Sequence record: MH560358 | From: Escherichia virus KFS-EC | Direction: 5' to 3' (one strand) | DNA length: 64,000 nucleotides | In this document: positions 1 through 64,000 of the stretch, in pieces | Layout: every line of letters starts with the position of its first letter | Numbering within the stretch: the first letter of the stretch is position 1 | The notes under the pieces: model-generated | Told to the model about the DNA's origin: nothing | Databases searched by the model: none | What the model saw: only the letters and a program-made list of their open reading frames with translations | Made by a program: the position numbers and the translations under genes

Positions 1-20
1 TGATTCATCATCTTTCATAA

Positions 21-353
21 TCAAAATTTACCGAAAATATTCTCTGTCATAATTCTTGCTTCGTCGACTATTTTCGTCATGTTCATGGTGTAGTTATGAT
101 CATTTAGTGCCTTAATGACAACGAGCAAGGAATCTAAAAACACTCGATATCGGGTATATTCTACGCTATTTGTGAATACCGATGTTTTCTCTACTTTATC
201 GATCAGATAGCCTAAAGCCGATAGCGCCTCGTTTACTTCCCTTGTTACTTTATCGGCGCTAAACAACACCGGATAAAGACGCGGTGTGATTAACCGCGCT
301 GCCTCTTTCAATTCGGTCGCTTTCCATGATTCATATTTGTCATAGTTAAACAT
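21..353 (-). CDS. hypothetical protein (110 aa)
   Basis: ATG start with AAGGAG SD; ATGA-type junction with a partial upstream ORF at 1-18. Confidence 0.55.
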   Translation of the reverse strand: MFNYDKYESWKATELKEAARLITPRLYPVLFSADKVTREVNEALSALGYLIDKVEKTSVFTNSVEYTRYRVFLDSLLVVIKALNDHNYTMNMTKIVDEARIMTENIFGKF

Positions 354-365
354 TGTATAGTCTCC

Positions 366-698
366 TTACAGATGAAAACCTGTTACGATCACCGCGTCGA
401 TCATACCGCTAGGAATAAACGGTTCGCCCTCTTTTATTTCAACTTTGAATTGATGCCATTTCGCTAATACTTCTTCCGGTACACCCAGCGATTCGGCGTC
501 TGCTTTAGTTTCATCCATAATCCAACTAGGCTGCATGAGAGCATAGTTTACATAGTCCATTTCTGGGGTCATGTCATCAATGTTAATATATTTGCAGTTG
601 ACGCGTTTCAGAATTTCAAATTCTTTATTATCAACCTGTACCATGTATAATTCAGTAGTTTCTGGAATCAGTTCCCACACAATCAGTACATTTTTCAT
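366..698 (-). CDS. hypothetical protein (110 aa)
   Basis: ATG start preceded by GAGGTGA SD; tightly packed with neighbours. Confidence 0.55.
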   Translation of the reverse strand: MKNVLIVWELIPETTELYMVQVDNKEFEILKRVNCKYINIDDMTPEMDYVNYALMQPSWIMDETKADAESLGVPEEVLAKWHQFKVEIKEGEPFIPSGMIDAVIVTGFHL

Positions 699-706
699 AG
701 TTCACC

Positions 707-1075
707 TCACTTAACAAAGATTTTCTTTAATGCTTTCAGGATCGTTGCTTCCGGCGCTTCTTCCGGTGGAGGAAGCAATTCTACCACTTCCTCTTCCAAC
801 TCGATATAGTCTACCAGATATTCTACATAGAATGCAAGTGCTTCCATGAAATTAGATGCTACATCCGATTCACCACACGCGCCTACATGCATTGTATAAA
901 CATCACTGCGATCAAGTTTGTGGATGCTTCCAAGATAGTTTCGGTTATACCAGACTTCCCACACTTTCAACTTTCCGGTTTTGGTTGCTGTTTTATAATC
1001 GGTTTCGTAATGATGCAATTGACGTTGCAAATCATTGATAATAACACATTTTTCGTAATTGTTTTGAATTTCCAT
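707..1075 (-). CDS. hypothetical protein (122 aa)
   Basis: ATG start with GAGGA SD. Confidence 0.55.
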   Translation of the reverse strand: MEIQNNYEKCVIINDLQRQLHHYETDYKTATKTGKLKVWEVWYNRNYLGSIHKLDRSDVYTMHVGACGESDVASNFMEALAFYVEYLVDYIELEEEVVELLPPPEEAPEATILKALKKIFVK

Positions 1076-1085
1076 GATGTAATCC

Positions 1086-1277
1086 TCACTTATCGTTAAG
1101 AAGTTCTAAAACTTTCTGTCGTACTTTGTCAATATTAGTTGATTCAAAAACTGTACGGTATCCCCAGCTTTGACCGTATGAGCGGTTGCAATCTCCATAT
1201 CCCCATTGTTCAACCTGATAGTATTCAAGGAATGGGTGCTGCCGAACTATGATACCATCGCGATTAAAAATTACCAT
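1086..1277 (-). CDS. hypothetical small protein (63 aa)
   Basis: ATG start with GAGGATTATATT-ATG RBS motif recurrent in this window. Confidence 0.45.
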   Translation of the reverse strand: MVIFNRDGIIVRQHPFLEYYQVEQWGYGDCNRSYGQSWGYRTVFESTNIDKVRQKVLELLNDK

Positions 1278-1300
1278 AATATAATCCTCACGTCAACAAC

Positions 1301-1582
1301 TTATTTTCGGTTGTACTTCTGCCACTTTCGGTAATACTGCTTGTAAAATTGTTTTGCGTTTTCACCATCTTTACTATACATGTTATCTACCATCAAGTCA
1401 ATAAGACCTCCCGGTGTCTGGTAGTTCCCCGCTCGGATAAGTTCTTTAATTAAATTGTCCTGATGATCTTTGTATACTACGTTAATGATGGTCTTTTCTG
1501 CTTTCTTCGTCCCGATCATCCGGTGATTAGCTTTCATCGCATCCCACCAATCTTTTGTGATCTTCATGTTATTGAATTGCAT
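1301..1582 (-). CDS. hypothetical protein (93 aa)
   Basis: ATG start with AAGAGG SD. Confidence 0.5.
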   Translation of the reverse strand: MQFNNMKITKDWWDAMKANHRMIGTKKAEKTIINVVYKDHQDNLIKELIRAGNYQTPGGLIDLMVDNMYSKDGENAKQFYKQYYRKWQKYNRK

Positions 1583-1593
1583 AATTTAACCTC

Positions 1594-2352
1594 TTACTTG
1601 CAAACGTATTGATCTACATCAATTGCGCCACCGAATGTAGGATGACGTTTTTCGAATCGAATAGTTCCGTCGTTTGGTTCGAAAACGGAGTATTCATATA
1701 GATCTTTCTTGCCAACATTCTTATAAAACCCGCCTTTAGTCATAACGGTTTCTTGTACGTTTGCTTTGTGTACGTTGTATTCATCAATGTATACAAAATC
1801 AACCATCTTCCCATTTTTAATTGTTACTTTAAGATCTCCTGGTTGGTTTCCATATTTTGCATACAGTGGGGCTTCTTTAATTTTGGTGGAAATTCCATCT
1901 TTCATACTCCACTCATAACGAACGGTGCATTGATAGGTAAAAGTTTCGACCTTCGGTTCTTCTACAACTTTTGCTTCCTGTTTCGGTTGTTCTTCGTCAA
2001 CCTTCGCAGAAGTCTCTGAATCGCTTTCCGACGCAGTTTCTTCTTTAGGTAATACATTCATCAAGTTTTGAATTTGAGCGTTATATACAGCCTCCAGTGG
2101 CTGAATCTGCCCGATATTGATCATTGTATCACGAACAGTTTTATTCCAGTTGCGTTGCTCTTGTTTAAGCGACAGATCAATCTTAACAGCCTTAACATAT
2201 ACTTCATGAAGTTTAGAATCCAGTGCGGAGATTGACTCATTGGCACAAATAAACTTCTCTGATTTGGTAGTGGCTTTAGCGCAATCAAAGGACGCAGCAT
2301 TAGCACCGAAAGCAGTAGCAGAAAGAACGATAGCAGCGATAATGTTTTTCAT
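1594..2352 (-). CDS. secreted protein with LprI/DUF1311-like N-terminal domain
   Basis: N-terminal signal peptide (MKNIIAAIVLSATAFGANA); motif FDCAKATTKSEKFICANESISALDSKL typical of lysozyme-inhibitor LprI-like domains; acidic linker; early promoter directly upstream. Confidence 0.7.
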   Translation of the reverse strand: MKNIIAAIVLSATAFGANAASFDCAKATTKSEKFICANESISALDSKLHEVYVKAVKIDLSLKQEQRNWNKTVRDTMINIGQIQPLEAVYNAQIQNLMNVLPKEETASESDSETSAKVDEEQPKQEAKVVEEPKVETFTYQCTVRYEWSMKDGISTKIKEAPLYAKYGNQPGDLKVTIKNGKMVDFVYIDEYNVHKANVQETVMTKGGFYKNVGKKDLYEYSVFEPNDGTIRFEKRHPTFGGAIDVDQYVCK

Positions 2353-2386
2353 AATATATTCCTCAATGTTTTGTCTTGATGGGAGT

Positions 2387-2415
2387 ATCTTACTACTCCC
2401 TTAATCCGGTGTCAA
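2387..2415 (-). promoter_or_regulatory. sigma70-type early promoter (TTGACA-17-TAAGAT) with inverted repeat GGGAGTA..TACTCCC over the -10
   Basis: minus-strand -35 TTGACA at 2410-2415, 17-nt spacer, -10 at 2387-2392; A/T-rich UP region; ATG of downstream gene at 2352. Confidence 0.6.
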
Positions 2416-2422
2416 CTACTTT

Positions 2423-2578
2423 TTAAATTTCTTCTACAGTAAAGTCTTCAATGTTGTTGTGCTCGGAGAACGTTGCCAGACCAGCATTCCATGCATCATC
2501 CTCAGAGAAGAATACACCGTAACGTTCATATCCTTTAGCGCCTTCAAATTTAATCATTAATTTGTGAGTATGTTTCAT
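2423..2578 (-). CDS. small early protein (51 aa)
   Basis: internal ATG chosen (AAGGAGAATCAAA-ATG); track ORF N-terminus is translated promoter sequence. Confidence 0.5.
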   Translation of the reverse strand: MKHTHKLMIKFEGAKGYERYGVFFSEDDAWNAGLATFSEHNNIEDFTVEEI

Positions 2579-2609
2579 TTTGATTCTCCTTCGTTGTCTT
2601 GATGGGTTT

Positions 2610-2638
2610 AGTATAGGGGATCGCCGATCCCCTGTCAA
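2610..2638 (-). promoter_or_regulatory. early promoter (TTGACA-17-TATACT); the 17-nt spacer is a perfect palindrome GGGGATCGGCGATCCCC
   Basis: -35 at 2633-2638, -10 at 2610-2615; near-identical copies at 41241-41270 and 50058-50086. Confidence 0.6.
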
Positions 2639-2648
2639 CATCTATTTT

Positions 2649-2861
2649 TTAATTTTTACCCGCTCGTGCATTAATACGCATTTTCTGCATAGCCATGATC
2701 TGGCTTACTGCTTCTTCTTTACGTTCTTGCGTGATAACGTGACCAGATTCCGCAAACTCTCCCGCAACTTCTTCTACGATCTCGCGAACTTGAGAACGTC
2801 CAAAGATGCGGTTTCCTTCGTAGCTCATAAATTCAGTCACTACTTGCTCAATAGATTTCAT
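2649..2861 (-). CDS. small early protein (70 aa)
   Basis: ATG with AAGGAG SD downstream of promoter. Confidence 0.5.
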   Translation of the reverse strand: MKSIEQVVTEFMSYEGNRIFGRSQVREIVEEVAGEFAESGHVITQERKEEAVSQIMAMQKMRINARAGKN

Positions 2862-2890
2862 GTGATTCTCCTTTCGTTTGGTATGGGAGT

Positions 2891-2919
2891 ATAATACTAC
2901 TCCCATTTCTTTACGTCAA
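2891..2919 (-). promoter_or_regulatory. early promoter (TTGACG-17-TATTAT) with inverted repeat GGGAGTA..TACTCCC
   Basis: -35 at 2914-2919, -10 at 2891-2896. Confidence 0.55.
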
Positions 2920-2922
2920 CAA

Positions 2923-3084
2923 CTATTTTAAATTATTTTCGACCTTCACCCATTCCGCGTATTCTTGCGCGGCTACTTTCGGATTTAGTCCGTCTTCGTA
3001 CATTGCATCAAGTAATTCTTTGTCGGTGGGCTTATACCCTAGATAAGCCTCCACCTGATTTTTCCAAATTTTATACCAGTTCAT
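2923..3084 (-). CDS. small protein (53 aa)
   Basis: ATG 5 nt after stop of upstream ORF, GGTGA SD. Confidence 0.4.
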   Translation of the reverse strand: MNWYKIWKNQVEAYLGYKPTDKELLDAMYEDGLNPKVAAQEYAEWVKVENNLK

Positions 3085-3088
3085 ATTA

Positions 3089-3361
3089 TCACCAATCAAG
3101 AGCGCGTGTCTCTGCGTCTTCCCATGCTTGATCCATAACAGCCTTGAAAACATATTCTAGAGTATCATCTTTAGAGAATCCGAAGACTTTAGACGGAATA
3201 TCTTCGATTGCTACTCCCGCAACTTCTGCATTACGCGCTTGGCAATAATGCAACTCTAAGTTATCGAGATAGCGACCGCCTAATTTCTCCATATCATCCC
3301 AGCATTTCCAGTAACCTACTTTATTTGCAATTGCTAACACTTTGCTGTTTTCGTTGCTCAT
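3089..3361 (-). CDS. small early protein (90 aa)
   Basis: ATG with AAGGAGAATCAAAG leader; promoter upstream. Confidence 0.5.
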   Translation of the reverse strand: MSNENSKVLAIANKVGYWKCWDDMEKLGGRYLDNLELHYCQARNAEVAGVAIEDIPSKVFGFSKDDTLEYVFKAVMDQAWEDAETRALDW

Positions 3362-3393
3362 CTTTGATTCTCCTTTTGTTTGGTATGTGTGTA

Positions 3394-3422
3394 TTATGCG
3401 AGGCTGGATTCGTGAAGTCAAC
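3394..3422 (-). promoter_or_regulatory. early promoter (TTGACT-17-CATAAT)
   Basis: -35 at 3417-3422; follows the terminator hairpin at 3441-3461. Confidence 0.55.
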
Positions 3423-3440
3423 AACTTTTTAAAATAAAAA

Positions 3441-3461
3441 AGCCGACCACAAGGATCGGCT
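3441..3461 (-). terminator. rho-independent terminator hairpin
   Basis: stem AGCCGA(T)CC with run of U on minus strand (A-run 3431-3440 on plus). Confidence 0.6.
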
Positions 3462-3471
3462 TAATAATCAG

Positions 3472-3867
3472 TTACTTACTAAATTTCTTTTTGGCTTCGT
3501 CTACCGCATGAGATGCCAGTACCGCAGCCGCATGTGCACTTTTATCTGTGTTGCAGAGAACGCCCAGATAAACATCACGCCAAAGTTTAATCATCTCGTA
3601 GATCATATCAATATCATTTTCTTGTTTGTTGGCGATGCTATTCGTCGTTATCTGGTAAGGTAACGGCTTGATCTGTACTGGTTCCGCCATCGGGCTAATC
3701 GGTTTCGGATCAGTCATAATAGGTGCTGTTGTGGGTGGTGTTTTCCATACATCATTATTCCACGGTTTAATCGTTGTGTCGTAAAGTTTATAAGGATTTT
3801 TGTCTGGGTCAACCATCCATGCATGATGAGTACCCAAACCATTTGAAGTGATGCGTCGTTCAGTCAT
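3472..3867 (-). CDS. hypothetical protein (131 aa), Pro-rich
   Basis: ATG with GGAGGG SD. Confidence 0.5.
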   Translation of the reverse strand: MTERRITSNGLGTHHAWMVDPDKNPYKLYDTTIKPWNNDVWKTPPTTAPIMTDPKPISPMAEPVQIKPLPYQITTNSIANKQENDIDMIYEMIKLWRDVYLGVLCNTDKSAHAAAVLASHAVDEAKKKFSK

Positions 3868-4063
3868 ACTTTCCCTCCAAAAATTCTTTCATCAAATAGT
3901 CTATCGTTGCTCTGTGTTCTGGTGTGTTTGTTATCTCTGCTAACTTATTCAGAGATTCAATAGTGATCCGGTTGGCTTCTTCCATAGTCTCAACGACCAT
4001 TGGCACAATCTTTTTATTGTTGTACACAAATGCAATATAACCGCCTTCTGGATATTCTTTCAT
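3860..4063 (-). CDS. hypothetical protein (67 aa)
   Basis: ATG 2 nt after gp52 stop, AAGAAGGG SD; track start is TTG. Confidence 0.45.
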   Translation of the reverse strand: MKEYPEGGYIAFVYNNKKIVPMVVETMEEANRITIESLNKLAEITNTPEHRATIDYLMKEFLEGKYD

Positions 4064-4065
4064 AA

Positions 4066-5412
4066 TCAACCCTTCTTAAGTTCTTTAAGATCTTTCTTAT
4101 ATTCCTTCATTGCGGTCGTCTTTGTCCAATACTCATATTCACTATGATGTTTATCGGCATCTTTGACCAGTCGATCATACTCTTCTTGAGTAACGCTATA
4201 TAATGGCATAGAAACTAGCTTATCGGCGTATGGACGCAGTTTTTCATGTCCATTTATGGATTGCATTACCTCGGCCTTTTTCTTGCCCTGTAGCTCGATT
4301 TCGCCCTTAATTACGCGATCGATAAATTCGGCTTTAGCCATTGCATAATTGTATGCTTCCAGCGTTTCCGCTTGCATCAATTCAATGCGTTTATCGACAT
4401 ACCCTAATCGGATTTCGACGAATCGACGGATCAGATCGCTCGCTTTCTCGAATACTTCTACTAAACCACGTTCGTTAACTACTACGATATTCTGGGCTAC
4501 TAACTGCGTTAGTTTAAAATCCTTCATGATTTGCTCATGTCGAGCGGATTCATCTTCGCTTTTGAAATAATCGCGTTTCAGTGTTACTTCAAATCTGAAT
4601 CCGTCCTTAGAGCAACGGTCATTATACGATACAATCAGATCTTTTTCTTCCAGTGCATCCAGTACCGCTACATATTCTTCACGGTCGAACTTATAAGGAA
4701 CTTCTGATATTGTCAGTTTAGTCTTGCCGTTTAGTTCATATGTACCCTCAAGAATCACACCATCGCGATCATCTCGCGGGATAACTTTACCTGTGAATTT
4801 CGGGAATTGAACACTAGGTTCTTTATCCAGTTTTCCGGCAAGTGCTAGCTCTGTGCATTCAATAAGGCTTTCCAGTGAATGCGGTAAAATGTCAGTTTTA
4901 TACCCTGTAGCAATACCACTAATACCATTAGCCAATACCATTGGCACAACTGGCAAGTAGAAAGCTGGCGGGATGTGTTCCAGATCTTCGTGCTTAGGTG
5001 CGCAATTCATATCTTTATAGATTTTAAAGAAGTTTTCATGCACACGAGCAAAGATATAACGTGCCGCACCTGCTTTCTGGACTAAACGCGATCCGAAGTT
5101 ACCTTGACCGTCAAGCAGTGGAGTATTATTGCTCCATGTATTCGCCATGAGTGATCCGGCTTCTACGGCATTAGTTTCCCCGTGGTGATAACCCAACTCA
5201 GCAACACCAGATCCAATATCTGCCATCTTACGGAATTTCTTACGGTCGCCTTTACTCTTTTGCAAAGCACATTCCATAACAAAGCGTTGCACTGGTTTAA
5301 GTCCGTCTACCAATTGAGGAATCCCGCGTTCCTCGGCAGAATAGATCGCATATTCCTTAGCTTCATTATGTACAATGCTTTCAAGGCTGCGGTAAGTAAC
5401 TGATTTATTCAT
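4066..5412 (-). CDS. 52: DNA topoisomerase II medium subunit (GyrA-like), gp52
   Basis: strong similarity to T4 gp52 as recalled (PVQRFV, GYHHGE, LLDGQGNFGS motifs); start set at internal ATG, track start is GTG. Confidence 0.9.
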   Translation of the reverse strand: MNKSVTYRSLESIVHNEAKEYAIYSAEERGIPQLVDGLKPVQRFVMECALQKSKGDRKKFRKMADIGSGVAELGYHHGETNAVEAGSLMANTWSNNTPLLDGQGNFGSRLVQKAGAARYIFARVHENFFKIYKDMNCAPKHEDLEHIPPAFYLPVVPMVLANGISGIATGYKTDILPHSLESLIECTELALAGKLDKEPSVQFPKFTGKVIPRDDRDGVILEGTYELNGKTKLTISEVPYKFDREEYVAVLDALEEKDLIVSYNDRCSKDGFRFEVTLKRDYFKSEDESARHEQIMKDFKLTQLVAQNIVVVNERGLVEVFEKASDLIRRFVEIRLGYVDKRIELMQAETLEAYNYAMAKAEFIDRVIKGEIELQGKKKAEVMQSINGHEKLRPYADKLVSMPLYSVTQEEYDRLVKDADKHHSEYEYWTKTTAMKEYKKDLKELKKG

Positions 5413-5419
5413 CTTCACC

Positions 5420-5782
5420 TCATACACGCTTACAAATCACATTCTTTACTTTATCAGATTTATCAGCCCAATCCAATAGCCATTTTAACGGAAGGATTGA
5501 AACAATAAACGGGGCAGCAATCAAAGCAAACATGATACACCGGATAATCAGGAAAGCGCAAGTAACAAAGCTAGCGATACTGATCCCGACAAAACAAAAT
5601 ACCATAGAAAACAGAGTAATGATATAGAAAGGCCAGAATACCCACTCCCGCATCTTAACGCCTTTGTATTCTCTGAATTGCTTAAAATCTACAAACAACT
5701 CTCGGATAGACGCATACAGGACCGAAAAATCATCTTTCATTGCTCTGAATGAGCAATCTTCTATTTTAGAATGACCTAGCAT
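5420..5782 (-). CDS. membrane protein (120 aa)
   Basis: two to three hydrophobic helices in C-terminal half. Confidence 0.5.
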   Translation of the reverse strand: MLGHSKIEDCSFRAMKDDFSVLYASIRELFVDFKQFREYKGVKMREWVFWPFYIITLFSMVFCFVGISIASFVTCAFLIIRCIMFALIAAPFIVSILPLKWLLDWADKSDKVKNVICKRV

Positions 5783-5784
5783 TA

Positions 5785-6078
5785 TTAACCGCCTTTCATC
5801 ATTGATACTGGAATTGTTTTCTGATTTGTGTATAATTGGCCTACTTCAATTTTTTCTTGAATCACCACGACGTTACAATATCCACTGTCTTTAAGTTTTC
5901 TGATAATGACTCGCTTTTGTTCGTCGGTAATAGGATTGACTGTTCTCACCAATTCACCGCAAATAATAGCACCATCTTTACAATTACCAGTAACTTTCAT
6001 GCTACGACCGTGAACAACAACCACGTCACCGTAAATCACATTTTCGTCGTCGTATTTGGTAATAACCGTTACCGTCAT
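5785..6078 (-). CDS. hypothetical protein (97 aa)
   Basis: ATG with AGAGGGAA SD just after terminator. Confidence 0.5.
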   Translation of the reverse strand: MTVTVITKYDDENVIYGDVVVVHGRSMKVTGNCKDGAIICGELVRTVNPITDEQKRVIIRKLKDSGYCNVVVIQEKIEVGQLYTNQKTIPVSMMKGG

Positions 6079-6097
6079 AATGTATTCCCTCTAAGAA

Positions 6098-6116
6098 AGG
6101 CCGCGCAAAGCGGCCT
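6098..6116 (-). terminator. rho-independent terminator hairpin
   Basis: GGCCGC-loop-GCGGCC stem followed by U-rich tract on minus strand. Confidence 0.55.
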
Positions 6117-6123
6117 ATGTTGA

Positions 6124-6450
6124 TTATTGTTCTACAGTATAGCCGTTGTTTTCAAGCCATGCAATAACAATCTTTTCACCAATTTCATCGAGCATTTCAT
6201 CAGCGCCATATTCTTTGATGAAAATCGATGGATCATTATTGCTTACTACGTGCTGGATCACAACATGTTCAGGAATTGCGTCTAGCAGTTCGCTATGATC
6301 ATACTCATTAACGATATCTTCAACACTAACACTATTAACCAAATCAACATCATCCATAGTCACAGTAACGCGACCGGACGGACGAAGTGAATATTGGCTA
6401 CTTTCAACTTCAACATGTGCACTTTCGCAAGTAACTTTCATATCAACCAT
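6124..6450 (-). CDS. acidic hypothetical protein (108 aa)
   Basis: ATG with AGAGGAA SD. Confidence 0.5.
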   Translation of the reverse strand: MVDMKVTCESAHVEVESSQYSLRPSGRVTVTMDDVDLVNSVSVEDIVNEYDHSELLDAIPEHVVIQHVVSNNDPSIFIKEYGADEMLDEIGEKIVIAWLENNGYTVEQ

Positions 6451-6464
6451 AATTAATTCCTCTG

Positions 6465-7457
6465 TTAGTAATGGCTAAAACCTTCGGTTACATCTTCAAC
6501 CACATAGTAACGATGACAGCGCATTTTGGCATTCGCATAATCTTTCGGAATACTTACAACATGACGCGGATCAACTTTACATTTAATGATTCGGCCTCTT
6601 CCACCGCCATAGTGCGGAATATAGTGTTTCGCTGCAACGTGGAGGCCATTAGAGCAAGTGCGATCATCATCTGGGTCCACGTCTTTACGCTTCATTTTAA
6701 CCGTGCGCCCTGGGCTATTATCAAACGTATGCGTAAAGAAATCTTTATAATCAACATCAACACGTTTCCATGCATAGAAACAACCATCTTCCCCGATCTC
6801 AATGTCGTTGTGCTCTAAGAAGTCAAACAGACGATCTACGGCCTTACGGCTAGGGTTTTTCTTGCACTTCTCAAAGAAGTTCAGATAGTGCGTATATGGC
6901 TTATTCTCTTTAATCGACTCCACAACTCGACGAGTCAGATTATTATCAAGAACAATATTATGATAATACACAATACCATTTTCGATACGGAAAGCGCCGT
7001 GATAATATACTTCAACCGCTTTCTTAATGTCAATCAGCGTAATTGCTTTAATAAAATCATTCTGCTTAACCGCTTCCAGTGCTTCATTAAAGTTAACATG
7101 TGATGGATCAGCAGTATAAACAATGTCACCACATGTAATAGTAATAAACTTAGTTGAGGCTATGGCTACGATTTTTGAGGAAGTAGTCACGGGCTTTTTT
7201 GCGCGTTCACCGCCTTTTCCTTTACTGGTTTTACGGCGTGCTTTACGTTTTTCTAGTGCCTTGCGACCTTCCGCTACTGCGTCTTTCTGAATCAGTAATA
7301 CGCGGGAAGCAGTACGACGAGATACACCAAATGCTGCCGCAAGTGCTTCGCGGGTAGTAAACTTACCTTCGCCCCACTGTTTAGCCAGTTTGATTTGTTT
7401 TTCAGAATCCAGGCATTGAACGTTACGGTCAGAGACGGTGATTTTTGCTTTAGTCAT
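6465..7457 (-). CDS. rIIB: RIIB (rapid-lysis / membrane integrity protector B)
   Basis: C-terminal two-thirds closely matches T4 rIIB as recalled (SRLFDFL, TFDNSPG, HPR.VVSIP.DY.DAKMR); N-terminal HTH. Confidence 0.85.
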   Translation of the reverse strand: MTKAKITVSDRNVQCLDSEKQIKLAKQWGEGKFTTREALAAAFGVSRRTASRVLLIQKDAVAEGRKALEKRKARRKTSKGKGGERAKKPVTTSSKIVAIASTKFITITCGDIVYTADPSHVNFNEALEAVKQNDFIKAITLIDIKKAVEVYYHGAFRIENGIVYYHNIVLDNNLTRRVVESIKENKPYTHYLNFFEKCKKNPSRKAVDRLFDFLEHNDIEIGEDGCFYAWKRVDVDYKDFFTHTFDNSPGRTVKMKRKDVDPDDDRTCSNGLHVAAKHYIPHYGGGRGRIIKCKVDPRHVVSIPKDYANAKMRCHRYYVVEDVTEGFSHY

Positions 7458-7519
7458 AGTATTCATTCCTCTATTAGTTGGGCGACTATCGCCGCCCGAT
7501 TCACATCATTATACCAGAA

Positions 7520-7651
7520 TTATTTTGCTTCGACAACCTTGCGGATTGTGCGGTCTGATACATTATAGATTCGTGCCAGTTCGCCTTTAGTCAAGCCGCG
7601 AGCGTATTGTTTACGGATGGTTTCTTTCTGGATAGCGGTCAGTTTAGTCAT
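7520..7651 (-). CDS. 43-aa helix-turn-helix mini-protein resembling the rIIB N-terminal domain
   Basis: hand-translated MTKLTAIQKETIRKQYARGLTKGELARIYNVSDRTIRKVVEAK; AGAGGTGA SD overlapping rIIA stop; not in ORF track (below 60 aa). Confidence 0.45.
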   Translation of the reverse strand: MTKLTAIQKETIRKQYARGLTKGELARIYNVSDRTIRKVVEAK

Positions 7652-7662
7652 AATATCACCTC

Positions 7663-9771
7663 TTAAAATTTAACATTCTTAACCAGTTTCATAAAGTCTT
7701 GTGCGCGTTTGTCATTATGCAGAATACGATACCAGTTATCTACAATATCATACAGTAACGGGCTATTCTCTTTAAACTTCGCACAAACTGCTTTAATTCG
7801 TTCGTTTGCTACCGTGAATTTTTCATCACAAATCTTTTTAGTTTCTTCGTCCATAATCCAACGAGTACGAAGGAGTAACTTGGAAACCTCTTTATTATAA
7901 TGACGACCGTACAGTCTGTCAATAAATTCTGGAACACAGCGTTCTAGTTCATCGTCATGAAACAACATAGTGATCACACCCAGATATTCGCCATACCCCA
8001 GATGATTGGTCTTAACCTTCTTAGCCAGACCAGCCAGCTTACCGCAAACAAATTCTAGCGCACATTCCAATTGTTCGTCAACGAGATATTTTTGTGTCTC
8101 GTTTCGAGTAATAATATACTTTGTTACCCCGAAGTAGTCAAGCGCCGTGTGTAATGTATTTTCACTATGGATCGATTTACGACTACGGCTTTCGAATGCA
8201 TCACCTACGCGGAACATGTGCAAGCCTGATAACTCGCGAATCTCTGCCGCTTTCATGTGATGGCTGGTTTTATGCCAATTGTCACCAATCTTTTCCATAA
8301 TATACACGTTAGGCAGCTTGGGAGTAGCTTCACGTTGTGTACGCTCGGTCTTTTCCGGTTTAACTGCTTTAGCACGCAGATCATCGGCCTCAGACACTTT
8401 AATCACGGTCATTTCAGAATCATCATAATACTGTTTGATGTACTCGAAAGTCTCCATATGTTTTTCGTTGTTCTGACGGAACACCAGTACCTTTTTATTG
8501 ATTCCGTATTCCTGGACCATGCCGTTAAGAGTCAGTGCACGCAGTTTCGGTTTATCTGTATCATCAATAAGACACGTAATATCTTCTTTATGCATCCATA
8601 CAAAATGCGTAATGTTGTATTGACTGCTAACGAAAGCAGGGCGCAATTTACTGATTGTGTGACGAGTACGATACAGAGTATACACCTGACCTTCTACGTC
8701 ATTTGGCGAATCTTTACCAGCATTCACAAACTTATTATAGATTGCTACCGGATCATCCCACTGACCGATCTTACCCATCTTGCTAATAATATTGCGTTGC
8801 GTCGATGAATACTCGCTCATAAATTGAGCAAGTTTACGCTCTGTTTTAATGTTGGCGATCTTTTCTTTAACCTTTTCCAACATCATTTCATTGATTTCTG
8901 CAATGCGTTTTTCGATGTTCGCTTTAGTCTCAATTGACAAGTGAACTTCTTCACGCGATGGCATAAGGTCCAGATCACCCAACTCAAAATTAATGTAAAT
9001 GGTCTGGTGCTGGCGGTTTACAGCTTCTAACCATGTTCCGCGAACATATTCATACGGGATCGGATACTGGATCTTACCCATGATTGCATATACTACATAG
9101 GAATCGTTATCACGCCCATTACAAACATAATAATTATCAAAGCTAGGGAAATAATTAATTTCGATTGCATTGATATTAGGTTTGTGTTCCCCAAAATGAC
9201 GCAGTACAAATTGCGCTTCTCGATGCCATGTCTGAATGTCTTTTTCTTTCACCGGAATAGTGATTTTCAGACCATTGTCTTCATAGGTCGGTTCGTCGAA
9301 AATCTGCACCATTTTCGGCATCGAGTTTTGCACAAATGCCGTAAAGCCATAAGCGCGACCATTGTAATAGTTTACGATTGTAAAGGTGTCGGTATAGCTA
9401 TAAGCAGATTTCGCACCTAAACCAAAAGATCCGATATAATCATTAGTCTGGTCTTTTGTTGATTCAAAGTAAACCGTAAACAGTTGTTCTAATTCTTTCT
9501 TAGACGGAATACCAGTACCATAATCACGCACAGAAAAATACGGTTCGATTGCAGTCGGTAAATGAATATCAAACGGACGATCTAAGGTTCCGGCTTCTTT
9601 GTGAGTGTCGGTAGCATTGCACGAATACTCACGGACGCAAGCACGCTCACAATATTGATAAGTGTTCTTAGAAAGCACCATAAAAGCCTTGCTACTTGCT
9701 TTCAGTGAAAAATCAACCGCACCGCTCAAGTCACTGCCAAATACTTCTTCATTATCAATATGCATTTTCAT
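7663..9771 (-). CDS. rIIA: RIIA (rapid-lysis protector A, GHKL-type ATPase fold)
   Basis: matches T4 rIIA as recalled (DNG.GI, GSFGLGAKS, FELGDLD motifs); 702 aa. Confidence 0.9.
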   Translation of the reverse strand: MKMHIDNEEVFGSDLSGAVDFSLKASSKAFMVLSKNTYQYCERACVREYSCNATDTHKEAGTLDRPFDIHLPTAIEPYFSVRDYGTGIPSKKELEQLFTVYFESTKDQTNDYIGSFGLGAKSAYSYTDTFTIVNYYNGRAYGFTAFVQNSMPKMVQIFDEPTYEDNGLKITIPVKEKDIQTWHREAQFVLRHFGEHKPNINAIEINYFPSFDNYYVCNGRDNDSYVVYAIMGKIQYPIPYEYVRGTWLEAVNRQHQTIYINFELGDLDLMPSREEVHLSIETKANIEKRIAEINEMMLEKVKEKIANIKTERKLAQFMSEYSSTQRNIISKMGKIGQWDDPVAIYNKFVNAGKDSPNDVEGQVYTLYRTRHTISKLRPAFVSSQYNITHFVWMHKEDITCLIDDTDKPKLRALTLNGMVQEYGINKKVLVFRQNNEKHMETFEYIKQYYDDSEMTVIKVSEADDLRAKAVKPEKTERTQREATPKLPNVYIMEKIGDNWHKTSHHMKAAEIRELSGLHMFRVGDAFESRSRKSIHSENTLHTALDYFGVTKYIITRNETQKYLVDEQLECALEFVCGKLAGLAKKVKTNHLGYGEYLGVITMLFHDDELERCVPEFIDRLYGRHYNKEVSKLLLRTRWIMDEETKKICDEKFTVANERIKAVCAKFKENSPLLYDIVDNWYRILHNDKRAQDFMKLVKNVKF

Positions 9772-9785
9772 AATATAATCCTCAC

Positions 9786-10043
9786 TTAATTAAAATCTTC
9801 TTTGTCCATCTCTGCGTAGATTACATCCCACGCCCATAAATCAATAAACGCATTATATGTCACGGTGCAATCGTTGTCAATCACTTCTTTCGCATATTTC
9901 TTGATGTTTTCGTAGGAAACTTGCGGATCAATTTTGTGTTTACGAAGGTGTGCATATTCATACCTCAAACATTTCATAAACAGGTCCATCGATTTCTTTT
10001 CTCGATGACACTTGGCGATCAGAAAATCAAAACTTCGACTCAT
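9786..10043 (-). CDS. hypothetical protein (85 aa), rIIA.1 position
   Basis: ATG with AAGGAG SD; position-based. Confidence 0.5.
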   Translation of the reverse strand: MSRSFDFLIAKCHREKKSMDLFMKCLRYEYAHLRKHKIDPQVSYENIKKYAKEVIDNDCTVTYNAFIDLWAWDVIYAEMDKEDFN

Positions 10044-10053
10044 TTTCTACTCC

Positions 10054-10248
10054 TTATACATTTTCAATCACCCATTGCAGATGGGCTTCTGCGTCAACCA
10101 GTTCAGCGCGGCTTTTCTCTAAACACTTGCTGTATTCTTTACGTTCCCAATCAGCAATTTCGTTTTTCAGGACTTCTTCATAGTAAGCAATTACGCCTTT
10201 CAGGTCTGAAACTTTACGGCTTGCCAGTTCGATGTAATGGTTACGCAT
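10054..10248 (-). CDS. hypothetical small protein (64 aa)
   Basis: ATG with AAGGAGAATCA leader. Confidence 0.45.
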   Translation of the reverse strand: MRNHYIELASRKVSDLKGVIAYYEEVLKNEIADWERKEYSKCLEKSRAELVDAEAHLQWVIENV

Positions 10249-10435
10249 TTTGATTCTCCTTTGTTACTAGATAACGAATTTGGTCTTGCATTGCGATCAG
10301 TTCCCAGCGTGCTACTTTCATCATGGAAACCGACTCTTTGAACATAATATTAGCTTTTTCCTTATTCCCTGTCAAGTAGATTTCTGCAATTTTTTCACAA
10401 AATTTTTGAGTTTCTTCATTCTTAAACGGTTTCAT
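10241..10435 (-). CDS. hypothetical small protein (64 aa)
   Basis: internal ATG downstream of early promoter (-35 near 10489); track start TTG. Confidence 0.45.
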   Translation of the reverse strand: MKPFKNEETQKFCEKIAEIYLTGNKEKANIMFKESVSMMKVARWELIAMQDQIRYLVTKENQNA

Positions 10436-10501
10436 ATAAGTCAACCTTTTGTTTTCGATGGGGACATTATGATATATCCCCGATCCAGTGTCAACAGATT
10501 T

Positions 10502-10801
10502 TTAATCTTTTTTCAGTACATCCATTACTCGCTCTGCGATCAGTTCTCGTAAGCACTGATAACCATGATATTTGATGGCAATGTCACGCAGATCATTAAC
10601 CAGTTCCCGTACTTCATGGTCTTTCAGATCGTCTCTGTATTTCGATTTAACCGTGTCTTTAGGTGGACTGTGGATAACCTGAAAACCTTGTTCTGCAATC
10701 ACTGCGGCTTCTCGCTGGCGTTCATGTTGTACTGTATTTTTGATCAGGTCTGCTTCCATGAACTTTGCCATACTCATCATCATGTTATTCTTTTTGCTCA
10801 T
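10502..10801 (-). CDS. hypothetical protein (100 aa)
   Basis: internal ATG with GAGGA SD downstream of promoter. Confidence 0.45.
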   Translation of the reverse strand: MSKKNNMMMSMAKFMEADLIKNTVQHERQREAAVIAEQGFQVIHSPPKDTVKSKYRDDLKDHEVRELVNDLRDIAIKYHGYQCLRELIAERVMDVLKKD

Positions 10802-10866
10802 TATTAAATCCTCATAAAAGAAAAGGGAGACTCCCATTATAGAGAATCTCCCTTGTATGTCAAGTG

Positions 10867-12690
10867 TTATGATTGCATCCAAATTTTGCGTTGATCTGCA
10901 TCTTCACTATAGAGCAAATCGAATAGCTCTTTATAGTTTTCCGGCAACGTGATGATCTCCATGACAGGATCGTTGATCACGCGATGATAGTCTGATTCTG
11001 TGAGCGATGCTAAACCTTTGATATATCGAATGTTGTAACCTTTGATATTATCTCGGTCGTTCTCGAAATCTTCTAGGTCATAATACCATCGAACATCATC
11101 ACCTTTCTTTGGTTCCGCAATGATAATAGGTGTTTTGATAAACCGGATTCGTCCATCTTCGAACAATTCAGGCCAACGTGCAAAGAAAGAGATCAGACTA
11201 GGTTTAATAGACCCGATGCCGTCAGTATCAGCGTCAGTCATAATCGCAATATTTTTGTATTGCATAACTTCCAATGCATCAACACCAAATTGCAAGCCAG
11301 TGATCGCCATGATGTTAAAAATTTCGGCGTTCTTAACGATCTTTGCCTCCGGTTGTTCCCACGTTGTAAGAGTTTTGCCTCGCAACGGGAAACCGCCATG
11401 TAAATCTTGGTCACGTACAGAGATCAGATAGTTGATCGCGGAATCACCTTCCGTCAAAAACAGGGTAGTTTCTGCGTCAGTTCCAATAAGGTTAGCTTTA
11501 ACGTGTTTTGACACCTTAGCCCGTTTTGCTGCCTTTGCTGCCTTAGTCGCTGCCGCTTTATCTGCTGCCTCTTTGCGTGCCAGGACTACAGCAATAATAG
11601 GCATGATAATGTTTTCTTTCTTCGCAATGACTTTAGCCAGCTTTTTAAAATCAAGATCAATATGACGCTTGATATCACCAGTCGGGTTAGTCAAGCGTTC
11701 TTTTGTCTGTGAATCAAAACGAAGGTTAGGCAATTCACGAACAATAAGAATACAGGTCAATCCAGATTTAACCGCAGCTTTAGTAACATCAACCTTATAT
11801 TCTTTCTTGATTCGTTTTACAATCTCTTCACAAAGATCATCTGTCACATAATCAACGTGTGTTCCCCCGTTTTTGGTAAACAGACCGTTAGCAAAGGATA
11901 CTGATTTAAAACCTTCTCCCTCGACCGCCGGAACTAGGGCAAGTGAAAAGTTTTTATCTTCAATGACAAACGGATCATCATTGTATAGTTTAGCATAATC
12001 CTTGAACTTACTAACAATACGTTTACCATTAAACTTAAACGTGATCTTAGGAAATATTACGCTCAATGATTGCAGACGATCATGAACAATATCTAAAACA
12101 GAGTTGTCCATCATATAACCTTCGAAGTGGTCGAAGTCTGGACAAAATGTAACCTTCGTTCCCTTCAATTTTGATGGTTTTGATGACCATGTGACATTTT
12201 CAGCACCGTTTGTGCATTGAACGGTCATTTCTGTTTCGCCGTCACAGGTCACACCAGTAAACCAATCGCTAAAGAAATTTGATAACGACGACCCAACACC
12301 GTTCATCCCTTGCGTTAATCGATTGGTATCATCAAAGTTAGACCCTGCTTTTGTTCGTGTCCATGCGGCTACAGGTTGCGGAATCTGCGTACCCTCTGGG
12401 GTAGTAACCATATGTTGAGGAATACCGCGACCATTGTCTGTTACCGTAACAATATTGTTTTGGATATCGACGCTAATCACATTGGCAAATTCAAAGTTAG
12501 TGCGGATCGCCTCGTCTACAGAGTTGTCGATGATCTCATCAATGATTTTAACCAGTCCTGGAACATATGAAATTTTTGTCCATTTACCGAACAGGAAACG
12601 TTGATGTTCTTCGTAAGTTGTTGATCCTATATACATTCCTGCACGCTTAAGGACATGTTCACGATCAGATAAAATGCGAAACTCACTCAT
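10867..12690 (-). CDS. 39: DNA topoisomerase II large subunit (GyrB-like), uninterrupted gp39 (39+60 fused)
   Basis: 607 aa; GHKL ATPase and TOPRIM motifs (DNGRGIP, GLTEGDSA, DAD.DG); collinear with T4 gp39+gp60. Confidence 0.9.
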   Translation of the reverse strand: MSEFRILSDREHVLKRAGMYIGSTTYEEHQRFLFGKWTKISYVPGLVKIIDEIIDNSVDEAIRTNFEFANVISVDIQNNIVTVTDNGRGIPQHMVTTPEGTQIPQPVAAWTRTKAGSNFDDTNRLTQGMNGVGSSLSNFFSDWFTGVTCDGETEMTVQCTNGAENVTWSSKPSKLKGTKVTFCPDFDHFEGYMMDNSVLDIVHDRLQSLSVIFPKITFKFNGKRIVSKFKDYAKLYNDDPFVIEDKNFSLALVPAVEGEGFKSVSFANGLFTKNGGTHVDYVTDDLCEEIVKRIKKEYKVDVTKAAVKSGLTCILIVRELPNLRFDSQTKERLTNPTGDIKRHIDLDFKKLAKVIAKKENIIMPIIAVVLARKEAADKAAATKAAKAAKRAKVSKHVKANLIGTDAETTLFLTEGDSAINYLISVRDQDLHGGFPLRGKTLTTWEQPEAKIVKNAEIFNIMAITGLQFGVDALEVMQYKNIAIMTDADTDGIGSIKPSLISFFARWPELFEDGRIRFIKTPIIIAEPKKGDDVRWYYDLEDFENDRDNIKGYNIRYIKGLASLTESDYHRVINDPVMEIITLPENYKELFDLLYSEDADQRKIWMQS

Positions 12691-12789
12691 TATTAAACCT
12701 CTTCATAACATAACCATAACTTACTGCAACCGCCACAAAGACGGCTGCAACAATCATATTAAAAATTGAGTGATTGTCAAGTATATGAC

Positions 12790-12963
12790 TCATGACACGC
12801 GCACATTTTTATCATAGTACCCGCCATTAATCCCGCGCGGGGCAGTTAATCCCTGTTTGCATTCTTTACCACATTCAGGGCATTCTGCCTTTTCACGCTC
12901 GGAAATTTTGCGGATTTTCTGAAATTGACCGTGTTCTTCACAAGAATAATCGTATAATGGCAT
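12790..12963 (-). CDS. FmdB-like zinc-ribbon protein (57 aa)
   Basis: YDYSCEEHG...CPECG pattern; AAGGGGA SD. Confidence 0.5.
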   Translation of the reverse strand: MPLYDYSCEEHGQFQKIRKISEREKAECPECGKECKQGLTAPRGINGGYYDKNVRVS

Positions 12964-12964
12964 A

Positions 12965-13633
12965 TTATCCCCTTTGTTTCTTAACTGAATTTGGATCTGG
13001 ATTTTCTGGTAGGTCTTCCAGACCCATAGCATAACGTTGTGCATAGATTAGCATAAGAATATCGCGAGCGCAATCATGAATTGCATCATGTGCGATAAAA
13101 CCATCTAGCGTACCCATTGGTAACGGACACTCACACATCCCGCGATGCATCAATGTACGCTCAATGGCGGTGCGAACATCTCGGATATTCCAGAATCGCA
13201 CAGGTTCAAGGCTGAACGTCTCTCGTGTATTGTGTGCACGGCGGATCATATCAACTAGTAACGGAATATCAAACGCATTACCGCGTGACCACAATACGGA
13301 TTTAACCGGATCTACTCCTACGGCTTCATAGAATGCGTTAAAACGCGCTAAACCTTCTTTAGTTGATACTTCCGTACCATTTGTGATTAATTGCTTTCTC
13401 ATGCCTTCTGAGGCGGTATTCTTCCACCATTCAACCACACCATGATCAAACACCCTTACACCTTTCTGGGAAGGAATATCAAATTTTACCAGAAAGGAAT
13501 TGTCAACCAGTTCTTTAAATGTAGGTGGATTGTGCGGATCTTCTTTAAATCCGATTGCCGCCATATTGATAACCGCCCCATCAGGCGGATAACCTAAACT
13601 TTCAAAGTCAATCATTAAATCCACTGGAAGCAT
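12965..13633 (-). CDS. dexA: exonuclease A (3'-5' DEDD-type), DexA
   Basis: matches T4 DexA as recalled (IDFE...G, GTLDGF.AHD.IHDCA.DI); start at internal ATG with GGAGGA SD. Confidence 0.85.
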   Translation of the reverse strand: MLPVDLMIDFESLGYPPDGAVINMAAIGFKEDPHNPPTFKELVDNSFLVKFDIPSQKGVRVFDHGVVEWWKNTASEGMRKQLITNGTEVSTKEGLARFNAFYEAVGVDPVKSVLWSRGNAFDIPLLVDMIRRAHNTRETFSLEPVRFWNIRDVRTAIERTLMHRGMCECPLPMGTLDGFIAHDAIHDCARDILMLIYAQRYAMGLEDLPENPDPNSVKKQRG

Positions 13634-13634
13634 T

Positions 13635-13874
13635 TTAAATATCCTCCGCGATGTGCCGGAATAACTCCAGATCATTTTTATCTAACACTAGATTGCATTT
13701 GGTTGACCGATAATTGCAAACATTAATCAGTAAACTTTCCATCGCCTGTACCGACTGTACTTTATGTCGAAAAGACATTACATGTTGTGCATAATCAGCG
13801 TGAATTTTATCACGATGGAATGTTACGATGGCATCTAAACATAACAGTTTATCAATTTCATCAATAATCATCAT
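13635..13874 (-). CDS. hypothetical protein (79 aa)
   Basis: ORF tightly packed between dexA and dda. Confidence 0.45.
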   Translation of the reverse strand: MMIIDEIDKLLCLDAIVTFHRDKIHADYAQHVMSFRHKVQSVQAMESLLINVCNYRSTKCNLVLDKNDLELFRHIAEDI

Positions 13875-13875
13875 A

Positions 13876-14043
13876 TCAGTAACCCCGCTTAGTGAAGTGA
13901 TCTATCATGGAATTAATACAATCGGCCTCGCTGATTCCAGATATACCCCATCCGTAGTTACCCCACCTGAAATGCATGTATACACATTCGCCATGATACG
14001 ATACTTTCACTTCGTCAAATTCTGGGATACTTCGCATAATCAT
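13876..14043 (-). CDS. hypothetical small protein (55 aa)
   Basis: internal ATG with GAGGAA SD; track start TTG. Confidence 0.4.
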   Translation of the reverse strand: MIMRSIPEFDEVKVSYHGECVYMHFRWGNYGWGISGISEADCINSMIDHFTKRGY

Positions 14044-14054
14044 AATAATATTCC

Positions 14055-15446
14055 TCAAATATAGTCTACACGATACCGAGCACGGGTAACACCAACATAT
14101 AATAACTGCATTGCCAATTCAAAGTCAACATTGTCTGTACACATGCAAGGGGTATACAGGAACACGCGGTCTACGCTGATCCCTTGTGACTTATGAATGG
14201 TGCAAGCTGGTAATGCTTTTACATTCAAGAACATACGCCTCATCGTCCAGAAGGAATCCCAATCTGGTTTAAATTTTGGATTCTCTTTCTTCATTTCGCG
14301 ATATTGTCCGGCGACCGTATTCAGATAGATAGAGAAAATGTTCTTCTGACGTTGTTCTGTCAGAATGTTGATTTCTACTAAATCCGGTTTATCTGTAGTG
14401 ATTCCGACTGCATCTAAACCGACTTTCTGATTTAGGATTTCTTTGTCTTCGTCATCATCGACGCTTTCCACTTTCAGAGTATAGCCTAAAACTGGTTGCG
14501 GATCTACCCCCGTGCAACGTAATGTAAATTCGCGCGGGATGACCTCTTTAACTCGGATCATCTCACCATTGTTAAAAATAACATTGGGAATCTTCTTCCC
14601 GCGTTCATCTCGCAGATATTCGATCAACGGTTCCTGAGTAACCAGAATTTCATCTACAATCACTGGTTCATCGGTGTTATAAACGCGCTTACGTACAATT
14701 TCATTGAGTTTTTCGACGCTCTTGTTAGTGTAGGCCAGAATACGGTTTTCTAGAAGGTCTTCCGGCGTTTTAACGGTTTCGAAATAATGCTTCATAAACT
14801 CCGGCAGAGTTGAGCTATGGAATACACCCTCGTTACCGCACTGCTTTTCGAATACCCATTTACCGTTACGGACAGCGGTCGCCACATCAATTATTGGCGC
14901 ATTAGATCGTTTAATCTCTGTAAGTTCTACATTCTGGAACCTTTCATCGGTGAAGAAAGGAGAGATCGACGTTGCACCGCTCGTATCAACTGGTCGTAAC
15001 TGGTACAGATCACCCACAGCAATAATAACAATTCGACCGTTAATACTCTTCATGAGGATATCAAATAGTTTCTTATCGACCATACTCGCTTCATCAACAA
15101 TGATGATCTGAACATCATCAAGTTTAGGAGTATCTTTTTGCTCAAATACTTGAGTGTCTTCATAGTTGGTCGGATTGAGTCGCAGAAGTGCATGTAAGGT
15201 AAACGCTTGACGGCCTACCGCCTTACTCAAAACTTTTTTAGCCTGGTGGGTAGGCGTTGCCAAAACCACACCAGTTACACCACGGCGGACCATTTCCTGA
15301 ACAATGAATTTCATCATTGCGGTTTTACCAGTACCCGCCGCACCACGGACAGTTGTATGCTTCTTTTGTTCAATACGTTTCATTAGAACATCAAAAGCAT
15401 GTTTTTGCCCGTCTGTTAACATATCGAAAGTTAATACTCTGCTCAT
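14055..15446 (-). CDS. dda: Dda SF1 DNA helicase
   Basis: matches T4 Dda as recalled (LT.GQK.AF, G.AGTGKT, IGD..Q..PV); 463 aa. Confidence 0.9.
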   Translation of the reverse strand: MSRVLTFDMLTDGQKHAFDVLMKRIEQKKHTTVRGAAGTGKTAMMKFIVQEMVRRGVTGVVLATPTHQAKKVLSKAVGRQAFTLHALLRLNPTNYEDTQVFEQKDTPKLDDVQIIIVDEASMVDKKLFDILMKSINGRIVIIAVGDLYQLRPVDTSGATSISPFFTDERFQNVELTEIKRSNAPIIDVATAVRNGKWVFEKQCGNEGVFHSSTLPEFMKHYFETVKTPEDLLENRILAYTNKSVEKLNEIVRKRVYNTDEPVIVDEILVTQEPLIEYLRDERGKKIPNVIFNNGEMIRVKEVIPREFTLRCTGVDPQPVLGYTLKVESVDDDEDKEILNQKVGLDAVGITTDKPDLVEINILTEQRQKNIFSIYLNTVAGQYREMKKENPKFKPDWDSFWTMRRMFLNVKALPACTIHKSQGISVDRVFLYTPCMCTDNVDFELAMQLLYVGVTRARYRVDYI

Positions 15447-15760
15447 TATCCTAAAATCCTCACCTTGCGAACACAGATAGTATTGAGTTCTCGCCGTACC
15501 CGTTCTTTTTCATATTCAGGAATTTTATATTCGATACCATCCCGAACAATTTCAGAAGACCGGATTATGCCAAATTTTCGTTTAGGTACAACCTTGTATT
15601 TCGGTTCACCCGCCAATAGACTCTCACAATAATCTATCTGATCACACATTGACGCTAACGCAGCATCATGTGTTTCGCAAGTTAGGACGCGACCCTTCGC
15701 GTCCACTGAGTATTGAAAGAATCCGTCTTTATCACGATAACATATAGCAAATACATGCAT
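15446..15760 (-). CDS. hypothetical protein (104 aa), dda.1 position
   Basis: ATGA coupling with dda. Confidence 0.5.
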   Translation of the reverse strand: MHVFAICYRDKDGFFQYSVDAKGRVLTCETHDAALASMCDQIDYCESLLAGEPKYKVVPKRKFGIIRSSEIVRDGIEYKIPEYEKERVRRELNTICVRKVRILG

Positions 15761-16515
15761 TATAAACCTACCTTCGCTTTCATCAATTCAATCCACGACG
15801 CATCAATCGGAAGCCCGTATTTCACGCGTTCTTTTTGTGCTGGCGTTAAGTTCTCATACTTAGAAAGAGATTCAATCAAAACGCTGGTATATTTTAGCAC
15901 GATTTCGGTATTGTTTGCAATAGCCTTAAGTTTTTCTTCTTTCTTGTTGATTTCGCTAAGGGCTTGCTTGAGATCTGCAATTTTCTGATAACGTTCTTCC
16001 ATACGGAAGAGAGTATTTTTAATCGCTCGCTCGGCTGCCTCTGCTTTCTCCGGTTCGTTGTGCTTTTTGTGGCGCTCGATTGCTAATTTCTTTTCTTCGA
16101 TTGCTATTTCCTGATTTTTGATGCGATTCTCGTTAAGTTCGATCCACTCGATGTACTTCGCACGTAGGGTAATTTCATCATCAGAAAGTTTACCGTTAGT
16201 TCCTAGTTCCTGGATCTCTTTAAGAGATTCGATAGTGTGATTGCCACGGAAAGAATTGTATTTCCGTTTAACCGGAATTACATTGCCATCAACATATCCT
16301 AGATTGCAATCAATGCGCTCTAAGGAGAGTCCATCATCACCTTCACCGAACGCTTCACCTGAATATGCGCAATGAGTCTGACGGTAAATGTTACGCACAG
16401 TGACTAAGCTCATAGAGAAGTCTTTGTTGCGACGTGAAGCGCCAGTCATGATAGAGTTCAGACGGAAAACAACCAGCGCCAATTCTTCGTTAGATTTAAA
16501 AGCAAACAGTTTCAT
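15760..16515 (-). CDS. hypothetical protein (251 aa); Srd-like by position and size only
   Basis: coiled-coil C-terminus; identity not verifiable from sequence alone. Confidence 0.5.
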   Translation of the reverse strand: MKLFAFKSNEELALVVFRLNSIMTGASRRNKDFSMSLVTVRNIYRQTHCAYSGEAFGEGDDGLSLERIDCNLGYVDGNVIPVKRKYNSFRGNHTIESLKEIQELGTNGKLSDDEITLRAKYIEWIELNENRIKNQEIAIEEKKLAIERHKKHNEPEKAEAAERAIKNTLFRMEERYQKIADLKQALSEINKKEEKLKAIANNTEIVLKYTSVLIESLSKYENLTPAQKERVKYGLPIDASWIELMKAKVGL

Positions 16516-16544
16516 AATTGATTCTCCTTAGTTGGTATGTGTGT

Positions 16545-16573
16545 ATTATTGTCTATCTGGTTTGTGCTGTCAA
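16545..16573 (-). promoter_or_regulatory. early promoter (TTGACA-17-AATAAT)
   Basis: -35 at 16568-16573; leader ...AAGGAGAATCAATT-ATG to gene at 16515. Confidence 0.5.
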
Positions 16574-16576
16574 CAC

Positions 16577-17080
16577 TTAAATTAAAGAAAATTTGTAAAT
16601 CTCTATCAGATCGCCATTACACGCGTAAACTTCCTCGATCTCATCAAGGATCATGGTCGTCCCTGTCTTGTATATGCACTCGCGCTCATCTGCCAACATA
16701 GCATACAAAGACAGTCGAGTAGTTGGATTGTCATACTCTTTAGACACCACTCGGTCAATAGCATGTTCGTAATAATTCATGCAAGGCTTGGTAGGTTTTA
16801 TTGCAATAATCTTTCCTGTTGCATAAACATCGGTTGCAAAGTCCTCTGCTGTTGATTGCAGTGGCGTAAAGCTCATAGGACGCTCTACAACGAAAGAATC
16901 ACCCACAATTAAGGTATCCAGCTTACGGCCTTCTCTTTTGCTCACACCGCGATACAAGGCTTCATGATGCACTAACCGCTCAGTCTTTTCGATCAATCCA
17001 TTAAGGATCGACATATCGATATTTTCTTTAGAGTTCATCACTTCATCAATGATGTTAAGTTCTTCTGGTGTAAATTGCAT
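16577..17080 (-). CDS. putative ADP-ribosyltransferase (ModA/ModB-like, R-S-E type)
   Basis: candidate catalytic signature YRG ... QST ... ERE in the order expected for cholera-toxin-like ARTs; lies at the T4 modA/modB position between dda and 56. Confidence 0.45.
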   Translation of the reverse strand: MQFTPEELNIIDEVMNSKENIDMSILNGLIEKTERLVHHEALYRGVSKREGRKLDTLIVGDSFVVERPMSFTPLQSTAEDFATDVYATGKIIAIKPTKPCMNYYEHAIDRVVSKEYDNPTTRLSLYAMLADERECIYKTGTTMILDEIEEVYACNGDLIEIYKFSLI

Positions 17081-17089
17081 AATAAAAAA

Positions 17090-17113
17090 GCCTCCAATCT
17101 TTCGACGGGAGGC
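17090..17113 (-). terminator. stem-loop (GCCUCCC..GGAGGC) followed by U-run; also sequesters SD of downstream gene
   Basis: hairpin immediately after gp56 and its downstream promoter; U6 tract on minus strand. Confidence 0.45.
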
Positions 17114-17142
17114 ATAATAAAACCATTATAGAGTAGTGTCAA
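17114..17142 (-). promoter_or_regulatory. early promoter (TTGACA-17-TATTAT)
   Basis: -35 at 17137-17142. Confidence 0.5.
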
Positions 17143-17149
17143 CTAATTT

Positions 17150-17668
17150 TTAGTAGCCGCGTTCTTGACGGGCGAAGTTTTCAGCATTTTTCAGATAGTA
17201 CAGCTTGAAGATATCCTTAGCGGTTAAACCTAAGCCCAGCATTTTAATCAGCACAAAATGCCAGATATCGATCAATTCCATCGAAATTTCGGTTTTATCG
17301 TCATCTGACAGGTCAGCAAATTTACGCGATCGTGCTTCGCCGTGGTTTTTCTTCCACACTTTAGTAATTGCGCTTGCATCTTTGCCATTTGACATGCCAC
17401 CCAGGGCAACATAAAGTTCTCGTGTCTCGTCGTCGATTGCGTCATCCCACAACTTCATCCAGTCAAGGATTTCTCCACAAGTTTCCAGCTTATCAGGATG
17501 CGGCACCCACTCAAATTTATCAGCTAGTGCGACCTGTAATCCTTTTTGCATATCTAACATTACTTGCAGCGGATCTTTGCCGCTAGTGATTGCCTCGGAA
17601 TACGCAATACCAGCTTTAGACATAGTTTCATCATTAACAAGACCAGCACAAGAATTAAATTCACTCAT
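17150..17668 (-). CDS. 56: dCTPase/dUTPase-like nucleotide pyrophosphatase (MazG-like), gp56
   Basis: MazG-type motif ELIDIWHFVL; T4 gp56 position between modA/B and 61; start at internal ATG with GAGAGG SD. Confidence 0.75.
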   Translation of the reverse strand: MSEFNSCAGLVNDETMSKAGIAYSEAITSGKDPLQVMLDMQKGLQVALADKFEWVPHPDKLETCGEILDWMKLWDDAIDDETRELYVALGGMSNGKDASAITKVWKKNHGEARSRKFADLSDDDKTEISMELIDIWHFVLIKMLGLGLTAKDIFKLYYLKNAENFARQERGY

Positions 17669-17678
17669 AATAAACCTC

Positions 17679-18242
17679 TCAAATAACATTAAACACTGCA
17701 AATTCACCGTGATACTTATACGCATAGTCATTATATACTATTGCGGCGTCTATTTCTAGGTCAAATTGTCCTATATAGACTTTATTTCCTTCATTGTCCC
17801 TTATCTGGGCGACCCATTTACCCGAACGACTATTATAATGCACTCCTTTAAAATTGCTAGTTTTAGTTTGGTTATTTCTTCTCATATTTTGGGTATTCTG
17901 TTTTTGTGTCGCCTCTCTTAAGTTTGGAGGGTCGTTGTTTTCTGGATTCCCGTCAATATGGTCAATGACAGGTGGGCAATACCCATGCTCTAAGAAGAAT
18001 ACTATTCTATGCACAAGCTCAAAATATTGTTTTCCTTCAAAAGAAAACGAGACTTTTAGGTGTCCGGCTGTGACTTTAGATACCTTTACTATATCACCAA
18101 CCTTATAAAACTGGCCTTCTTTCGTCGTTCGGCTTGCTTTGCTGTTTGTTTTATGAATCAATATACCACTTTCGTGTCTATATCTTCGACGTATTTCATC
18201 CTTTAGTTCATCGCTCCATTCTTTGGCTTTCCTTACCCTCAC
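17679..18242 (-). CDS. freestanding HNH homing endonuclease with C-terminal AP2-like DNA-binding domain
   Basis: HNH motif HRIVFFLEHGYCPPVIDHIDGNPENNDPPNLREATQKQN; AP2-like FKGVHYNSRSGKWVAQIRDNEGNKVYIGQF; GTG start with GAGGG SD; inserted between 61 and 56. Confidence 0.75.
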   Translation of the reverse strand: MRVRKAKEWSDELKDEIRRRYRHESGILIHKTNSKASRTTKEGQFYKVGDIVKVSKVTAGHLKVSFSFEGKQYFELVHRIVFFLEHGYCPPVIDHIDGNPENNDPPNLREATQKQNTQNMRRNNQTKTSNFKGVHYNSRSGKWVAQIRDNEGNKVYIGQFDLEIDAAIVYNDYAYKYHGEFAVFNVI

Positions 18243-18259
18243 AATACAACCCTCATTAA

Positions 18260-19288
18260 TTAAAATTTACAATATTTCATAAACCGCATTTTAGCCATCA
18301 GACCTTGTACGGTGTTCTCTTTGATATATTCCATGATCTGGTCGCGTGTAGCGCCCTCGTCCTGAATCATGGCGTTAACGTCTTTAGAATGCCACGGGCA
18401 ACGGTCCCACAATACAATCTTTTCCCCTGCATTGATAAACTTTTCCAGTCGGTGCATTGTATCGGCAGACCGTGGTTCCGCATCAAGTACAAACACTCGC
18501 TGGTCTGGGAAAGGGATTTCATCTAATCCCAAAGTACCGCCAGTAATTGCACACCCGTTATCAATAAACAATGAATCGATCGGACCTTCTAAGAAATACA
18601 CTGGTTTACTCGGATCGGCGCGTTCAAGACCATAGACCTTACTCGCTAACTCGTGAGTTTTAATCGTCATATATTTGGTCTTTCCGTAATCCTTTCTCAA
18701 TGCTCGCCCCTGAATGGATTCTATCTTGTTCTCGCGGTTAAAGATAGGAATCACTAAACGTGGTTCAGGTTGTGGATTCTTGAAAGTATCAGCCTTAATG
18801 TGATTTGCTACCTTTTGCCATTCTCTCGTGAAATACAGAAGATCCCATTTATCGTGAGGGATGCAACGATCACTGACATACTTTATTATAGGATGATTAG
18901 CCGGAAGAGTATCTAATCTCTCGCAGAAAGGCAATGTTTGCACTTTCTTAATCTCCGACTTTTCTACCTTTTTCAGTGGCTTGAACGTGGTGTTCTTGTG
19001 GTCGCCTTGTTCCTTCCGTCGTTCCATAAGCCATTCCCTGAATAGGTCCGGCTTATACTGTTTGAGAAATTCACCTAACGGCTGATTGTAGTTACAGTTG
19101 AAACAGCCGCAACGCAAACTATCCTTATAGGTATAGATACGGAATCGCGCTTGAGTATGATTTTTCTTTGAGTCACCGCAGATCGGACAACTACAGACCA
19201 GCGTAAATGAGCTAGTATGCAACCGTTTAAAATTTCGTTCGCCGTATATGGCTTTTTCCGCTATTTCATAATCTGCGTAGTAAATCAT
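18260..19288 (-). CDS. 61: DNA primase gp61
   Basis: N-terminal zinc ribbon (CSCPICGD...CGCFNC); size 342 aa identical to T4 gp61; synteny with 41. Confidence 0.85.
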   Translation of the reverse strand: MIYYADYEIAEKAIYGERNFKRLHTSSFTLVCSCPICGDSKKNHTQARFRIYTYKDSLRCGCFNCNYNQPLGEFLKQYKPDLFREWLMERRKEQGDHKNTTFKPLKKVEKSEIKKVQTLPFCERLDTLPANHPIIKYVSDRCIPHDKWDLLYFTREWQKVANHIKADTFKNPQPEPRLVIPIFNRENKIESIQGRALRKDYGKTKYMTIKTHELASKVYGLERADPSKPVYFLEGPIDSLFIDNGCAITGGTLGLDEIPFPDQRVFVLDAEPRSADTMHRLEKFINAGEKIVLWDRCPWHSKDVNAMIQDEGATRDQIMEYIKENTVQGLMAKMRFMKYCKF

Positions 19289-19297
19289 AATAACCTC

Positions 19298-19501
19298 TTA
19301 TAGCTCAAATTTCATGAAAGTTCCTACACTTTCATTTTCATTCTCTCCGTTTTCATCTAAGCCAAATTTGTAGACACTACCATCTGGCGATGTGTAAGAG
19401 AATACACGAAAACGGCCTACCGAATCAAGTTCTGTAAATTCATATTCTTTTCCGGCTTCAAAAAGTGCATATGTGCTTTTAAGACATTTCATCGTAATCA
19501 T
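19298..19501 (-). CDS. hypothetical small protein (67 aa), 61.1 position
   Basis: ATG start; coupled to next small ORF. Confidence 0.45.
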   Translation of the reverse strand: MITMKCLKSTYALFEAGKEYEFTELDSVGRFRVFSYTSPDGSVYKFGLDENGENENESVGTFMKFEL

Positions 19502-19641
19502 TTAAGCGCCACCGACAACAGAATGAGAACTACACCAACATACATTGTGATCTCGGATAACTTTTCTGTTTTTGTTTTGTGTCCAGATAATCCGAAAACA
19601 ACAACACCGATAATAGCGGACAGCAAGCCAACGATAAACAT
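19498..19641 (-). CDS. tiny membrane protein (47 aa, two hydrophobic segments)
   Basis: hand-translated MFIVGLLSAIIGVVVFGLSGHKTKTEKLSEITMYVGVVLILLSVALK; ATGA overlap with downstream ORF; weak SD. Confidence 0.3.
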   Translation of the reverse strand: MFIVGLLSAIIGVVVFGLSGHKTKTEKLSEITMYVGVVLILLSVALK

Positions 19642-19648
19642 GATGATA

Positions 19649-19825
19649 CTAAGCACCGTCTTTCTCCTTTTTGCGTTTTTCTTTACCCGCTACACTAGGT
19701 CCACGATTGGTAATAGATCCGCTCGTTTCACCTGCTGCGATCTTCTCAGGATTGCCGCCAGCATCGCCAGTGGTCATATCTTCTTTGAGTTTATTTTCTT
19801 CAACAAACTGTTTAAATCCAATCAT
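19649..19825 (-). CDS. small hydrophilic protein (58 aa)
   Basis: hand-translated; ATGA overlap with stop of ORF 19822-20199. Confidence 0.3.
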   Translation of the reverse strand: MIGFKQFVEENKLKEDMTTGDAGGNPEKIAAGETSGSITNRGPSVAGKEKRKKEKDGA

Positions 19826-20199
19826 AGAATAATCTCTTTCAGTAAGTCAACAATCTGGTCTTTCGTCAGTTTATCCTGATTCTCTACAATCTTGATAACA
19901 CAAGCATTAACATCTTTTCGAGTCACGCGGGAGATCGTTTTAATACGATGAAACGGTTCGTAGAAATATACTGCTTCATTATAGAGCGCAGCAATTTTTC
20001 GACGCATTTGATCTTTATCTGACAAGAAAACAAGTGCTGTTTTATGACCTTCTACACCCGCCACGTTATATAGTTCAGCAACACCCCAGCGACCTTCCGG
20101 TTCAATCATTCCGGCGTGTTTACCGTCGATAAAAATAAGAATATCTCCGTTGAATGCGGTTTTGAATGCTACATCTTCCGGCGTAATCATATTTTTCAT
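19822..20199 (-). CDS. hypothetical protein (125 aa)
   Basis: ATG with AAGGAGA SD. Confidence 0.55.
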   Translation of the reverse strand: MKNMITPEDVAFKTAFNGDILIFIDGKHAGMIEPEGRWGVAELYNVAGVEGHKTALVFLSDKDQMRRKIAALYNEAVYFYEPFHRIKTISRVTRKDVNACVIKIVENQDKLTKDQIVDLLKEIIL

Positions 20200-20229
20200 A
20201 ATATAGTCTCCTTAGAGTTTCATTATAGA

Positions 20230-20865
20230 TCAAGCGAATGTAGAAAGCAAATGTTTTGTTTCTTTCAGTTGTCGTTCAAGATCTTTGCGTTTCTCTTTAA
20301 GTTGCATTTTAGCATTATTTCGCTGTTTTTCAACATCTTTATCAATACTCTTATTCCAGTTATCAATATCAGAATAAGTTGGCATACCCAATTCTAGACC
20401 TAATGCGGTTGGATACAAGGTAACAGTCCATAAACCGCTAATCTTCTTAAATAGGTCGGGGTGTAGTGTACTATCTACATCTTCCGGTGTCAACTCTTTT
20501 TCTTCTTTCAGTGGTGGGATCTCGTCATATGGTTCCAGTGCATTTACTTTAATGTCAGATACCTCATCAAAGAATCCGCGTACATCCGCAGGAAATACAC
20601 AAGCAATTTCCCAACCGTGATCACGCAGAGAAGTAATATTTTTCACTCCCCCACCATGTGTGATGATTGATGTGACATTGCCATCAAGGTCCACCGAATT
20701 TACGAGAAATGGCTTATCGTCTGTCAGATCATTATAAAACTGTGCTTCGGCTGTAGTCATCTCCAGAAACAGATCTCGGATCGGACGACCATCAGGTGCG
20801 TTACCTTCCTTGAGAGTATAAAAGCGACTTACGATCCATTTTGGCGGTAAAGCATTAGCGATCAT
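20230..20865 (-). CDS. hypothetical protein (211 aa), T4 61.2 position
   Basis: ATG with AGGAGA SD; position-based only. Confidence 0.55.
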   Translation of the reverse strand: MIANALPPKWIVSRFYTLKEGNAPDGRPIRDLFLEMTTAEAQFYNDLTDDKPFLVNSVDLDGNVTSIITHGGGVKNITSLRDHGWEIACVFPADVRGFFDEVSDIKVNALEPYDEIPPLKEEKELTPEDVDSTLHPDLFKKISGLWTVTLYPTALGLELGMPTYSDIDNWNKSIDKDVEKQRNNAKMQLKEKRKDLERQLKETKHLLSTFA

Positions 20866-20915
20866 GTTATATCTCCTATCAAATCATTCACCAGCGCCCC
20901 GCAGGGCGCATTTTA

Positions 20916-22328
20916 TTAGAAAGTCATGTTATTTGCTAGCTCGTCGAGTTTTTCTCGTTTCTCGGCTTGCTGTGCGCTTTGTGGTTTAACCTGTGCATTC
21001 TCCTGATCTGCGATCTGGTTTGGGACTTCATACCAACGCTGATTGCCTTTTTTCACACCAACGTTAAACCGTGAATAATAGTTCTTATCACCGTAACGAG
21101 ACTTGATCTGCTTCATGAGTTGGACGCCCATTTTAGCCAGGTCTTCGGTTTCGATAACACCCAACATAAAGTCGGCAGTAGCCGGAAGACCTGCCGATTC
21201 AGCGGTATCACTCATGTTAAGGTCGGAAGCATCCCAACCCGCGCGGGTAGTCTGTGCCGCAGTCCAACCAACAACATCCCACTTAACAAAAAATCCTCGC
21301 AGTTCTTCCGCAATCGCCTTAACTAGTGTGTAACTATTTTCAGAGTATACACGCAAGCGAGACGATGCGCAAATCCCAAGATAGTCAACAATCACAACAT
21401 CAGGTTTAAACTGTTTCTTGAGTCGCAATTCATTCATTAACGCCTCAAAGTGATTGGAGTTCGCGCCACCAGTCGGATACTGCTTGATCATCAATTTTCC
21501 AACCGGACGATCTCCGTTCTTCTTATTCTTAACCCGCTTCATACGTGCGGAATATTCCGCAAAAGAAACATTACCATTATCCAATTCATCTAATGTAATG
21601 TCAAGCAAGTTTGCGTCAATACGTTTGGCTACGACATGCTCTGCCATCTCCATTGAGATATACAATACATCATAACCACATTCCATATAATCCGCAGCAA
21701 GAGAACACAGTCCAAGCGATTTGCCAACGTTTACACCAGCAAGCAACACATTTAGCGTTTTTCTTTCCGCCCCTCCTTTCGTGATTTTATTCAACATCGG
21801 CAGCTTAAATGGGATCTTATTCGCCTTAGTCTGATATAACAGGAATCGTTTTTCAAAGTCATTAAACCAGTCATGACCTACATCAGAATCAAACGTAATG
21901 GATAGTGCTTCCTGCATAATTTCAGGAATAGCGCCCTCACTAGGCAATTTCTTATTCTGTTTCTCTTTTGGTAGTTGTGCGTTCGCCTGAATCTCTAGCG
22001 CCCGTGACATTGCATTGTACATAGCACGGTCACGAATAAATTTTTCGGTTTCCTTCATTAACCAATCAAGGTCTTCCGGTGTATTCTCCAGCGAATCGAG
22101 AAGAGTTTTAGCCCCTTCATATGTTGTCTGATTGCCTCTCTCCTTGTCTAAAGCAATCTGTAATGCAGTTGGCGTAGGAATATTGGAATATTCGTCTACG
22201 TGCTTTTTAATCAGCTTATAAATCAGTTTTTCTTCGTCTTCGGTGAAGTAGTCCGCTTTAAGGTGAGGCCATACATTCGTAAAGAATGCGCCATTGTAAA
22301 TCAACTGTGAAAAGATAGTTTTAATCAT
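20916..22328 (-). CDS. 41: replicative DnaB-like helicase gp41
   Basis: near-collinear match to T4 gp41 as recalled (GAE.GTLNVLMAGVNVGKSLGLCSLAADY, IKQYPTGGA, TAAQ). Confidence 0.9.
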   Translation of the reverse strand: MIKTIFSQLIYNGAFFTNVWPHLKADYFTEDEEKLIYKLIKKHVDEYSNIPTPTALQIALDKERGNQTTYEGAKTLLDSLENTPEDLDWLMKETEKFIRDRAMYNAMSRALEIQANAQLPKEKQNKKLPSEGAIPEIMQEALSITFDSDVGHDWFNDFEKRFLLYQTKANKIPFKLPMLNKITKGGAERKTLNVLLAGVNVGKSLGLCSLAADYMECGYDVLYISMEMAEHVVAKRIDANLLDITLDELDNGNVSFAEYSARMKRVKNKKNGDRPVGKLMIKQYPTGGANSNHFEALMNELRLKKQFKPDVVIVDYLGICASSRLRVYSENSYTLVKAIAEELRGFFVKWDVVGWTAAQTTRAGWDASDLNMSDTAESAGLPATADFMLGVIETEDLAKMGVQLMKQIKSRYGDKNYYSRFNVGVKKGNQRWYEVPNQIADQENAQVKPQSAQQAEKREKLDELANNMTF

Positions 22329-22642
22329 ACGTAGCCCCCAACTACACGCATAACAAAGGTCTTGAGTTTATACCAGAAAGTTTCTTTTTTCAACTTTTCT
22401 TCTGCTTCTTTGATCTGCGCGGTTAACGCCTTAATGACGTGTGGATATACCACATCACGATCTGACGGCGTGGAGTAGTCGACCACAATACCTTTAGTGT
22501 CTGGATCGTATTCAACATTATGAATATAGACAATATGATGTTCTCCCTCTTCATCAACAATTATCAGTTCCTGAATAACTGTCTTCATTGCTTCTTGAAT
22601 CAAGCTGTGTGCTTCTTCTAAACTTGTTGGTTTCTTATCCAT
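22325..22642 (-). CDS. 40: gp40-like protein (head vertex assembly chaperone position)
   Basis: position between uvsX and 41, size 105 aa, ATGA coupling to 41. Confidence 0.5.
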   Translation of the reverse strand: MDKKPTSLEEAHSLIQEAMKTVIQELIIVDEEGEHHIVYIHNVEYDPDTKGIVVDYSTPSDRDVVYPHVIKALTAQIKEAEEKLKKETFWYKLKTFVMRVVGGYV

Positions 22643-22683
22643 AATATAATCCTCTCAGTCAAAATATCATTTTACTACTTTAA

Positions 22684-23433
22684 TTATTCTATGTCAACAA
22701 ATTTCCAATTTGGAAAGTCTGGACTCATACAACGACGCCGAACGGTTCCGCGCTCGTTTCCTAGTACCTTAGATACTTCCGATACAGATTTATAAATCAC
22801 ACCATCAACAAATACAGCCTTTCGGTCTTTCCTGTTTTGGTTTTTGCTCTTTTCTCTTCTGGCTTCTACGTTATCCGAATCATTCCATTGTCTCTTTGCT
22901 GTCTCTCTGGAAGATATTGCCTTTTGTTCTTTAACAATATCTTTAACGAGTTGTTCTTGTCCTGTTATCTTCGCCCACACATTAACAGACTGGATAGCAT
23001 TAGCCTCACTCATTCCCCAGCGTTTGCCGGATATATTCTTACGACGCACGCGTAGAAATTCGTTAAAGACTTCTTCGCATTGGTGCATATAATCACGAAA
23101 TCCATATTTCTTAGCCCATGCCTCTTTAATTGCATCAGACATATTTTCGGCAATACGTCTACGCATCCATGCATACTCCTTATTATTGCGACCGTGACTG
23201 GTCATGCACATCATACGCGAAGCCATAATAAGACCCACATGTTTAGGATACATTTTAGCTAAAAGTAGATGTGCTGTAAAGTGTTCCTCTGGAGTCAATG
23301 GAACGAGATTTTCGTGGTCATCGGTTCCACCCATACAACGTGGTTTAACGTGATGGATCTCTACATATCCGGTCGGCTTCTCGCGGGTTCTTGCTCGTTC
23401 AATCAATTTTTCGTAATGTGCTTTGTAGTTCAT
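22684..23433 (-). CDS. freestanding HNH homing endonuclease
   Basis: HNH motif EIHHVKPRCMGGTDDHENLVPLTPEEH; basic C-terminal DNA-binding region; start at internal ATG with GGAGGA SD right after uvsX terminator. Confidence 0.7.
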   Translation of the reverse strand: MNYKAHYEKLIERARTREKPTGYVEIHHVKPRCMGGTDDHENLVPLTPEEHFTAHLLLAKMYPKHVGLIMASRMMCMTSHGRNNKEYAWMRRRIAENMSDAIKEAWAKKYGFRDYMHQCEEVFNEFLRVRRKNISGKRWGMSEANAIQSVNVWAKITGQEQLVKDIVKEQKAISSRETAKRQWNDSDNVEARREKSKNQNRKDRKAVFVDGVIYKSVSEVSKVLGNERGTVRRRCMSPDFPNWKFVDIE

Positions 23434-23451
23434 GTGATCCTCCATATGAAA

Positions 23452-23470
23452 AAGGGGCATAACGCCCCTT
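23452..23470 (-). terminator. rho-independent terminator after uvsX
   Basis: AAGGGGC-loop-GCCCCTT stem followed by U4. Confidence 0.55.
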
Positions 23471-23484
23471 AACTGTCACTGATA

Positions 23485-24555
23485 TTATGCTAACATATCT
23501 TCGATTTCTTTGTCAACTGCTTCGTCGCTGATAATCTGGCCTAACTGATAATGATCGTTGATTGCTTTCTGGAAGTGCTCATTGGTCAGTAGAGGTTTCC
23601 AGAACTCCACACTGTCAGTGTCTTTTGCACGCACCTTGCGGTCTTCAACTTCCATTTCTCCGGTCTCCTCGTTAAGAATAGCGCGAGAATACCAGCCATT
23701 TGATGGTTTAACTACCCAACCCAACTCCACCGCAAGATCCAGCAATCCAGAATAAGGATCGATGCCACCACTAAACGTTACGCTAATCGGGAACTTTGAT
23801 CCCTCTCTAACCGTTCGTGATTTCTCGGCTTTCAGAATAAAGTCATAACCCGTAACCTCGGTTCCTTCTTTCTGCTGGCGACGCCCAATGATGAAAATTT
23901 CATTGGAAGAGTAAACGCCACCAGTACCGCCACCCATGATATCTTTCGGGTAAAGATCCATTGAGCTATAAACGTGGTTAATCGCAATGCACGGAATATC
24001 ATTCATGGTCAGATACGGCGTAATCATACGGAACAAGCCTTTAAGTGCTTTAGCTCTCGTCATATCCTGCGCCGATTTCTCATTAATCGCGTCTTCAACT
24101 TCTTTTTTACTTGCCAAGTTACCGATTGAGTCAATAAAGATGATCACTTTATCTTCACGGGTAATTTGCTCAAGCTGGTTCATGATCTCAAATTTAAGTT
24201 CTTCGATGTTCTTGATTGGAACGTGCACCACTCGATCAGGATCTACACCCATAGATGACAGATACGCGGAAGTAATGCCAAATTCTGAATCAAAGAACAA
24301 ACAAGCCGCATCTGGATTCTGTTTCATGTATGCACTAACACAAGTTAATCCCATGTTTGATTTAAAGTGCTTAGACGGACCAGCAAAGAAAATCAGACCA
24401 GATTGAAAGCCTTTTTTAAGATCACCAGAAAACGCAATATTCAGCATCGGGTTCTTAGTGCGAGTATTTGTTTTTTCGTTAAAGAAGCTGGATTTAGACA
24501 GTACCGCAGTAGTTTTCAGGGTAGAGTTCTTTTTCAGTTTTTCCAGTACAGACAT
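23485..24555 (-). CDS. uvsX: UvsX recombinase (RecA-like)
   Basis: RecA-fold P-loop (GPSKHFKS) and synteny with 40/41/43; 356 aa. Confidence 0.85.
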   Translation of the reverse strand: MSVLEKLKKNSTLKTTAVLSKSSFFNEKTNTRTKNPMLNIAFSGDLKKGFQSGLIFFAGPSKHFKSNMGLTCVSAYMKQNPDAACLFFDSEFGITSAYLSSMGVDPDRVVHVPIKNIEELKFEIMNQLEQITREDKVIIFIDSIGNLASKKEVEDAINEKSAQDMTRAKALKGLFRMITPYLTMNDIPCIAINHVYSSMDLYPKDIMGGGTGGVYSSNEIFIIGRRQQKEGTEVTGYDFILKAEKSRTVREGSKFPISVTFSGGIDPYSGLLDLAVELGWVVKPSNGWYSRAILNEETGEMEVEDRKVRAKDTDSVEFWKPLLTNEHFQKAINDHYQLGQIISDEAVDKEIEDMLA

Positions 24556-24566
24556 TATTAATACCT

Positions 24567-24755
24567 CTATTCAGTTAATCCGTAATACTTTAATTGCTTC
24601 ATTGTTATTCGATCTTTGTAGTGCTCTTGAATTAACTTTTTCATCACATCAACATCGATCGTCACAAATACTTCGTTGCTGTGATTTCCGTGAACTTTCT
24701 TGAAATGCTCTATGCCTTCCTCACGTTCACGTTTAATCTTTTCAATGTCTCTCAT
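24567..24755 (-). CDS. hypothetical small protein (62 aa)
   Basis: internal ATG; promoter and 5'-UTR hairpin upstream. Confidence 0.4.
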   Translation of the reverse strand: MRDIEKIKREREEGIEHFKKVHGNHSNEVFVTIDVDVMKKLIQEHYKDRITMKQLKYYGLTE

Positions 24756-24799
24756 AATATATTTCTCACATTGGCGGGTATCGTAACCCAACACCCGCC

Positions 24800-24827
24800 A
24801 TTATACACACTTTATCTTAAATGTCAA
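24800..24827 (-). promoter_or_regulatory. early promoter (TTGACA-16-TATAAT) followed by 5'-UTR stem-loop GGCGGGT..ACCCGCC (24773-24799)
   Basis: -35 at 24822-24827 overlapping the 3' end of gene 43. Confidence 0.5.
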
Positions 24828-27495
24828 ACAGGTCCGTAAGCGATGCCACCTTTTCATATTGCAGCTTTGCAGCCGTGGTAATGTTCTCCAGTGGTTTGAC
24901 GAAAGTCTTATTAAACAACAAAGGCCAGTCCAACCACTTCAACACCTCTGATTCAATTTCTGGAGGAATACGAGTACCAGACAACCAACCAAAACAGATT
25001 TCTCCAAACGGATTTCGATCTTTAAGCGGTACAATCATAACCTTCTCGCCTTCACGAATCGGATCTAGTCCGAATTTTCGAGCATTACGATTATAACACA
25101 ATACACTCTTAACCGCATACGGACAACCCTTAATCGGATACCCGTTTGAATCGCTGTATTTCTGTAGGTTGTTTGCAGATGATACCGCAGCAACATCAAG
25201 ATAGTCAAGTTTTCTAAATTCTTGCTCAAAAATACCGTAGTATTCCTGCAATGACTCTTCACCTTCCTGCAACATACGGCGAATACATTCTTTCAGTGAT
25301 TTCTGACATGCTTTAGGGGTGGAGCTACGTTGCGTTTCCAAGCCCATGATTTTTAGCTTAGGTTCAGCAAAGCGCGTTCCTTCCATATCCCAAACATTAA
25401 GAGCATAACGCTTTTTGCCAGTCCAGAATCCACCGATACCCGCAGATTTCAACGGAGGACCAGCAATTGCCTCACGGTCCATAAACATCAAGTGCTCATA
25501 GTTATTCATGTACTCGCATAACTCGCGATATCCCTTGTCGATAATAGGTTCCATCCGATGTTTACCGAAATTATCAAGGAAGTCAACAAGTTTTTCGGTA
25601 TCGTCGAAACGATCTTCCCCGCCAACCTTATCAACAACATTGTTAACCAGCACATAAACGGAGTCAGTATCACAATAACGAACATATGCAAAATCGGTTG
25701 TTCCGCAAAGCTCGTTTAAGTATTCGTTAATCTTACGCTCAATCCACTGAATTGCAAGCTGACCAAACAAGGTGATCGCACTAGCGTTACGGAGATCATA
25801 AAAACGGAATTTAGGATTCCCCAACGCACCATAAAGGGAGTTGATCAAAACTTTTCGAGAAAGCTGGTTTGTATTGCACAAGATCGACTCGTCTTTACAT
25901 TCTTCCAGCAATTTCTCTAAGGCATCTTTACTTAATTCAGAAAGCATCGATTTAAACGCTTCATCAAAGTCGTGACGCACTTCAACGCTATAGCTAATGG
26001 TTCCCCCATAAACATGATTTTCATCGTGTAGAATCGCTTTACAGAGTTCAGCATTGCGATCACATGCCAGCATCATATTTTTGTACTGCTTGCGCTGGTC
26101 GAATACCTTTTTAATCTCAATCGGTACGATACCATGAATATCTTTTCGATACATCCACCCGTTAGGCGAGCAAGAATACTCATCGCTCGGACGCGGGGCA
26201 GTTTTATTGATATACTCGTGCATCGGTGCAGCATCAAAAGATCCAGCGATTGTTTCCGGCGAAATGTTAACCTGACGGATGATTGATGGATACAGACTTG
26301 TTAAGTCAAAGCTCATCATCCAGCGATAAGCATTAGGTACAGGTTCTTTTACAAAAGCACCTGGATAAGTCTGCTTAGGCTGTATCTTGTTCTCCGGTAC
26401 TACTTTACCCTCAGCTTTCAGAGATCCGAAAATAATAGCATCCCATACTTTCATCGGGTTATAAACATGGTTAAATTTAATCTTTGCATAGAAACATAGG
26501 CTATACACCAGATCGATAAATCCGCGCTTTTTATCAATCGCCAGCACACGATCAACGTCGCCGATGTTATAATCGATGTAAAGTTGATGGTTGTCATCAC
26601 GCAATTTCTTTAACGGACCGTCATAATCAACCTTACCGATTCCTGTCTCATATTCAGCAACATAATCTAATGCATATGTTGGTTGAGTCGTAAAGCTAAA
26701 TTTCTTGTACAGGTCAATATAATCAAGGCTTTCGATCCCCATGATCGTAAATGCTTCACGCTCGTTGCCAAAATCATCCTGTGAGATTCGGGATTTAATC
26801 TTACCGCACGGGCTTAGACGGGTAGCGGTTCTACTTCCGAACTTATTACTGATACGCTTAATGATATATGGAATATCGAATGTTTCTGTGTTCCAGCCAG
26901 TGAAACCAACTGGTCGGTTTTCCTCAAAGAATCGGATGTATTCTAACAGCAATTCATCTTCTGTATCATAGACATTATAAACAACGCGCTCTACAATATC
27001 TGGACGAAGAATGGATTTGCTTGCTTCCCAAGATTCACCGTTTTTTCCTTTCAAGTCAAATACAAAGAAACGATCATGTACGGAATCATAATGCGTAATT
27101 GCATCGATAGGATATTTCGCTTCTTCTGGTTTAGGAAATTCCGGTGCAGTGACCTCAATATCAACCCAGGATACACGGATTTTATTTCGGTCATATCGAA
27201 TCTCACCTTTATATGTATCGGACAGATAGGAGATGATAAAATCATCCATCCCTAGTGCCTCCTGCCCCATTTCTCCCATCTTTTTACGCCATTTGTTGGC
27301 CTCGTTCATAGATGGGAATTTTTTAGCAATGCAAGGCTTGCCATAGATATCTTTATAATTCGTAACCATACCAGGCGCGGCATGATGAAATAAAGTTGGC
27401 GTATATTCAACGTAACGCTCTTGTTCTTGTCCAGCATCATCAATATAACGCTCGTAGATCTTATCACCTACTCGCTCACATGACAGAAAATACAT
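24817..27495 (-). CDS. 43: DNA polymerase gp43 (family B)
   Basis: collinear with T4 gp43 as recalled from N-terminus (ERYID, KFPSM, EALGMDDF, DIEVT) through polymerase motifs (YGDTDS); start at ATG with AAGGAG SD. Confidence 0.92.
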   Translation of the reverse strand: MYFLSCERVGDKIYERYIDDAGQEQERYVEYTPTLFHHAAPGMVTNYKDIYGKPCIAKKFPSMNEANKWRKKMGEMGQEALGMDDFIISYLSDTYKGEIRYDRNKIRVSWVDIEVTAPEFPKPEEAKYPIDAITHYDSVHDRFFVFDLKGKNGESWEASKSILRPDIVERVVYNVYDTEDELLLEYIRFFEENRPVGFTGWNTETFDIPYIIKRISNKFGSRTATRLSPCGKIKSRISQDDFGNEREAFTIMGIESLDYIDLYKKFSFTTQPTYALDYVAEYETGIGKVDYDGPLKKLRDDNHQLYIDYNIGDVDRVLAIDKKRGFIDLVYSLCFYAKIKFNHVYNPMKVWDAIIFGSLKAEGKVVPENKIQPKQTYPGAFVKEPVPNAYRWMMSFDLTSLYPSIIRQVNISPETIAGSFDAAPMHEYINKTAPRPSDEYSCSPNGWMYRKDIHGIVPIEIKKVFDQRKQYKNMMLACDRNAELCKAILHDENHVYGGTISYSVEVRHDFDEAFKSMLSELSKDALEKLLEECKDESILCNTNQLSRKVLINSLYGALGNPKFRFYDLRNASAITLFGQLAIQWIERKINEYLNELCGTTDFAYVRYCDTDSVYVLVNNVVDKVGGEDRFDDTEKLVDFLDNFGKHRMEPIIDKGYRELCEYMNNYEHLMFMDREAIAGPPLKSAGIGGFWTGKKRYALNVWDMEGTRFAEPKLKIMGLETQRSSTPKACQKSLKECIRRMLQEGEESLQEYYGIFEQEFRKLDYLDVAAVSSANNLQKYSDSNGYPIKGCPYAVKSVLCYNRNARKFGLDPIREGEKVMIVPLKDRNPFGEICFGWLSGTRIPPEIESEVLKWLDWPLLFNKTFVKPLENITTAAKLQYEKVASLTDLFDI

Positions 27496-27577
27496 AATAT
27501 AAACTCCTTCACTTACGAAAGACACTCATTATAGGGGAATCGACCTAGTTTGTCAATACCCCTATCCCATCAGTATC

Positions 27578-27940
27578 TTATCGCCCGATTTGATATTTCT
27601 CTATCAGTGTCCATTCTTCTTTCTGTTTGAAAGACAGTACACGGAAATTATTAACTTCGGTCGTTTCAAAATCACTATCAATCAGGGTACACAGATTCCA
27701 CTGCGCCAGAAGTTTTGCAATGTTATTGCGGCGTAATTCATCTTCCCACGTCATTTTAACACTACGACCATCTAATTTCAACAACTCCTTGAAATGAACG
27801 ATGTAATAGCGCCCCTTCTTCTGGAGAATATGACAAGACTGATACAGTGTCTTGTCTCGATTGTTGGCAATGCCGCAGCGGGTTAAAGTCTCCTTAATTT
27901 TAAGGAAGTTTTCAGGACTAATCAAATTAATTTCAATCAT
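27578..27940 (-). CDS. regA: RegA translational repressor
   Basis: very high identity to T4 RegA as recalled (MIEI.L..PE.FLK.KETLTR.GIANN.DK.LYQSCHILQKKG.YYIVHFKE). Confidence 0.92.
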   Translation of the reverse strand: MIEINLISPENFLKIKETLTRCGIANNRDKTLYQSCHILQKKGRYYIVHFKELLKLDGRSVKMTWEDELRRNNIAKLLAQWNLCTLIDSDFETTEVNNFRVLSFKQKEEWTLIEKYQIGR

Positions 27941-27941
27941 T

Positions 27942-28520
27942 TTACCACCTTTCTATAATCTTTTTAAGTCGTTTCCTTTCTGTCTGATTCTTAGTAACAC
28001 CCGCCAAAAGTTCATCGGTCGCATACGGTTTAATGTGCTTCAATAACTTGTCCATATATCCCTTTTCATTAGCCAAATCGAGATAAAACCGGGCGTCATC
28101 CATATTTACACAATATGCTTTCGCCACTGCCATTAAAACCAATTTTTGGTCCAATTCTTCTGTTAGTTTAGCCCATTTACCGTATCGTTTCCCCTTAGAA
28201 ATACTCTGTAAGAGATAATCAAAATGCATTTGATCTGGGAGGCCATGACCGATTAAATTCATCACATACGCGCTATATAGGCAATCTGCGTGCTGGGAAA
28301 GAGCGGTGTTAATCCATCTCTGGTTATATGCAGAATTGTTTCCCACATTAACGCGCTGTTTATCTAAGGTGATATGATCCATCAGAGCAAATAATGCATT
28401 GTCGGTTTTCTCGGTGAATGTGTCAGCTAATTCAGACACCTTTTCCCAATCACGAGAGCGCCATGCAATTTCATGCTCGTTTAATTGTGTATCATCTTCA
28501 CCGAAAAATTGACCTAACAT
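27942..28520 (-). CDS. 62: clamp-loader small subunit gp62
   Basis: position between regA and 44; TAATG coupling with 44 stop; 192 aa. Confidence 0.8.
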   Translation of the reverse strand: MLGQFFGEDDTQLNEHEIAWRSRDWEKVSELADTFTEKTDNALFALMDHITLDKQRVNVGNNSAYNQRWINTALSQHADCLYSAYVMNLIGHGLPDQMHFDYLLQSISKGKRYGKWAKLTEELDQKLVLMAVAKAYCVNMDDARFYLDLANEKGYMDKLLKHIKPYATDELLAGVTKNQTERKRLKKIIERW

Positions 28521-29494
28521 TATACGAACTCCAATTCAACCATTAATTGCATTAACAAAAAGACAATGTGAATCTCTTTATCAGCCGCGTGCGCAAACAT
28601 CTGATTATTTTCACCGATAATCTCAGTGAGACGAATAATAGAAGCTGGCTTAACTTGAGTATACAACTCAGTATAAAGTTTCTTGACAAATTGAGCGTAT
28701 GTATTGGTATATCGCGGTGCAAGTTTACGCACATTAGCAAACTGTTTAGTTTTAAGTGCTTCCACCACATCGGTTACTTCGGTATTGCTACTTTCGATAA
28801 CCATGCTCAATACGCCAGCATCAATTTTACCGTGTTTAGCGTAGCGGTCCAAAAGTTTCATTACGCGTCGGAAGTCTGGGAAGTTCTGCTTAACCAGTTC
28901 CGCTAATACGCGCATTTCTTCGACTGGCACACCTTCTTTATCAAGAATTGCTTTACACCGGACGATCATTTCTTTCATCATGCGAAGCTGATCATCTTTA
29001 GTCGGAGATCCAAACGTGATGGGGTCAAATCGAGATCGTAACGCTGGGATAATACCTTCTAGATCGTTTGCTGTGATAATGAATGTCACGTTGTTTGAGT
29101 ATGCCTCAGAGAAACTACGCAAGTGTCTTTGAGCGTCAGCCAACCCAGCTCGGTCATACTCATCGATAATAACAACTTTGCCTTTTTCTCTTTTTTCTTC
29201 ATCGAGTGATACACTCTGCGCAAAGCGTGTAATCTCATCGCGGATAAAATCAATCTTACAATCTGCGCCGTTAACAAACAGATAATCAACACCCACATCT
29301 TCGCAAAGCGCCTTAGCAACGGTTGTTTTACCAGTACCTGGCGATGGGCTATGCAGGATCATAGAAGGGATTCGGCCTTGCTTAACAATCTGCGCGAAGA
29401 TCTTTTTATCTGCTTCCGGCAGAATACATTCAGAAATTGATTTCGGACGGTATTTCTGTTCCCACTGAAACTCATTTTCATTAACACTCAGCAT
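28520..29494 (-). CDS. 44: clamp-loader ATPase gp44 (AAA+)
   Basis: matches T4 gp44 as recalled (EQKYRP, HSPSPGTGKTTVAKALC, IIDE.DR); start at internal ATG with GAGGTG SD. Confidence 0.9.
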   Translation of the reverse strand: MLSVNENEFQWEQKYRPKSISECILPEADKKIFAQIVKQGRIPSMILHSPSPGTGKTTVAKALCEDVGVDYLFVNGADCKIDFIRDEITRFAQSVSLDEEKREKGKVVIIDEYDRAGLADAQRHLRSFSEAYSNNVTFIITANDLEGIIPALRSRFDPITFGSPTKDDQLRMMKEMIVRCKAILDKEGVPVEEMRVLAELVKQNFPDFRRVMKLLDRYAKHGKIDAGVLSMVIESSNTEVTDVVEALKTKQFANVRKLAPRYTNTYAQFVKKLYTELYTQVKPASIIRLTEIIGENNQMFAHAADKEIHIVFLLMQLMVELEFV

Positions 29495-29559
29495 ATAATC
29501 ACCTCTCACAAATTACATCATTAAAACGGGGAGTATTTACACTCCCCACAAACATTATA

Positions 29560-30246
29560 TTAGTCGGTGTAGCTGGAGTCAAGGTCACACGCGATCATAT
29601 AAGATACGGTTTCACTTGCCAGCCATACAGCCTTACGGCGAGTGAAGCTCAGTTTGTAATCGCCGAAGTCAGTAGCAACCAGTTTCATGTTATCTTTACG
29701 AATAAAGAAATGGAAGTCGGCGGTTCCGGCATATTCGCCCATGTCAAGACAAAACATCTCATTAGGATTATTTTTGTCAATCTCTTCCCAACCTTTGATC
29801 ATCAGACGACCATCAATCGGTAGAAATTCAAGGCGATCCACTTTAAGCTGATTGCTCATTTTCATAAGCTGTTTCAGATCGTCGTTGCTCAGTTCGTAAT
29901 CTACATCGCTTGCAGGTGGAGTAACTCGGCCTTTCGGTGATACGATAGCAGCAGAACTAGCACCAGGATAATTAATTTTCAGACGATCATTAGACACACG
30001 AATGTTTCCGGTGCGGTTATCAACCGTAATATCTGCTTCATCGCCCACCAGATTCAGAATGCCCAGGAAAGAGTTAAGATCATAGATCCCGATTTCGTGT
30101 TCCAGTTCTTGATTCAGAGTCGCTTCACCATATACAACGTTTGTCATGTTTTTGGTGATTAGGACGTTTCCTTTTTTCAGGATGATACCTGGGTTAATAG
30201 CGGAAAAGTTTTTCAGGGTAGCAATGGTTTCTTTAGTCAGTTTCAT
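29560..30246 (-). CDS. 45: sliding clamp gp45
   Basis: 228 aa; matches T4 gp45 as recalled (MKL.K.T.A.LKNF..IN.GI.LK.G); track start TTG, ATG one codon in. Confidence 0.88.
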   Translation of the reverse strand: MKLTKETIATLKNFSAINPGIILKKGNVLITKNMTNVVYGEATLNQELEHEIGIYDLNSFLGILNLVGDEADITVDNRTGNIRVSNDRLKINYPGASSAAIVSPKGRVTPPASDVDYELSNDDLKQLMKMSNQLKVDRLEFLPIDGRLMIKGWEEIDKNNPNEMFCLDMGEYAGTADFHFFIRKDNMKLVATDFGDYKLSFTRRKAVWLASETVSYMIACDLDSSYTD

Positions 30247-30276
30247 CAAATCACCTTTATCATGTTAATCAATTAA

Positions 30277-30654
30277 TTACGGGTTTACTTCGTGCTCATT
30301 TTGAATCTTTAGCATTCTTTCGATAAATTTTTTCTCGGCTTCCTTATCGGATGAGTGAGTATACTTCAATCCAATGTAAGCTGTCAAGTATTGTTGCAGA
30401 GCATAGACAGTAACAGGATTCTTTGCGGTCTTTTTTCCGTCGAGATATACCAGATCACCACGAACATCAAACGCAAGTTTACGACGAATCACATTATCAA
30501 CAAATTTATCTAGGACAAAATACCACTCAATACACTCTATCCCGTGACGGTAGTTCATTACATCATTATCTTTGATATAGTCAAACGGAATATGACATAA
30601 TTTACTATTTTGTAGGATGAATAGCATTTGTTCTTTTAAGCTCATACGTTTCAT
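30277..30654 (-). CDS. hypothetical protein (125 aa), rpbA position
   Basis: position-based; internal ATG with GGGAAGTGA SD. Confidence 0.45.
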   Translation of the reverse strand: MKRMSLKEQMLFILQNSKLCHIPFDYIKDNDVMNYRHGIECIEWYFVLDKFVDNVIRRKLAFDVRGDLVYLDGKKTAKNPVTVYALQQYLTAYIGLKYTHSSDKEAEKKFIERMLKIQNEHEVNP

Positions 30655-30658
30655 TCTA

Positions 30659-31036
30659 TCACTTCCCATCAGCAATTGCGATCAGACGAGTTACTACTAC
30701 GCTAGCGGCTTCAATCAGCAGTTCATCAGTGTCAATCTGATAACCCTTTTCGAGAATATCTTTACCTCGAATAGTTTTAGCGCCTTTAGCAATTGAATCA
30801 TCGTAATACTTGCGCATTGCCGCGATCCATTCTTTTTGCACCATATCATCAATATGCGCGTACAGTTCAAAGCGTGCTTGCTGTGGGATAACCTTCATTT
30901 TAGCTTTCTCGCTTTCCGGCATTTGTAGTACCCACGCTTTACGGATCTTGTTCATTGCTCGGTCAAATTCGAGACTGGTTTTCTTGTTCTGAATGTCTGC
31001 TACAGTAATTTTAGCCAGGTTTGCGGAAGTAGTCAT
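30659..31036 (-). CDS. hypothetical protein (125 aa)
   Basis: internal ATG with GGAGA SD. Confidence 0.45.
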   Translation of the reverse strand: MTTSANLAKITVADIQNKKTSLEFDRAMNKIRKAWVLQMPESEKAKMKVIPQQARFELYAHIDDMVQKEWIAAMRKYYDDSIAKGAKTIRGKDILEKGYQIDTDELLIEAASVVVTRLIAIADGK

Positions 31037-31066
31037 AATATTAATCTCCAAAATAAAATCAGTATA

Positions 31067-31297
31067 TCACGTTCTAAAGTTTGTTGCAACCCCAGCATCA
31101 GGGTAATCAAGTTTATCAAAGTTGGGGACCAGCATAAACTCATGATGACGACAAGACAACATTTTTGTTATGTCTTCATCGCTGTATATGCTGTTTTTCA
31201 TATCCCCCATACTAACTACATATTCTTCACCGGAATATAGATTGATTAATGTATACAATTCTAACTCCGGCTGCGTTACTCTGTCAAATGTTAACAT
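31067..31297 (-). CDS. hypothetical small protein (76 aa)
   Basis: ATG overlapping last 14 nt of gene 46; no clear SD. Confidence 0.3.
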   Translation of the reverse strand: MLTFDRVTQPELELYTLINLYSGEEYVVSMGDMKNSIYSDEDITKMLSCRHHEFMLVPNFDKLDYPDAGVATNFRT

Positions 31298-32966
31298 TCA
31301 TTTCAGTGAATCGCCCACGTTTAACCATCTTGAGATGACGGCTAAAATCATCAGGGTTATGGTCACGATGGCTGATAATATACACGTTATCATCTAACTT
31401 GTCAATGATGGAATCAAGTGCTTTTACGCCCTGAACGTCCGTAGCCCCATCATAAATTTCGTCGAGTACCAACAAAGAAATATTAGTACCAGATACTTTA
31501 CCAGCAACATCACGCCATGTAAAGAGCATCGCAAGGTCAATACGTGCCTTTTCGCCTTGACTGAACGATGTATACGAAAACGATTCACGCCCCCGTGATT
31601 TGATTGTTTCGTTAAACTCTTCATCTAGCGTAAAGATATAATCCGCTTCCATGATATCAAGATAATACGCAATCCGATCATTGAAATATGGAATATATTT
31701 CTTGACGATAGACGCCTTAACACCGGAATCCTTCAACATTTCTGTTACAAATCCACGGTGATATTTTTCAAGAACTAGCTTTGATTTTTCATTAGTGATC
31801 TCTACCAGTTCGTGTTCCAGTTTAGCAAGTTCTTCGGAATTGTCAACCCTTTCTTTTTGTAATTCCTGAATTGCTTTCTGGATCTGTTTAGCCCGACCGA
31901 CAGATGCCGTTAAATTCGCTCTCTGTGACTCTATAGCGCGTTTAATTTCCAAGACCTTAGTTTGTGCTGTCTGGAAAGAATTTGCTTTCTCTGCGTATTC
32001 TACGCGTTTCTCGTCAATAAGAGACAGTTTATGTTCCGCTTGTGCTTTTTGTTCGCGTACAGCCTGATCATTACCCTGAATGATCGGTTGTGTGCACGTA
32101 GGACAGATCCCGCCTTTCTCGTGCATATGGATAACACGGTCAAAGTTCTGGATCTGCGCACCAATCTGTGCGATAGCAGTATTAATTTTAGCCAATGCCG
32201 CGCTAGGATCTTCCGGCATAACAACAGCCAATAGCTCATCTGTCAAGCGTGTTTCTTCGGCTTTAAATGCTTTAGCCGATTCTACCTCTTTATCATACAT
32301 ATTCTGTAAACGCTGTAGATTCTCGGCACTCGCCTTGCTAGCGTCTTCGATGTACTTTTTATGAGTATTGATTTGTTGCTGAACGTGATTAGCTTTCATT
32401 TCCTGCATTTGGATATTCTGGGTAATCTCGCGCACATACGCTTTATTCAGTTTATCCATTTCGCCTAGAGTAGCAATATCAAGCAAATCCTCGACCAGTT
32501 TACGGCGACCCGCTGCCGGAAGACTCATAAACGGAACATAACCAGCAGTGCCTAAAACAACGATCTGTTTAAAGCTGGCTAGGTTCATTCCTATGATACC
32601 TTCAAAATATTCCTGAAAGTCTTTGGTGCTTGCGCTCTCGTCGATCTTTTGACCGTCGCGATGCACTTCGAATACTTCCGGTTTTTGACCACGTTTGATA
32701 TAAAACTCTTTCCCGTCCAGATCAAACCAGACTTCGACTAACAGTTTCTTTTTGTTGACGCTGTTAATCAATTGGCCTTTCTTGATACTACGAAACGGTT
32801 TACCGAACAACACAAAGCAAAGCGCCTCGATCATTGTTGATTTACCAGCACCGTTAACACCAGTGATTAGTGTCTTTTTGAATCCGTCTAGCTGAATCTC
32901 AACAGGTTCAGCACCCACGCTCATTATATTTTGATAGCGCAAGGTTTTAAAATTTAACTTTGCCAT
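31284..32966 (-). CDS. 46: recombination endonuclease subunit gp46 (Rad50/SbcC-like)
   Basis: collinear with T4 gp46 as recalled (LITG.NG.GKST, IVVLGTAGY.PFM, YVFTLDEEFNETIKSRGRE.FSY.SFS.GEKARID, LDE); start at ATG with GGAG SD. Confidence 0.92.
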   Translation of the reverse strand: MAKLNFKTLRYQNIMSVGAEPVEIQLDGFKKTLITGVNGAGKSTMIEALCFVLFGKPFRSIKKGQLINSVNKKKLLVEVWFDLDGKEFYIKRGQKPEVFEVHRDGQKIDESASTKDFQEYFEGIIGMNLASFKQIVVLGTAGYVPFMSLPAAGRRKLVEDLLDIATLGEMDKLNKAYVREITQNIQMQEMKANHVQQQINTHKKYIEDASKASAENLQRLQNMYDKEVESAKAFKAEETRLTDELLAVVMPEDPSAALAKINTAIAQIGAQIQNFDRVIHMHEKGGICPTCTQPIIQGNDQAVREQKAQAEHKLSLIDEKRVEYAEKANSFQTAQTKVLEIKRAIESQRANLTASVGRAKQIQKAIQELQKERVDNSEELAKLEHELVEITNEKSKLVLEKYHRGFVTEMLKDSGVKASIVKKYIPYFNDRIAYYLDIMEADYIFTLDEEFNETIKSRGRESFSYTSFSQGEKARIDLAMLFTWRDVAGKVSGTNISLLVLDEIYDGATDVQGVKALDSIIDKLDDNVYIISHRDHNPDDFSRHLKMVKRGRFTEMNVNI

Positions 32967-33210
32967 TAATCCACTCCGCAATCACACATTCCATAATATT
33001 AAATGCTAACACATCTTCATCAATGTTGTAAACACTTGCTGCCTTCACTTTAACTAATGTGTCTCTGCGATCTGGCAGCATGATCACATAATCCAGTGTC
33101 GCAGGATCATATGTCATAAAGGGATCAACATAAATCCCTTTATTCAATGCCAGATATTCGCGAAGACCTTCTATAACCCTGTGTCTAAGGTAGGTCATCG
33201 ATAGAATCAT
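32947..33210 (-). CDS. hypothetical protein (87 aa), 46.1 position
   Basis: ATGA coupling to upstream ORF. Confidence 0.45.
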   Translation of the reverse strand: MILSMTYLRHRVIEGLREYLALNKGIYVDPFMTYDPATLDYVIMLPDRRDTLVKVKAASVYNIDEDVLAFNIMECVIAEWINGKVKF

Positions 33211-33779
33211 TTTAGTTTATGTTCCTCTAAAAATTCTTCAATTTCACCTTGCAGGTCTTCCGCTTGTTGTTCCAGAATATCGCGAAATTCACCTACAGTC
33301 AAGCGATAATCACACTTCACCAGTCGATGTGGGAGAATATACCCTTTATACATTGTCTCTGACGCTTCCAGGAATACCCCACTATGCATGACAGAGATCC
33401 AACCTGTTAACGTCAATGGAGTATTCGGAAAATAATACTTGCTGGATTGTTTCCACTGTACGAAAGCACCATATACAATCGGATTATATTCACCAACCAC
33501 ACTCTTAATAATGGATTCTACTTTGTCTTTTACAAAGTCGCCAATGCCCATAGTCACCATCAATTCTTGTGGGTGAATCACTTTAAGGTAACGACGGTAG
33601 CCGTCATCATACCACAGCTTAACCACTGGCTGACCCCACATTTTAGCAATACGCGCTTTCAGATAACCATAGATCGGATTCTTGTAATATGATTGTTTTA
33701 GTGTGTACGCGTGCACCAATTCAATAAAATATTCCATTGCTATCGAATCAGGATCAGCCGCGACCATAGTCGTATTCAT
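33207..33779 (-). CDS. hypothetical protein (190 aa)
   Basis: internal ATG with GAGGAA SD. Confidence 0.5.
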   Translation of the reverse strand: MNTTMVAADPDSIAMEYFIELVHAYTLKQSYYKNPIYGYLKARIAKMWGQPVVKLWYDDGYRRYLKVIHPQELMVTMGIGDFVKDKVESIIKSVVGEYNPIVYGAFVQWKQSSKYYFPNTPLTLTGWISVMHSGVFLEASETMYKGYILPHRLVKCDYRLTVGEFRDILEQQAEDLQGEIEEFLEEHKLK

Positions 33780-34071
33780 AATATGTTCCTCGTTCAATTT
33801 CATATTGTTTCAGGTCTTCTAAAAGTTCATCCACTGCTTGTTTCAGCACATGACGCAGCGTAAAGTAATAGCTTTCATCAAATTCTATTTCCTCGCGAGG
33901 AATAGAGCGAAACTTGCACTTAACGGTAGTATCAGTGAGTCGCTTTTCGACCATCATCCGAACTTCTTCATGCTCTTTGGAATACCATACATCAACGGAG
34001 ATCCCCTTGCGTCGAGCAAACATAGGCAATGCCGCATTAAATTCCATTACCTTTTGTGCAAGTGTTTTCAT
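33754..34071 (-). CDS. hypothetical protein (105 aa)
   Basis: ATGA coupling with upstream ORF. Confidence 0.5.
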   Translation of the reverse strand: MKTLAQKVMEFNAALPMFARRKGISVDVWYSKEHEEVRMMVEKRLTDTTVKCKFRSIPREEIEFDESYYFTLRHVLKQAVDELLEDLKQYEIERGTYYEYDYGRG

Positions 34072-34319
34072 CGTACAGACTCCATAGACCCACGAGCAAT
34101 AACATTCTGGGTAATATCAGCAACCTTACGGGATACGATGTTTGTTAGCCCCTCTTTGGTGATATTTTCACGATCAAATGGGATTTCGTCATGAGTCCAC
34201 AAACCATAGTTAGACCGAAATGATAGCATATACTGACCATCTCGCACAACCTCAAATACATGAATCTTAGTGAATTTCGATAAACCTTCGTTGATTTCTT
34301 TCAGTGCATTAGTAATCAT
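34068..34319 (-). CDS. hypothetical protein (83 aa)
   Basis: internal ATG with GGAGG SD; early promoter with palindromic spacer upstream (-35 near 34369-34374). Confidence 0.5.
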   Translation of the reverse strand: MITNALKEINEGLSKFTKIHVFEVVRDGQYMLSFRSNYGLWTHDEIPFDRENITKEGLTNIVSRKVADITQNVIARGSMESVR

Positions 34320-34373
34320 AACAACCTCCAATCAATTTTTAGAGAGTATAACGGGGATTTCTCCCCGCGTCAA

Positions 34374-35399
34374 CTAACTTTTTGCGTTATTTACTTCGGC
34401 TAAAAGTTCATCAGAAATACGCTTGACCGCCGCAAGTTCTTCCGGTTCTAGGTTTTGTTCTTCCAGATATTCATAGACCATCTGAATAGTGCTTTTAACT
34501 TCAATAACACCTGTTTCCTGTGATGCGCTACTCTCCAGTTTATGGACCACTTTTAGCTTGTGTACAACGGCCTCTAACGCGCTTTCTAACTTAGTTAATC
34601 CATTATCAGCGACCGTTGCGATAAGACGCACACTAAGCCCTTTAAATCGTTCTACATCGATTTTATCGTCTGACGGGTAAGTGATACGCACATGATAAGT
34701 TTTGTCATTCTGGATAAACTCTTTTTTGTGTGTATCGGTATCGAATACCCAAAAACCACGCGGATCGTTTTCGTCACCCGCCGTTAGTGTGTATGGTGTA
34801 CCAATATACGTTACGTTACCGCCATCACTAATAGTATGAAAATGACCAGAAAACACTTCACGGTATTTCTTGAGGAAGTCCGCGCTATAACCTTCGGATT
34901 TTAGCCCTTTATAGAAATAGTAACCGGACAATTCCCAATGGCCTACACAATATTCGCTGAATGAGTTTTGAATAAACTCTAAAATCTCTGATTTATTGTC
35001 ATCACAAAACCACGGGAACAGATCAAATGATACACCATCAAAGGTAACTGTTTCAGGTTTATCAATGACCTTAATGCAATCATACTGGCTTAACACTTCA
35101 CGCGGTGCGTTAGGCTGGATCTTGTTTCGTTTAAACATATCATGATTCCCGACCGTGGTATAACAAGTAATACCAGCCTCTTCCAGTAACGGGATGACCT
35201 TAGTACGGTTAAATTTCATGGTTTCATGGGTAATTGCTTTTCGGCAATCAAACCAATCCCCTGTTTGAATCCATGTCTTAATATTATGCTCTTTGGAGTA
35301 TTCAACCGCTTTCTTGATGGTATCAAGAATATACTCATGCACCCACGGATCATCGCCACCGATACCAGTATGCAGATCACCTAAAAGCAAAATTTTCAT
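34374..35399 (-). CDS. 47: recombination nuclease subunit gp47 (Mre11-like)
   Basis: collinear with T4 gp47 as recalled (GD.H.G, TWIQ.GD.FD.RKAITH.TM.F, GNHD, GHWEL.G.YFYKG.KS.G, GHFHT). Confidence 0.92.
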   Translation of the reverse strand: MKILLLGDLHTGIGGDDPWVHEYILDTIKKAVEYSKEHNIKTWIQTGDWFDCRKAITHETMKFNRTKVIPLLEEAGITCYTTVGNHDMFKRNKIQPNAPREVLSQYDCIKVIDKPETVTFDGVSFDLFPWFCDDNKSEILEFIQNSFSEYCVGHWELSGYYFYKGLKSEGYSADFLKKYREVFSGHFHTISDGGNVTYIGTPYTLTAGDENDPRGFWVFDTDTHKKEFIQNDKTYHVRITYPSDDKIDVERFKGLSVRLIATVADNGLTKLESALEAVVHKLKVVHKLESSASQETGVIEVKSTIQMVYEYLEEQNLEPEELAAVKRISDELLAEVNNAKS

Positions 35400-35489
35400 A
35401 GTCTCTTCCTCTCTTCGTTTTCGATGCTCTCACTATATCACAGAAAAATAAAAAGGGAAACCCTTTTCAGAGTCTCCCTTATAAAGCCA

Positions 35490-35777
35490 TTACAGCATAC
35501 TTAATACCGTTTGCCGTGTACTAATCCACATAGCAGAAAGCAGTTCTGGCGTGTGTGGCTGTTTGTAGATATCACGTAATTTTCCGATAGCGTAGATATA
35601 CGCATCACGGTTATCATCGATGATAGCTTGTTCAGCCCACCGCTTAAGGCGTGCAATCTCTCGCGAGTTCTTACGCAAGATCTTTTCCGCTTTCTTAGCG
35701 GCTTTAGCCTCTAGTTCTGCTTGTACTTTGTCTACTTCATTCACCGCAATCTGGTCATGCTGTTCATCGTAAGTCAT
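35490..35777 (-). CDS. hypothetical protein (95 aa)
   Basis: ATG with AAGGA SD. Confidence 0.5.
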   Translation of the reverse strand: MTYDEQHDQIAVNEVDKVQAELEAKAAKKAEKILRKNSREIARLKRWAEQAIIDDNRDAYIYAIGKLRDIYKQPHTPELLSAMWISTRQTVLSML

Positions 35778-36013
35778 GTTATTTTTCCTTCTGGGATATA
35801 GTCGATGATTAAAGAAAATTCATCTTCTGATACATTATAGCTATGTGAGATTGTACCCGTCAAGACCTCAAGATCCGGTGATTTGATATTGCACGGATCG
35901 ATAATCACCGGAACGCCGCAATCTCTCAAAAATAATTTGGCGAAATACGGCACGAGGTCAGTTTCAAACTCTGCTTCTTCCAGCAAACGGGAAATGTTAA
36001 TTTTCAATCTCAT
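35774..36013 (-). CDS. hypothetical protein (79 aa)
   Basis: overlaps 3' end of gene 55; weak SD. Confidence 0.4.
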
Positions 36014-36530
36014 AAAATTGGTCCAGGCTAGGCAATTCCTCGGTCAATACATCTTCAACCTTTGGCGCTTTCGGTTTATTGACCGATTCCTCGTAGTTGT
36101 TGATTTTATCGTAAATGTCCTGTATGAATGCCTCATCAGCAATCTGGCACATATCAGCGTCGCGTTCGTCATATACATGATGCACAAAATATTTGTATTT
36201 TGCGGCTGTCGCTGTTCTCTCTTTTTTAATGCGCTGTACAAAAGCATTAAAGCACGCTTGCGTGATGTAAGCATGAGGATTTTTATACTTTGTCTCGTCA
36301 AAATTAATCAAACCCTTGACCGCCGCTTCGATTCCGTCGTCGATCATTTCTTCGCGCCATGTTTGACTATAACCAGAAAAGTTAAAACGACGTGATAGAT
36401 TTTTAGAGATTTGCATAATTGCTAGGCCGATTTGATCGCTCATTGGAACTTGCCGACCTTCTGCTGCAATTTGTTGTTTCCAACGGCAAATTTCTTCGTA
36501 AAGCTCTTTATTGTTTACATAATCAGACAC
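35997..36530 (-). CDS. 55: late-transcription sigma factor gp55
   Basis: matches T4 gp55 as recalled (YVNNKEL, GLAIM.I...[52 protein letters not shown]); GTG start with GAGGG SD. Confidence 0.9.
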
Positions 36531-36570
36531 TTCGCACCCTCGCTATTATTTAGGAAATAACCCTTTCGGG

Positions 36571-38040
36571 CTATTCCCCATTGCCATTATACTTTCTTTG
36601 CTTAGTTATCCACACTCTAACCATCTCTACTGATTCACCGTCAGACGGATCAAGAGTTTTTCCCTTTTTCTTCATGCGGTACTTAAATCCGTTAAATCTT
36701 GCATTCTCTTGCTCGTTAAAATCGAACATCTTTTTAAATGATTTTCGCCCTTTACGCTCACCACATTCTAGCGGAATCATTCGGTCTGTTATTACATTGG
36801 CATTAGGTAGAAACGTTTTTAGATAATCTACCAACGCCCAATCAGGAACATATAGATTAACATTCTCCTTGCTCTCGTTGTCTCTCAGGTTACAACGCAA
36901 ACATAATTGAAATGCTGGTTCCAGATAATCAGACACATGACGCGCTTTCAAAAACTCATTTGTCGGGAGATCACAACTATTAGCAAGACCTTTTAAAATA
37001 TCAATCTCCCATCGTTGAGGGTTAAAGCTGAACATCACAGCAACATTTTTATGATGAATGTAAGAGTTAAGACCATAAGACCCGTAAGGTATCCGCTCGC
37101 CAATACCATTTGTGCACGCTTCACGGTCCCGATTCACGGTATAAATGAAGTCATCACCACATTCATTTTTAACCATATCAACAAGACGTTCAAAGGTATT
37201 GTTTGTTTCTGACTGGTGACGCGACCATCGTTCGGAGTCCGTCATAAGGATGATGTTAACTCTATCTGTATTTTTATACTCTTTGAAATATAGTCTGGAT
37301 TCTAGCGCACTCGGAACAAAATCGCAATTTGCATAGTATCGTAGATACTTCCCGCTATATGTATCAAAGAGATTTGCACATGCTATCGTAACCTTTTTAA
37401 AGTCTCCCCACGTACCGTGTTTGTTATCGTTCAAGAAAACAATTTTCGACCCATTCTTCCGGTGTCCTTCGTTATGTTTTACCATAACGTTGATTTTCTT
37501 CTCTAATAACGCCTCATAAAGCCCTCTAAGAGAAGAATCGATCATATCAGTACCATCCTTTGCACTTTCTATCTTTTCTTTGATAGCGGCCTTCTCAGAG
37601 TCTTTTAGAACTAAGTTCTGTAGGCATTCCGATTCGTCGGCGATTGGTTCGCAATGCTTCGTGATAAGTTCAAGATTAGACTTAAACGGATACTCATTAA
37701 ATTCAACCAGTTGAGGAACTTCATCAATGTAAAGAGCATATTCACCAAACATTTTTGAACGTTCCATATTAGATAACGCTGTATGTGTAATGAATATCAC
37801 ATCAGCACCGTCTTTAACTGATTGCATTATCGACGCTTGCACTGTCTTAAGGCTTCTTAGTCTGGTGCTATCAATCAAGACAGCACGACCGCCCATTCTT
37901 TTAAACTTATTGTAAGATTGTTCACTTAAAACACGAGATGGCGAAGCAATAACCGCTTTTTCTTTTGTCTCTAGGACGTGGGAAAGTATAGCATCAGTTT
38001 TCCCCGCCGCTGGCAATGCGATTAATGTTTCAATCTTCAT
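36571..38040 (-). CDS. uncharacterised P-loop NTPase (489 aa), helicase-like Walker A/B
   Basis: Walker A ALPAAGKTD near N-terminus and Walker B LYIDEV about 95 aa later; no match to a T4 protein I can recall; occupies the alpha-gt locus between 55 and nrdH. Confidence 0.6.
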   Translation of the reverse strand: MKIETLIALPAAGKTDAILSHVLETKEKAVIASPSRVLSEQSYNKFKRMGGRAVLIDSTRLRSLKTVQASIMQSVKDGADVIFITHTALSNMERSKMFGEYALYIDEVPQLVEFNEYPFKSNLELITKHCEPIADESECLQNLVLKDSEKAAIKEKIESAKDGTDMIDSSLRGLYEALLEKKINVMVKHNEGHRKNGSKIVFLNDNKHGTWGDFKKVTIACANLFDTYSGKYLRYYANCDFVPSALESRLYFKEYKNTDRVNIILMTDSERWSRHQSETNNTFERLVDMVKNECGDDFIYTVNRDREACTNGIGERIPYGSYGLNSYIHHKNVAVMFSFNPQRWEIDILKGLANSCDLPTNEFLKARHVSDYLEPAFQLCLRCNLRDNESKENVNLYVPDWALVDYLKTFLPNANVITDRMIPLECGERKGRKSFKKMFDFNEQENARFNGFKYRMKKKGKTLDPSDGESVEMVRVWITKQRKYNGNGE

Positions 38041-38327
38041 TAGAAACCCTTACGTCGTGCTTTCTGGCATTTCTTGATCATTTTATCAGAAATTTCGCGC
38101 TTAGGTGCAATCTCTTTCACACCGAAAGCACTAATGCCAAATTCAGAGAGAATATATTCAACCAACAATTCACGCACACGCGATTTACCGATATTCACGC
38201 CGTTATTTTTCAGATATGTCTGGCCTTCGACTTGCATCAGATCTAAATCTGCGTCGGTAATATTGATTTCTTCCATGCGCCCAAATCGAGAATAAACCAT
38301 GTGTGCGATTGCATTGTGTACTAACAT
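38040..38327 (-). CDS. hypothetical protein (95 aa) translationally coupled to the P-loop NTPase
   Basis: stop overlaps ATG of 36571-38040 (TAATG); internal ATG with GAGGAA SD; track start TTG. Confidence 0.5.
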   Translation of the reverse strand: MLVHNAIAHMVYSRFGRMEEINITDADLDLMQVEGQTYLKNNGVNIGKSRVRELLVEYILSEFGISAFGVKEIAPKREISDKMIKKCQKARRKGF

Positions 38328-38348
38328 AATATATTCCTCACTCAAGAA

Positions 38349-38507
38349 TTACTTAATGATACTTACTTTACCAGATCCATGACAATGAGCGCAACACCCA
38401 TCACCACGCAATCCTGTTCCGTTACAGTGTTTACACTTCTTCAACGGTAAAGTCATTATAGCAAATAAAGCAATAATGAACACCGAAACTAAATTCTCAA
38501 TAATCAT
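38349..38507 (-). CDS. 52-aa membrane-anchored zinc-ribbon mini-protein
   Basis: hand-translated MIIENLVSVFIIALFAIMTLPLKKCKHCNGTGLRGDGCCAHCHGSGKVSIIK; GAGGG SD; overlaps nrdH stop by 11 nt. Confidence 0.45.
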   Translation of the reverse strand: MIIENLVSVFIIALFAIMTLPLKKCKHCNGTGLRGDGCCAHCHGSGKVSIIK

Positions 38508-38766
38508 AAATCGCCCTCAGTTCTTTATAGCCTCCAATGTGCTCGTTGTCAATGAATATCTGGGGGTATACAAACCGGAGGCTCTTTGAGTTTAGCCTCC
38601 CCGCCAGTTCTTCAATCATATCACGGTCGGGAATAATGTCAACCCCGACCTGCTTGAATACTGGTTTAAGTGTATACGGAATACCCAGATCATCCAGTAG
38701 CTTCATTGCACTAATACAACCATAACAATGATAAGCCTCTTTCGGTATACCGTATATCTCGATCAT
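38497..38766 (-). CDS. nrdH: glutaredoxin-like protein (NrdH position)
   Basis: redox motif CYGC in thioredoxin-fold context (IEIYG...CYGC...P.IFID...IGGY..L). Confidence 0.7.
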   Translation of the reverse strand: MIEIYGIPKEAYHCYGCISAMKLLDDLGIPYTLKPVFKQVGVDIIPDRDMIEELAGRLNSKSLRFVYPQIFIDNEHIGGYKELRAIYDY

Positions 38767-39239
38767 TTCTCAGCCTTTAATCTTTCTAGTTCTTCTTCCA
38801 GTTCCTTGATCCGTTGGTCACGTTCAAAGTCACGCTGCAACTTAATGGCGAATACTCGTTTAAACTGATTGTAATCATCGATTTTAAACACTTCTTCTTC
38901 GCCATAGCGACGCACAGAAACTTCGTAGTTATTGAAGAATTGTTGCATCATTGCTTCGGATGATAGCTCTGCTGATACCACTTTAAAATATTGATCTTCT
39001 GTAGGCGAAAACCAATTACAAGCATAAAGATAAACCTTTTCATTGTCTGGACACTGGTAAGCCTTACCATCGATTTCAATCACAGAAACATATTCAGGTA
39101 TACTAGATGAATCAATAGCTAAGACTTTAAACGCACGGTCCCCGATAAACTCGGAGATCACACGATTCGCATCACTGGTTGCAAATGCTTTACGCGCTTG
39201 TTCGTTTTTCCACTGATAGGTCATACCAACAACAAACAT
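38763..39239 (-). CDS. repeat-domain family protein (1 copy of W..GKTY.WKD-type domain + coiled coil)
   Basis: shares domain with 39241-40065, 40078-40542 and 44948-46126; internal ATG with GAGG SD. Confidence 0.55.
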   Translation of the reverse strand: MFVVGMTYQWKNEQARKAFATSDANRVISEFIGDRAFKVLAIDSSSIPEYVSVIEIDGKAYQCPDNEKVYLYACNWFSPTEDQYFKVVSAELSSEAMMQQFFNNYEVSVRRYGEEEVFKIDDYNQFKRVFAIKLQRDFERDQRIKELEEELERLKAEK

Positions 39240-39240
39240 A

Positions 39241-40065
39241 TTACCAACCTCGCTCTTTACCAATCAAAAATTCAACTTCACGACGTTTAATGTCTTCTTG
39301 AAGGTCTTTAATCTTCTGGCGATCTTGCATTATTTCGTCCATCTTGTCAAGTGCTGCGATGAAATCATCGAAACGTTCAAAGGTTTTACCTTCATTTGCT
39401 TCGCCAAATTTAACCATTGTCAGGCCGTAACGACTACTAAACAGACGTTTCAACTGTCCAACGATTTTAGAATCAGTGGTTATAACTTCCAATTCTTCTA
39501 CTTCACGAAAGAATTTTCTATCAGAATCAATAAACCAGCTAGTTCCTTTATGGTCTCTATCTTCGGTTGCGCTCATTAGAGTATGGTCTTTACCATCAAT
39601 TTCAATTACATCAATTTGCCCACATGGACTAACATTTTTAACAGTAAAAGGTCTATAATTTATTGCTCGTGCAATAACATAATTAAGGTTAGATACGTTT
39701 TCAGCATAATGGCAGAAGTCGGTCATAGCATTCGCATCTTTCCAAGTATAAGTTTTACCAACTTCCCATTTCTGGGGAACTTCTTCAACTTCACGAAAGA
39801 ATTTTCTATCGAATGGACTAAAGAAATATGTTGCAGTCCAAATGTCTTTTCCTGTAGCAGTTTTCGCCGTATGATAAACACCGTCTAGCTCTATTGCATT
39901 AATCCAACCGTTGCCATCAATCTCGATGATGGTAAATGGCTTGTCACCAATAGCTGCACTAATATCGCTGTTAAGTGGAGAAAGAACACCTTCTCCGTTA
40001 GTAATAAACTCAGTTTTAGCGTTTTCGTCTTTCCAGGTGTAAGTTTTACCAATTTCCCATTTCAT
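39241..40065 (-). CDS. repeat-domain family protein (2 tandem copies of W.GKTYTWKD domain)
   Basis: internal duplication MKWEIGKTYTWKDENA / QKWEVGKTYTWKDANA, each followed by VIEIDG and DRKFFREVEE. Confidence 0.6.
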   Translation of the reverse strand: MKWEIGKTYTWKDENAKTEFITNGEGVLSPLNSDISAAIGDKPFTIIEIDGNGWINAIELDGVYHTAKTATGKDIWTATYFFSPFDRKFFREVEEVPQKWEVGKTYTWKDANAMTDFCHYAENVSNLNYVIARAINYRPFTVKNVSPCGQIDVIEIDGKDHTLMSATEDRDHKGTSWFIDSDRKFFREVEELEVITTDSKIVGQLKRLFSSRYGLTMVKFGEANEGKTFERFDDFIAALDKMDEIMQDRQKIKDLQEDIKRREVEFLIGKERGW

Positions 40066-40077
40066 AATATATTCCCC

Positions 40078-40542
40078 TTAACCGATTTTATCAAGTTCGT
40101 TTAATGCTTTCTCTGCTTCCTGTATAGCTTGCACCCTTTCCGGCATTTTGTCAAGAAAATCTTTCAACTCTTCAAAACTGGAGATATGACGCAAGGCGTT
40201 AGCACCGATAGCCGCATGTGATTTGCATTCAAAGCGGATTTTATAATTATCCATCGCCAACTTGAGAAGATCAATTAATTTAGATTCTTCTGGAATAATA
40301 ATTTCTTCAAATCTGCTACGGTCATGATCCAGAAACCAACAAGATAGACCTACATCGGTTGAACTCATATAAGTTCCATCATGAAGATAAACAGACCGCA
40401 CGTATCCTTTTTTCGCATCAACCGACGCAACTTTAAACGGTAATCTCAGATATTTCAAATAATCAACATCATACCATTTAAAAAATTGGTTTGCATCTTT
40501 TACATCTTTCCACGCATAGGTCTTACCAGCTTCCCATTCCAT
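40078..40542 (-). CDS. repeat-domain family protein (1 copy)
   Basis: MEWEAGKTYAWKD motif; coiled-coil C-terminus; track start GTG. Confidence 0.55.
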   Translation of the reverse strand: MEWEAGKTYAWKDVKDANQFFKWYDVDYLKYLRLPFKVASVDAKKGYVRSVYLHDGTYMSSTDVGLSCWFLDHDRSRFEEIIIPEESKLIDLLKLAMDNYKIRFECKSHAAIGANALRHISSFEELKDFLDKMPERVQAIQEAEKALNELDKIG

Positions 40543-40552
40543 AATAATCACC

Positions 40553-41056
40553 TCAAATAATTTTCACTGGAATACTATTAACAATCTTGTATTGTACTTG
40601 ATTGTCAGACCCCCGCCACGGCTTCTTCGTTGGCATATCTTTAATATAACGCCCATCGATGAACACGTCAACTGATTCTACAATTTTTCTTTGCTCATCA
40701 TTCAATTGGTCAAGGGTATAACCAGACCATAGCCAAATATCTTTATTTGGCATCCATGATTTTACTTCATCGATGATCCGCTGTACACCCTTTAAATTGC
40801 GTTTATACAGTGGATCGCCACCTAAGAATGTTAGCCCCTGAATAAAATCAGGTCTAAGCAGATCCAGAATCAATCCCATTGTATCATCGGTGAATGGTTC
40901 CCCGTTCTTAGGATTGAGTAGGCTAGCATTAAAGCAACCATCACATGCGTGTGAACATCCGGTAACGTAAAGGGAGACTCTCACTCCCTCACCGTTAACC
41001 ATATCACAATCTTTAATATCGGCATAGCGTAGTTTGCCGTATGTATCAGAACTCAT
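40553..41056 (-). CDS. nrdG: anaerobic ribonucleotide reductase activating enzyme NrdG (radical SAM)
   Basis: CxxxCxxC radical-SAM cluster motif (GCSHACDGC), GGDPL, WRGSDNQ; adjacent to nrdD. Confidence 0.88.
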   Translation of the reverse strand: MSSDTYGKLRYADIKDCDMVNGEGVRVSLYVTGCSHACDGCFNASLLNPKNGEPFTDDTMGLILDLLRPDFIQGLTFLGGDPLYKRNLKGVQRIIDEVKSWMPNKDIWLWSGYTLDQLNDEQRKIVESVDVFIDGRYIKDMPTKKPWRGSDNQVQYKIVNSIPVKII

Positions 41057-41198
41057 ATTCAATTACCCCGAACTCGTTTACAATCTGCGCTTTATAGTAA
41101 CCACCGCGAGATGCCAATAGATAAGCTGGGCTTAGGTATTCGTATTCACGGATTTCTACTTGTGCGTTTTCAGTTTCCCAAATCAGTAAAGTCCACAT
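41046..41198 (-). CDS. small early protein (50 aa)
   Basis: ATG after AGGAGAATCAAAT leader downstream of promoter; track N-terminus is translated promoter. Confidence 0.45.
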   Translation of the reverse strand: MWTLLIWETENAQVEIREYEYLSPAYLLASRGGYYKAQIVNEFGVIEYEF

Positions 41199-41240
41199 AT
41201 TTGATTCTCCTGTAAAGTTGTATCTCGTCTTGATGTGTGT

Positions 41241-41270
41241 AGTATAGGGGATCTCGCGATCCCCGTCAAG
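41241..41270 (-). promoter_or_regulatory. early promoter with palindromic spacer GGGGATCTCGCGATCCCC
   Basis: -35 TTGACG at 41265-41270, -10 TATACT at 41241-41246; near-identical to copies at 2610-2638 and 50058-50086. Confidence 0.55.
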
Positions 41271-41273
41271 CAT

Positions 41274-41834
41274 TTATTTAAATTTTTCGAGAGATTTCAA
41301 CCACAGGCGGCCTGGTAGGTACTCTCCGGCAAACATGAAATTGTCATCTGGATAAGAACGCAGCATATTCAAAATAAACTTCCGGCACTCTTCGTAATCT
41401 TTACGTTTAAGATAAATCACATTCTCGCCAGTACCGATCACACCTTTGCTGTATCCATGCTCTTTACGCACAGACCATTGTACAGTATCCTTTTTAACCC
41501 GAATCACAACAGGTTCCCAATACCCAGCGCATCCGGCTACACCACACGAACAGGTGAGGAAGTATTGACCTTTTGCTTTGTTTTCCTCCCACCCGATATT
41601 AACCGGATGCCATTCGTGAAACAAGGCTAAAGCATCGTGTGTCTCTTCGATCTGTTTATTGTCAATTCTTACCGTAACCATCCATACAGGGATCTTATTT
41701 GTTGGTTCATCATCATAACATGAATCATCATAACATGAATCATCATCAATATGTTCTAATGTCATATCAACATTAATTGATTTTGCGTGTTCCAGGTGTC
41801 GTTGTGCTTTACGTTTACGGTTTAATGATTTCAT
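41274..41834 (-). CDS. hypothetical protein (186 aa), Cys-rich
   Basis: internal ATG with GAGGTGA SD; contains the 15-bp tandem repeat. Confidence 0.55.
   Translation of the reverse strand: MKSLNRKRKAQRHLEHAKSINVDMTLEHIDDDSCYDDSCYDDEPTNKIPVWMVTVRIDNKQIEETHDALALFHEWHPVNIGWEENKAKGQYFLTCSCGVAGCAGYWEPVVIRVKKDTVQWSVRKEHGYSKGVIGTGENVIYLKRKDYEECRKFILNMLRSYPDDNFMFAGEYLPGRLWLKSLEKFK
41711..41750 (-). repeat. 15-bp direct tandem repeat (catcataacatgaat x2 plus partial) inside a coding region
   Basis: encodes DDSCY-DDSCY-DD in ORF 41274-41834. Confidence 0.6.
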
Positions 41835-41851
41835 AGTCACCTCACATTATT

Positions 41852-42391
41852 TCAAAGATCGCGATATTGTACATTATGAAAATGAGAACTTGCATTACCA
41901 ATATTGTAGATAACAAATTCTTCATCCGGCGCTTGCGCTACAAATTGAGTATGAGCAACCGCTACGACTTTAAAAATACGATCCGTGATCTTGTGCTTAA
42001 TTTCTGCCCCTACTTCCATAGGAACATATTCATTTGTTTCTGTTTCAGTCGCAAAACAGCCATCTTCTTCATAAGCACGAACAAATCGGTCGCAATCAGT
42101 ACGCTTAACAAATTCAAGAGTATATAATTCTCGTGAATTGTCGGTATAGACCAATACAGAATTATTATGATAGCGAATCACATACAGGTTATTATCATCG
42201 TCAATTACGCAAAAGCTACGGATTCCTTCGCCTTGACTCCAGCAGATATTAACCACCGTTCCTCTAATAAAAAAACTTTCCTTTAAATTAAAACTAGTCA
42301 ATGTGCTAGCGTGCATTTTAACAACAACACCATCACCAATTTCCAGTTTACGAAGTTTAACTTCTTTGCTCAGTACACAAAACATCATCAT
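41852..42391 (-). CDS. hypothetical protein (179 aa)
   Basis: ATG triplet with AGAGAGGA SD downstream of promoter at 42420-42448. Confidence 0.55.
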   Translation of the reverse strand: MMMFCVLSKEVKLRKLEIGDGVVVKMHASTLTSFNLKESFFIRGTVVNICWSQGEGIRSFCVIDDDNNLYVIRYHNNSVLVYTDNSRELYTLEFVKRTDCDRFVRAYEEDGCFATETETNEYVPMEVGAEIKHKITDRIFKVVAVAHTQFVAQAPDEEFVIYNIGNASSHFHNVQYRDL

Positions 42392-42419
42392 ATTGTCCTC
42401 TCTTTGTTTCGATGTGAGC

Positions 42420-42448
42420 ATTATACATGAGCTAATCATGTTGTCAAC
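42420..42448 (-). promoter_or_regulatory. early promoter (TTGACA-17-TATAAT)
   Basis: -35 at 42443-42448, -10 at 42420-42425; directly follows the nrdD terminator. Confidence 0.6.
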
Positions 42449-42463
42449 ACCCCAAAACGAAAA

Positions 42464-42485
42464 AGCCGACCCTTTCGGATCGGCT
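42464..42485 (-). terminator. rho-independent terminator after nrdD
   Basis: AGCCGAUCC-GAAA-GGGUCGGCU hairpin followed by U-run. Confidence 0.6.
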
Positions 42486-42490
42486 AAAAA

Positions 42491-44353
42491 TTACATGTGC
42501 TTAACGCGGTTTACCATCTCGGAGTGTTTCCCGTGGTTAAATGGACGCAGATCAACAGATCCAAGATATCCACTAACGCGACGGATAACATTCATCTTTT
42601 CCAGATTGTCATTTCCGCAATCAGGGCAAACAAAACCAGACTCGGTCGCTCTCATTTCCTTATTAGATCCGCATACATGACATACATCAGAAGGAGTATT
42701 AACACCGAAGTAGTGCAATTTATCCATTGCATAGTCTACTACAGTTTCAAGACCTTTCAGGTTGTTTTTCATGTCTGGGAACTCAACATAAGAGATCATG
42801 CCACCGGACGCCAGCCAGTGATAATCTTTCTCAAAGTCGATTTTCTCAAATGGAGTGACTTTCCGGTCTACGTCAAGGTGGAATGAGTTGGTGTACCAGT
42901 CTTTATCGGTAGCACCCTTAACAATACCAAATTGCTCTCTGTCCAGTCGATTAAATCGATAGCAAAGGCTCTCGGCTGGCGTACCGTAAAGACTAAACCC
43001 AAGTCCGGTTTCATCCTTCCATTTTTCAGTATAATGACGCAAGATCTTAAGAATATGTTTACCGTATCGCTGCGCATCTTCCGAATCAAACGGATGAACA
43101 CCAAACAGGACGCTCAATACCTCATGTAAACCAATATATCCAATAGAGATACTAGCGCGACCATCTTTCAACACTTCCAAAATTTCATCGTTTTGATGAA
43201 TACGGAAAAATGCACCTTCGGTATACAGTACAGGAGCAACATTGGCTTTAGCGCCTTTTAAAGCGTCTACGCGACTCATGAGCGCATCAAAACAAATAGG
43301 CATACGATTAGCTAGCTCTTGTTCGAATAGCTCAATTCTGCGCATTACAGACGCTTTACCAGCACGACGCGCGGCAATAAGAGCAATACGCGGAAGATTC
43401 AGAGTCACAACACCCAAGTTATTACGTCCGTCTAATACTTCTTCGCCTTTCTCATTATGCCACACACCCAGGAAGCTACGACAACCCATCGGGCTAACCG
43501 GAACACTAGATCCGGTGATACTACGGTTATTCTTCGCAGAGATATAATCAGGGTAAAGACGCTTACTAGAACATTCCAATGCAAGTTGCTTAATGTCGTA
43601 GTTCGGATCTTCCGGTTTAAGGTTTAATCCTTCTTCTAAGAACATCACCAGCTTAGGAAACACCGGAGTGATACCATCTTTACCTAAACCTTTAGTTCGA
43701 ACTTTCAGGATCGCTTTCTGAATCAGTTTTTCTTCCCAGCTAGTCCCCATACCAAATGTTAAAGTCACAAAAGGTGTTTGACCGTTGGTGGAGAACAAAG
43801 TGTTGATTTCATATTCCAACGCTTGATACCCGTCTAGCGTTTCTTTTTCTGTCTTCTCTTGTGCATAGAGAGTATCCGCTTTGATTCCGTAGGTTTCGGC
43901 ATCAGCAAGGTGTTTATGATATGTTTTCTCAACGTATGGCGCTAAAACCTGATCGATGTTTGCAATTGTGGTCCCGCCATATTGATGACTTGCCACCTGT
44001 GCGATAATTTGAGCGGTTACAGCACAAGCAACGCCGATTGATTTCGGACTTTCGATTTGTGCGCTACCCAATTTAAAACCATTCTCTAACATGTCTTTGA
44101 GATTAACAAGACAGCAGTTAGTAAACGGCATAGCGGGTGCATAATCCATATCATGATAATGAATGTCACCGTCTACATGCGCTTTATAGATGTGCTCAGG
44201 TAACACGGTTTTAGCAATCTGTTTAGACACAGCACCAGCAATCAGATCTCGACGTGTCGGGAATGTTCGCGCGTCTTTGTTCGCGTTCTCTTTGCTTACT
44301 TCGTTTTCTTTACCCGTTGCGATCTCTGTAATGTCTTTGATTAGTTTTTCCAT
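42491..44353 (-). CDS. nrdD: anaerobic ribonucleoside-triphosphate reductase NrdD (glycyl radical enzyme)
   Basis: collinear with T4 NrdD as recalled; C-terminal Zn ribbon and glycyl radical motif (CHVCG...CPDCG...IRRVSGYLG). Confidence 0.93.
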   Translation of the reverse strand: MEKLIKDITEIATGKENEVSKENANKDARTFPTRRDLIAGAVSKQIAKTVLPEHIYKAHVDGDIHYHDMDYAPAMPFTNCCLVNLKDMLENGFKLGSAQIESPKSIGVACAVTAQIIAQVASHQYGGTTIANIDQVLAPYVEKTYHKHLADAETYGIKADTLYAQEKTEKETLDGYQALEYEINTLFSTNGQTPFVTLTFGMGTSWEEKLIQKAILKVRTKGLGKDGITPVFPKLVMFLEEGLNLKPEDPNYDIKQLALECSSKRLYPDYISAKNNRSITGSSVPVSPMGCRSFLGVWHNEKGEEVLDGRNNLGVVTLNLPRIALIAARRAGKASVMRRIELFEQELANRMPICFDALMSRVDALKGAKANVAPVLYTEGAFFRIHQNDEILEVLKDGRASISIGYIGLHEVLSVLFGVHPFDSEDAQRYGKHILKILRHYTEKWKDETGLGFSLYGTPAESLCYRFNRLDREQFGIVKGATDKDWYTNSFHLDVDRKVTPFEKIDFEKDYHWLASGGMISYVEFPDMKNNLKGLETVVDYAMDKLHYFGVNTPSDVCHVCGSNKEMRATESGFVCPDCGNDNLEKMNVIRRVSGYLGSVDLRPFNHGKHSEMVNRVKHM

Positions 44354-44370
44354 TGTATCACCTATGAAAA

Positions 44371-44388
44371 AGCGGGATTTCTCCCGCT
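44371..44388 (-). terminator. rho-independent terminator
   Basis: AGCGGGA-loop-UCCCGCU stem followed by U5. Confidence 0.55.
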
Positions 44389-44397
44389 CGTTGATAG

Positions 44398-44892
44398 TTA
44401 TTTTACCAGTTCTGCTAATTCTTTTTCCGCCGCTTCCAGTTCAGCTTTCAGTTGTTTGATCTCTTGTCGCTTCTTATTAGCGGCTTCCTGCTTACTATTT
44501 CGGATAATCTGATCTAGATATGAATCCCACTCCTGAATATTTTTGATAATGTAACCGTCAACATTAATTGGTCGTAGATTCAGTACAGCTTCCAGTTTAG
44601 TCGCAAAAACTTTAATTGCTGGGGTGAAGTATTCATATTCGTTATCTTCAAACCAATAACCTAGACTTGCATTCTCAATACGAAGACGAAGTTTAAGATC
44701 AAGGTCTTTATCTTCGGTGTAAAGATCTTTCACCTGCCCCATCGAGCTAACAACAACTTTAAAACGAATTTTATCTACACCGCCAAAAACATCTTCAAGA
44801 ATATCAGCAATTGAGCTATTAGCGCAAGATTGGTCGCTGAATGCGTCAAGATTTTCTTTAGTTACAGTATACCAAATATCTTGTTTCCACAT
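44398..44892 (-). CDS. hypothetical protein (164 aa) with coiled-coil C-terminus
   Basis: ATG with GAGGA SD; C-terminal heptad-like KQLKAELEAAEKELAELVK. Confidence 0.55.
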   Translation of the reverse strand: MWKQDIWYTVTKENLDAFSDQSCANSSIADILEDVFGGVDKIRFKVVVSSMGQVKDLYTEDKDLDLKLRLRIENASLGYWFEDNEYEYFTPAIKVFATKLEAVLNLRPINVDGYIIKNIQEWDSYLDQIIRNSKQEAANKKRQEIKQLKAELEAAEKELAELVK

Positions 44893-44947
44893 AATATAAT
44901 CCTCTCGTTGTTAAGTTGGGAGTATTATAGCATACTCCCTTCGCATG

Positions 44948-46126
44948 TCAAGCACTAACTTTTTTCTTTACTGCTTTCACCTTCTGGCGAATTGCTCGAA
45001 TCTCTTCGATCTCTTTTTCAGTCTCTTTAACAATTTCTTTGCGATTCTGAATATCTGTATCTAGATTCTCATCGAGTTTAGGAAGCATGTCGATCAAGAA
45101 CTTTTTAAAGTCTTTCAGGTTTCGGATAACAGCACCTTCACCCATTACCGCAACACCCACACCATCCGGCAGATCACCAAACAGCTTAACCAGTTCAGAC
45201 AGATGATCATAGTCTTCTAATGCTTCCTCCGGTTCAGATGGCAGTTCAACAAAGTTATAACGTTCATCATTGCTGATCAAGTGATACCAGCAAAGCCCGA
45301 AAGATTTCGGTGTATATTCTACACCATCAATTTCAACCGCGTCAACACTTCCATAATCATCTACTTTAGTTACCTTAAATCCTTGTCCCAGCTTTTGAAC
45401 AATTTCAACAACATGACTTGATACAGTTTCAGCGGTAAACCAATATGGCAAATTATGCTGATTTGGCTTGTAGCGTTCACCTACTTTAAATCTCTGACCA
45501 TCCGCTTGCATAGCATGAAATTGTTGTTTCGTGATTTCCGCGAAGTATTCAAATTCGCTACCGTCAAACAAGCAATTCCATTGACCACAAAAACGGTCCG
45601 CCTTGACGGTTTCACCTTTCGCGGTGATCATGGTAGCTGATCCGTGCAATTCTTCTTCAACTAAAAAGCCATATTCGACAAAATCAACAAGTTTCATAGC
45701 TTCTTTGTGATCTGGATCATGCTCTCCCCAGAATCTCTTAAATTCTTGCAAACCTTCTGGTGTAAACGAATAACATTTACCTTTTTCAAAGTAAGTCGGC
45801 ATTGCATCCTCTTTCTTGTTCATCGCTTCGTATGCCTCTTTTGATATACGTTTAAAGTATTTGCGCTCATTGTGCATAATCATAGTAGACCAATAATAAA
45901 CGATATCCTCAGCGGAATAAACTACATCTCCAGCTTCAATAGTAATAACATGACCGTGGTCATCTTTTTCTAATACTTTAAAGCCCTTTTCGACGATTTC
46001 AGCAACCCGAATATGACCACGGCGCGAAGCATCGGTCAGAATAATTGAATAGCGAGAAAAGTCTAGAAACTCATCTTTACCGCCTTCACGGAATGCATAG
46101 TAATGACCTTCAAAGAATTTAGCCAT
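44948..46126 (-). CDS. repeat-domain family protein (392 aa, three degenerate domain copies)
   Basis: contains GKCYSF, VGERYKP and EIDGVEYTP variants of the domain seen in 38763-40542; coiled-coil C-terminus. Confidence 0.6.
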   Translation of the reverse strand: MAKFFEGHYYAFREGGKDEFLDFSRYSIILTDASRRGHIRVAEIVEKGFKVLEKDDHGHVITIEAGDVVYSAEDIVYYWSTMIMHNERKYFKRISKEAYEAMNKKEDAMPTYFEKGKCYSFTPEGLQEFKRFWGEHDPDHKEAMKLVDFVEYGFLVEEELHGSATMITAKGETVKADRFCGQWNCLFDGSEFEYFAEITKQQFHAMQADGQRFKVGERYKPNQHNLPYWFTAETVSSHVVEIVQKLGQGFKVTKVDDYGSVDAVEIDGVEYTPKSFGLCWYHLISNDERYNFVELPSEPEEALEDYDHLSELVKLFGDLPDGVGVAVMGEGAVIRNLKDFKKFLIDMLPKLDENLDTDIQNRKEIVKETEKEIEEIRAIRQKVKAVKKKVSA

Positions 46127-46189
46127 AATAGAATCCTCTCGTTGTTTATATGGGAGTATCTTACTACTCCCATTTCATGCTGTCAACTA

Positions 46190-46663
46190 CTATCTTAATC
46201 TTTGTATAAATTGTTTCTTATACTTCTTCGTGATCTCTTCTCTTGTATCAGCGTCACAATAATCGAAACCTTCTGCGTCCATAATAGCAAGCATCTCCGC
46301 GCGTGTCAAGCGTGAAAATCGTTTTACTTTATCAACAGCATATTGAGGATGTAAATGATTGTCGGTGTAGTCTCCTTTGATGTAATTAACATAGTTTGTA
46401 GCCCAAACAACGAAATCAGCACCTAAAGCACCAACACCAAACCGTTTAAAGTCTCCGGTCAACGATCCTTCTAGGCGGTTGCAACACGAATGAAGCAATC
46501 CCCTTACGCGGCCTTGCCCTTTACCATCGAGATCGTGGTCGTGGTCAAGATGGTTTTTGCTCATATCCTCAAAAAGTGGCAATTGACAAAGGGGGCAAAT
46601 GCCCCCCTGTTTTTCGAATAGTTCTTGTTTGTACTCTTTAGCACTCTTAGCAGTCAGTAACAT
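46190..46663 (-). CDS. 49: endonuclease VII (Holliday junction resolvase) gp49
   Basis: matches T4 gp49 as recalled (C.LCQ, NHLDHDH.L.G...G.VRGLL...CN); start at ATG with GGAGGGTGA SD. Confidence 0.88.
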   Translation of the reverse strand: MLLTAKSAKEYKQELFEKQGGICPLCQLPLFEDMSKNHLDHDHDLDGKGQGRVRGLLHSCCNRLEGSLTGDFKRFGVGALGADFVVWATNYVNYIKGDYTDNHLHPQYAVDKVKRFSRLTRAEMLAIMDAEGFDYCDADTREEITKKYKKQFIQRLR

Positions 46664-46687
46664 AAATTCACCCTCCAAAGAAGGTAT

Positions 46688-46969
46688 TTAACCATTAATC
46701 TTGTTTTTGACTACAAAGGATCGGAACTCATCAAAACCACCGATATAATCACCATTATAGAAAATCTGCGGCATGGTGGCAATAACTTCTACCCCTGCGC
46801 GATCCTGAATATCGGCAATGATATAATCAATCTTTACCGGACGACCGTTTTCGTCCACACCATCATTAACCGGAATGTAGATGTAAGGGATCTTACGCGC
46901 TTCACAAAGGCGCTTTGCATTCTGGCAATACTTACAGTTGTAACCTTCAAAACCAAAAATTTCTACCAT
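46688..46969 (-). CDS. nrdC: thioredoxin-like NrdC
   Basis: CKYC redox motif, resembles T4 NrdC as recalled (YG...CKYC.NAKRL...MPQIF...IGGFD); internal ATG with GAGGT SD. Confidence 0.8.
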   Translation of the reverse strand: MVEIFGFEGYNCKYCQNAKRLCEARKIPYIYIPVNDGVDENGRPVKIDYIIADIQDRAGVEVIATMPQIFYNGDYIGGFDEFRSFVVKNKING

Positions 46970-46977
46970 GTTATACC

Positions 46978-47790
46978 TCAATCTACGTTAGTTACATAAA
47001 CTTCTTGCGTATCAGAAGACTTACCACCTGAACGATCTAGGCAATAGGTCTTATTCAACAGGACGCAGTTTAAATCATTCCGCTTGATAAAGTCAAGGAG
47101 ATGATCATTTACCTTTCCCTTATGATGTGTGACATTACTGATACCAAACCGAAAACCACGCTCCATAATAGATTCTACCCACTGATAGAATTTAATCTCT
47201 TCCTCGTCACTCCAGAACTTATTATATTCCGCAGAAGTGATAAGGTACGGCGGGTCCAAATAAACGAAATCACCTGGCAAGATCTCGATCTCGTCATAGC
47301 GACCAGACGTAAAACTGATTCGACCGTCTTTGTTTTCTTCCTTAAAATTCAGGACACGCTCTACCGCGTTTTCGTTAAAAGTCCGGCGACCAAAATTAGC
47401 ATTAAATTCTCCCTTCCTGTTATGGCGGTTAATGTTGCTAAAACTGTGCTGAATCAGAACAAACAGAGATAGCGGATCTGGATTCTCGTTATACTTCTTG
47501 CGGAATGCCATATAAGAATCTTTATCATCACGAGACAAACCATTTTCGGCAATGATACGCTTGATCGTAGAAACCGGATCAGGACACTCGTCAATCTCTT
47601 TGTACGCGTCAATTAAGCGGTGATCATAGTCATTAGCCAGAACATCCCCTTCGACGTACAGAGACACGCTCAAGCCGCCACAAAAGGCATCAACAAAGCG
47701 GTTATAGTGCTTAGGGAAATACTTACTAACACTAGGCAATAACTTTTCCTTATTGCCAGTATAGGGAATTAAACCTAATGCTTTCTTCAT
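46978..47790 (-). CDS. dam: DNA adenine methyltransferase Dam
   Basis: motifs FVD.FCGGLSVSL and DFVYLDPPYLIT..(E/A)YNKFWS(D/E)EEE as in T4 Dam. Confidence 0.88.
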   Translation of the reverse strand: MKKALGLIPYTGNKEKLLPSVSKYFPKHYNRFVDAFCGGLSVSLYVEGDVLANDYDHRLIDAYKEIDECPDPVSTIKRIIAENGLSRDDKDSYMAFRKKYNENPDPLSLFVLIQHSFSNINRHNRKGEFNANFGRRTFNENAVERVLNFKEENKDGRISFTSGRYDEIEILPGDFVYLDPPYLITSAEYNKFWSDEEEIKFYQWVESIMERGFRFGISNVTHHKGKVNDHLLDFIKRNDLNCVLLNKTYCLDRSGGKSSDTQEVYVTNVD

Positions 47791-48221
47791 TATCCCTTCC
47801 TCAAATAAGTTCTCTCGATCTCTACCAGTTCGAAAAATTCTTGCCAATCACACGGAAAATTGCAGTTTCCGAAATGATCCTCTTTGTAAAGTTCTTTACC
47901 GGATGGCAGCTTAATATCTGTTACGCTGTAGTATCCGCAACAATCGCAATCACCATCTGTATATTCTGTTTTAGTCGGAATATCCATCATTGCCAGATAC
48001 AAAGGTACATCGTCTTGCTCAAAGTTCATGTAACCTTCATGGTCGAATGAAACAAAGTTATCATCGCCACCGAAAGGGATATAATGGTCATAATCGGTTA
48101 CAGGTTGACCGTGCAATTCCCATTCTACAATTTTAACATTACCACTAAACTTTATACCCATAATTTCAACAAGAAAATGAGTATCGTCAATGTAAATCTT
48201 ACTAGGGGTTGGATAAACCAT
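47790..48221 (-). CDS. hypothetical Cys-rich protein (143 aa)
   Basis: ATGA coupling to dam. Confidence 0.55.
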   Translation of the reverse strand: MVYPTPSKIYIDDTHFLVEIMGIKFSGNVKIVEWELHGQPVTDYDHYIPFGGDDNFVSFDHEGYMNFEQDDVPLYLAMMDIPTKTEYTDGDCDCCGYYSVTDIKLPSGKELYKEDHFGNCNFPCDWQEFFELVEIERTYLRKG

Positions 48222-48231
48222 TATATAATCC

Positions 48232-48525
48232 TCATATCTCAGAGAATAGAATCTCTGTTAGCTTCACTGACTGCTCTCTGAATGTTAGCGTATACTCGAA
48301 AGGAAAGTCAACACCCAACTTCAAAAGAGAATAGCCTACATCCTCTTTATGCTTATCGGTTAGGGCAATCCTAACCAATTCCCGTTGAATCTCTTTAGGC
48401 GGTGAATGGATAGTAACACGGGTATCATGCAATGTCCAGTCACCATTACGAATCAAGATTAACGGTTTATCGTCATTGAAGATCACCGACCCCTTTCCGG
48501 TCGGTGAGTGTTTTATACTAATCAT
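48232..48525 (-). CDS. hypothetical protein (97 aa)
   Basis: overlap-coupled to upstream ORF. Confidence 0.45.
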   Translation of the reverse strand: MISIKHSPTGKGSVIFNDDKPLILIRNGDWTLHDTRVTIHSPPKEIQRELVRIALTDKHKEDVGYSLLKLGVDFPFEYTLTFREQSVKLTEILFSEI

Positions 48526-48739
48526 CAAATTCTAAGAAATATTCTGGAACGATATACCCGTTAAAGTCATTGCACTTATAAAAACGTGGTGCATTCAATG
48601 CTGAATGAGCATTAGTAAAGAGTTTACCCTCTAGAAACAGAATGTAATTAATAGGTCTAATACCGACAGAATCAGGGTCTAAACCTTTTTCTTTCAGTTC
48701 AGCCAGCGTTAAAACTCGGCCAGATCGTAACTTAGCCAT
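48518..48739 (-). CDS. hypothetical protein (73 aa)
   Basis: ATG with AGGGG SD. Confidence 0.45.
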   Translation of the reverse strand: MAKLRSGRVLTLAELKEKGLDPDSVGIRPINYILFLEGKLFTNAHSALNAPRFYKCNDFNGYIVPEYFLEFDD

Positions 48740-49025
48740 GATTTACCCCTAATTCATCAAGATTATGTCGCAGCATTTCAGAGTATTTTTCTACTTCCTT
48801 GATCTTAGTGTGGATCTCCACGATCTCATCTTCACTATCAGAAAGTTTAATGGCAATTGCTAGCATGCTTTTACCAGCTTTCATAGTCTCTTTCCGTTCA
48901 ACCAATAGATCCGCGTGTTTCAGTAGCAGTTCTTCACGTCGAACATAAGCAACAGTTAGAGCTTCATCAGCGATTTCTAAAGCATTTTCAGCGACACCAA
49001 CAACCATTTTACGAGTAGACAGCAT
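48732..49025 (-). CDS. hypothetical protein (97 aa)
   Basis: ATG with GAGGTGA SD. Confidence 0.5.
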   Translation of the reverse strand: MLSTRKMVVGVAENALEIADEALTVAYVRREELLLKHADLLVERKETMKAGKSMLAIAIKLSDSEDEIVEIHTKIKEVEKYSEMLRHNLDELGVNHG

Positions 49026-49039
49026 AAATTCACCTCACA

Positions 49040-49348
49040 TTATTTCACGTTAACGCCGTCATCAATCCAGCCGACGCTATTTGGTTTAACAGTTTTACCA
49101 TAGGATGCATACTTAATCAAGCATGGTTTAACATCATTATCAAATCTTCCTAAACGTACTCCCAAATCAGGAATATCCATGTATGCGGCTTTATATCCCC
49201 ATGTGCCATATTCAGAATCAATCTCAACCGGACGGCCTTTAAAAGCATACACTACACCGTGACGGTCAACGATAACATAACAATAACCAGCCGGAAGATA
49301 CACAGTTTCGCCGTAAACTTTAACTGGAGTAGCAGAAGAGATAAACAT
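49040..49348 (-). CDS. hypothetical protein (102 aa)
   Basis: ATG with GAGGATTATATT RBS; promoter at about 49381-49420. Confidence 0.5.
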   Translation of the reverse strand: MFISSATPVKVYGETVYLPAGYCYVIVDRHGVVYAFKGRPVEIDSEYGTWGYKAAYMDIPDLGVRLGRFDNDVKPCLIKYASYGKTVKPNSVGWIDDGVNVK

Positions 49349-49417
49349 AATATAATCCTCACATCGTTCATTTGATGCGGTTATTATATGATAACCGCAT
49401 TTTCATGTCAACAGTTT

Positions 49418-49726
49418 TTAAAAATCTTCTTCCGGTTTATATCGACCGTCATCGACTGGTTTTGGACTGAATCCTTTATGCGTGCGCGGCTTCGCTTCCG
49501 GTTTACCAGCAATCATCAAACCAAAACATTTCAGCCCCTTATAACACATAACAATATCAACCACGGTCCACGTTATAGGCCATACGATTGCAGCAATACA
49601 AAATGCTCCTGTATCGACCTCTTTGGTGTCCTTGTCGAATCTGGCGTACAAGCAGAATACTAGATACGAGATCATTGCACCAGTAGTCCAGATATAAAGC
49701 ACATTAACAATATCTTGTGTTGTCAC
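49418..49726 (-). CDS. small membrane protein (102 aa, two TM segments), GTG start
   Basis: AAGGAGGA SD 4 nt before GTG immediately after upstream stop; track ORF N-terminal 38 aa overlap neighbour and are rejected. Confidence 0.45.
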   Translation of the reverse strand: MTTQDIVNVLYIWTTGAMISYLVFCLYARFDKDTKEVDTGAFCIAAIVWPITWTVVDIVMCYKGLKCFGLMIAGKPEAKPRTHKGFSPKPVDDGRYKPEEDF

Positions 49727-49736
49727 ATTATCCTCC

Positions 49737-50015
49737 TTACATGTCTTGCAGTGCATAAAAGCATTTTTCTTCATAGTCATAGAAAATGTCAAAGTATGCT
49801 TTTTCCACATACTCGCCATTAATCCAAGCGGCAGTAACAATCAGAGTGGTCCAGTTAGATCCGCTCTCAACGGTAAAGGTTTTAATACCCAGCTTCGCTG
49901 CCAAGTCGAACGCAAACCGGACGCAACCACGGCAGGAAGTGATATTGGAAGTTTTGATTTTAAAGCCACCGCGAGTTTTAGAAATTTCTACTTTAGCGAA
50001 AGACAGGTTGATCAT
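49737..50015 (-). CDS. small early protein (92 aa)
   Basis: ATG after AAGGAGAATCAAA leader downstream of promoter. Confidence 0.5.
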   Translation of the reverse strand: MINLSFAKVEISKTRGGFKIKTSNITSCRGCVRFAFDLAAKLGIKTFTVESGSNWTTLIVTAAWINGEYVEKAYFDIFYDYEEKCFYALQDM

Positions 50016-50057
50016 TTTGATTCTCCTTAAGAAAGTGTGTTTCGTTTTGATGTGTGT

Positions 50058-50086
50058 AGTATAGGGGATCACCGATCCCCTGTCAA
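50058..50086 (-). promoter_or_regulatory. early promoter with palindromic spacer GGGGATCGGTGATCCCC
   Basis: -35 TTGACA at 50081-50086, -10 TATACT at 50058-50063. Confidence 0.55.
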
Positions 50087-50095
50087 CAACTTTTT

Positions 50096-50359
50096 TTATG
50101 ATTTTAGTGAATTAACCACTACATCAAAATGATGTACAGAGCACACCTTACGAAACACATATTCATCATGTTTCGGAATCGCCCCCAACCGCTTTATTTC
50201 GCTCGCCGACACGATAAACCGTTTATCAGGTGCATTTACCTTATATGCTTCAACAACGCACGGAAAACGCGTTTTAGAGAGTTCGGGATAGTTTTCTGAC
50301 TCCATCAGGACAATGAATACCCTATTACATTGATTGTAGAATCCGGTTTTTGATTTCAT
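50096..50359 (-). CDS. hypothetical protein (87 aa; start uncertain)
   Basis: shortest-overlap ATG chosen; alternative starts at 50401 or GTG 50425. Confidence 0.35.
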   Translation of the reverse strand: MKSKTGFYNQCNRVFIVLMESENYPELSKTRFPCVVEAYKVNAPDKRFIVSASEIKRLGAIPKHDEYVFRKVCSVHHFDVVVNSLKS

Positions 50360-50663
50360 CAAGTTTTCTTCTCTGTGAAATTCGTGCAATCTTCCTTTCA
50401 TGATTTCGTTGGTTCTCGTCTTCACAGTTTACCCACTCAACAAGGTCTTTACCTAACTCGAAAGCCCATTCTCGGTCCTGCTTTACGTTTTGTAGGTATG
50501 GACTTTCCGACACTCGACGAAGTGATCTTGTCGTAACAAGAATGATCCCAGGAATGTTCGGATGTTCCTTTCCATATACAATAGGACGCGAGTCACTATC
50601 AATACCCTGTAAGAAGGTGTATCCCGAATCACTTAGGATCATATACATTTTCATTTCATCCAT
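50325..50663 (-). CDS. hypothetical protein (112 aa)
   Basis: ATGA coupling with upstream paralog gene. Confidence 0.5.
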   Translation of the reverse strand: MDEMKMYMILSDSGYTFLQGIDSDSRPIVYGKEHPNIPGIILVTTRSLRRVSESPYLQNVKQDREWAFELGKDLVEWVNCEDENQRNHERKIARISQRRKLDEIKNRILQSM

Positions 50664-50923
50664 CACAGTTTCCTCAACCAGTTATTAAAGCGAGTAAACC
50701 ATGATGCTTTTCGTGCTTCTTCTTCGGCTTTGCACGCACGCAAACCACTGAAACACCATTCATAATCATCACTGAAACATGATTCAACAGGAACACCCGC
50801 ATTTCGTAGTTCTCTGGTCGTTATCATGAATCCTTGACATAATGGGCGACCTTCAACAATGATAGGAAGTTTAACTTTTTCCATGAAAGTATACCCAGCA
50901 CGGTCAATAATTTCAATCTTCAT
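50663..50923 (-). CDS. small paralogous early protein (86 aa)
   Basis: MKIEIID...KLPIIVEG; tandem paralog of 50942-51139. Confidence 0.55.
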   Translation of the reverse strand: MKIEIIDRAGYTFMEKVKLPIIVEGRPLCQGFMITTRELRNAGVPVESCFSDDYEWCFSGLRACKAEEEARKASWFTRFNNWLRKL

Positions 50924-50941
50924 AATATAATCCTCAATTAG

Positions 50942-51139
50942 TTATACCGCCCAGGCTTCATTTGCACGAAAACACCATTCATACTCAGGAAAATAACCTT
51001 TAATTGGTACGCCAGCTTTTTGTAGTTCCTGCGTTTCTACAAGATAATCAAGCCCATATCGACGACCTTCCACGATGATAGGAAGTTTAACGCCATTCAT
51101 GAAAGAAAATCCACCATCATCAATAATTTCAATTTTCAT
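50942..51139 (-). CDS. small paralogous early protein (65 aa)
   Basis: MKIEIIDDGGFSFMNGVKLPIIVEG...YEWCF; paralog of 50663-50923. Confidence 0.55.
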   Translation of the reverse strand: MKIEIIDDGGFSFMNGVKLPIIVEGRRYGLDYLVETQELQKAGVPIKGYFPEYEWCFRANEAWAV

Positions 51140-51384
51140 TTGACATTATCTCCATAGATCTTTCCATCAATATCAATTTCACCAGCGCGAACATCTAGGA
51201 TAAGATGTGGTAGGTGTATGCAGTTTTCCCACCCTACGCGCTTCATTTCTTCTACGGTAACGTAAGCCCATCCGTTCGCTGTAATAAAGTCTACTTCAAC
51301 CTTGAGAGGAAAGCAAGACTTTTCTATGTCTTCGAATCCGATAATGTGTTTTGTCGTTGAATATGGAATATATCCGGTGATCAT
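51136..51384 (-). CDS. hypothetical protein (82 aa)
   Basis: ATGA coupling; AAGGAGA SD. Confidence 0.5.
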   Translation of the reverse strand: MITGYIPYSTTKHIIGFEDIEKSCFPLKVEVDFITANGWAYVTVEEMKRVGWENCIHLPHLILDVRAGEIDIDGKIYGDNVK

Positions 51385-51815
51385 TTTGTGATCTCCTTAT
51401 ACTCAACACACCATAAGCGGGTAGCCCATGATAAACGCTCATAACGCTGGCAGAAATCGGACCATAGATATTGTGCACCGTTCGGCATAGTTGAAATATG
51501 CGTTTTCTCACCTACTTTCACGAAAGAAGTATTCGATTTTGTGATCTCGACCGGAGTATATCCGAAAGCTGGTTCCAAGTCAACATCTGAACTAAATGCT
51601 AATTTAACAGAATTTGTTTTTCTGACCGCTGTCCTGTTTCCTTCCGGGTATAACACAGCAGGTTTAGCGCCTAAGCGGATAAACTCAGTATTTTTAATGA
51701 ACAGAATATCATGATAACCGTCATATTCCGACACTTCCATAGTAACAGGAAAATCGATATGTGCTAAACCTGGTAGATCTCGCATATCATGAAATGTAGC
51801 CATAAGCTTTTTCAT
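51381..51815 (-). CDS. hypothetical protein (144 aa)
   Basis: internal ATG with GAGGAA SD. Confidence 0.5.
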   Translation of the reverse strand: MKKLMATFHDMRDLPGLAHIDFPVTMEVSEYDGYHDILFIKNTEFIRLGAKPAVLYPEGNRTAVRKTNSVKLAFSSDVDLEPAFGYTPVEITKSNTSFVKVGEKTHISTMPNGAQYLWSDFCQRYERLSWATRLWCVEYKEITK

Positions 51816-51825
51816 TCTATATTCC

Positions 51826-52023
51826 TCACTCTTCTGTTTCATTTCTTTTATATGGTACTATAACAGGATTAATACAGCAAGCACCAATTACGTTATGAGC
51901 ACCACAATTTAAACATTTATAGTCATGGAACTTATTAAGGAATCGACCAAACTCATAGCCGACTAACGCCGCATGTACTTGAGTCTCGATCTCATCCATA
52001 TCAGCCAATGTTTTAACCTTCAT
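51826..52023 (-). CDS. zinc-ribbon small protein (65 aa)
   Basis: CLNCG...CC motif; ATG with GAGGATTATATT RBS. Confidence 0.45.
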   Translation of the reverse strand: MKVKTLADMDEIETQVHAALVGYEFGRFLNKFHDYKCLNCGAHNVIGACCINPVIVPYKRNETEE

Positions 52024-52033
52024 AATATAATCC

Positions 52034-52324
52034 TCAAATTGTAGTTTTGCGAAGATGGTCATTACATGCTTTTAATGCATCGGTCGCGGTGTCATAGCGA
52101 GTATTATCATAGCACCAATAACCATCTGTCAACTGATAAATTAATCCATCCTTTTTAGCTTCGATGAAAGACAATTCTTTGAAAGTTTCTACTTTCTTTG
52201 CTGATACTCCACGGTCACGGCGCTTATAGAGTTTAGCCAAAATGCGTTCAGCTTGTTCCTCTTTATCACCAGACAGATCCCAGATGATGTTTCGGATATG
52301 CTTGATTAATTGTTCAGTGGTCAT
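52034..52324 (-). CDS. hypothetical protein (96 aa)
   Basis: ATG after AAGGAGAATCAAAG leader; promoter at 52351-52378. Confidence 0.5.
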   Translation of the reverse strand: MTTEQLIKHIRNIIWDLSGDKEEQAERILAKLYKRRDRGVSAKKVETFKELSFIEAKKDGLIYQLTDGYWCYDNTRYDTATDALKACNDHLRKTTI

Positions 52325-52350
52325 CTTTGATTCTCCTTAGTTGGTATGCG

Positions 52351-52378
52351 TGCATTATAGCATTGTGATTATCTTTGT
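52351..52378 (-). promoter_or_regulatory. early promoter (TTGACA-16-TATAAT)
   Basis: -35 at 52373-52378; immediately follows the terminator at 52396-52415. Confidence 0.55.
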
Positions 52379-52395
52379 CAACACCCAAAAACAAA

Positions 52396-52415
52396 AAAGG
52401 CTACCCCGAAGGATA
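52396..52415 (-). terminator. rho-independent terminator (UUCG tetraloop hairpin) after gp38-like gene
   Basis: GGCUAUCC-UUCG-GGGUAGCC followed by U-rich tract. Confidence 0.6.
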
Positions 52416-52425
52416 GCCCATAAAA

Positions 52426-53202
52426 TTACACGCGAGCACCGTAGATCGTGCCTACTTTATCCCAGCGTGGAGCATTACCAGTAACGGCTTTACCAGCAGC
52501 ACCACCGTTATATTCTGTACCGTTACCCTGAGTATTACATCTTCCTCCAGCAGCACCAACGTTACCGCCCGCACCGCCTGTATATGCACTAAGAGACCCC
52601 TTACCAACAGATCCTTTACCCGGAGCGGAAATGGAGCCAGCGGTTGCACCAGAACCCATATTAGAGGAAGACCCGGCAGCACCGAATGGGCAACCACCGC
52701 CGCCACCAAATACTAGTCGACCCCTGTTACCGCCGCCACCGCCGCCACCGCCGCCAGCGATAGCACCGTTATTTGTAATTCGTAGACGTGTACCGATAGC
52801 GTTATTGATTGCGTTTCCACCAGCAGCGCCAGCAGCGTTACTACCACCATTACCCCCACGTCCGTAGACAGTCACACCGGAGTTAATGATCAATGTTACA
52901 TATTCGTTTGTTAACGAGCTAGGGAAGTCAAGACAAGGAACGCCAGTAGATTGGGAAACAATATTACCTGTGATAGTAATTACTACCGGAGTAGATCCTT
53001 GTGCTTTCATCCAGTTAATAAGAGTGTCTTTATTGTAAGAGTTACTAGCACCAATGCTATAATGAATCTCTTTAGAGCGTCCGACCATTGCCGACATATA
53101 CGCCGGACGACCTAAGCGTACAGCTTGCATTGCGGCGCTCATCCACCGTTGACCAGTCTCGGACACAGCAGATGATCCTACCCATCCAGAAGATATTGCC
53201 AT
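52426..53202 (-). CDS. glycine-rich gp38-like tail-fibre adhesin homolog located in early region
   Basis: 258 aa; N-terminus MAISSGWVGSSAVSETGQRWMS...GRSKEIHYSIGA and motifs NEYVTLIINSGVTVYGRGGNGGSN, RLRITNNGAIAGGGGGGGGG resemble T2-type gp38 adhesins as recalled; GAGGAA SD; strongly GC-skewed Gly codons. Confidence 0.55.
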   Translation of the reverse strand: MAISSGWVGSSAVSETGQRWMSAAMQAVRLGRPAYMSAMVGRSKEIHYSIGASNSYNKDTLINWMKAQGSTPVVITITGNIVSQSTGVPCLDFPSSLTNEYVTLIINSGVTVYGRGGNGGSNAAGAAGGNAINNAIGTRLRITNNGAIAGGGGGGGGGNRGRLVFGGGGGCPFGAAGSSSNMGSGATAGSISAPGKGSVGKGSLSAYTGGAGGNVGAAGGRCNTQGNGTEYNGGAAGKAVTGNAPRWDKVGTIYGARV

Positions 53203-53222
53203 AAAATTTCCTCATAAGAAAA

Positions 53223-53239
53223 GCCCCAATTAAGGGGGC
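53223..53239 (-). terminator. terminator-like hairpin upstream of gp38-like gene
   Basis: GCCCC-loop-GGGGC followed by UUUUCUU on minus strand. Confidence 0.45.
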
Positions 53240-53257
53240 ATTGATTGATAATATTAC

Positions 53258-53479
53258 TTAGATGACCTCTGCTTCACCATCCAGGAAGAAAGACCATGTT
53301 TTGTTAGGATAGCGAAGCGCCCATGATTCAGCAGTTTTAACACCCGCTTCGAACAATTGACGGCTGGTTACTTTAGCCATACCATCTTCGATGGCAACGT
53401 TTTCAATAATCATCGGGTACTTAGCGCCACGCATGAAACCGAAACCAGCGGAAGATTTGATAATTTTAACAGTTGCCAT
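53258..53479 (-). CDS. small paralogous early protein (73 aa)
   Basis: resembles 50663-50923 family (GFGFMRGAKYPMIIEN...AGV). Confidence 0.5.
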   Translation of the reverse strand: MATVKIIKSSAGFGFMRGAKYPMIIENVAIEDGMAKVTSRQLFEAGVKTAESWALRYPNKTWSFFLDGEAEVI

Positions 53480-53566
53480 TTTTGATTCTCCTAGAAAGTG
53501 TATCTCGTTTCGATGGGTGTATTATGCAATAACACCGGATCGCTGTCAACACTTTCTAAGAAATTT

Positions 53567-53851
53567 TTAAACTAATCGAATATAGCCCAGAATTTCAGCA
53601 CTTTTAGCCAGATCTAAAACTTCCCATTCAAGGTCTCCATAGTCATAATTTGCAACCATCAACTGACCATTTTTCATGCAGCAATCATGAGAGAAAATTT
53701 GCCCCGCATAAACTACGATAGTGATAAACTTTCCTGATTCTGGCGGTGTGGAAGACAAAGCGACCATATGACCATTCAGCTTAGTCACCAGTGATGGAAC
53801 AATAAAATTCGGGCTTACCTTAATACCGTTAAATTCGTTTGTGTCTTTCAT
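53567..53851 (-). CDS. hypothetical protein (94 aa)
   Basis: ATGA coupling. Confidence 0.5.
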   Translation of the reverse strand: MKDTNEFNGIKVSPNFIVPSLVTKLNGHMVALSSTPPESGKFITIVVYAGQIFSHDCCMKNGQLMVANYDYGDLEWEVLDLAKSAEILGYIRLV

Positions 53852-54198
53852 GCCAGACCTCGCAAAATACTAATAGCATAATCATGCTGGTTATTCATAA
53901 TATCAATTGCATTGTGATAACGAGCTAAACCATCAAGGATAAATTCTTGTTTATCCTGTTTCAGTTTGGTATCACGCGCAGCCATAAGAGCATCAAGAAC
54001 AGGTCCAAAGTGATTATCTAATTCATCTTCGGTTGCAATGTTTCCTATTGCCTCGTCGATCCGTGATTCTAATGCTTGCTTTTCGTTGATCACTTGCTGG
54101 GTATATTCCAACACATCAAGAATATCGCGGGTAACGTCGCCATGATAAGGTATTCCCGCATGAAGATGATCAATTAGTCGTTGAATGTCAATGTTCAT
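53848..54198 (-). CDS. hypothetical protein (116 aa)
   Basis: ATG with GGAGGG SD. Confidence 0.5.
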   Translation of the reverse strand: MNIDIQRLIDHLHAGIPYHGDVTRDILDVLEYTQQVINEKQALESRIDEAIGNIATEDELDNHFGPVLDALMAARDTKLKQDKQEFILDGLARYHNAIDIMNNQHDYAISILRGLA

Positions 54199-54533
54199 TT
54201 GTAACCCTCCTCTGAAAGCACATCCCAGATCGTTGAGTCAAGGTGCATTAAATTCCACATAATAGAGTCATAACTACCGAAGCCAGAAGTAAAAATTACA
54301 TCACACTGGCGATATGTCTTATGAAAATCGGTGGCTGTCTCTGCATCAATAGGCATATCGTCACCTGAAAGCACCAGACATTTAAGAATCATAACTCTGT
54401 TAGCCGTTGGCGCTTGCTTAGTCTTTTCAGCATATTTTTCGATGATCCGTTTTGCCTTTTCTTCTTTGATACGTCCAGACCAAATCCGGTTTCTATATTG
54501 ATTCATAATAATTTCAATCACATCATTTTGCAT
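54195..54533 (-). CDS. hypothetical protein (112 aa)
   Basis: overlap-coupled. Confidence 0.45.
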   Translation of the reverse strand: MQNDVIEIIMNQYRNRIWSGRIKEEKAKRIIEKYAEKTKQAPTANRVMILKCLVLSGDDMPIDAETATDFHKTYRQCDVIFTSGFGSYDSIMWNLMHLDSTIWDVLSEEGYK

Positions 54534-54732
54534 TCTTCACGGTCTCCATAATTGTTTTGTAAGCCAGTTTAAGATGGTCACCGAAAAACTTTGCGGTGTT
54601 ACCCTTCGGATCGCGGAGCATGGTTTCTACGATCTCATCGGCAGTAACAATTTCTCCTTTCTTTGCTGCATGTTCTACCATATACTTCAAAGTTTCTTCG
54701 GAAGCAAGTGCTGCGGCTACTGGATTAATCAT
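54523..54732 (-). CDS. hypothetical protein (69 aa)
   Basis: ATG after AAGGAGAATCAAA leader. Confidence 0.5.
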   Translation of the reverse strand: MINPVAAALASEETLKYMVEHAAKKGEIVTADEIVETMLRDPKGNTAKFFGDHLKLAYKTIMETVKNAK

Positions 54733-54762
54733 TTTGATTCTCCTTTGTTGTCGATGTGTGCA

Positions 54763-54790
54763 TTATGCTATACCCTATTCCGGTTGTCAA
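54763..54790 (-). promoter_or_regulatory. early promoter (TTGACA-16-CATAAT)
   Basis: -35 at 54785-54790; follows terminator 54807-54826. Confidence 0.5.
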
Positions 54791-54806
54791 CACCTAAAAA
54801 CGAAAA

Positions 54807-54826
54807 AGCCACCCTTTCGGATGGCT
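54807..54826 (-). terminator. rho-independent terminator (GAAA tetraloop hairpin)
   Basis: GCCAUCC-GAAA-GGGUGGC then U5. Confidence 0.6.
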
Positions 54827-55060
54827 TTTTGATTATATTTTATTCACGTCCATTTGTATAGTAGTGTTTGAATCGACCTTTGCTAAACTAGTTAAACATA
54901 GTAACCAATTCACCATCCCTTTCCAATGATAACACTTCCTCGTCTTAGACGGGTCTTCTGATTCGGCAGTAATTGAACACGCGAAAGTATGAGGAAGCCA
55001 AATAGTTGTGTTGATGCTAGTATTCTTTTACTTCTGGTATGTATCCCAATGTGACTAACA

Positions 55061-55459
55061 TTAAGCCAATCGAGTGAGTTTATAAATTGTTTTAAAGCAT
55101 AGAGCTTTGATATCGTCTAAAACGCTCTGTAACGAGCTATCAACATCATTATAAATCTCACTAGCCATTTGCGTTAACTCTTGCAAATAGGCAATTTCGC
55201 TCATCTCCTTGCGGACGACCAACGTTGGCTGATAACGACCAGTGATCCCAATATTGGTTTCAGTGAAATCATCAACCAATTCTTGCATTTCAAGATAGAA
55301 CTCTTCTAGAGCCTTATGTTTTGCATAAGATCCAGGACCAGTTACTCCAAAATGCGCAGAATGCATATAAGTAACACTCATCAGACATTCACCGATAAAG
55401 CGGTCAACTTTATTAGCTTTCCCCTCTTCGGACGTCTTTAGAAAATCAATGAATTTCAT
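55061..55459 (-). CDS. hypothetical protein (132 aa)
   Basis: internal ATG; overlaps 3' end of the secreted-protein gene. Confidence 0.45.
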   Translation of the reverse strand: MKFIDFLKTSEEGKANKVDRFIGECLMSVTYMHSAHFGVTGPGSYAKHKALEEFYLEMQELVDDFTETNIGITGRYQPTLVVRKEMSEIAYLQELTQMASEIYNDVDSSLQSVLDDIKALCFKTIYKLTRLA

Positions 55460-55748
55460 GTTCTCTATTCTCCATATTATGCAACATAACAAACTGTTGT
55501 GCGGCATATTCCCCCATAATAAAACACTGCTTAGAATCCATACATTTACTACGAGCATACATCTTCATAATATGGGCATGAAATTTCTGGCTGGTTTCAA
55601 TGGAAGGAGATATTTTGTTTACATATACTATCATTGCACCGTCGAAATAATCAGTAAAGTCACCAGTTGGATCATATTGATCAGCACTGACACTTCCGAC
55701 CGCAGTCAAGCATATTGCCGCTGTTAGAGTTTTACGAATAAATGACAT
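55446..55748 (-). CDS. secreted protein (100 aa) with signal peptide
   Basis: MSFIRKTLTAAICLTAVGSVSA signal peptide; GGGGGAA SD; TATAAATA element about 35 nt upstream. Confidence 0.6.
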   Translation of the reverse strand: MSFIRKTLTAAICLTAVGSVSADQYDPTGDFTDYFDGAMIVYVNKISPSIETSQKFHAHIMKMYARSKCMDSKQCFIMGEYAAQQFVMLHNMENREHEIH

Positions 55749-55781
55749 AAGTCATTCCCCCAGATTTAAAATATTCAGTTA

Positions 55782-55789
55782 TATTTATA
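55782..55789 (-). promoter_or_regulatory. T4 late-promoter-like TATAAATA box inside a 9-bp-stem hairpin
   Basis: exact TATAAATA on minus strand, in loop of CCCCAGATT..AATCTGGGG inverted repeat (about 55757-55798). Confidence 0.35.
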
Positions 55790-55816
55790 ATCTGGGGCTT
55801 TATTTATGATTAACTC

Positions 55817-56413
55817 TTAGTTGGTAGTGCCATCAATAAAATGTTTACGGCACACAGAAACATATTTATCCTCTGCACCAACTTCGATTTGAGCACCATC
55901 GCGAATAACATTACCCTCTTTATCTACACGAAGGACCATTGTTGCTTTCTTGCCACAATGACAAATACCCTTCATTTCGACCAGTTTATCAGCAAATGCC
56001 ATCAATGCCGCAGATCCTTCAAATAGATTGCCCTGAAAGTCAGTGCGAAGGCCATAGCACAGTACAGGGATATTTGCATCATCAACAAGCGCACACAAGC
56101 CTAAAACATGCTCTTTAGTCATAAATTGGGCTTCATCTACAAATACAGCATCAGGACGCCAGCGATCTGGTCTACGCTTACCTAACGATTCACGATAAAC
56201 CAAGTCGAAAAGATCATCCGATTCAGTGAAGGTGATCGCTGGAGCACTTAGACCAATTCGGGAAACAACTTCACTTTCTGAATCTCGATTATCAATCGCT
56301 GGCTTAAGAATTAATACTCGCATATCACGTTCGGTATAGTTATAAGCACTTTGTAACAGAGAAGTTGATTTGCCAGCGTTCATAGATGCATAGTAGAAAT
56401 ATAATTGCGCCAT
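55817..56413 (-). CDS. tk: thymidine kinase
   Basis: matches T4 Tk as recalled (Y.AMNAGKS.SLL, VL.LKPAID.RDS, VDEAQF, YGLRTDF.G.LFEGS, CHCGKKA). Confidence 0.92.
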   Translation of the reverse strand: MAQLYFYYASMNAGKSTSLLQSAYNYTERDMRVLILKPAIDNRDSESEVVSRIGLSAPAITFTESDDLFDLVYRESLGKRRPDRWRPDAVFVDEAQFMTKEHVLGLCALVDDANIPVLCYGLRTDFQGNLFEGSAALMAFADKLVEMKGICHCGKKATMVLRVDKEGNVIRDGAQIEVGAEDKYVSVCRKHFIDGTTN

Positions 56414-56706
56414 TAATTAATCTCCAAAAATCCAGCAAGACCTAAACCGATATAAGTCCAGATACCAATAAAAAAGATGTTAATGCTCATGGCAAGGATA
56501 AACCCTTTTAGCGTTTTAGGATATCCAACCCAATATTCCAGACCATCTTCTAACCGGATCAGTTTATTGCCCTGAGAGTCCATATCGACTACAACATGTT
56601 TATTTCGAGATTGCAATAGATATTGTTTTACAATCTCTACACCCGCCATAATAACAATAACGAAAATAAAAGTCCACACAACAAGATTAATGATAGTCTC
56701 AAGCAT
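56413..56706 (-). CDS. membrane protein (97 aa)
   Basis: two hydrophobic helices; ATGA coupling to tk; GGAGGTGA SD. Confidence 0.55.
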   Translation of the reverse strand: MLETIINLVVWTFIFVIVIMAGVEIVKQYLLQSRNKHVVVDMDSQGNKLIRLEDGLEYWVGYPKTLKGFILAMSINIFFIGIWTYIGLGLAGFLEIN

Positions 56707-56917
56707 TTTCTATCACCTCCACCCAATCAGGTGTTTCCTGAAAGACTCCTTCACCTTCATGATGGTCGCAACCTTTATTGCTGCAATACATCCACCAATC
56801 CCACATTCCCCACGGTAAACGCTGCATATCGTCGTTACAGCAAGTGAAGATGATAGGCCAACCACATCTACCACAACGGCAGTTTTCCTTCATGTGAGCG
56901 GTATTAGGCTTCTTCAT
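56699..56917 (-). CDS. Cys-rich zinc-binding small protein (72 aa)
   Basis: CRCGRCG...CC...CSNKGCDHH; internal ATG with GGAG SD. Confidence 0.45.
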   Translation of the reverse strand: MKKPNTAHMKENCRCGRCGWPIIFTCCNDDMQRLPWGMWDWWMYCSNKGCDHHEGEGVFQETPDWVEVIENA

Positions 56918-57108
56918 AGATGACTCCAATATAATCGACATTTACATTTAGGGCAATGCGGTTCTTTAATATAATACCCGTCTGTCTTTGGAACACTAAC
57001 AGGAGCGGTTTTTATATTGTATTCAATGAAACAACGAAAACAAGTTACGTTTTCTACAGACTGACGTTTCACCCAATCACCGGAATATAGATCATTTTTA
57101 TTTGTCAT
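56914..57108 (-). CDS. zinc-ribbon small protein (64 aa)
   Basis: CFRC...CPKCKC; internal ATG. Confidence 0.45.
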   Translation of the reverse strand: MTNKNDLYSGDWVKRQSVENVTCFRCFIEYNIKTAPVSVPKTDGYYIKEPHCPKCKCRLYWSHL

Positions 57109-57553
57109 ATTCAACCACCACAATGTTAATGTCTGGAGTAGCAATATTAATGATCTCTTCTACACATTCCCACTCAAGGCCACCGATACCGCAACCGATT
57201 TTAGGAATATAGAAAGGCTGTATAGCACCCTCAAAAACATCATTGAGAGACTCAAATCCTTTCAGGATAGCACCATATTCAGCATTTGGACCCGGTCGGA
57301 ATTGGGTATAGAGATTCACCCCGCACCAGTTATAACCATTAACTTGATGCGTCCAGACACTAAACCCACCCAGCTTTTCGACCTTACCGCGAGAAGTTTG
57401 CTTGTCAATCTCTAACGCTTGCGGGAACTCTTTCGCGATCTTCGCAGCAATACCAGCGCCCATAGTATGAAAACAATTACAACCATGAATTAAATGACCG
57501 TTTCCTTGTTTAAACAGGGCGATGAGATCGCCCTTTACAGTATCAATAATCAT
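57098..57553 (-). CDS. macro-domain protein (ADP-ribose binding/processing)
   Basis: GDLIALFKQGNGHLIHGCNCFHTMGAGIAAKI and IPKIGCGIGGL align with the macro-domain pattern GDIT...VNAAN...GGGV..AI and ...STGVYG; GAGGT SD. Confidence 0.6.
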   Translation of the reverse strand: MIIDTVKGDLIALFKQGNGHLIHGCNCFHTMGAGIAAKIAKEFPQALEIDKQTSRGKVEKLGGFSVWTHQVNGYNWCGVNLYTQFRPGPNAEYGAILKGFESLNDVFEGAIQPFYIPKIGCGIGGLEWECVEEIINIATPDINIVVVEYDK

Positions 57554-57568
57554 AATATAAACCTCACA

Positions 57569-57928
57569 TTAGTCACGGGAAGACAACCCAGCCATAAAAC
57601 GGCTTAACAGTGTGTCGCGATAAGCAAAGCATAATTGCTTATCAGGGGCAGTATCACACAGGTTACGTTTTGTTTTAGCAAAGCTGGCAATACTCAGATC
57701 CCACGCTCGATTTTTTCGTTTTTCGTCTCGACCTTGTTTGTATGCTTCATCAAGTTCGAGCGCGATAAAATCACTACACATGTTATCATCATCACAGAAA
57801 GTTTTAATGATCTTTTTGTTGATCTCAAATCCTTTGTATTCGAACTTTGGATAAGGGCGCTCATTACTAGCAAGCGCACCAGCAGAGAACATCATAGCAA
57901 TCATAGCAATTATTGTCAACTTTTTCAT
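57569..57928 (-). CDS. secreted protein (119 aa) with signal peptide
   Basis: MKKLTIIAMIAMMFSAGALA signal peptide; four Cys. Confidence 0.55.
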   Translation of the reverse strand: MKKLTIIAMIAMMFSAGALASNERPYPKFEYKGFEINKKIIKTFCDDDNMCSDFIALELDEAYKQGRDEKRKNRAWDLSIASFAKTKRNLCDTAPDKQLCFAYRDTLLSRFMAGLSSRD

Positions 57929-57935
57929 ATATTCC

Positions 57936-58526
57936 TCAATAGCGTTTAGTCTTAAGAATGCCTTTACTCTTTAGATGGTTAGCCTTTTTTAGTACGTCAT
58001 CAGCATAACCTAATCCGGCTTTATAGTTCCATCCAGCATTGTAAGAAGCTAGCGCGAGTCTGATATTACCGTTTCGAATATCCAGCCAGTATGCTAACTC
58101 ATCCATCGCGTAGAATGCAGAAACCTCGCGATTCATGATAAAGTTGATAGTCTGGCGATCACTCATTTTAACACCGCGCTTTGCATTTTTCGCTTTCACC
58201 GTTTTAAGGTAATTTTGAAATAATCCATAAGCATGATGATTTTTCTTTGGTGCTAAGTTTGCACCCGCGCTTGATTCTTGCCATGCGATACCCGCCAGGA
58301 TGTGACCTAAACCCTTTCCGTTATAGCGAATATTCGGATGGTACTTTTTCAACTTACCGCTTTTCTCGAATTGCTCGCCGTATTGATAGGCGAAATGTAA
58401 ATTATCTAGTTGGTGTGCTGTAAAGTTGTCTATCGGCGCTTTTTTGATCGGTGCGCTAGTCGATGCGTGTGTAGCACCAACGGCTAGTGACAGACTCAAT
58501 ACTATCGCTTTTAGAACTTTTAACAT
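57936..58526 (-). CDS. secreted lytic transglycosylase-like protein (SLT domain)
   Basis: signal peptide MLKVLKAIVLSLSLAVGATHA; SLT-like motifs GIAWQESS, AYGLFQ, ASYNAG; AGGAGA SD. Confidence 0.6.
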   Translation of the reverse strand: MLKVLKAIVLSLSLAVGATHASTSAPIKKAPIDNFTAHQLDNLHFAYQYGEQFEKSGKLKKYHPNIRYNGKGLGHILAGIAWQESSAGANLAPKKNHHAYGLFQNYLKTVKAKNAKRGVKMSDRQTINFIMNREVSAFYAMDELAYWLDIRNGNIRLALASYNAGWNYKAGLGYADDVLKKANHLKSKGILKTKRY

Positions 58527-58611
58527 TAATTTCTCCTGTTTGGCTTAACTTTCTGATTCCATAATATAGCCCTATCACCAGAAAGTCAAGCATTAATTTA
58601 ACCAATTTCCA

Positions 58612-59034
58612 TTATTGGTCTACCTTCAAAACAACAGCCGACATTTTACCCGCCAGTCGTTTTGGATTCTCTATAATCATTCGGCAGCATAGACCGTGAT
58701 ATGGCTTACCATCTTCGATTAGATCTACTGTCATCCCGATCCACATGTTACCGTCAGTAATTTCTAATCGATTAGGTCGGTCTTCCATTTTCAGGAAGTC
58801 GAAGATCTCCGGCAAACGAGTTTCTATCTTATTGAATAGTTCCATTGTCTTATGTTCATCGATATGACGATCGGTTAGACGGTCGATCATATGCGGACTA
58901 AAGCGAATGAAAATATACTCACCATAACCATCATTCAAGCACTTTTCTTTGATCTGCGCATTGGTTTTGCGCATTTCGGTTTCGAAGAATCTACGCAGCT
59001 TACTACGGCGAACATGTACGTTAATTGTTTCCAT
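58612..59034 (-). CDS. regB: RegB site-specific endoribonuclease
   Basis: matches T4 RegB as recalled (IRR.KLRR.FE.E, RLEITDGN.W.G.TV, CRM.I.N..RL.GK); start at internal ATG with AAAGGA SD. Confidence 0.85.
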   Translation of the reverse strand: METINVHVRRSKLRRFFETEMRKTNAQIKEKCLNDGYGEYIFIRFSPHMIDRLTDRHIDEHKTMELFNKIETRLPEIFDFLKMEDRPNRLEITDGNMWIGMTVDLIEDGKPYHGLCCRMIIENPKRLAGKMSAVVLKVDQ

Positions 59035-59038
59035 TTTA

Positions 59039-59374
59039 TTATCCTTTCTTAAACAAATTGCGAAGCCAGTATACAAACGGGATTTCTTTAAACTTGAATT
59101 TCTCTATAGTTAATTCTTTAGTAGCAAGATGAATACCATAAGCATCATGTGTCACGATATGCCATTTTCTATAGTCCAAATGTGAACAACCGTCTGGATC
59201 TAGGTTAATAAGAGTTTCTCGCTCACTAGGATTATTTTTCCACAATTTTGTAATAGGATCGCACATAATTCGACCTAGCGTACCATGAATAATCTCACAA
59301 CGGTAAAGTTTTCCAGCAGTGAGATAGGCGCACCCGTCATAGTCGGTATAAACAAACACTTCTTTAACACTCAT
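59039..59374 (-). CDS. DGCSHL-repeat small protein (111 aa)
   Basis: two copies of DG-C-(A/S)-(Y/H)-L motif; paralog of 59677-59871; promoter upstream. Confidence 0.5.
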   Translation of the reverse strand: MSVKEVFVYTDYDGCAYLTAGKLYRCEIIHGTLGRIMCDPITKLWKNNPSERETLINLDPDGCSHLDYRKWHIVTHDAYGIHLATKELTIEKFKFKEIPFVYWLRNLFKKG

Positions 59375-59434
59375 TTTAATAATCCTTTGTTGTTTCGATG
59401 GGGGTATATTACTACCCCCGATCATGTATGTCAA

Positions 59435-59680
59435 CTACTTTTTCAAGATTTTTTTGATTGCATTCCAAAGACCTTTATTTCCAGGTTGTTTTGGTTCTTC
59501 GATCAGTGTCCATGTTCGACCGTCTAAGTGTGCACAATTTTTAAGGCAAATAAAAATCTAGTGTCCCTTATCATCACGGATATAACCACTATTCGCAAAT
59601 CTTTCATGTGGTGTATATTCATACAGTGTATTAGGTGTAATATACTTGCGGTTACTATAAGGTGTCATCACATACATCAT
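59435..59680 (-). pseudogene. paralog of DGCSHL family interrupted by in-frame amber (TAG) codon at 59558-59560
   Basis: hand translation: 40 codons, TAG, then 40 codons (…GYIRDDKGH*IFICLKNCAHLDGRTWTLI…) still aligning with neighbouring paralogs; ATGA-coupled start. Confidence 0.45.
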
Positions 59681-59871
59681 GGTACTAACTCCCAACGATC
59701 ACCGCGAAGATGAGAACATCCACCATCAAGAAGTATTGTAATACGATAACCTATATCATCTTTGATGTAACCGATTGTCGGTGGATTTTCGTCGTCTCGT
59801 GCCGGGGTAAAATCATACATCTTTCCGGGCGTAATATCTTGTCCTTTATTGCTATTTGTATAAACTTGCAT
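59677..59871 (-). CDS. DGCSHL-repeat small protein (64 aa)
   Basis: ATG with AGGAGA SD; LDGGCSHLRGDRW motif. Confidence 0.5.
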   Translation of the reverse strand: MQVYTNSNKGQDITPGKMYDFTPARDDENPPTIGYIKDDIGYRITILLDGGCSHLRGDRWELVP

Positions 59872-59892
59872 TTTCTTAATCTCCTATATTAA

Positions 59893-60591
59893 CTAACCAC
59901 GGGTATAGTGTTCCAGAACAACTGTCAGATGAATATATTCTAATAGATCTTTCCAAAAGTCAACATCTGGTTCTTCCGGCATACCGTTTTTCTTTGCCTC
60001 TTCACGCGCGAGTTTAACACGCTCGTAGAGATCTTTCAATTCTTCCCGCACATTATCAAAGGTTCTTTCTCCTAACTTACACGCTAAAATAGAAGAACGT
60101 CGCTCGAGCGGGAATTGTAGATCACCTGTCTGATAGATTTCAAGTAGCTGATAACCAACACGCAGAGCATGAGAAAGATCTTTCCAGTTACTGAAATACT
60201 TTTCAGATTTAGCTACCTGTTTCTTGAGATAACCAGACAAACCCCACATCCCAACATGATAGAATTTATCGCGATGTGTTCGGATGTATTCCCATTCTCT
60301 GGAGGATTCAATCAACATGTTACTAGGAGCGTGCACCATATCAATAGCGCCGATATCACCTTTACATGCCAGATTGATAAACCGTTTTAGACTGAACATA
60401 TTAACGTCAATGTCGTCTTTGGTGTTCTTGATACCTTGACCGCTAGTGCTTTGGTCATAGTGTTCTTTCATCGATCCTAAGATAATTTCTTTCGCAGTCG
60501 GAACAAAGATACCACGATAATCTTTATCGGAATTTTCAGTATCAAGGCCGTATAAGTGAGATCCGAAAACCATTTTAACCATTGTATGCAT
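59893..60591 (-). CDS. Pol-beta-superfamily nucleotidyltransferase-like protein
   Basis: N-terminal GS...D.D signature (FGSHLYGLDTENSDKDYRG) typical of minimal nucleotidyltransferase fold, followed by helical domain; GAGGG SD. Confidence 0.5.
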   Translation of the reverse strand: MHTMVKMVFGSHLYGLDTENSDKDYRGIFVPTAKEIILGSMKEHYDQSTSGQGIKNTKDDIDVNMFSLKRFINLACKGDIGAIDMVHAPSNMLIESSREWEYIRTHRDKFYHVGMWGLSGYLKKQVAKSEKYFSNWKDLSHALRVGYQLLEIYQTGDLQFPLERRSSILACKLGERTFDNVREELKDLYERVKLAREEAKKNGMPEEPDVDFWKDLLEYIHLTVVLEHYTRG

Positions 60592-60643
60592 AATTAAACC
60601 CTCAGTTGATTAAGAGATTGCATCATATCATCATAAAACGAAA

Positions 60644-60668
60644 AAGCCAACCCTTTTCGGATTGGCTT
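60644..60668 (-). terminator. rho-independent terminator after grcA-like gene
   Basis: AAGCCAA-loop-UUGGCUU hairpin followed by U-rich tract. Confidence 0.55.
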
Positions 60669-60674
60669 AAAAAT

Positions 60675-61091
60675 TTACATTGCTTCCGTAAAGGTGCGCG
60701 AAATAACATCACGTTGTTGGTCTGGAGTCAGACTATTGAATCTTACGGCATATCCGCTAACGCGAATGGTTAGTTGCGGATACTTATCAGGATTAGCAAC
60801 CGCATCAAGAAGAAGATCGCGACTCATCACATTGATATTCGCGTGCTGGCCTCCTTCGACAACCGGAGCACCATTATCTACAATCACCGGACGGAAGCTA
60901 GTTGTGTGCAGTGCCAGCGAATCGACGTCTTCTGCGGTGATCACATGGTCTTCTGCGAAAGTTTTACTAACAATTACTTTAGCGCCGATCAGTGCTTTCG
61001 GTTCGGATACCAGAATCATAGGCGCGAAGTGTCCACCAATAATAGTACCTTTATGCTCACCTTTCATGATTTGAATTGCTTTAAATTCCAT
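60675..61091 (-). CDS. autonomous glycyl radical cofactor (GrcA/YfiD homolog)
   Basis: C-terminus [33 protein letters not shown] nearly identical to the PFL/GrcA glycyl radical motif. Confidence 0.85.
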
Positions 61092-61226
61092 AATTCACCT
61101 CTTATAGATCAGGACGTTCGTCATTAATTTTACCAACCAAAACACCATAGAGTTTATCAGGTTGGATTTTACGATTCTTTTTAATTGTAGCACGAAATCG
61201 ACGAGCTACGCTATCTTTATTTTTCA

Positions 61227-61718
61227 TTAGTTGATACCTAAGCCAATGAAAATAGGTTGGTCTTCTACATTACCCATCCCAACACTAAGTCGATTCAATT
61301 CTAAAAACTGCAATACGCTGTCAGTAAATCCGCGCATGGTAGTATCTAGGATAAAAATTGTTTTGTCAAGACTACGACCTCGCCATGTGATCGGATTCAG
61401 GAAAGTTCGGATAGACGTACAATCTACATTTGAAATATTTACATTTTCACCACGACCGCGATCTCGGATCGTTTTGGCATGTTCCCGCGTTGTTGAAACG
61501 ATAAAGACACTATAGCCTTTTCGCGTATAATGGTCATATAACTTGATTGTAGCGTCTGTATGCCCTGTCTGACGGCCTAAATTGATTGAGACGATGGAAT
61601 CTAGGTCATCAGCAAAATTTCTTCGCTTACGGCGTTCTATGATGCCATTTACGGCAGAAATACACGCAGCATAAATCAAATCTTTACTTTCTAATTCTAA
61701 ATCAATGTCAATATTCAT
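61227..61718 (-). CDS. hypothetical protein (163 aa)
   Basis: ATG with GGAGA SD. Confidence 0.55.
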   Translation of the reverse strand: MNIDIDLELESKDLIYAACISAVNGIIERRKRRNFADDLDSIVSINLGRQTGHTDATIKLYDHYTRKGYSVFIVSTTREHAKTIRDRGRGENVNISNVDCTSIRTFLNPITWRGRSLDKTIFILDTTMRGFTDSVLQFLELNRLSVGMGNVEDQPIFIGLGIN

Positions 61719-61734
61719 GGTAAAGTCTCCAGTG

Positions 61735-61766
61735 AACGGGGAGAGATCCTAGATTGTCTCCCCGTT
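61735..61766 (-). terminator. stem-loop (10-bp stem AACGGGGAGA..TCTCCCCGTT) after peptidase gene
   Basis: strong hairpin; weak U-tract. Confidence 0.4.
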
Positions 61767-61779
61767 GATGGTTAATATT

Positions 61780-62169
61780 TTATTTTGGATCTGGGTATTT
61801 GCTGTGTGGTAGCTGAAAATGAACACCGTCTTTAAACGATACCCAATCCCCACCCCATTCAACAGGAACACCCAATTCTCGACCAGCTTGTTTAAATGCA
61901 TCAGCGATCATGCGGTAGTATTTCATGTTCCATGTATCCTTATCTTTCGGATACGCTACAACGTCAACCGCGAAACCGTGAAGATGACGAGATTTCATAG
62001 TCTTAGATTTACCTTCCGCAACATATTTCTTTTGCGTTTCTAGACTACGCACACCTTCCGTAATGCCAAAATCGACCGGAGTCAGTTCTAATGCACGATG
62101 AACGACTTTTACCAGATCAGGATGCACACCAACAAGCCGATCTTTGCTTCTTTGAGATAATTTAAACAT
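61780..62169 (-). CDS. M15-family peptidoglycan peptidase (L-alanyl-D-glutamate peptidase-like), candidate endolysin
   Basis: zinc-ligand pattern SRHLHGFAVDV ... DGVHFQL typical of VanY/T5-endolysin-type M15 peptidases; AAAGGGGG SD. Confidence 0.65.
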   Translation of the reverse strand: MFKLSQRSKDRLVGVHPDLVKVVHRALELTPVDFGITEGVRSLETQKKYVAEGKSKTMKSRHLHGFAVDVVAYPKDKDTWNMKYYRMIADAFKQAGRELGVPVEWGGDWVSFKDGVHFQLPHSKYPDPK

Positions 62170-62197
62170 TATTCACCCCCTTTGTGAGTGATAATAT

Positions 62198-62389
62198 TTA
62201 GATTCCGGCGATCCTGCATAGAGTTCTTGTATTAGCACCAATCAGGATCGCATTAACGACAACCATTCCCCAATCAACCCACTGATTATTATAAATGCTA
62301 AACCCGTTTGCAAGACCAAATACAAGCATTCCGGTACACATACTCAGAGCAATAATCAACATCACGGTAAAACCAAATGCAAATTTCAT
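62198..62389 (-). CDS. small membrane protein (63 aa)
   Basis: two hydrophobic helices; AAGGA SD. Confidence 0.5.
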   Translation of the reverse strand: MKFAFGFTVMLIIALSMCTGMLVFGLANGFSIYNNQWVDWGMVVVNAILIGANTRTLCRIAGI

Positions 62390-62390
62390 A

Positions 62391-62606
62391 TTATTTTCCT
62401 TTTCTCTGTTTACGTTTATAAAAGTAATACATTACCTCATCACGTCCGGTGATCCAACATGCTATGGCAGTAAACAGGTTTACAATTCCCAACACACCTA
62501 CTGACGCGGCGCTGTCAACAGACATAGGAACAGTAAAGGCCATAGCTAACATAGCAACGCCACAAATGACATTAAGCACCATTATAATAAGACCGAAGAA
62601 AACCAT
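62391..62606 (-). CDS. small membrane protein (71 aa)
   Basis: internal ATG with GGAGGA SD; two hydrophobic helices. Confidence 0.45.
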   Translation of the reverse strand: MVFFGLIIMVLNVICGVAMLAMAFTVPMSVDSAASVGVLGIVNLFTAIACWITGRDEVMYYFYKRKQRKGK

Positions 62607-62608
62607 TG

Positions 62609-62788
62609 TCAATCCTCCGACACAAGAAAACCAACAATCACGCCAGTGATAAGACATGATGCGCCGCTAATCAGACAACCCGCACCAAGTGATTCCCACC
62701 AGATCAGAGAAGCGACAATAACACAGAATCCCCATACTACCGCAATCACAACATAGGCAAGGGTCGCCAAAAACATATATTTGTTCAT
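62609..62788 (-). CDS. small membrane protein (59 aa)
   Basis: ATGA coupling; hydrophobic throughout. Confidence 0.45.
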   Translation of the reverse strand: MNKYMFLATLAYVVIAVVWGFCVIVASLIWWESLGAGCLISGASCLITGVIVGFLVSED

Positions 62789-62973
62789 AATAAATCCCAT
62801 TCACCAATCAAATATGAAAATAGCCAAATAAACAGAAACGAGGCGATTGATCCGGCAAGCAAAATAATATTAGAGAATCCGCTGTTTATCCAGTCAATCA
62901 AACAGAATACACCAGTATAGAAGCATAATCCCATTACAAAGCATACTATAAGCAACCATAGATAAAACGCCAT
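62785..62973 (-). CDS. small membrane protein (62 aa)
   Basis: GGAGGG SD; two hydrophobic helices. Confidence 0.5.
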   Translation of the reverse strand: MAFYLWLLIVCFVMGLCFYTGVFCLIDWINSGFSNIILLAGSIASFLFIWLFSYLIGEWDLL

Positions 62974-63034
62974 AGAAAGCCCTCCAGTGAGCTAATTTAG
63001 TGCGGGTAGTACATTACCCTACCCGCATTGTTAA

Positions 63035-63193
63035 TCATCGCAGAGCGTGTTCTAGCGCGATCCCAAACCATCCACAAACAACGCCCATACAGACAGCTAC
63101 AAGAAGATTCATTCTCTCTTTAGGGATCATTGCAATCATAACAACAACCATACAGAAAGCCATTACCATTGAAGTTAACATTTGTTCAACCAT
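63035..63193 (-). CDS. small membrane protein (52 aa)
   Basis: hand-translated MVEQMLTSMVMAFCMVVVMIAMIPKERMNLLVAVCMGVVCGWFGIALEHALR; AAGGTG SD. Confidence 0.4.
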   Translation of the reverse strand: MVEQMLTSMVMAFCMVVVMIAMIPKERMNLLVAVCMGVVCGWFGIALEHALR

Positions 63194-63195
63194 TA

Positions 63196-63534
63196 TCACA
63201 CCTTTAAAGTCATAGACGCATAAACATTAATGCCAGGCCAGTTAGGATCGCAATTATACTCAACATCCCACAAATAAAGCGGTTTAGATGTATCAGCCAA
63301 GTTTTTAAAATCTTCTACCCACATTTCAAGGCTATATGATGGATAAACTAGGCTATCATATCCGCCGTAACGTTGGCCTACTGGTCGGTCAGTAAAAACT
63401 ACATCAAGATCCGGTAATTCTTTTTCAAGGATAACCGCCAGCGCATAAATCAGACGGTCTTCCTTGTTACGCTGCCGTAGGACCGTTGTCAGTTGGTTTT
63501 TCTGGTTCACTAGCAAGCACCTCCACATTTTCAC
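63196..63534 (-). CDS. hypothetical protein (112 aa; start uncertain, overlaps upstream ORF)
   Basis: GTG/ATG start inside 3' end of 63467-63787; possible frameshift relationship. Confidence 0.35.
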   Translation of the reverse strand: MKMWRCLLVNQKNQLTTVLRQRNKEDRLIYALAVILEKELPDLDVVFTDRPVGQRYGGYDSLVYPSYSLEMWVEDFKNLADTSKPLYLWDVEYNCDPNWPGINVYASMTLKV

Positions 63535-63787
63535 AGAATGAAATTTTCACAGACACAATTTTACCATAAGTGAAGAATGAATATACATTATCGAGATATT
63601 CAACGTCACCTACAATCACATCAAACTGCGGATCAGCCACTGCCGCAACATATTCTACCAGTTCATCAAGAGAATGCAACTTAATTTCATCAATTCGGCT
63701 GTATTTGGTTGCATCTTTGATTTTAAAACCACGTTCTTTCAGCTTATCAATTAGAATTTCACGCGGAGTTTCAAACAGTTTGCTCAT
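63467..63787 (-). CDS. hypothetical protein (106 aa)
   Basis: ATG with GAGGATTATATT RBS. Confidence 0.5.
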   Translation of the reverse strand: MSKLFETPREILIDKLKERGFKIKDATKYSRIDEIKLHSLDELVEYVAAVADPQFDVIVGDVEYLDNVYSFFTYGKIVSVKISFCENVEVLASEPEKPTDNGPTAA

Positions 63788-63808
63788 AATATAATCCTCA
63801 CATTAAAT

Positions 63809-64000
63809 CTAAAATTTGTTAACGACGAATTGCATAATTAGACTAATCACAAACATTGCAAACCAAGTATAAATGCAACAGATAAAAGCTACATACAATT
63901 CAATCTGGTCAGAGAATACACCTGGTAAAAGCATTAGCAAAATAACAACAGTAAAAACGCTAGCGATACCCGCAACAAAACCAATATCATTTTTACTAAT
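63809..64000 (-). CDS. membrane protein, 5'-truncated by window end
   Basis: open frame of hydrophobic residues running from window edge to TAG at 63809-63811. Confidence 0.4.
   Translation of the reverse strand: MSKNDIGFVAGIASVFTVVILLMLLPGVFSDQIELYVAFICCIYTWFAMFVISLIMQFVVNKF

Follow-up and report, generated by a model that had tools for sequence, protein, structure and literature searches.

The promoter-early stem-loop (PeSL) elements were defined in the coliphages RB49 and phi1 (Arbiol, Comeau, Kutateladze, Adamia & Krisch 2010, Genome Biol Evol 2:140; PMC2839356), with 51-52 copies in each genome and stem-loops in five positional classes, and the same study proposed that these cassettes mediate gene shuffling. 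It also named PeSLs on both sides of g43, reported about 13,000 Miller units for a lacZ fusion of PeSL206/205, and found that the stem-loop of PeSL211/210, the one stem-loop tested, terminated transcription about as well as rrnB T1 (PMC2839356). Furthermore, the early-promoter consensus of RB49 agrees with the 5'-end mapping of early transcripts (Nolan et al., 2006), and early-promoter -35 and -10 elements are already annotated in the RB49 GenBank record at the orthologous sites on both sides of g43 and at g45.

The window analysed here, a stretch of 64,000 nt from Escherichia virus KFS-EC (MH560358), belongs to Krischvirus, the lineage of RB49/phi1-like T4-type coliphages, and shows 96-98% nucleotide identity to the deposited genomes. 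The original prediction that a repeated module of this DNA matches the published PeSL elements of T4-type genomes is borne out, as the anatomy agrees feature by feature and the phage lineage is the same. Judged by sequence comparison, the cassettes very probably are the PeSL elements of an RB49/phi1-type T4-like coliphage. The finding is correct but not new, because PeSLs were published in 2010 for the very phages to which that of the window is closely related; what is added here is a test of strand asymmetry and a breakdown of the causes of indels.

The cassettes and their statistics

We counted 25 strong and 2 weak minus-strand cassettes in the window (Table 1), so the repeats predicted at "at least 15" sites are real but were undercounted. 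In each cassette, an A/T-rich region precedes the -35 element TTGAC(A/G/T), which is separated by 16-18 nt from a -10 hexamer; a stereotyped leader with a ribosome-binding site follows, and the ATG lies 54-88 nt (median 60) downstream of the -35 element. All 11 coordinates given earlier carry the motifs claimed for them, on the minus strand, but three need small corrections: the inverted repeat assigned to 44912-44933 is GGGAGTATGCTATAATACTCCC at 44918-44939, the one assigned to 46151-46170 is displaced by 1 nt, and the terminator stem assigned to 52396-52415 is GGGCTATCCTTCGGGGTAGCCT at 52398-52419. The end given for the whole array (54830) falls short of one of its own sites (59400-59419).

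Table 1. Minus-strand promoter cassettes of the window and their elements
Feature	Coordinates	Strand	Elements
Cassette, stem-loop over -10	2353-2422	-	-35 TTGACA 2415-2410; GGGAGTAGTAAGATACTCCC 2400-2381; ATG 2352
Cassette, stem-loop in spacer	2579-2648	-	-35 2638; GGGGATCGGCGATCCCC 2632-2616; -10 TATACT; leader CATCAAGACAA...AAGGAGAATCAAAATG
Cassette, stem-loop over -10	2862-2922	-	-35 TTGACG 2919; GGGAGTAGTATTATACTCCC 2904-2885
Cassette, upstream terminator	3362-3471	-	hairpin AAGCCGATCCTTGTGGTCGGCTT + T-run 3462-3440; -35 TTGACT 3421; -10 CATAAT
Promoter TTGTCG/TATAAT, downstream hairpin	7458-7541	-	-35 7536; GGGCGGCGATAGTCGCCC 7497-7480; 5' of rIIB
Cassette, stem-loop over -10	10436-10501	-	-35 10494; GGGGATATATCATAATGTCCCC
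Cassette, 13-bp stem spanning -10	10802-10866	-	-35 10863; AAGGGAGATTCTC..GGGAGTCTCCCTT, then T-run
Cassette without stem-loop	16516-16576	-	-35 16573; leader AAGGAGAATCAATTATG; 5' of srd
Cassette, downstream hairpin	17081-17149	-	-35 17142; GCCTCCCGTCGAAAGATTGGAGGC + T-run 17113-17090, over ribosome-binding site of modB
Promoter TTGACA/TAAAAT, no strong hairpin	22643-22697	-	within homing-endonuclease insert; 5' of g40
Cassette just past g43, downstream hairpin	24756-24827	-	-35 24827; TGGCGGGTG..CCCGCCA 24800-24772
Cassette 5' of g43, stem-loop over -35 and spacer	27496-27577	-	-35 27556; stem-loop 27565-27531
Promoter TTGACT/TATAAT at g45 end, downstream hairpin	29495-29582	-	GGGGAGTGTAAATACTCCCC 29547-29528
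Cassette, stem-loop in spacer	34320-34378	-	-35 TTGACG 34373; CGGGGAGAAATCCCCG
Weak member 5' of g47	35400-35489	-	terminator hairpin AAGGGAGACTCTGAAAAGGGTTTCCCTT + T-run, then TTTCCC/TATAGT
Cassette, stem-loop in spacer	41199-41273	-	-35 TTGACG 41269; GGGGATCGCGAGATCCCC 41264-41247
Cassette, upstream terminator, 3' of nrdD	42392-42490	-	AGCCGATCCGAAAGGGTCGGCT + TTTTCGTTTT 42485-42464; -35 42447
Cassette, stem-loop over -10	44893-44956	-	-35 44951; GGGAGTATGCTATAATACTCCC 44939-44918
Chimeric cassette, stem-loop over -10	46127-46189	-	-35 46186; GGGAGTAGTAAGATACTCCC 46171-46152; RB49 ORF059/ORF060 deletion junction
Cassette, stem-loop over -10	49349-49417	-	-35 49411; ATGCGGTTATCATATAATAACCGCAT
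Cassette, stem-loop in spacer	50016-50095	-	-35 50086; GGGGATCGGTGATCCCC 50080-50064
Cassette, upstream terminator	52325-52425	-	GGGCTATCCTTCGGGGTAGCCT + T-run 52419-52398; -35 52381
Cassette, weak stem-loop over -10	53480-53566	-	-35 53549
Cassette, upstream terminator	54733-54833	-	AAAAAGCCATCCGAAAGGGTGGCTTTTT 54830-54803; -35 54790
Promoter TTGACT/TATTAT, no strong hairpin	58527-58611	-	-35 58589; 5' of vs.1
Cassette, stem-loop over -10	59375-59447	-	-35 59434; GGGGGTAGTAATATACCCCC 59419-59400
Weak member, repeat family D5	60592-60674	-	terminator hairpin AAGCCAATCCGAAAAGGGTTGGCTT + T-run, then TTGGCT/TATGAT

This pattern is far beyond chance. The motif TTGAC-N16-18-TANNNT has 46 matches in the window, 42 of them on the minus strand, against 9.9 +/- 3.4 in shuffled sequences. 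Sites that agree with the sigma-70 consensus in at least 10 of 12 positions also favour the minus strand (71, versus 11 on the plus strand), and 29 of the 71 touch intergenic DNA, although only 5.5% of the window is intergenic. Within the region from -45 to +60 of the -35 element, a hairpin of dG <= -10 kcal/mol is found in 21 of the 25 core cassettes compared with 9% of the controls, 200 coding windows (Mann-Whitney p = 4e-10), and the A+T content 5' of the -35 element is 70%, compared with a background of 60% (p = 1e-5). The leaders are stereotyped as well: GGAGAATCA-N2-4-TG occurs 10 times (0.16 expected) and CATCRAAACRA, with one mismatch allowed, 19 times (7.9 expected). In an unbiased repeat search, the cassettes and their leaders emerged as the largest direct-repeat families, with copies 78-84% identical over 58-63 nt, non-consensus bases of the spacer, leader and stem included (e.g., 2596-2658 and 50044-50106, 84% over 63 nt).

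Each cassette occupies the interval from the stop codon of an early gene to the start codon of the following one. It supplies a near-consensus sigma-70 promoter with an A/T-rich, UP-like region, which host RNA polymerase in its unmodified form would read as soon as infection starts, together with the stereotyped leader and ribosome-binding site; most copies also contain a G+C-rich hairpin.

Hairpins and palindromes

Of the 27 cases in which the two strands of a hairpin differ in fold stability, 23 have the more stable fold on the sense strand (Wilcoxon p = 9e-5), and there are 21 G·U pairs on the sense strand versus 1 on the antisense strand; this strand specificity points to hairpins that act at the RNA level. 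Across six relatives, changes affect 2.0% of stem positions, 6.6% of loop positions and 2.9% of flanking positions, and a single compensatory change was seen among the orthologs, so that the argument for selection on pairing derives mainly from how varied the stems of paralogous copies are and from the G·U asymmetry. The hairpins of the upstream class are marked by GNRA or UUCG loops and T-runs, and those located 17-40 nt 5' of the -35 element and followed by a T-run would be ordinary intrinsic terminators that shield the cassette from upstream transcription. The T-run is absent from 12 of 21 hairpins, namely those of the spacer class and the majority of the -10 class, which therefore are not canonical terminators. 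A hairpin of the spacer or -10 class would be missing from the cassette's own transcript and would appear only at the 3' end of the read-through RNA of the upstream gene, where, in the cases without a T-run, we infer that it most likely serves as an attenuator or a 3'-end barrier.

So could the perfect palindromes, that is, GGGGATCG..CGATCCCC in the spacer and GGGAGTA..TACTCCC over the -10 element, act at the DNA level instead, as cruciforms or as operators for a dimeric phage or host protein that switch the early promoters? The RNA-strand test is uninformative for these subfamilies, which are devoid of G·U pairs and fold with equal stability on either strand; moreover, they lack T-runs and lie exactly on the promoter core. 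In addition, homologues of motA and asiA are missing from RB49-type phages (Nolan et al., 2006), so that early shut-off would need another route, and protein binding to GGGG...CCCC stems has been speculated upon (PMC2839356). However, at least six unrelated stems (GGGAGTA, GGGGGTA, GGGGATAT, GCGGTTAT, GGGGATCG and CGGGGAG) occupy the same register within one genome, an arrangement that one sequence-specific regulator cannot explain. The difference between GGGAGTA/TACTCCC and GGGGGTA/TACCCCC is a symmetric double change of the kind expected if pairing is selected, sense-only G·U pairs are present in related cassettes from these positional classes (27556, 10494, 10863), and near-identity spans the whole cassette, so that recent exchange may be enough to explain why stems are identical. 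Ten ORFs adjoining palindromic cassettes were tested and yielded no DNA-binding domain. We consider regulation at the DNA level improbable, and the dimeric-regulator idea of the original prediction goes unsupported, given the many stem sequences in one register and the sense-strand-specific G·U pairs.

Cassettes at gene-content breakpoints

Comparison with six relatives yields 16 indels larger than 100 bp in the region: 8 homing-endonuclease insertions, 3 exchanges between tandem paralogs and 5 cassette-associated ORFan indels. As predicted, all five indels that involve neither homing endonucleases nor paralogs adjoin a cassette, and at three of these the cassettes are chimeric; ORFan indels are found at 5 of 25 cassette junctions versus 3 of 101 other junctions (Fisher p = 0.008). 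In LF73P4, the window ORF 2423-2578 is missing and a single cassette combines the upstream half of the 2638 copy with the downstream half of the 2415 copy. Conversely, RB49 ORF059/060 are absent from the window, with a junction at 46142-46186, and cassette 46127-46189 corresponds to the RB49 upstream copy up to the stem and to the RB49 downstream copy past it; this loss was seen in none of 57 deposited relatives. LF73P4 also carries an extra ORF at 3358-3394 (a 236-bp insert by cassette 3362-3471); here the crossover maps to the shared leader, where the overlap is 37 nt. The other two indels are a 501-bp insert in RB49_OZ and LF73P4 at 2926-2941, by cassette 2862-2922, and phi1 ORF263.1, inserted directly 5' of cassette 2579-2648 (2652-2659); both have a cassette on one side only. 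Homing endonucleases also neighbor cassettes: an AP2-type insert of LF73P4 lies directly 5' of cassette 10802-10866, and the HNH ORF040 of RB49 is inserted at 35396-35400, by the weak member 35400-35489.

These findings suggest a scenario in which the near-identical stretches of 10-60 nt shared by the copies would allow crossovers between cassettes by the general homologous recombination of the phage; such a crossover would delete, insert or swap the flanked small ORFs while keeping a complete promoter in every product. We infer that the exchange is driven by homology and is not site-specific. Under a "moron" model, which we deem unlikely, the cassettes are only ordinary early promoters and terminators of the kind required by any small early gene; they would resemble each other by convergence on the sigma-70 consensus, and indels would adjoin them because changes in intergenic DNA survive, rather than by cassette-mediated exchange. 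This model is compatible with the fact that 11 of the 16 indels arose by other routes (homing endonucleases or paralog recombination), with the two one-sided indels, and with a cassette of the same layout in an unrelated Salmonella jumbo phage, which fits convergence. It does not readily accommodate the three junctions that are chimeric between two cassettes with the crossover within shared sequence, the extension of identity between copies to non-consensus bases, an identical ACGT loop variant that one phage carries at the 2638 site and others at the 50086 site, or the mini-circles detected by inverse PCR (PMC2839356). A dedicated recombinase that recognises the G-run/C-run stem-loop in the manner of an integron attC site, an option raised by the PeSL authors, could account for the 46142-46186 crossover, which falls within the stem and loop. 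Yet the three mapped crossovers lie in three places (around the -35 element, in the stem-loop and in the leader), each where the partners are identical, the 2638 and 2415 copies recombined despite unrelated stems, and no integrase or recombinase beyond the T4-type machinery was identified in RB49 or phi1 (PMC2839356), all of which makes site-specific exchange very improbable.

Comparison with known systems

Compared with the PeSLs of RB49 and phi1, members of the same lineage, nothing essential is different: the order of elements (stop codon, A/T-rich region, sigma-70 -35/-10, G-run/C-run stem-loop, ribosome-binding site, ATG), the positional classes of the stem-loop (spacer, over -10, upstream, downstream), the named loci (both sides of g43, beside nrdD) and the association with ORFan indels are all the same, and the window genome differs in its own set of cassette-flanked indels, such as the ORF059/060 loss. 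The PeSL-like elements of T4/PST and KVP40/nt-1 (Comeau, Arbiol & Krisch 2014; PMC4122927) likewise are composite promoter-terminator motifs that border variable genes in hyperplastic regions, but those of the T-even phages, according to the authors, have T4-type early promoters and weaker, A/T-rich stems, and are analogues rather than homologues of the RB49-type cassettes. Intrinsic (Rho-independent) terminators share with the upstream-class hairpins the G+C stem, the GNRA or UUCG loop and the T-run, whereas hairpins of the spacer class, and most of those over the -10 element, have no T-run and overlap the promoter core. The morons of lambdoid phages (Hendrix et al., 2000) similarly consist of a single accessory gene with its own promoter and terminator; however, their regulatory sequences have not been proposed to mediate their own movement, whereas the cassettes described here appear to provide the homology for exchange, because chimeric junctions are seen. 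Finally, integron gene cassettes (attC/integrase), a comparison made by the PeSL authors, are also small promoter-linked ORF cassettes able to circularise, but no integrase is known for PeSL exchange, whose crossover positions are not fixed.

Intergenic promoter cassettes and their statistical support

The window is 96-98% identical to the genomes of the Krischvirus phages vB_Eco_SAP, vB_Eco_TB34, RB49, phi1, JSE and GEC-3S (megablast of positions 2000-12000 and 1-25000 against deposited phage genomes), and carries nearly all of its genes on the minus strand in a T4-like order, namely rIIB, rIIA, gene 39 and gene 43, followed by nrdD, gene 49, dam, tk and regB. There are no tRNAs in the window, and an Rfam scan of its whole length at gathering thresholds returned no matches. 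Many of the intergenic gaps contain a stereotyped minus-strand cassette, which consists of an A/T-rich region, a -35 hexamer, a spacer, a -10 hexamer, a leader with a ribosome-binding site, and an ATG, usually in combination with a hairpin (each cassette is named here by the position of its -35). These cassettes are real, and the original prediction of at least 15 such sites, although borne out, undercounts them, given that 25 strong and 2 weak cassettes were drawn up from the intergenic gaps. The motifs that had been quoted are present at all 11 coordinates when the minus strand is read, with three small offsets: the inverted repeat placed at 44912-44933 lies at 44918-44939, the one placed at 46151-46170 is shifted by one base, and the stem placed at 52396-52415 lies at 52398-52419.

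The enrichment is pronounced and strand-specific. The pattern TTGAC-N16-18-TANNNT occurs 46 times compared to 9.9 +/- 3.4 times in shuffled sequences, with 42 of the 46 occurrences on the minus strand, and matches to the sigma-70 consensus at 10 or more of the 12 positions number 71 on the minus strand versus 11 on the plus strand; 29 of these 71 touch intergenic DNA, which makes up 5.5% of the window. All 25 strong cassettes match the consensus at this level (seven of them at 12/12), have spacers of 16-18 nt and are oriented with the downstream gene. Inside minus-strand coding sequence, there are 42 promoter-like matches of the same quality, compared with the 11 on the whole plus strand, and some of these may be internal promoters. 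A hairpin with dG <= -10 kcal/mol is found between -45 and +60 relative to the -35 in 21 of the 25 cassettes versus 9% of 200 control coding windows (p = 4e-10). The A+T content of the 24 nt preceding the -35 (-25 to -2) averages 70% against a background of 60% (p = 1e-5), and is lower in the cassettes with an upstream terminator because the T-run occupies that place. The distance from the -35 to the ATG is 54-88 nt (median 60). Eleven cassettes are located in the 40-60 kb region and seven in the 1-11 kb region, both rich in ORFans, and seven more in the 29-kb replication block.

The leaders are conserved as well, in agreement with the original prediction: GGAGAATCA-N2-4-TG appears 10 times compared to 0.16 expected. 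A repeat search blind to promoters likewise recovered the cassettes and leaders as the largest direct-repeat families, the best cassette pairs being 78-84% identical over about 60 nt. A 91-nt cassette is found in 5-10 places per listed Krischvirus genome, with 452 places in 61 records. A second start module, GAGGAWTATATWATG, is present at 17 sites in the window versus 0.05 expected, frequently at genes that lack their own promoter; along with the repeated AAGGAGAATCAAA-ATG, this implies that the start regions themselves are repeated sequence. The phage RegB nuclease (encoded at 58612-59034) could target the ribosome-binding sites that contain GGAG.

Anatomy of the cassettes

All five published positional classes of stem-loop are represented among the cassettes of the window (Table). 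In the -10 class, most of the -10 hexamer sits in the loop, and the 3' arm is a C-rich stretch that ends at the expected start site, so that the transcript of such a cassette itself would lack the hairpin. The layout of an intrinsic terminator, that is, a G+C hairpin directly followed by a U-run, is present in 3421, 42447, 52381, 54790, 60650, 35460, 10863 and 17142 and in part in 29582, and is absent from the spacer class and from most of the -10 class.

Coordinates of cassettes, genes and indels in the window
Feature	Position	Strand	Details
Spacer class	2638, 41269, 50086	-	stem GGGGATCG..CGATCCCC
Spacer class	34373	-	stem CGGGGAGAAATCCCCG
Spacer class	27556	-	stem spans -35 and spacer
-10 class	2415, 2919, 46186, 44951	-	GGGAGTA..TACTCCC
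-10 class	59434	-	GGGGGTA..TACCCCC
-10 class	10494, 49411, 10863	-	other stems
-10 class, weak	53549	-	
Upstream class with T-run	3421, 42447, 52381, 54790, 60650, 35460	-	60650 and 35460 with weak promoters
Downstream-of--10 class	24827, 17142, 29582, 7536	-	
No hairpin	16573, 22697, 58589	-	
Start module GAGGAWTATATWATG, examples	1275-1289, 9769-9783, 22640-22654, 44890-44904, 63785-63799	-	
rIIB	6465-7466		
rIIA	7663-9771		
Gene 39	10867-12690		
Gene 43	24817-27525		
Homing-endonuclease gene, HNH_3 + AP2	17679-18242	-	between genes 56 and 61; common to vB_Eco_SAP
Homing-endonuclease gene, HNH + I-TevI DNA-binding domain	22684-23433	-	between uvsX and gene 40; common to JEP8
Homing-endonuclease inserts in relatives	10863-10895, 12636-12704, 19288-19297, 61795-61826		
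Homing-endonuclease insert in relative	26293-26305		splits gene 43 of JEP8
Homing-endonuclease insert in relative	35396-35400		RB49 ORF040
Tandem-paralog exchanges	13872-13920, 40517-40554, 50923-50970		

Several additional structures lie in the intergenic gaps. The modB leader (17090-17113, minus strand) contains, between promoter 17142 and the start codon, a hairpin GCCTCCCGTCGAAAGATTGGAGGC followed by TTTTTTATT, which resembles a terminator placed within the leader and masks the GGAGG ribosome-binding site; this arrangement suggests that modB is under attenuation or translational control. Intergenic hairpins without a consensus sigma-70 promoter, with dG from -8 to -18 kcal/mol and several with T-runs, are found on the minus strand at 63001-63027, 61735-61766 (adjoining a homing-endonuclease insertion site of vB_Eco_SAP and RB49_OZ, one of the relatives compared), 36551-36580, 44362-44397, 20894-20909, 6098-6116 and 53223-53239, and are probably ordinary terminators or structures at 3' ends. 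At 55782-55789 (minus strand), the gap upstream of rI (55446-55748) contains TATAAATA, which is the consensus of T4 late promoters, and a long A/T-rich hairpin is found at 55795-55760. Upstream of cassette 54790, about 230 nt (54834-55060) within a 328-nt gap contain no convincing ORF; this stretch varies among the relatives, and phi1, which differs at 54878-54950, has ORF084.1 annotated there.

RNA hairpins or DNA operators?

Are the stem-loops structures of the transcript or of the DNA itself? When 30 hairpins were folded as sense and as antisense RNA, the sense fold was the more stable in 23 cases, the antisense fold in four, and the two were equal in three (Wilcoxon p = 9e-5), with 21 stem G·U pairs in the sense folds versus one in the antisense folds; furthermore, the upstream class possesses GNRA or UUCG loops along with T-runs. 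The sense-strand stability, the G·U bias, the loops and the T-runs jointly argue for RNA structures on the transcribed strand as opposed to double-stranded protein-binding sites. Across six relatives, the fraction of changed positions is 2.0% in stems, 6.6% in loops and 2.9% in flanks. The changes in orthologous stems include one compensatory, eight one-sided but pair-keeping and 17 pair-breaking, mostly in the outermost pairs, and this covariation is not decisive because 95-98% identity leaves too few changes.

The strand-asymmetry test says nothing on the subfamilies of perfect palindromes, namely GGGGATCG..CGATCCCC, CGGGGAG..CCCCG, GGGAGTA..TACTCCC and GGGGGTA..TACCCCC, because these contain no G·U pairs (and no T-run). 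Hence a scenario under which GGGGATCG..CGATCCCC in the spacer and GGGAGTA..TACTCCC over the -10 act as DNA, either as sites for a dimeric protein or as cruciforms with the -10 hexamer in the loop, deserves separate consideration. The original prediction included operators for a dimeric regulator as a side idea, and Arbiol et al. speculated on a protein that binds the GGGG...CCCC stems (PMC2839356). We consider this scenario highly improbable. No single conserved dyad is common to the promoters; instead, at least six unrelated stem sequences occupy equivalent positions, in the same register, within one genome. Any one stem sequence is present in just 3 to 4 copies, which are alike over the whole cassette; GGGAGTA/TACTCCC and GGGGGTA/TACCCCC differ by a symmetric double change; and the same positional classes include cassettes with sense-only G·U pairs (27556, 10494 and 10863). 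Nor do the 10 ORFs directly downstream of palindromic cassettes encode any DNA-binding domain detectable with Pfam, the only matches being LprI-like and DUF7170, in a genome in which many ORFs are ORFans. Should the palindromes act as DNA after all, this lineage, in which homologues of motA and asiA are absent from RB49 (Nolan et al. 2006), would possess its own means of silencing some of its consensus early promoters, or else the palindromes would be recombination marks.

GATC occurs twice in the spacer palindrome, and the phage encodes a Dam methylase (46978-47790). A Dam-related role of the cassettes was considered on these grounds and rejected, given that GATC is not enriched in them (14 observed versus 15.5 expected at the window rate), which also speaks against an operator. 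In the window as a whole, GATC is found 377 times compared to 226 expected from base composition.

The reading that we favor is that the spacer and -10 hairpins form in RNA, where they would act on the read-through transcript of the upstream gene, as attenuators or as barriers at its 3' end.

Gene-content change and probable recombination between cassettes

The homologous 64-68 kb stretches of six relatives, namely RB49 (two records), LF73P4, phi1, vB_Eco_SAP and JEP8, were compared with the window by chaining blastn matches; the LF73P4 stretch is not collinear beyond 50105 and is informative only for 1-50105. Among the 16 indels longer than about 100 bp, eight are free-standing genes for homing endonucleases, three involve tandem paralogs and five border cassettes. 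The published picture is thereby qualified: within these 64 kb, cassettes explain fewer indels than homing endonucleases and tandem paralogs do. Both homing-endonuclease genes of the window are free-standing, patchily distributed and absent from RB49, phi1 and LF73P4. The tandem paralogous small ORFs at 39716-40540, 50842-51139 and 13830-13960 (all minus strand) have their first codons and ribosome-binding site in common (repeat families D6 and D8), and exchange between them leads to copies gained or lost in relatives (RB49 ORF051 and ORF074, phi1 ORF009.1) with no involvement of cassettes.

The breakpoint comparison that had been proposed as a check on cassette-mediated shuffling came out in its favor: all five ORFan indels that involve neither homing endonucleases nor paralogs border a cassette, and in three of the five the cassette is chimeric. 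Such indels are found at 5 of 25 cassette junctions between genes versus 3 of 101 other junctions (Fisher p = 0.008). LF73P4 lacks the ORF at 2423-2578 and has in its place a single cassette that switches, around the -35, from the 2638 copy (upstream part) to the 2415 copy (downstream part). Conversely, the window lacks 865 bp (RB49 ORF059 and ORF060) that are present in all six relatives, and its cassette at 46127-46189 corresponds to the upstream RB49 copy up to GGGAGTAGTAA and to the downstream copy thereafter. This deletion is unique to the phage under study among 57 deposited Krischvirus relatives, none of which contains the junction (a 251-nt query spanning the joint was split in 57 of 57). 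The third case is an additional ORF that LF73P4 carries at 3358-3394, flanked by two cassettes, the crossover being located in their common leader. The remaining two indels, a 501-bp insert at 2926-2941 and phi1 ORF263.1 at 2652-2659, border a single cassette, on one side, and have their joint in its A/T-rich region. In addition, LF73P4 has an ACGT loop variant at its 2638 site, and this variant is also seen at the 50086 site of LF73P4 itself, of RB49_OZ and of phi1, a distribution over two loci that suggests exchange between copies.

No two of the three crossovers fall in the same part of the cassette, and each lies where both partners are identical, which favors ordinary homologous recombination over a site-specific mechanism; with n=3, homology-driven recombination appears to fit better than a stem-specific recombinase. 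Under this scenario, the general recombination machinery of the T4 type would do the shuffling, using the 10-60 nt that cassettes have in common. The three new chimeric junctions provide modest independent support for cassette-mediated shuffling.

Similar cassettes in other phages and the relationship to published PeSLs

Similar cassettes are found beyond Krischvirus. An intergenic cassette of Salmonella phage 7t3 (MK773491.1, 1501-1577) is 79% identical over 77 nt to the 2638 cassette, and cassettes of the same layout are present in Salmonella phages SE_PL and PHA46 and in two IMG/VR jumbo-phage contigs (L020 and L023). The layout in jumbo phages consists of TTGACA, GGGGAT..ATCCCC in the spacer, TATAAT, the CCCATCGACAA leader, a ribosome-binding site and ATG. 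The Salmonella jumbo phages that carry the cassette have genomes of about 350 kb and are not identified as T4-type. The presence of the cassette in jumbo phages could be due to convergence on the host sigma-70 consensus or to horizontal transfer. When IMG/VR was scanned for the exact pattern of the spacer cassette, 5-6 copies were detected in each of two Krischvirus-type contigs, and single copies in two jumbo-phage contigs and in a 174-kb contig.

The cassettes are the promoter-early stem-loop elements (PeSLs) of Arbiol et al. 2010, in essentially the same genome where these were defined, and as such are already known. The original prediction was right on this point, since the promoter, A/T-rich region, stem-loop classes, intergenic position, presence in many copies per genome, phage lineage and ORFan indels all match. 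PeSLs were defined by a promoter identical to that of sigma-70, an A/T-rich upstream region and a stem-loop, often a G-run followed by a C-run; they form five subclasses by stem-loop position, number 51-52 per genome in RB49 and phi1, and lie mostly upstream of ORFans in hyperplastic regions, with examples named on either side of gene 43 and adjacent to nrdD (PMC2839356). With PeSL206/205 cloned before lacZ, activity reached about 13,000 Miller units. Mutations in the -35 or -10 were present in most clones of the two PeSLs tested, and the authors concluded that the native promoters are so strong as to preclude cloning; termination by the PeSL211/210 stem-loop was similar to that by rrnB T1 (PMC2839356). 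In vivo promoter or terminator activity has been published for PeSL193/192, PeSL206/205 and PeSL211/210 of RB49/phi1, all outside the window (PMC2839356). Recombination between PeSLs was proposed to delete, insert or swap the flanked ORFans, and the mini-circles predicted to arise from neighbouring PeSLs were detected, with inverse PCR and ultrafiltration, in the case of ORF192 and ORF210 (PMC2839356). The idea was extended in 2014 to T4/PST and KVP40/nt-1 (PMC4122927). According to Nolan et al. 2006, the early-promoter consensus of RB49 agrees with 5'-end mapping of early transcripts. The GenBank record of RB49 has 'hypothetical early promoter' signals at the orthologues of 24827, 27556 and 29582, and promoter or terminator features are annotated under the cassette in other deposited genomes.

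For the copies in the window, sequence evidence establishes the anatomy (promoter, UP-like region, leader and hairpin), its enrichment, the pairing specific to one strand, and the chimeric junctions; promoter strength, termination by one stem-loop, the early 5' ends of RB49 and the mini-circles are shown in the literature for other copies in sister genomes. In practical terms, the cassettes mark early transcription units and likely recombination joints, which is of use in the annotation of Krischvirus genomes, which find use in phage therapy. Given that the 2010 study already described and named PeSLs and tested them in part, the window does not add a system of a new kind; what goes beyond the published work are the new chimeric junctions, the breakdown of the causes of indels, and the strand asymmetry of G·U pairs.

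What the first reader, a model, noticed from the sequence alone, without database searches (positions are those of the whole stretch)
17679..18242. Freestanding HNH-AP2 homing endonuclease inserted between primase (61) and gene 56, translated from GTG
The 187-aa ORF combines a classic HNH nuclease motif with an AP2-type DNA-binding domain, the architecture of T4-family freestanding homing endonucleases. It occupies the 61-56 junction, has no ATG before the catalytic motif, and appears to start at GTG with a GAGGG SD, consistent with deliberately weak expression of a potentially toxic nuclease. The insertion may mark a recent mobility event.
Basis: partly seen in the sequence, partly recalled or inferred. 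Interest (0 to 1): 0.4.

Follow-up and report, generated by a model that had tools for sequence, protein, structure and literature searches.

The report
Freestanding HNH-AP2 homing endonuclease gene
This is an ordinary selfish "homing endonuclease" gene, a DNA-cutting enzyme fused to an AP2-type DNA-binding domain, inserted between the primase and dCTPase genes of an RB49-like (T4-type) coliphage. The same gene is already annotated in six public phage genomes and is absent from that site in most of their relatives.

Summary
On the minus strand, 17679..18242 is an intact 187-codon ORF starting at GTG, 7 nt after a GAGGG Shine-Dalgarno. It lies between gene 61 (primase) and gene 56 (dCTPase) of a Krischvirus (RB49-like) phage. 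It has an I-HmuI-type HNH domain with the catalytic D-H…N…N residues intact, and a C-terminal AP2 domain. The AP2 match is below Pfam's cutoff but is confirmed by matches to solved AP2/ERF structures and by a confident AlphaFold model.

The ORF is a presence/absence polymorphism. Six phage records carry a 98-99% identical copy at the same site. Most relatives have a clean empty junction with 14 nt between genes 61 and 56. A 588-nt segment replaces 11 nt of that junction. It takes over gene 56's old SD and supplies a new SD, ATG and Ser codon for gene 56.

The only fixed differences between carriers and close non-carriers lie in the first ~130 nt of gene 56, and three of them are silent. The insert is less diverse than its flanks. 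Paralogues (≤50% identity) occupy other intergenic junctions.

The best reading is a promoter-less, freestanding HNH-AP2 homing endonuclease, probably a nicking enzyme, that targets the 61/56 junction or the 5' end of gene 56. The class was described in 2004-2010 and this gene is already annotated, so novelty and interest are low.

The parts
17679..18242 (-). HNH-AP2 endonuclease ORF, 187 aa, GTG start, TGA stop
   Evidence: phrog_99 HNH endonuclease, 1.3e-44; intact with GTG start in all 6 public copies
17892..18017 (-). HNH_3 (I-HmuI-like His-Me finger) nuclease core, aa 76-117. Motif: VIDHIDGNPENNDPPNLREATQKQN (D94, H95, N107, N116)
   Evidence: Pfam 9.2e-14; aligns with the I-HmuI 1u3e motif vvDHkDGNkdNNlstNLRwvTQKiN, E 1.2e-5; Foldseek top hit 1u3e
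17688..17855 (-). AP2-type DNA-binding domain, aa 130-185: three beta strands (134-137, 142-148, 154-160) packed on helix 163-181
   Evidence: Pfam AP2 7e-07, below the gathering score; PDB sequence hits to WRI1, ERF096, AtERF1; AF2 secondary structure; 1gcc TM 0.78
18250..18254 (-). GAGGG Shine-Dalgarno, 7 nt before the GTG. Its first four bases (GAGG) are the SD that serves gene 56 in insert-free genomes
   Evidence: read from the sequence and the junction alignment
17663..18250 (-). Inserted segment of 588 nt that replaces 11 nt (TGAATATGTCA) of the empty junction. It contains the ORF, a new SD (GAGAGG, 17680-17675, overlapping the TGA stop) and a new ATG-AGT for gene 56
   Evidence: alignment of the window, TB34 and G2494 against the empty sites of OZ035808 and RB49
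17150..17668 (-). Gene 56 (dCTPase), downstream neighbour and probable target gene; now translated from signals supplied by the insert
   Evidence: annotation of relatives; Pfam dUTPase_2
17630..17639 (-). Three silent substitutions in gene 56 codons 10, 12 and 13 (CTT/AAT/GAT here; CTG/AAC/GAC in the four close empty-site genomes). They are fixed between carriers and close non-carriers. Candidate immunity or co-conversion markers
   Evidence: Divergence between carriers and non-carriers (dxy) peaks at 0.069 in 17501-17668, against 0.016-0.039 elsewhere
18260..19288 (-). Gene 61 (primase), upstream neighbour; no fixed differences between carriers and non-carriers

Best explanation
The ORF is a freestanding ('intronless') homing endonuclease gene of the HNH-AP2 class, resident in a Krischvirus genome.

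Shown:
- It is an intact two-domain protein: an I-HmuI-type HNH nuclease plus an AP2 DNA-binding domain.
- It is a discrete 588-nt cassette present at the 61/56 junction in a minority of otherwise ~98-99% identical phages.
- It has no obvious promoter of its own. It sits in the same orientation as genes 61 and 56.
- It reuses gene 56's former SD and supplies a replacement SD and start codon for gene 56.

Inferred:
- It is translated at a low level from the polycistronic early 61-56 message.
- In a mixed infection the AP2 domain, with the N-terminal region, docks the enzyme on the insert-free allele at the 61/56 junction or the first ~40 bp of gene 56. The candidate target is ...TTAATGAGGTGAATATGTCAGAATTTAATTCTTGTGCTGGTCTGGTTAACGA...
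- The HNH domain then nicks or cuts that allele. Characterised I-HmuI, MobA and MobE all nick.
- Recombinational repair templated by the carrier genome copies the cassette and a short stretch of gene 56 into the recipient.
- The carrier allele is protected because the junction is disrupted and/or because of the three silent changes at 17630, 17633 and 17639.
For: Domains and catalytic residues:
- Searches support both domains.
- D94-H95 and N116 have the same 21-residue spacing as I-HmuI D74-H75 and N96. The I-HmuI residue numbers are from my memory of Shen et al. 2004; the motif alignment itself is.

Presence/absence polymorphism:
- Six records carry the insert, and at least 34 listed records show the two-piece 76% match that marks an empty site.
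- Only those six records in the collection hold a copy above 95% identity; everything else is below 60%.
- In IMG/VR the occupied-junction string is found 0 times and the empty-junction string 3 times.

Family members at other junctions:
- After a gene 39-like topoisomerase subunit.
- Between rpbA and gene 45.
- Next to gene 46 in RB16 and related Klebsiella phages, and at several other positions in Krischvirus genomes.

Flank signature:
- All fixed carrier/non-carrier differences lie within ~130 nt on the gene 56 side, and none lie in gene 61.
- The divergence peak (dxy 0.069) and the low insert diversity (pi 0.0049 against 0.010-0.030 in the flanks) are.
- The ORF is intact in all copies, with 5 synonymous and 3 non-synonymous variable codons and none altering the catalytic motif.

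Literature:
- HNH-AP2 is a recognised class of putative homing endonuclease genes (HEGs) in RB49, RB43, RB16 and JSE (PMC1524935; PMC2993671, Table 5).
- Many T4 freestanding HEGs are promoter-less cassettes.
- MobA, MobE and I-HmuI nick.
- T4 SegF also targets gene 56 (PMC2988022).
Against: - No cleavage or inheritance data exist for this protein or, as far as I found, for any T4-related HNH-AP2.
- The flank signature rests on 5 carriers and 4 close non-carriers that are not independent. Ordinary linkage and recombination in a mosaic genome could produce it.
- The direction of change (gain versus loss) cannot be determined.
- No donor for the cassette was found.
- The AP2 match is below Pfam's gathering score.
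- A GTG start with no other regulatory signal could also mean poor expression of a decaying element.
Confidence: 0.8

Rival explanations
1. Inactive or decaying relic. The cassette arrived once by homing or illegitimate recombination and is now carried passively. The nuclease is not made (GTG start, no own promoter) or no longer finds a target.
For: - GTG start, whereas the two closest paralogues use ATG.
- No promoter or regulatory hairpin detected.
- Only 6 public genomes carry it.
- One family member (P0005) has lost the catalytic His (DF instead of DH), so decay does occur in this family.
Against: - The ORF is full length in all 7 copies, with all catalytic residues and the AP2 core conserved.
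- A canonical SD sits at good spacing.
- The insert is less diverse than its flanks, and it is found in different mosaic backgrounds. Both suggest spread rather than slow decay.
Confidence: 0.1
2. Domesticated nuclease that benefits the phage, for example by excluding competing Krischvirus genomes, degrading host or satellite DNA, or acting through its AP2 domain as a regulator. It would be retained by selection on the phage rather than by its own drive.
For: - HEG-derived domains have been co-opted in other phage systems (PMC10448857).
- The cassette is wired into expression of gene 56 because it supplies that gene's SD and ATG.
- Marker exclusion by T4 HEGs is documented (PMC2988022).
Against: - Most Krischvirus genomes do without it.
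- The pattern is that of a sporadic insert with family members scattered over many junctions.
- A competitive benefit through marker exclusion is a consequence of homing, not an alternative to it.
Confidence: 0.07
3. Passenger of ordinary homologous recombination. The divergent gene 56 allele and the adjacent ORF moved together as a module between phages, with no nuclease activity involved.
For: - Gene 56 is dimorphic. The window-type allele (14 records) differs from the RB49-type at 152 of 519 nt, inside flanks that are ~99% identical.
- The ORF occurs only next to the window-type allele.
- The region is visibly mosaic.
Against: - Eight records have the window-type gene 56 allele without the ORF, so the two are separable.
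- The boundary between carriers and those non-carriers is sharp and sits within 40-130 nt of the insert.
- The protein has every sequence feature of an active site-specific nuclease.
Confidence: 0.03

Closest known systems
HNH-AP2 putative homing endonucleases of T4-related phages (RB49 ORF040c, JSE, RB43, RB16; class defined by Magnani et al. 2004, Plant Cell 16:2265)
   Same: - Same two-domain architecture (N-terminal HNH_3, C-terminal AP2) and a similar size of ~180-190 aa.
- Freestanding in intergenic junctions between conserved genes.
- RB49 ORF040c region: 41.8% identity over 97% of the query. RB16 'homing endonuclease 2': 40.7%.
- Listed as a class in PMC1524935 and in PMC2993671, Table 5.
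   Different: - It sits at a different locus, the 61/56 junction, which is empty in RB49 itself.
- It is ≤50% identical to every paralogue, so it presumably has a different target.
- It uses a GTG start.
- None of these relatives has been characterised biochemically, as far as I found.
I-HmuI (Bacillus phage SPO1 intron-encoded HNH nicking endonuclease, PDB 1U3E)
   Same: - The nuclease core and catalytic motif align almost residue for residue.
- It is the best structural match of the model.
- On that basis the ORF is likely to nick one strand.
   Different: - I-HmuI is intron-encoded and uses helical/HTH DNA-binding modules, not AP2.
- The overall superposition is poor outside the core (TM 0.38-0.40, rmsd 14 A) because the domain arrangement differs.
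T4 freestanding endonucleases: Mob (HNH) and Seg (GIY-YIG), especially SegF at soc/56
   Same: - Intronless homing logic: a promoter-less cassette inside an existing operon, a target in a neighbouring conserved gene, and co-conversion of flanks (PMC2988022).
- SegF also targets gene 56, so the dCTPase gene has been invaded independently in two phage lineages.
   Different: - SegF is a GIY-YIG enzyme on the other (3') side of gene 56.
- T4 has no HNH-AP2 genes (PMC2993671, Table 5).
- Homology to the Mob proteins beyond the HNH motif was not tested here.
Plant AP2/ERF DNA-binding domains (AtERF1 1GCC, ERF096 5WX9, WRI1 7WQ5, TEM1 7ET4)
   Same: The C-terminal 56-60 residues share the fold and ~33% identity.
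   Different: The plant proteins are transcription factors without a nuclease. Here the domain is presumed to be the targeting module of a nuclease.

Membership tests
HNH_3 / I-HmuI-like His-Me finger nucleases | Significant match to the family profile, above the curated cutoff | tested here: met
   PF13392: 51.2 bits against a cutoff of 24.8, E 9.2e-14; phrog_99 HNH endonuclease, 1.3e-44
HNH_3 / I-HmuI-like His-Me finger nucleases | Catalytic Asp-His, structural Asn and metal-binding Asn present (DH…N…N) | tested here: met
   D94, H95, N107 and N116 align with I-HmuI DH…NL…N. They are invariant or nearly invariant among 12 homologues and unchanged in all 7 copies.
HNH_3 / I-HmuI-like His-Me finger nucleases | beta-beta-alpha-metal fold | tested here: met
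   AF2 model, pLDDT 87.3, with strands 93-95 and 108-110 and helix 113-118; Foldseek top hit 1u3e, E 1.3e-4; I-PpoI also listed
HNH_3 / I-HmuI-like His-Me finger nucleases | Metal-dependent DNA nicking or cleavage | not testable with these tools
   Needs biochemistry
AP2/ERF DNA-binding domain (PF00847) | Profile match above Pfam's gathering score | tested here: not met
   29.9 bits against a cutoff of 33.3, although E is 7e-07. The precomputed Pfam for the 99% identical cluster representative P0001 does list PF00847.
AP2/ERF DNA-binding domain (PF00847) | Three-stranded antiparallel sheet packed on a C-terminal helix, superposable on solved AP2 domains | tested here: met
   E134-137, E142-148, E154-160 and H163-181; 1gcc TM 0.78, rmsd 2.0 A, 33% identity; also 5wx9 and 7et4/7et5; sequence hits to 7wq5, 5wx9, 2gcc, 1gcc
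AP2/ERF DNA-binding domain (PF00847) | Sequence-specific DNA binding | not testable with these tools
   Needs EMSA or footprinting
Freestanding (intronless) homing endonuclease gene | Nuclease ORF in an intergenic position between conserved genes, not inside an intron or intein | tested here: met
   It lies between the gene 61 stop and the gene 56 start. The empty site has a 14-nt spacer.
Freestanding (intronless) homing endonuclease gene | Sporadic presence/absence among close relatives, with a precise empty site | tested here: met
   6 carriers. At least 34 listed relatives show the empty pattern, some with flanks 98.5-98.8% identical to the window.
Freestanding (intronless) homing endonuclease gene | Family members occupy different loci in related genomes | tested here: met
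Freestanding (intronless) homing endonuclease gene | Co-conversion or immunity signature in flanking sequence | tested here: inconclusive
   Fixed differences lie only in the first ~130 nt of gene 56, and divergence between carriers and non-carriers (dxy) peaks at 0.069. This fits the model, but the sample is small and non-independent, and linkage alone could give the same pattern.
Freestanding (intronless) homing endonuclease gene | Cleavage of the insert-free allele and super-Mendelian inheritance in mixed infection | not testable with these tools
   Needs phage crosses and cleavage mapping

The most novel reading that the evidence does not exclude
The comparative data may already pinpoint the homing site and its immunity determinants. 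On this reading the enzyme recognises the insert-free 61/56 junction and gene 56 codons 1-14. Three silent third-position changes (CTG>CTT, AAC>AAT, GAC>GAT), together with the swapped SD/ATG/Ser codon, make the carrier allele resistant.

If so, this would be the first defined target for a phage HNH-AP2 enzyme. It would give a handle on how an AP2 domain reads DNA in its presumed ancestral, nuclease-linked context.

A further twist is possible. Because the cassette replaced gene 56's own SD and start codon with its own, imprecise loss would inactivate an essential dCTPase gene, which would stabilise the element.
Probability: 0.3. Interest if true: 0.35.

Novelty: already known. Interest (0 to 1): 0.15.

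Why it matters
The significance is limited. The result confirms that HNH-AP2 homing endonuclease genes are still moving among RB49-like coliphages, which are widely isolated for phage therapy. It also gives a clean natural set of occupied and empty alleles, with a predicted target of about 55 bp, for anyone wishing to characterise this still uncharacterised enzyme class. The AP2 link to plant transcription factors makes the class of some evolutionary interest. Gene 56 is targeted by an unrelated nuclease (SegF) in T4, so this adds a small example of convergent invasion next to the same conserved gene.

Tried and rejected
1. RNA hairpin sequestering the RBS, as for I-TevI. Folding 18205-18300(-) and 17630-17730(-) gave z-scores of -0.16 and +0.32, so there is no structure signal.
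2. T4-type late promoter TATAAATA near the ORF. The only match in the window is at 55782. The sigma-70-like scan gave 11 hits against 7.5±2.3 expected, which is not informative. One of those hits, TAGAAA-17-TATAAT at 17758-17730 inside the 3' end of the ORF, could feed gene 56, but it is only a consensus match.
3. Paralogues of the ORF elsewhere in the window. tblastn found none.
4. The second 187-aa HNH gene of TB34/SAP, upstream of gene 61. It shares only the HNH motif (13 of 26 residues) and has a different architecture, so it is not a paralogous duplicate.
5. By eye, the 251-aa ORF at 15760-16515 looked HNH-like. It has no Pfam hit and corresponds to Srd in RB49 annotation.
6. A donor for the cassette or for the window-type gene 56 allele. 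Nothing lies between ~77% and 97% identity for gene 56, and nothing lies between 50% and 98% for the protein.
7. The occupied-junction string in IMG/VR: 0 hits.
8. Literature on this specific gene or on Krischvirus homing endonuclease genes: nothing specific.
9. Direction of change (gain or loss) between the empty and occupied window-type alleles. It cannot be resolved from the alignment.

Full report
**What is in the sequence.** The finding's coordinates hold an intact ORF on the minus strand, 17679..18242, of 187 codons.
- The frame is closed upstream by a TAA at 18269-18267. The first canonical start is the GTG at 18242.
- There is no in-frame ATG until Met120, which lies after the nuclease motif.
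- GAGGG (18254-18250) lies 7 nt upstream of the GTG.
- The gene 61 stop (TAA, 18262-18260) is 17 nt upstream of the GTG, in another frame.
- The ORF's TGA stop (17681-17679) overlaps a GAGAGG that sits 6 nt before the ATG of gene 56 at 17668.
- All three genes read in the same direction.

**Identity of the window.** Megablast of 17000-19400 hits 75 records. All listed matches are RB49-like Straboviridae of the genus Krischvirus; 17 of the unlisted records are Klebsiella phages. From RB49 and related annotation, the neighbours are gp61 primase and gp56 dCTPase. modB, srd and dda lie downstream, and 61.1, dc1, dc2, 41, 40 and uvsX lie upstream.

**Domains.**
- Pfam gives HNH_3 (E 9.2e-14, well above the cutoff, aa 76-117) and AP2 (E 7e-07, 29.9 bits, below the 33.3-bit gathering score, aa 130-179).
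- PHROGs gives phrog_99 'HNH endonuclease' at 1.3e-44.
- Against PDB sequences, the N-terminal two-thirds matches I-HmuI (1u3e, 1.2e-5). The catalytic block aligns nearly residue for residue: query viDHiDGNpeNNdppNLReaTQKqN against I-HmuI vvDHkDGNkdNNlstNLRwvTQKiN.
- The C-terminus matches four solved plant AP2/ERF proteins: WRI1 9e-8, ERF096 1e-4, AtERF1 2e-4, TEM1 0.015.
- An AlphaFold2 model built from 12 sequences is confident (pLDDT 87.3, pTM 0.77). It shows a three-stranded sheet plus a long helix at aa 134-181.
- Foldseek against the PDB ranks I-HmuI first and then AP2 domains. AtERF1 1gcc superposes at TM 0.78 and 2.0 A.

The sub-threshold Pfam AP2 score is compensated by two independent lines of evidence.

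**Is it an insertion?** Yes.
- Six records carry a 97.5-98.8% identical copy of the whole 2.4-kb query: G2494, phiS, ELT3, AV108, TB34 and SAP.
- The other listed Krischvirus records match in two pieces covering 76% of the query, which means they lack ~577 nt. Some of them have flanks 98.5-98.8% identical to the window (OZ035808, MIZ6).
- tblastn finds the orthologue in only those six of 50,697 records. Every other hit is below 60% identical.
- Aligning occupied and empty junctions gives exact boundaries:
  - empty: ...TAATTAATGAGG|TGAATATGTCA|GAATTTAAT...
  - occupied: ...TAATTAATGAGG|GTTGTATTGTG…ORF…TGAGAGGTTTATTATGAGT|GAATTTAAT...
- Thus 588 nt (17663-18250) replace 11 nt.
- The GAGG that serves as gene 56's SD in empty genomes becomes the SD of the endonuclease. 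The cassette brings a new SD, ATG and Ser codon (AGT instead of TCA) for gene 56.
- In IMG/VR the empty-junction string occurs three times and the occupied string never.

**Signs of mobility.**
- Family members sit at other junctions. The two nearest relatives in the large protein collection (49% and 48% identity) lie after a gene 39-like topoisomerase subunit and between rpbA and gene 45. Others lie next to gene 46 in RB16 and related Klebsiella phages, and at several positions in Krischvirus genomes.
- Flank differentiation is local. In a 10-kb alignment of 5 carriers, 4 close non-carriers and RB49, every fixed carrier/non-carrier difference lies on the gene 56 side within ~130 nt of the insert. 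These are the swapped 11 nt, three silent third-position changes in codons 10, 12 and 13 (17639, 17633, 17630) and one at 17540. There are none in gene 61.
- Between-group divergence peaks at 0.069 in 17501-17668. It is 0.016-0.039 elsewhere, which is comparable to within-group diversity.
- The insert is 2-6 times less diverse among carriers (0.0049) than their flanks (0.010-0.030).
- Carriers have different mosaic backgrounds. For example, phiS and ELT3 differ from the window at 14-22% of positions across 13400-14200, where G2494 and AV108 do not.
- The ORF is full length with a GTG start in all copies. It has 5 synonymous and 3 non-synonymous variable codons, none altering the catalytic motif.

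These patterns are what homing with short co-conversion tracts predicts. The sample is small and not independent, so I rate the flank signature as supportive, not conclusive.

**A complication worth recording.** Gene 56 itself is dimorphic.
- The window-type allele occurs in 14 records, 6 occupied and 8 empty.
- All other Krischvirus records carry an RB49-type allele. It differs at 152 of 519 nt (53 non-synonymous codons), confined to ~17205-17627, inside flanks that are ~99% identical.
- The cassette is found only beside the window-type allele. The empty window-type genomes resemble RB49 in the first ~40 nt of gene 56.
- Two histories fit. The cassette may have entered an already dimorphic locus. 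Alternatively, cassette and divergent gene 56 arrived together and the empty window-type alleles are recombinants.
- No donor was found. I cannot decide between these histories.

**Expression.**
- I found no late-promoter motif nearby.
- The sigma-70-type scan was not informative.
- There is no RBS-occluding hairpin.
- The simplest reading is a promoter-less cassette read from the upstream early transcript, as described for seven of T4's freestanding endonucleases (PMC2988022).
- The GTG start is conserved in all copies, whereas the two closest paralogues use ATG. That fits reduced translation, but reduced translation was not tested.

**Mechanism.** Steps marked as inferred have not been shown.
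1. The enzyme is made at a low level from the 61-56 message (inferred).
2. In co-infection it binds the insert-free allele through its AP2 domain and N-terminal region (inferred).
3. It nicks or cuts near the junction or the 5' end of gene 56. I-HmuI, MobA and MobE, the characterised relatives, all nick one strand (PMC2988022) (inferred).
4. Recombination-dependent repair copies the cassette and adjacent gene 56 sequence from the carrier (inferred).
5. The carrier allele escapes because its junction is disrupted and/or because of the three silent changes (inferred).

**Comparison with what is known.**
- HNH-AP2 genes were defined as a class of homing endonucleases by Magnani et al. 2004. They were catalogued in T4-related genomes by Nolan et al. 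2006 (RB49 ORF040c, RB43) and by Petrov et al. 2010 (Table 5: RB49 1, JSE 2, RB43 3, RB16 6, T4 0).
- This ORF is a member of that class at a locus not occupied in RB49.
- The same gene is already annotated as 'HNH endonuclease' or 'homing endonuclease' in six GenBank records.
- T4's GIY-YIG SegF also targets gene 56, from the other side (PMC2988022, Table 1). This is a modest example of convergent invasion.

**Verdict.** The feature is an already known kind of element and is already annotated in close relatives. The only added value is the exact insertion anatomy and a testable ~55-bp target prediction. Interest is low.

Noticed in passing
window 22684-23460 (-): A second freestanding homing-endonuclease-like ORF of 258 aa lies between gene 40 and uvsX. 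Pfam gives an I-TevI-type DNA-binding domain (2.7e-06) and a classic HNH motif (HHVKP…NL…EH; 0.002, below cutoff). It is absent from all 9 relatives aligned here. It is present in only 3 of 57 matching records (pEJ01 99.9%, Sf20, JEP8), none of which carries the 61/56 insert. Flanks in the listed insert-free records are only ~90% identical. No record in the collection shows the window's combination of the two inserts.
   Followed up: partly
window ~17205-17627 (gene 56): The dCTPase gene is dimorphic in Krischvirus. The window-type allele (14 records) differs from the RB49-type at 152 of 519 nt and 53 non-synonymous codons, inside flanks that are ~99% identical. No intermediate or donor allele was found.
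   Followed up: partly
L002 (TB34, OX001802.1) 3797-4360; same place in SAP: TB34 and SAP carry a further, unrelated 187-aa HNH homing endonuclease inserted between gene 61 and the RB49 ORF017c homologue, so gene 61 is flanked by endonuclease genes on both sides. The window lacks this insert.
   Followed up: partly
window 13400-14200 and 19400-19800: Sharp mosaic blocks are visible. At 13400-14200 the window, G2494, AV108 and OZ035808 differ by 14-23% from phiS, ELT3, MIZ6, Makalu_001, SSG23 and RB49. At 19400-19800 G2494 alone differs (45 of 385). The small ORF018c homologue is annotated in some relatives and missing in others.
   Followed up: no
alignment A1, P0005: One metagenomic HNH-AP2 family member has DF in place of the catalytic DH, so it is likely a nuclease-dead copy.
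   Followed up: no

Follow-up and report, generated by a model that had tools for sequence, protein, structure and literature searches.

Free-standing homing endonucleases are a main driver of mosaicism in T4-like phages, and targets are known for very few of the Mob enzymes among them. MobA and MobE nick their targets (Edgell et al., 2010, PMC2988022), and they are the only Mob enzymes for which that 2010 review gives a target. The T4 Mob proteins (MobA-E, especially MobE and MobB) are the closest described counterparts of HEG, the homing endonuclease gene analysed here in the window (the whole stretch of DNA under study, 64,000 nucleotides). They share with its product the signature MNY..Y..LI...HH(I/V)xPRCMGGxDDxxNLVxLTxEEHFxAHxLL, with 52-55% identity over ~110 residues, and the genes are alike in being free-standing ORFs of sporadic distribution between conserved genes, with a variable C-terminal DNA-binding region, expression from upstream promoters and a terminator close by. 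A promoter between the endonuclease gene and an essential gene downstream has a parallel at mobE/nrdB (PMC2988022). The T4 genes differ in their sites (between nrdA and nrdB, alpha-gt and alpha-gt.2, nrdG and nrdD, etc.), whereas HEG lies between uvsX and gene 40. Its product shares neither the middle nor the C-terminal region with the T4 paralogues and ends in an I-TevI-type helix-turn-helix, and the target of HEG proposed below is a prediction from sequence.

I-HmuI of phage SPO1 and I-TevI of T4 resemble HEG in coupling a nuclease module to a C-terminal I-TevI-type helix-turn-helix, I-HmuI also ending in an I-TevI-like domain of this kind. Both are intron-encoded, whereas HEG has no intron, and the catalytic domain of I-TevI is of the GIY-YIG type; I-HmuI is an HNH nickase (PMC2988022). 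SegA is likewise a free-standing homing endonuclease flanking uvsX, which is its target gene (Table 1, PMC2988022). It differs in being a GIY-YIG enzyme, in lying on the other side of uvsX (between uvsX and beta-gt) and in giving no BLASTP match to HEG. The set of fractured genes published in 2009 (PMC2677866) is similar in that relatives of HEG (L016, L017, L018, L020-L022) lie between intein-N and intein-C halves; HEG itself is outside any intein and its uvsX is intact. The endonucleases of the 2009 paper are GIY-YIG and Vsr-like, not HNH, and uvsX appears there only as the upstream ORF at three gp41 loci, not fractured (PMC2677866).

The element is thus of a known kind at a new site, and two GenBank records already label it a homing endonuclease. 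What is new here is a specific target prediction (the L2 codons of uvsX), a recoded recombinase loop that travels with the gene, and apparently undescribed 'fractured uvsX' loci among its relatives.

A Mob-type HNH cassette between uvsX and gene 40

The HEG ORF encodes a protein with the N-terminus MNYKAHYEKLIERAR (Table 1). It is free-standing: an SD and an ATG of its own follow the uvsX terminator, uvsX is uninterrupted, and gene 40 and then gene 41 lie downstream. An earlier note, made from the letters of this DNA, had described a 249-aa ORF with an HNH motif between uvsX and gene 40, beginning right after the uvsX terminator; coordinates and neighbours agree with it, and the terminator hairpin was found just before the SD. 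The strand, which that note left out, is minus, and this is the sole correction to it. The hairpin, directly upstream of the HEG SD, is present in empty-site phages too. A 258-aa reading of the ORF was rejected: its ATG falls within the terminator loop and has no SD, and GenBank precedent is also against it. No group I intron was found in the whole window (Rfam, gathering threshold and E <= 1), and with no intron and an intact uvsX, HEG lacks the feature of the intein- or intron-encoded class. An Rfam match to sroD at 23446-23532 (20 bits, E = 0.81) was attributed to chance.

Table 1. Features of the uvsX-gene 40 region of the window, with the other HNH gene of the window and the uvsX-linked relatives of HEG
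Feature	Position	Strand	Basis or remark
Other HNH gene (HNH1), HNH_3 + AP2 protein	17679-18242		
gene 40, head vertex assembly chaperone	22325..22642	minus	Pfam Phage_head_chap 5.9e-25; PHROG 999
Inserted cassette, 787 bp (SD, HEG ORF, outward promoter)	22657..23443		junction alignments with Sf20, JEP8, RB49
Candidate outward sigma70-like promoter TTGACA-17-TAAAAT, towards gene 40	22697-22669	minus	11/12 consensus match only
HEG ORF, 249 aa	22684..23433	minus	ORF list and sequence
C-terminal I-TevI-type helix-turn-helix, residues 197-245	22699..22845	minus	Pfam PF20987, Foldseek
N-terminal HNH (beta-beta-alpha-metal) nuclease domain, residues ~1-60	23254..23433	minus	motif, model, Foldseek
SD GGAGG of HEG	23439-23443	minus	read from sequence; ATG 5 nt further on
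HEG-linked divergent (putatively co-converted) tract, uvsX 3' part and terminator loop	23446..24000	minus	identity, dS
uvsX intrinsic terminator, hairpin AAGGGGCGTTATGCCCCTT and T-run	23470-23452	minus	terminator scan, fold, GEC-3S terminator annotation
uvsX, RecA-like recombinase, 356 aa	23485..24555	minus	Pfam RecA and T4_UVSX_C; PHROG 97
Recoded L2-loop codons 195-208, VYSSMDLYPKDIMG replacing canonical TYETQEMFSKTVMS	23932..23973	minus	substitution cluster, conservation
Early promoter TTGACA-16-TATAAT, driving a small ORF, uvsX and, past the terminator, HEG	24827-24800	minus	12/12 consensus match
Relative L013, P0003	between uvsX and gene 40		backbone ~92% identical; HEG 55% identical, intact
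Relative L014, P0004	between uvsX and gene 40		backbone ~70%; HEG 61%, frameshifted near residue 160; Sf20-type loop
Relative L015, P0006	immediately past uvsX		more distant T4-like phage
Relative L016/L017, P0007	between split-intein halves in uvsX		break between NHTYx and T(Q/M)E(M/L)(F/Y)SK
Relative L018, P0005	between split-intein halves in uvsX		break between SGG and TG; plus group I intron
Relative L020, P0008	between split-intein halves in uvsX		break between NHTYx and T(Q/M)E(M/L)(F/Y)SK
Relative L021, P0009	between split-intein halves in uvsX		break between NHTYx and T(Q/M)E(M/L)(F/Y)SK
Relative L022, P0010	between split-intein halves in uvsX		break between NHTYx and T(Q/M)E(M/L)(F/Y)SK

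The HNH motif EIHHVKPRCMGGTDDHENLVPLTPEEH occupies residues 25-51 of the HEG protein, and its H28, N42 and H51 were invariant in an alignment of 30 homologues. The AlphaFold model (pLDDT 89.4) comprises a beta-beta-alpha unit at residues 25-61 (strands 25-28 and 43-46, helix 48-61; pLDDT >90 over these residues), a helical middle and a small C-terminal domain, so that the catalytic His, structural Asn and metal-binding His of the HNH superfamily are all present on the expected beta-beta-alpha fold. The Pfam HNH profile (PF01844) scored 18.6 bits, under its cut-off of 21.4, and PHROG 655 'homing endonuclease' matched at 3.7e-49. The top Foldseek match of the model was 1i3j_A, the DNA-binding domain of I-TevI (prob 1.00, 43 columns superposed at an rmsd of 1.0 A); together with the Pfam I-TevI_DNA-bd match on residues 197-245 (27.7 bits, cut-off 27), it bears out the C-terminal DNA-binding tail that the earlier note had proposed. 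For the nuclease part, Foldseek gave weak local HNH matches (Cas8-HNH, Gme-HNH, McrA and colicin E9; E >= 0.8, prob 0.87-0.89). Over the full length against the PDB it returned nothing at E < 0.001, the matches being at the level of domains only; phmmer against PDB sequences gave marginal HNH matches only (E >= 0.09), and NCBIfam just one weak IscB HNH match.

When compared by BLASTP with the proteins of the annotated T4 record, HEG residues 1-106 aligned with MobB (52% identity, 5e-34) and residues 1-76 with MobE (55% identity, 2e-26), with further matches to MobD (7e-21), MobC (5e-17) and the MobA remnant (7e-8). We assign HEG on these similarities to the T4 Mob family, a membership that the earlier note had missed; the gene has a Mob-type HNH, a free-standing intergenic ORF, a polymorphism with an empty site and a distinct C-terminal DNA-binding region, all features of that family. 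Its dN/dS was 0.10-0.13 (three copies), and we conclude from sequence comparison that HEG is intact and under purifying selection.

The window phage is a Krischvirus (RB49-like), and the locus is 99.9% identical to that of phage vB_ESM-pEJ01. RB49 has only 'TAG' (3 bp) at the position of the cassette, flanked by the T-run of the terminator and the ribosome-binding site of gene 40. The cassette was present in three of the 58 phage records that match the uvsX-41 region (pEJ01, Sf20 and JEP8), and in the remaining 55 no match spanned it: 37 of these, listed individually, gave two-piece matches with 70% coverage (1,814 bp vs 2,601 bp), and query coverage was below 80% in every one of the other 18. 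The carriers represent two Krischvirus species (RB49: Sf20; gec3s: JEP8) plus pEJ01, which has no species assignment; GenBank labels the Sf20 copy 'HNH homing endonuclease' and the JEP8 copy 'homing endonuclease'. The comparison of the junction across T4-like phages that the earlier note had suggested has therefore returned a presence/absence polymorphism (3/58 occupied) with a precise empty site in RB49. That note had held that a gene present and under purifying selection in all relatives, with no empty-site alleles, would speak against a homing endonuclease; RB49 and others are empty, and its homing endonuclease reading is supported by the synteny, enzyme activity being a prediction. With 54 empty-site and three occupied sequenced Krischviruses, RB49 and other isolated phages included, the locus is a natural experiment. 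HEG has a GC content of 0.415 and the phage one of 0.40-0.42, so that base composition was uninformative about a recent foreign origin.

At the 3' end of the cassette lies the candidate outward promoter, absent from the account of the earlier note, with its -35 inside the last 'VD' codons of HEG. The arrangement is kept in Sf20, JEP8, L013 and L014 (-10 GATAAT in L014), and it persists in the latter two although their HEGs are only 55-61% identical. The promoter plausibly offsets polarity on genes 40 and 41, as has been proposed for the promoter between mobE and nrdB (PMC2988022). Neither a late (TATAAATA) nor a MotA-type promoter was found ahead of HEG, so that HEG transcripts must read through the terminator; expression is probably weak, via the early promoter before uvsX, a site annotated 'hypothetical early promoter' in RB49 and GEC-3S, and terminator read-through. 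A hairpin sequestering the ribosome-binding site, as in Aeh1 mobE, was considered and rejected (fold no better than shuffles, z = -0.82; SD not clearly paired).

The divergent uvsX 3' tract and its L2 codons

In a nine-genome alignment, carriers were only 79-87% identical to empty-site genomes over the last ~190 codons of uvsX, from the cassette boundary at 23446 to ~24000, compared with 97-99% elsewhere; empty-site genomes were ~99% identical to one another across the same tract. Synonymous divergence of the tract was 1.0-1.3, against 0.07 among empty-site genomes, with a dN/dS of about 0.1. Only one side of the cassette diverges in this way; in the gene 40 flank, 0-2 bases differ per 50 bp. 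At least three carrier alleles were distinguished (window/pEJ01, Sf20/JEP8 and metagenomic contig L013), all with the same distal boundary, and divergent uvsX alleles occurred in 3/3 occupied vs 0/54 empty records. We conclude that the tract is, to judge from these rates, functional uvsX sequence from far more distant lineages and not the product of decay, and that the 3' half of uvsX evidently came in together with HEG, which the earlier note had missed. This accounts for the locally aberrant 3' half of uvsX, a common phylogenetic marker of T4-like phages, in some Krischviruses.

No donor of the window's 3' allele was found above ~84% in the phage collection, and no further carrier of the Sf20-type L2 peptide among the phage records; the donors are therefore unsampled. 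Between the window and Sf20, dS was 1.27 in the uvsX tract and 0.16 in HEG (0.41 in the first 80 HEG codons). Since the tract is more divergent than the gene, recombination among the HEG+ lineages beyond simple co-inheritance is called for. The three database copies of HEG differ by 3-7% in DNA, like their flanks. A cluster of nine changes at 23568-23585, ~125 bp from the cassette, is shared by the window, Sf20 and JEP8 and absent from L013.

Changes within the tract were densest at codons 195-208, a segment which we take to be the counterpart of the RecA-family L2 DNA-binding loop. The window differs there from the empty-site allele at 25/36 bases, the densest cluster in the gene (0/20,000 permutations). 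The densest cluster was 23/36 in Sf20 (0/20,000 permutations) and 23/36 in JEP8; in L013 it was 15/36, which 1,023/20,000 permutations reach. In each of these four HEG+ alleles the densest 36-bp cluster lies on the L2 codons, and the tract ends near 24000 in all of them. The changes are mostly non-synonymous, with eight to nine of twelve residues altered: the loop peptide reads YETQEMFSKTVM in empty-site Krischviruses and T4, YSSMDLYPKDIM in the window, YSEMSLYPKEIM in Sf20 and JEP8, and YLTQELYSKTVM in L013. The variant YSEMSLYPKEIM was also present in L014, a different lineage, and in no other phage record. The canonical L2 DNA, for its part, shows conservation of 95% or more across 78 nt in 54/54 empty-site Krischvirus records, and RB49 and T4 are identical at 40/45 bases. 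Carriers have a recombinase with a substantially different DNA-binding loop, and the effect of the element reaches in this respect past selfish DNA.

Relatives at uvsX and its split-intein loci

A search of 5.8 billion proteins gave 187 relatives at E <= 1e-10, and genomic context was looked up for eight of the best full-length ones (Table 1). All eight, the best with readable context, were uvsX-linked, and five lay between split-intein halves in the L2-loop coding region of uvsX. A scan of IMG/VR with peptide patterns from the HEG protein found no relatives. The intein breaks fall inside the recoded L2 codons or two codons downstream. Canonical intein residues were recognised at all five loci (Cys starting the N half, HN before the break), with a +1 Thr in L018 and L020-L022; the intein halves of L016, L018 and L020 gave consistent but sub-threshold Hint and Intein_splicing matches, and the group I intron of L018 matched Rfam RF00028 at 101.9 bits. 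The split-intein relatives retain the canonical extein sequence TQEMFSK. Literature searches found no inteins in uvsX, and 'fractured uvsX' loci such as those of the HEG relatives are apparently undescribed in the searchable literature. To judge from these related metagenomic loci, uvsX may be a hotspot where inteins, introns and endonucleases gather.

The relatives in the L2 region are only ~37% identical to HEG, and the C-terminus of the L016 protein is different, zinc-finger-like; their specificity therefore need not match that of HEG. An unbootstrapped NJ tree separated the uvsX-linked proteins from T4 MobB-E and a T6 uvsW-associated relative, with low pairwise identities (36-42%) comparable to those with MobE. 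Among the free-standing relatives, HEG is nearer to its counterpart in L014 than to that in L013, and the backbones show the reverse order (Table 1), which argues for horizontal movement.

We tentatively suggest that HEG may be part of one lineage of HNH endonucleases, Mob-like and specialised on uvsX, with two states, one between the halves of a split intein that breaks uvsX in the L2 region and the other free-standing just downstream of an intact uvsX with a recoded L2 loop; we hold this to be possible, at somewhat less than even chances. If true, the Krischvirus cassette documents a switch between the intein-associated and the free-standing lifestyle of one endonuclease lineage. The element would also be spreading a variant DNA-binding loop of the very recombinase that performs its own homing, and could alter recombination in its carriers.

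Proposed homing route, its rivals and the other HNH gene

We consider it fairly probable that HEG is a free-standing Mob endonuclease that homes via the L2-coding DNA of uvsX, with co-conversion. Its target would probably lie inside uvsX, in the L2-loop codons, and not close to the insertion site, where the earlier note had looked for it. Recoded L2 codons in carriers and relatives inserted in the L2-coding region speak indirectly for cleavage or nicking of the endonuclease-lacking allele at such a site. Without a promoter of its own, HEG would yield a low level of product from transcripts of the uvsX early promoter that pass the terminator. On co-infection with a cassette-free Krischvirus, the enzyme would recognise the conserved L2 DNA ~500 bp upstream of HEG (TAC GAA ACG CAA GAA ATG TTT AGT AAG ACC GTT ATG) and nick or cut it, in the manner of MobA/MobE nicking, at a predicted site within or beside TACGAAACGCAAGAAATGTTTAGTAAGACCGTTATG in RB49. 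The break would be repaired via recombination-dependent replication with the cassette-bearing genome as template, and the 3' end of uvsX (~500 bp), the terminator and HEG would be copied from the break to the cassette. A one-sided tract with a fixed distal end would be left because copying, as proposed, runs from the L2 break to the cassette. The population-level pattern, a one-sided divergent tract fully linked to the cassette, is consistent with the predicted super-Mendelian inheritance and co-conversion of flanking markers. The carrier genome would be immune, its recoded L2 codons (25/36 bases) being the predicted immune version of the endonuclease target, and the cassette promoter would keep genes 40 and 41 transcribed. 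An observation that runs against an L2 target is that the non-synonymous recoding exceeds what immunity alone requires.

The main rival places the cut of a Mob-family endonuclease at or near its own insertion point, the junction of the terminator and the gene 40 SD, with the divergent tract as co-converted donor DNA. Insertion destroys the junction sequence and would give immunity without any recoding, three separate lineages (Krischvirus, L014 and L015) have the cassette directly behind the uvsX terminator, and the nine-change cluster of the window, Sf20 and JEP8 lies ~125 bp off the cassette. That cluster is missing from L013, however, and a cut at the junction predicts two-sided co-conversion, whereas the gene 40 side has only 0-2 differences per 50 bp. 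The end of the tract and the densest cluster at the L2 codons in four alleles are left unexplained, as are the related HEGs within the L2-coding region. Junction cutting accounts for the position of the insertion but leaves the asymmetry, the cluster at L2 and the relatives resident in inteins unaccounted for, and we regard it as unlikely.

The involvement of homing itself is denied by a reading in which HEG is a domesticated or decaying, immobile remnant of a single old insertion that was afterwards lost many times, and the uvsX mosaic stems from ordinary recombination unrelated to the nuclease. Decay does occur, the L014 copy being frameshifted near residue 160; the 3-7% differences among database copies, similar to those of the flanks, do not demand a very recent sweep, and the GC content of HEG equals that of the phage. 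We nevertheless judge this very unlikely: four genomes carry an unbroken ORF, dN/dS is about 0.1 and the catalytic triad does not vary, absence of the gene from 55/58 records would need many independent precise deletions, divergent uvsX alleles are found only alongside the cassette (3/3 occupied vs 0/54 empty), and the HEG phylogeny is at odds with the backbone. Alternatively, the recoded L2 loop might be the selected feature, through recombinase properties or escape from a host factor, with HEG hitch-hiking. The alteration of eight to nine of twelve L2 residues in the protein and the same variant loop in two distant lineages would fit such selection. Yet the variant loop occurs in no cassette-free genome, the split-intein relatives keep TQEMFSK, as expected if the DNA site matters and not the protein loop, and the data contain no host factor acting on UvsX; this explanation strikes us as highly improbable.

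The genome of the window also carries HNH1, and the earlier note had taken HEG to be unrelated in sequence to this first HNH gene and independently acquired. We conclude that the genome is, as far as sequence comparison goes, a mosaic absent from the phage collection. Similarity between the HNH1 and HEG proteins was not detectable (BLASTP, E = 1.2), in agreement with the first part of the claim. HNH1 was present in six records, none of which has HEG, and pEJ01 has HEG without HNH1. The second part is borne out as well: with distributions that do not overlap and unrelated proteins, the two HNH elements were acquired independently.

Polymorphic sites in the replication-gene block

The first HNH gene of the window, unrelated in sequence to the free-standing Mob-family HNH homing endonuclease gene (HEG) beside uvsX, is polymorphic as well, and six other records carry it (phiS, G2494, AV108, TB34, SAP and ELT3). 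Its flanks (window 17100-18900) fall into classes of ~98% and ~88% identity among the genomes without the gene, a split that suggests a second co-conversion tract around it. Phage pEJ01, one of the records sharing the uvsX-linked HEG, is 99.9% identical to the window at the uvsX locus yet does not have the first HNH gene, so the window genome is a mosaic not represented in the phage collection.

The DNA polymerase gene 43 is unbroken in the window. In JEP8 and kvi it is split, the parts being separated by an unannotated 274-aa ORF, and the gene calls at the metagenomic locus L013 give two products, of 567 aa and 317 aa, flanking a gap of ~290 bp. The gene 43 interruption looks like a further mobile insertion, polymorphic in Krischvirus. 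TB34 has a further endonuclease gene at a position that the window leaves empty, a third endonuclease site within the same 10-kb block of replication genes. The uvsW helicase coding region of T6 and many Tequatroviruses appears in the annotation as two ORFs, with a Mob-like HNH gene between them.

Coordinates of the features discussed (L numbers without a phage name are metagenomic loci)
Feature	Location	Strand	Remarks
First HNH gene	window 17679-18242	-	HNH_3 + AP2; flanked by the genes for primase (61) and dCTPase (56)
Sigma70-like match	window 23516-23487	-	10/12, extended -10 TG; within last uvsX codons, directly before terminator
Gene 43	window 24817-27525
Gene 43 locus, interrupted or gapped	L003 (JEP8) 5818-8601; L008 (kvi) 5031-7814; L013 1674-4617
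187-aa 'HNH homing endonuclease' (ECD7-like)	L009 (TB34) 1-283		adjoins ORF017
uvsW region with Mob-like HNH gene	L019 (T6) 996-3449		HNH gene 37% identical, between two annotated DNA-helicase (uvsW) ORFs
243-aa ORF	L014 6865-7596; L015 4802-5533		between uvsX-linked HEG and gene 40/41
Fractured uvsX	L016 3074-5297; L017; L020 549-2784; L021 2186-3806; L022 1921-4111		metagenomic contigs
uvsX with two elements	L018 920-3646
Group I intron in uvsX	L018 1485-1727		Rfam RF00028, 101.9 bits; after '...AINH'

Surroundings of the uvsX-linked gene

The 243-aa ORFs of L014 and L015, two distant T4-like contigs, look dissimilar to each other, and neither has a Pfam match. At L014, a hairpin lies 3' of the outward promoter of the HEG. 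The sigma70-like match in the window probably arose by chance; in all relatives its sequence is conserved as part of the coding region.

Fractured uvsX genes

At the fractured loci tabulated above, an intein-N half (C-G-T-E...) closes the N-part of UvsX. A Mob-like HNH ORF follows, and after it the C-part of UvsX, fused to an intein-C half (...ISHN|T) that precedes it. UvsX is interrupted at NHTYx|T(Q/M)E(M/L)(F/Y)SK, and L022 has an additional intein-C-like end (IIHHN|T) close to the P-loop. We found no paper on uvsX inteins in the literature searched. At L018, a single uvsX gene contains both a group I intron and a split intein, the latter at SGG|TG, ~14 codons beyond the intron, its two halves enclosing a Mob-like HNH gene.
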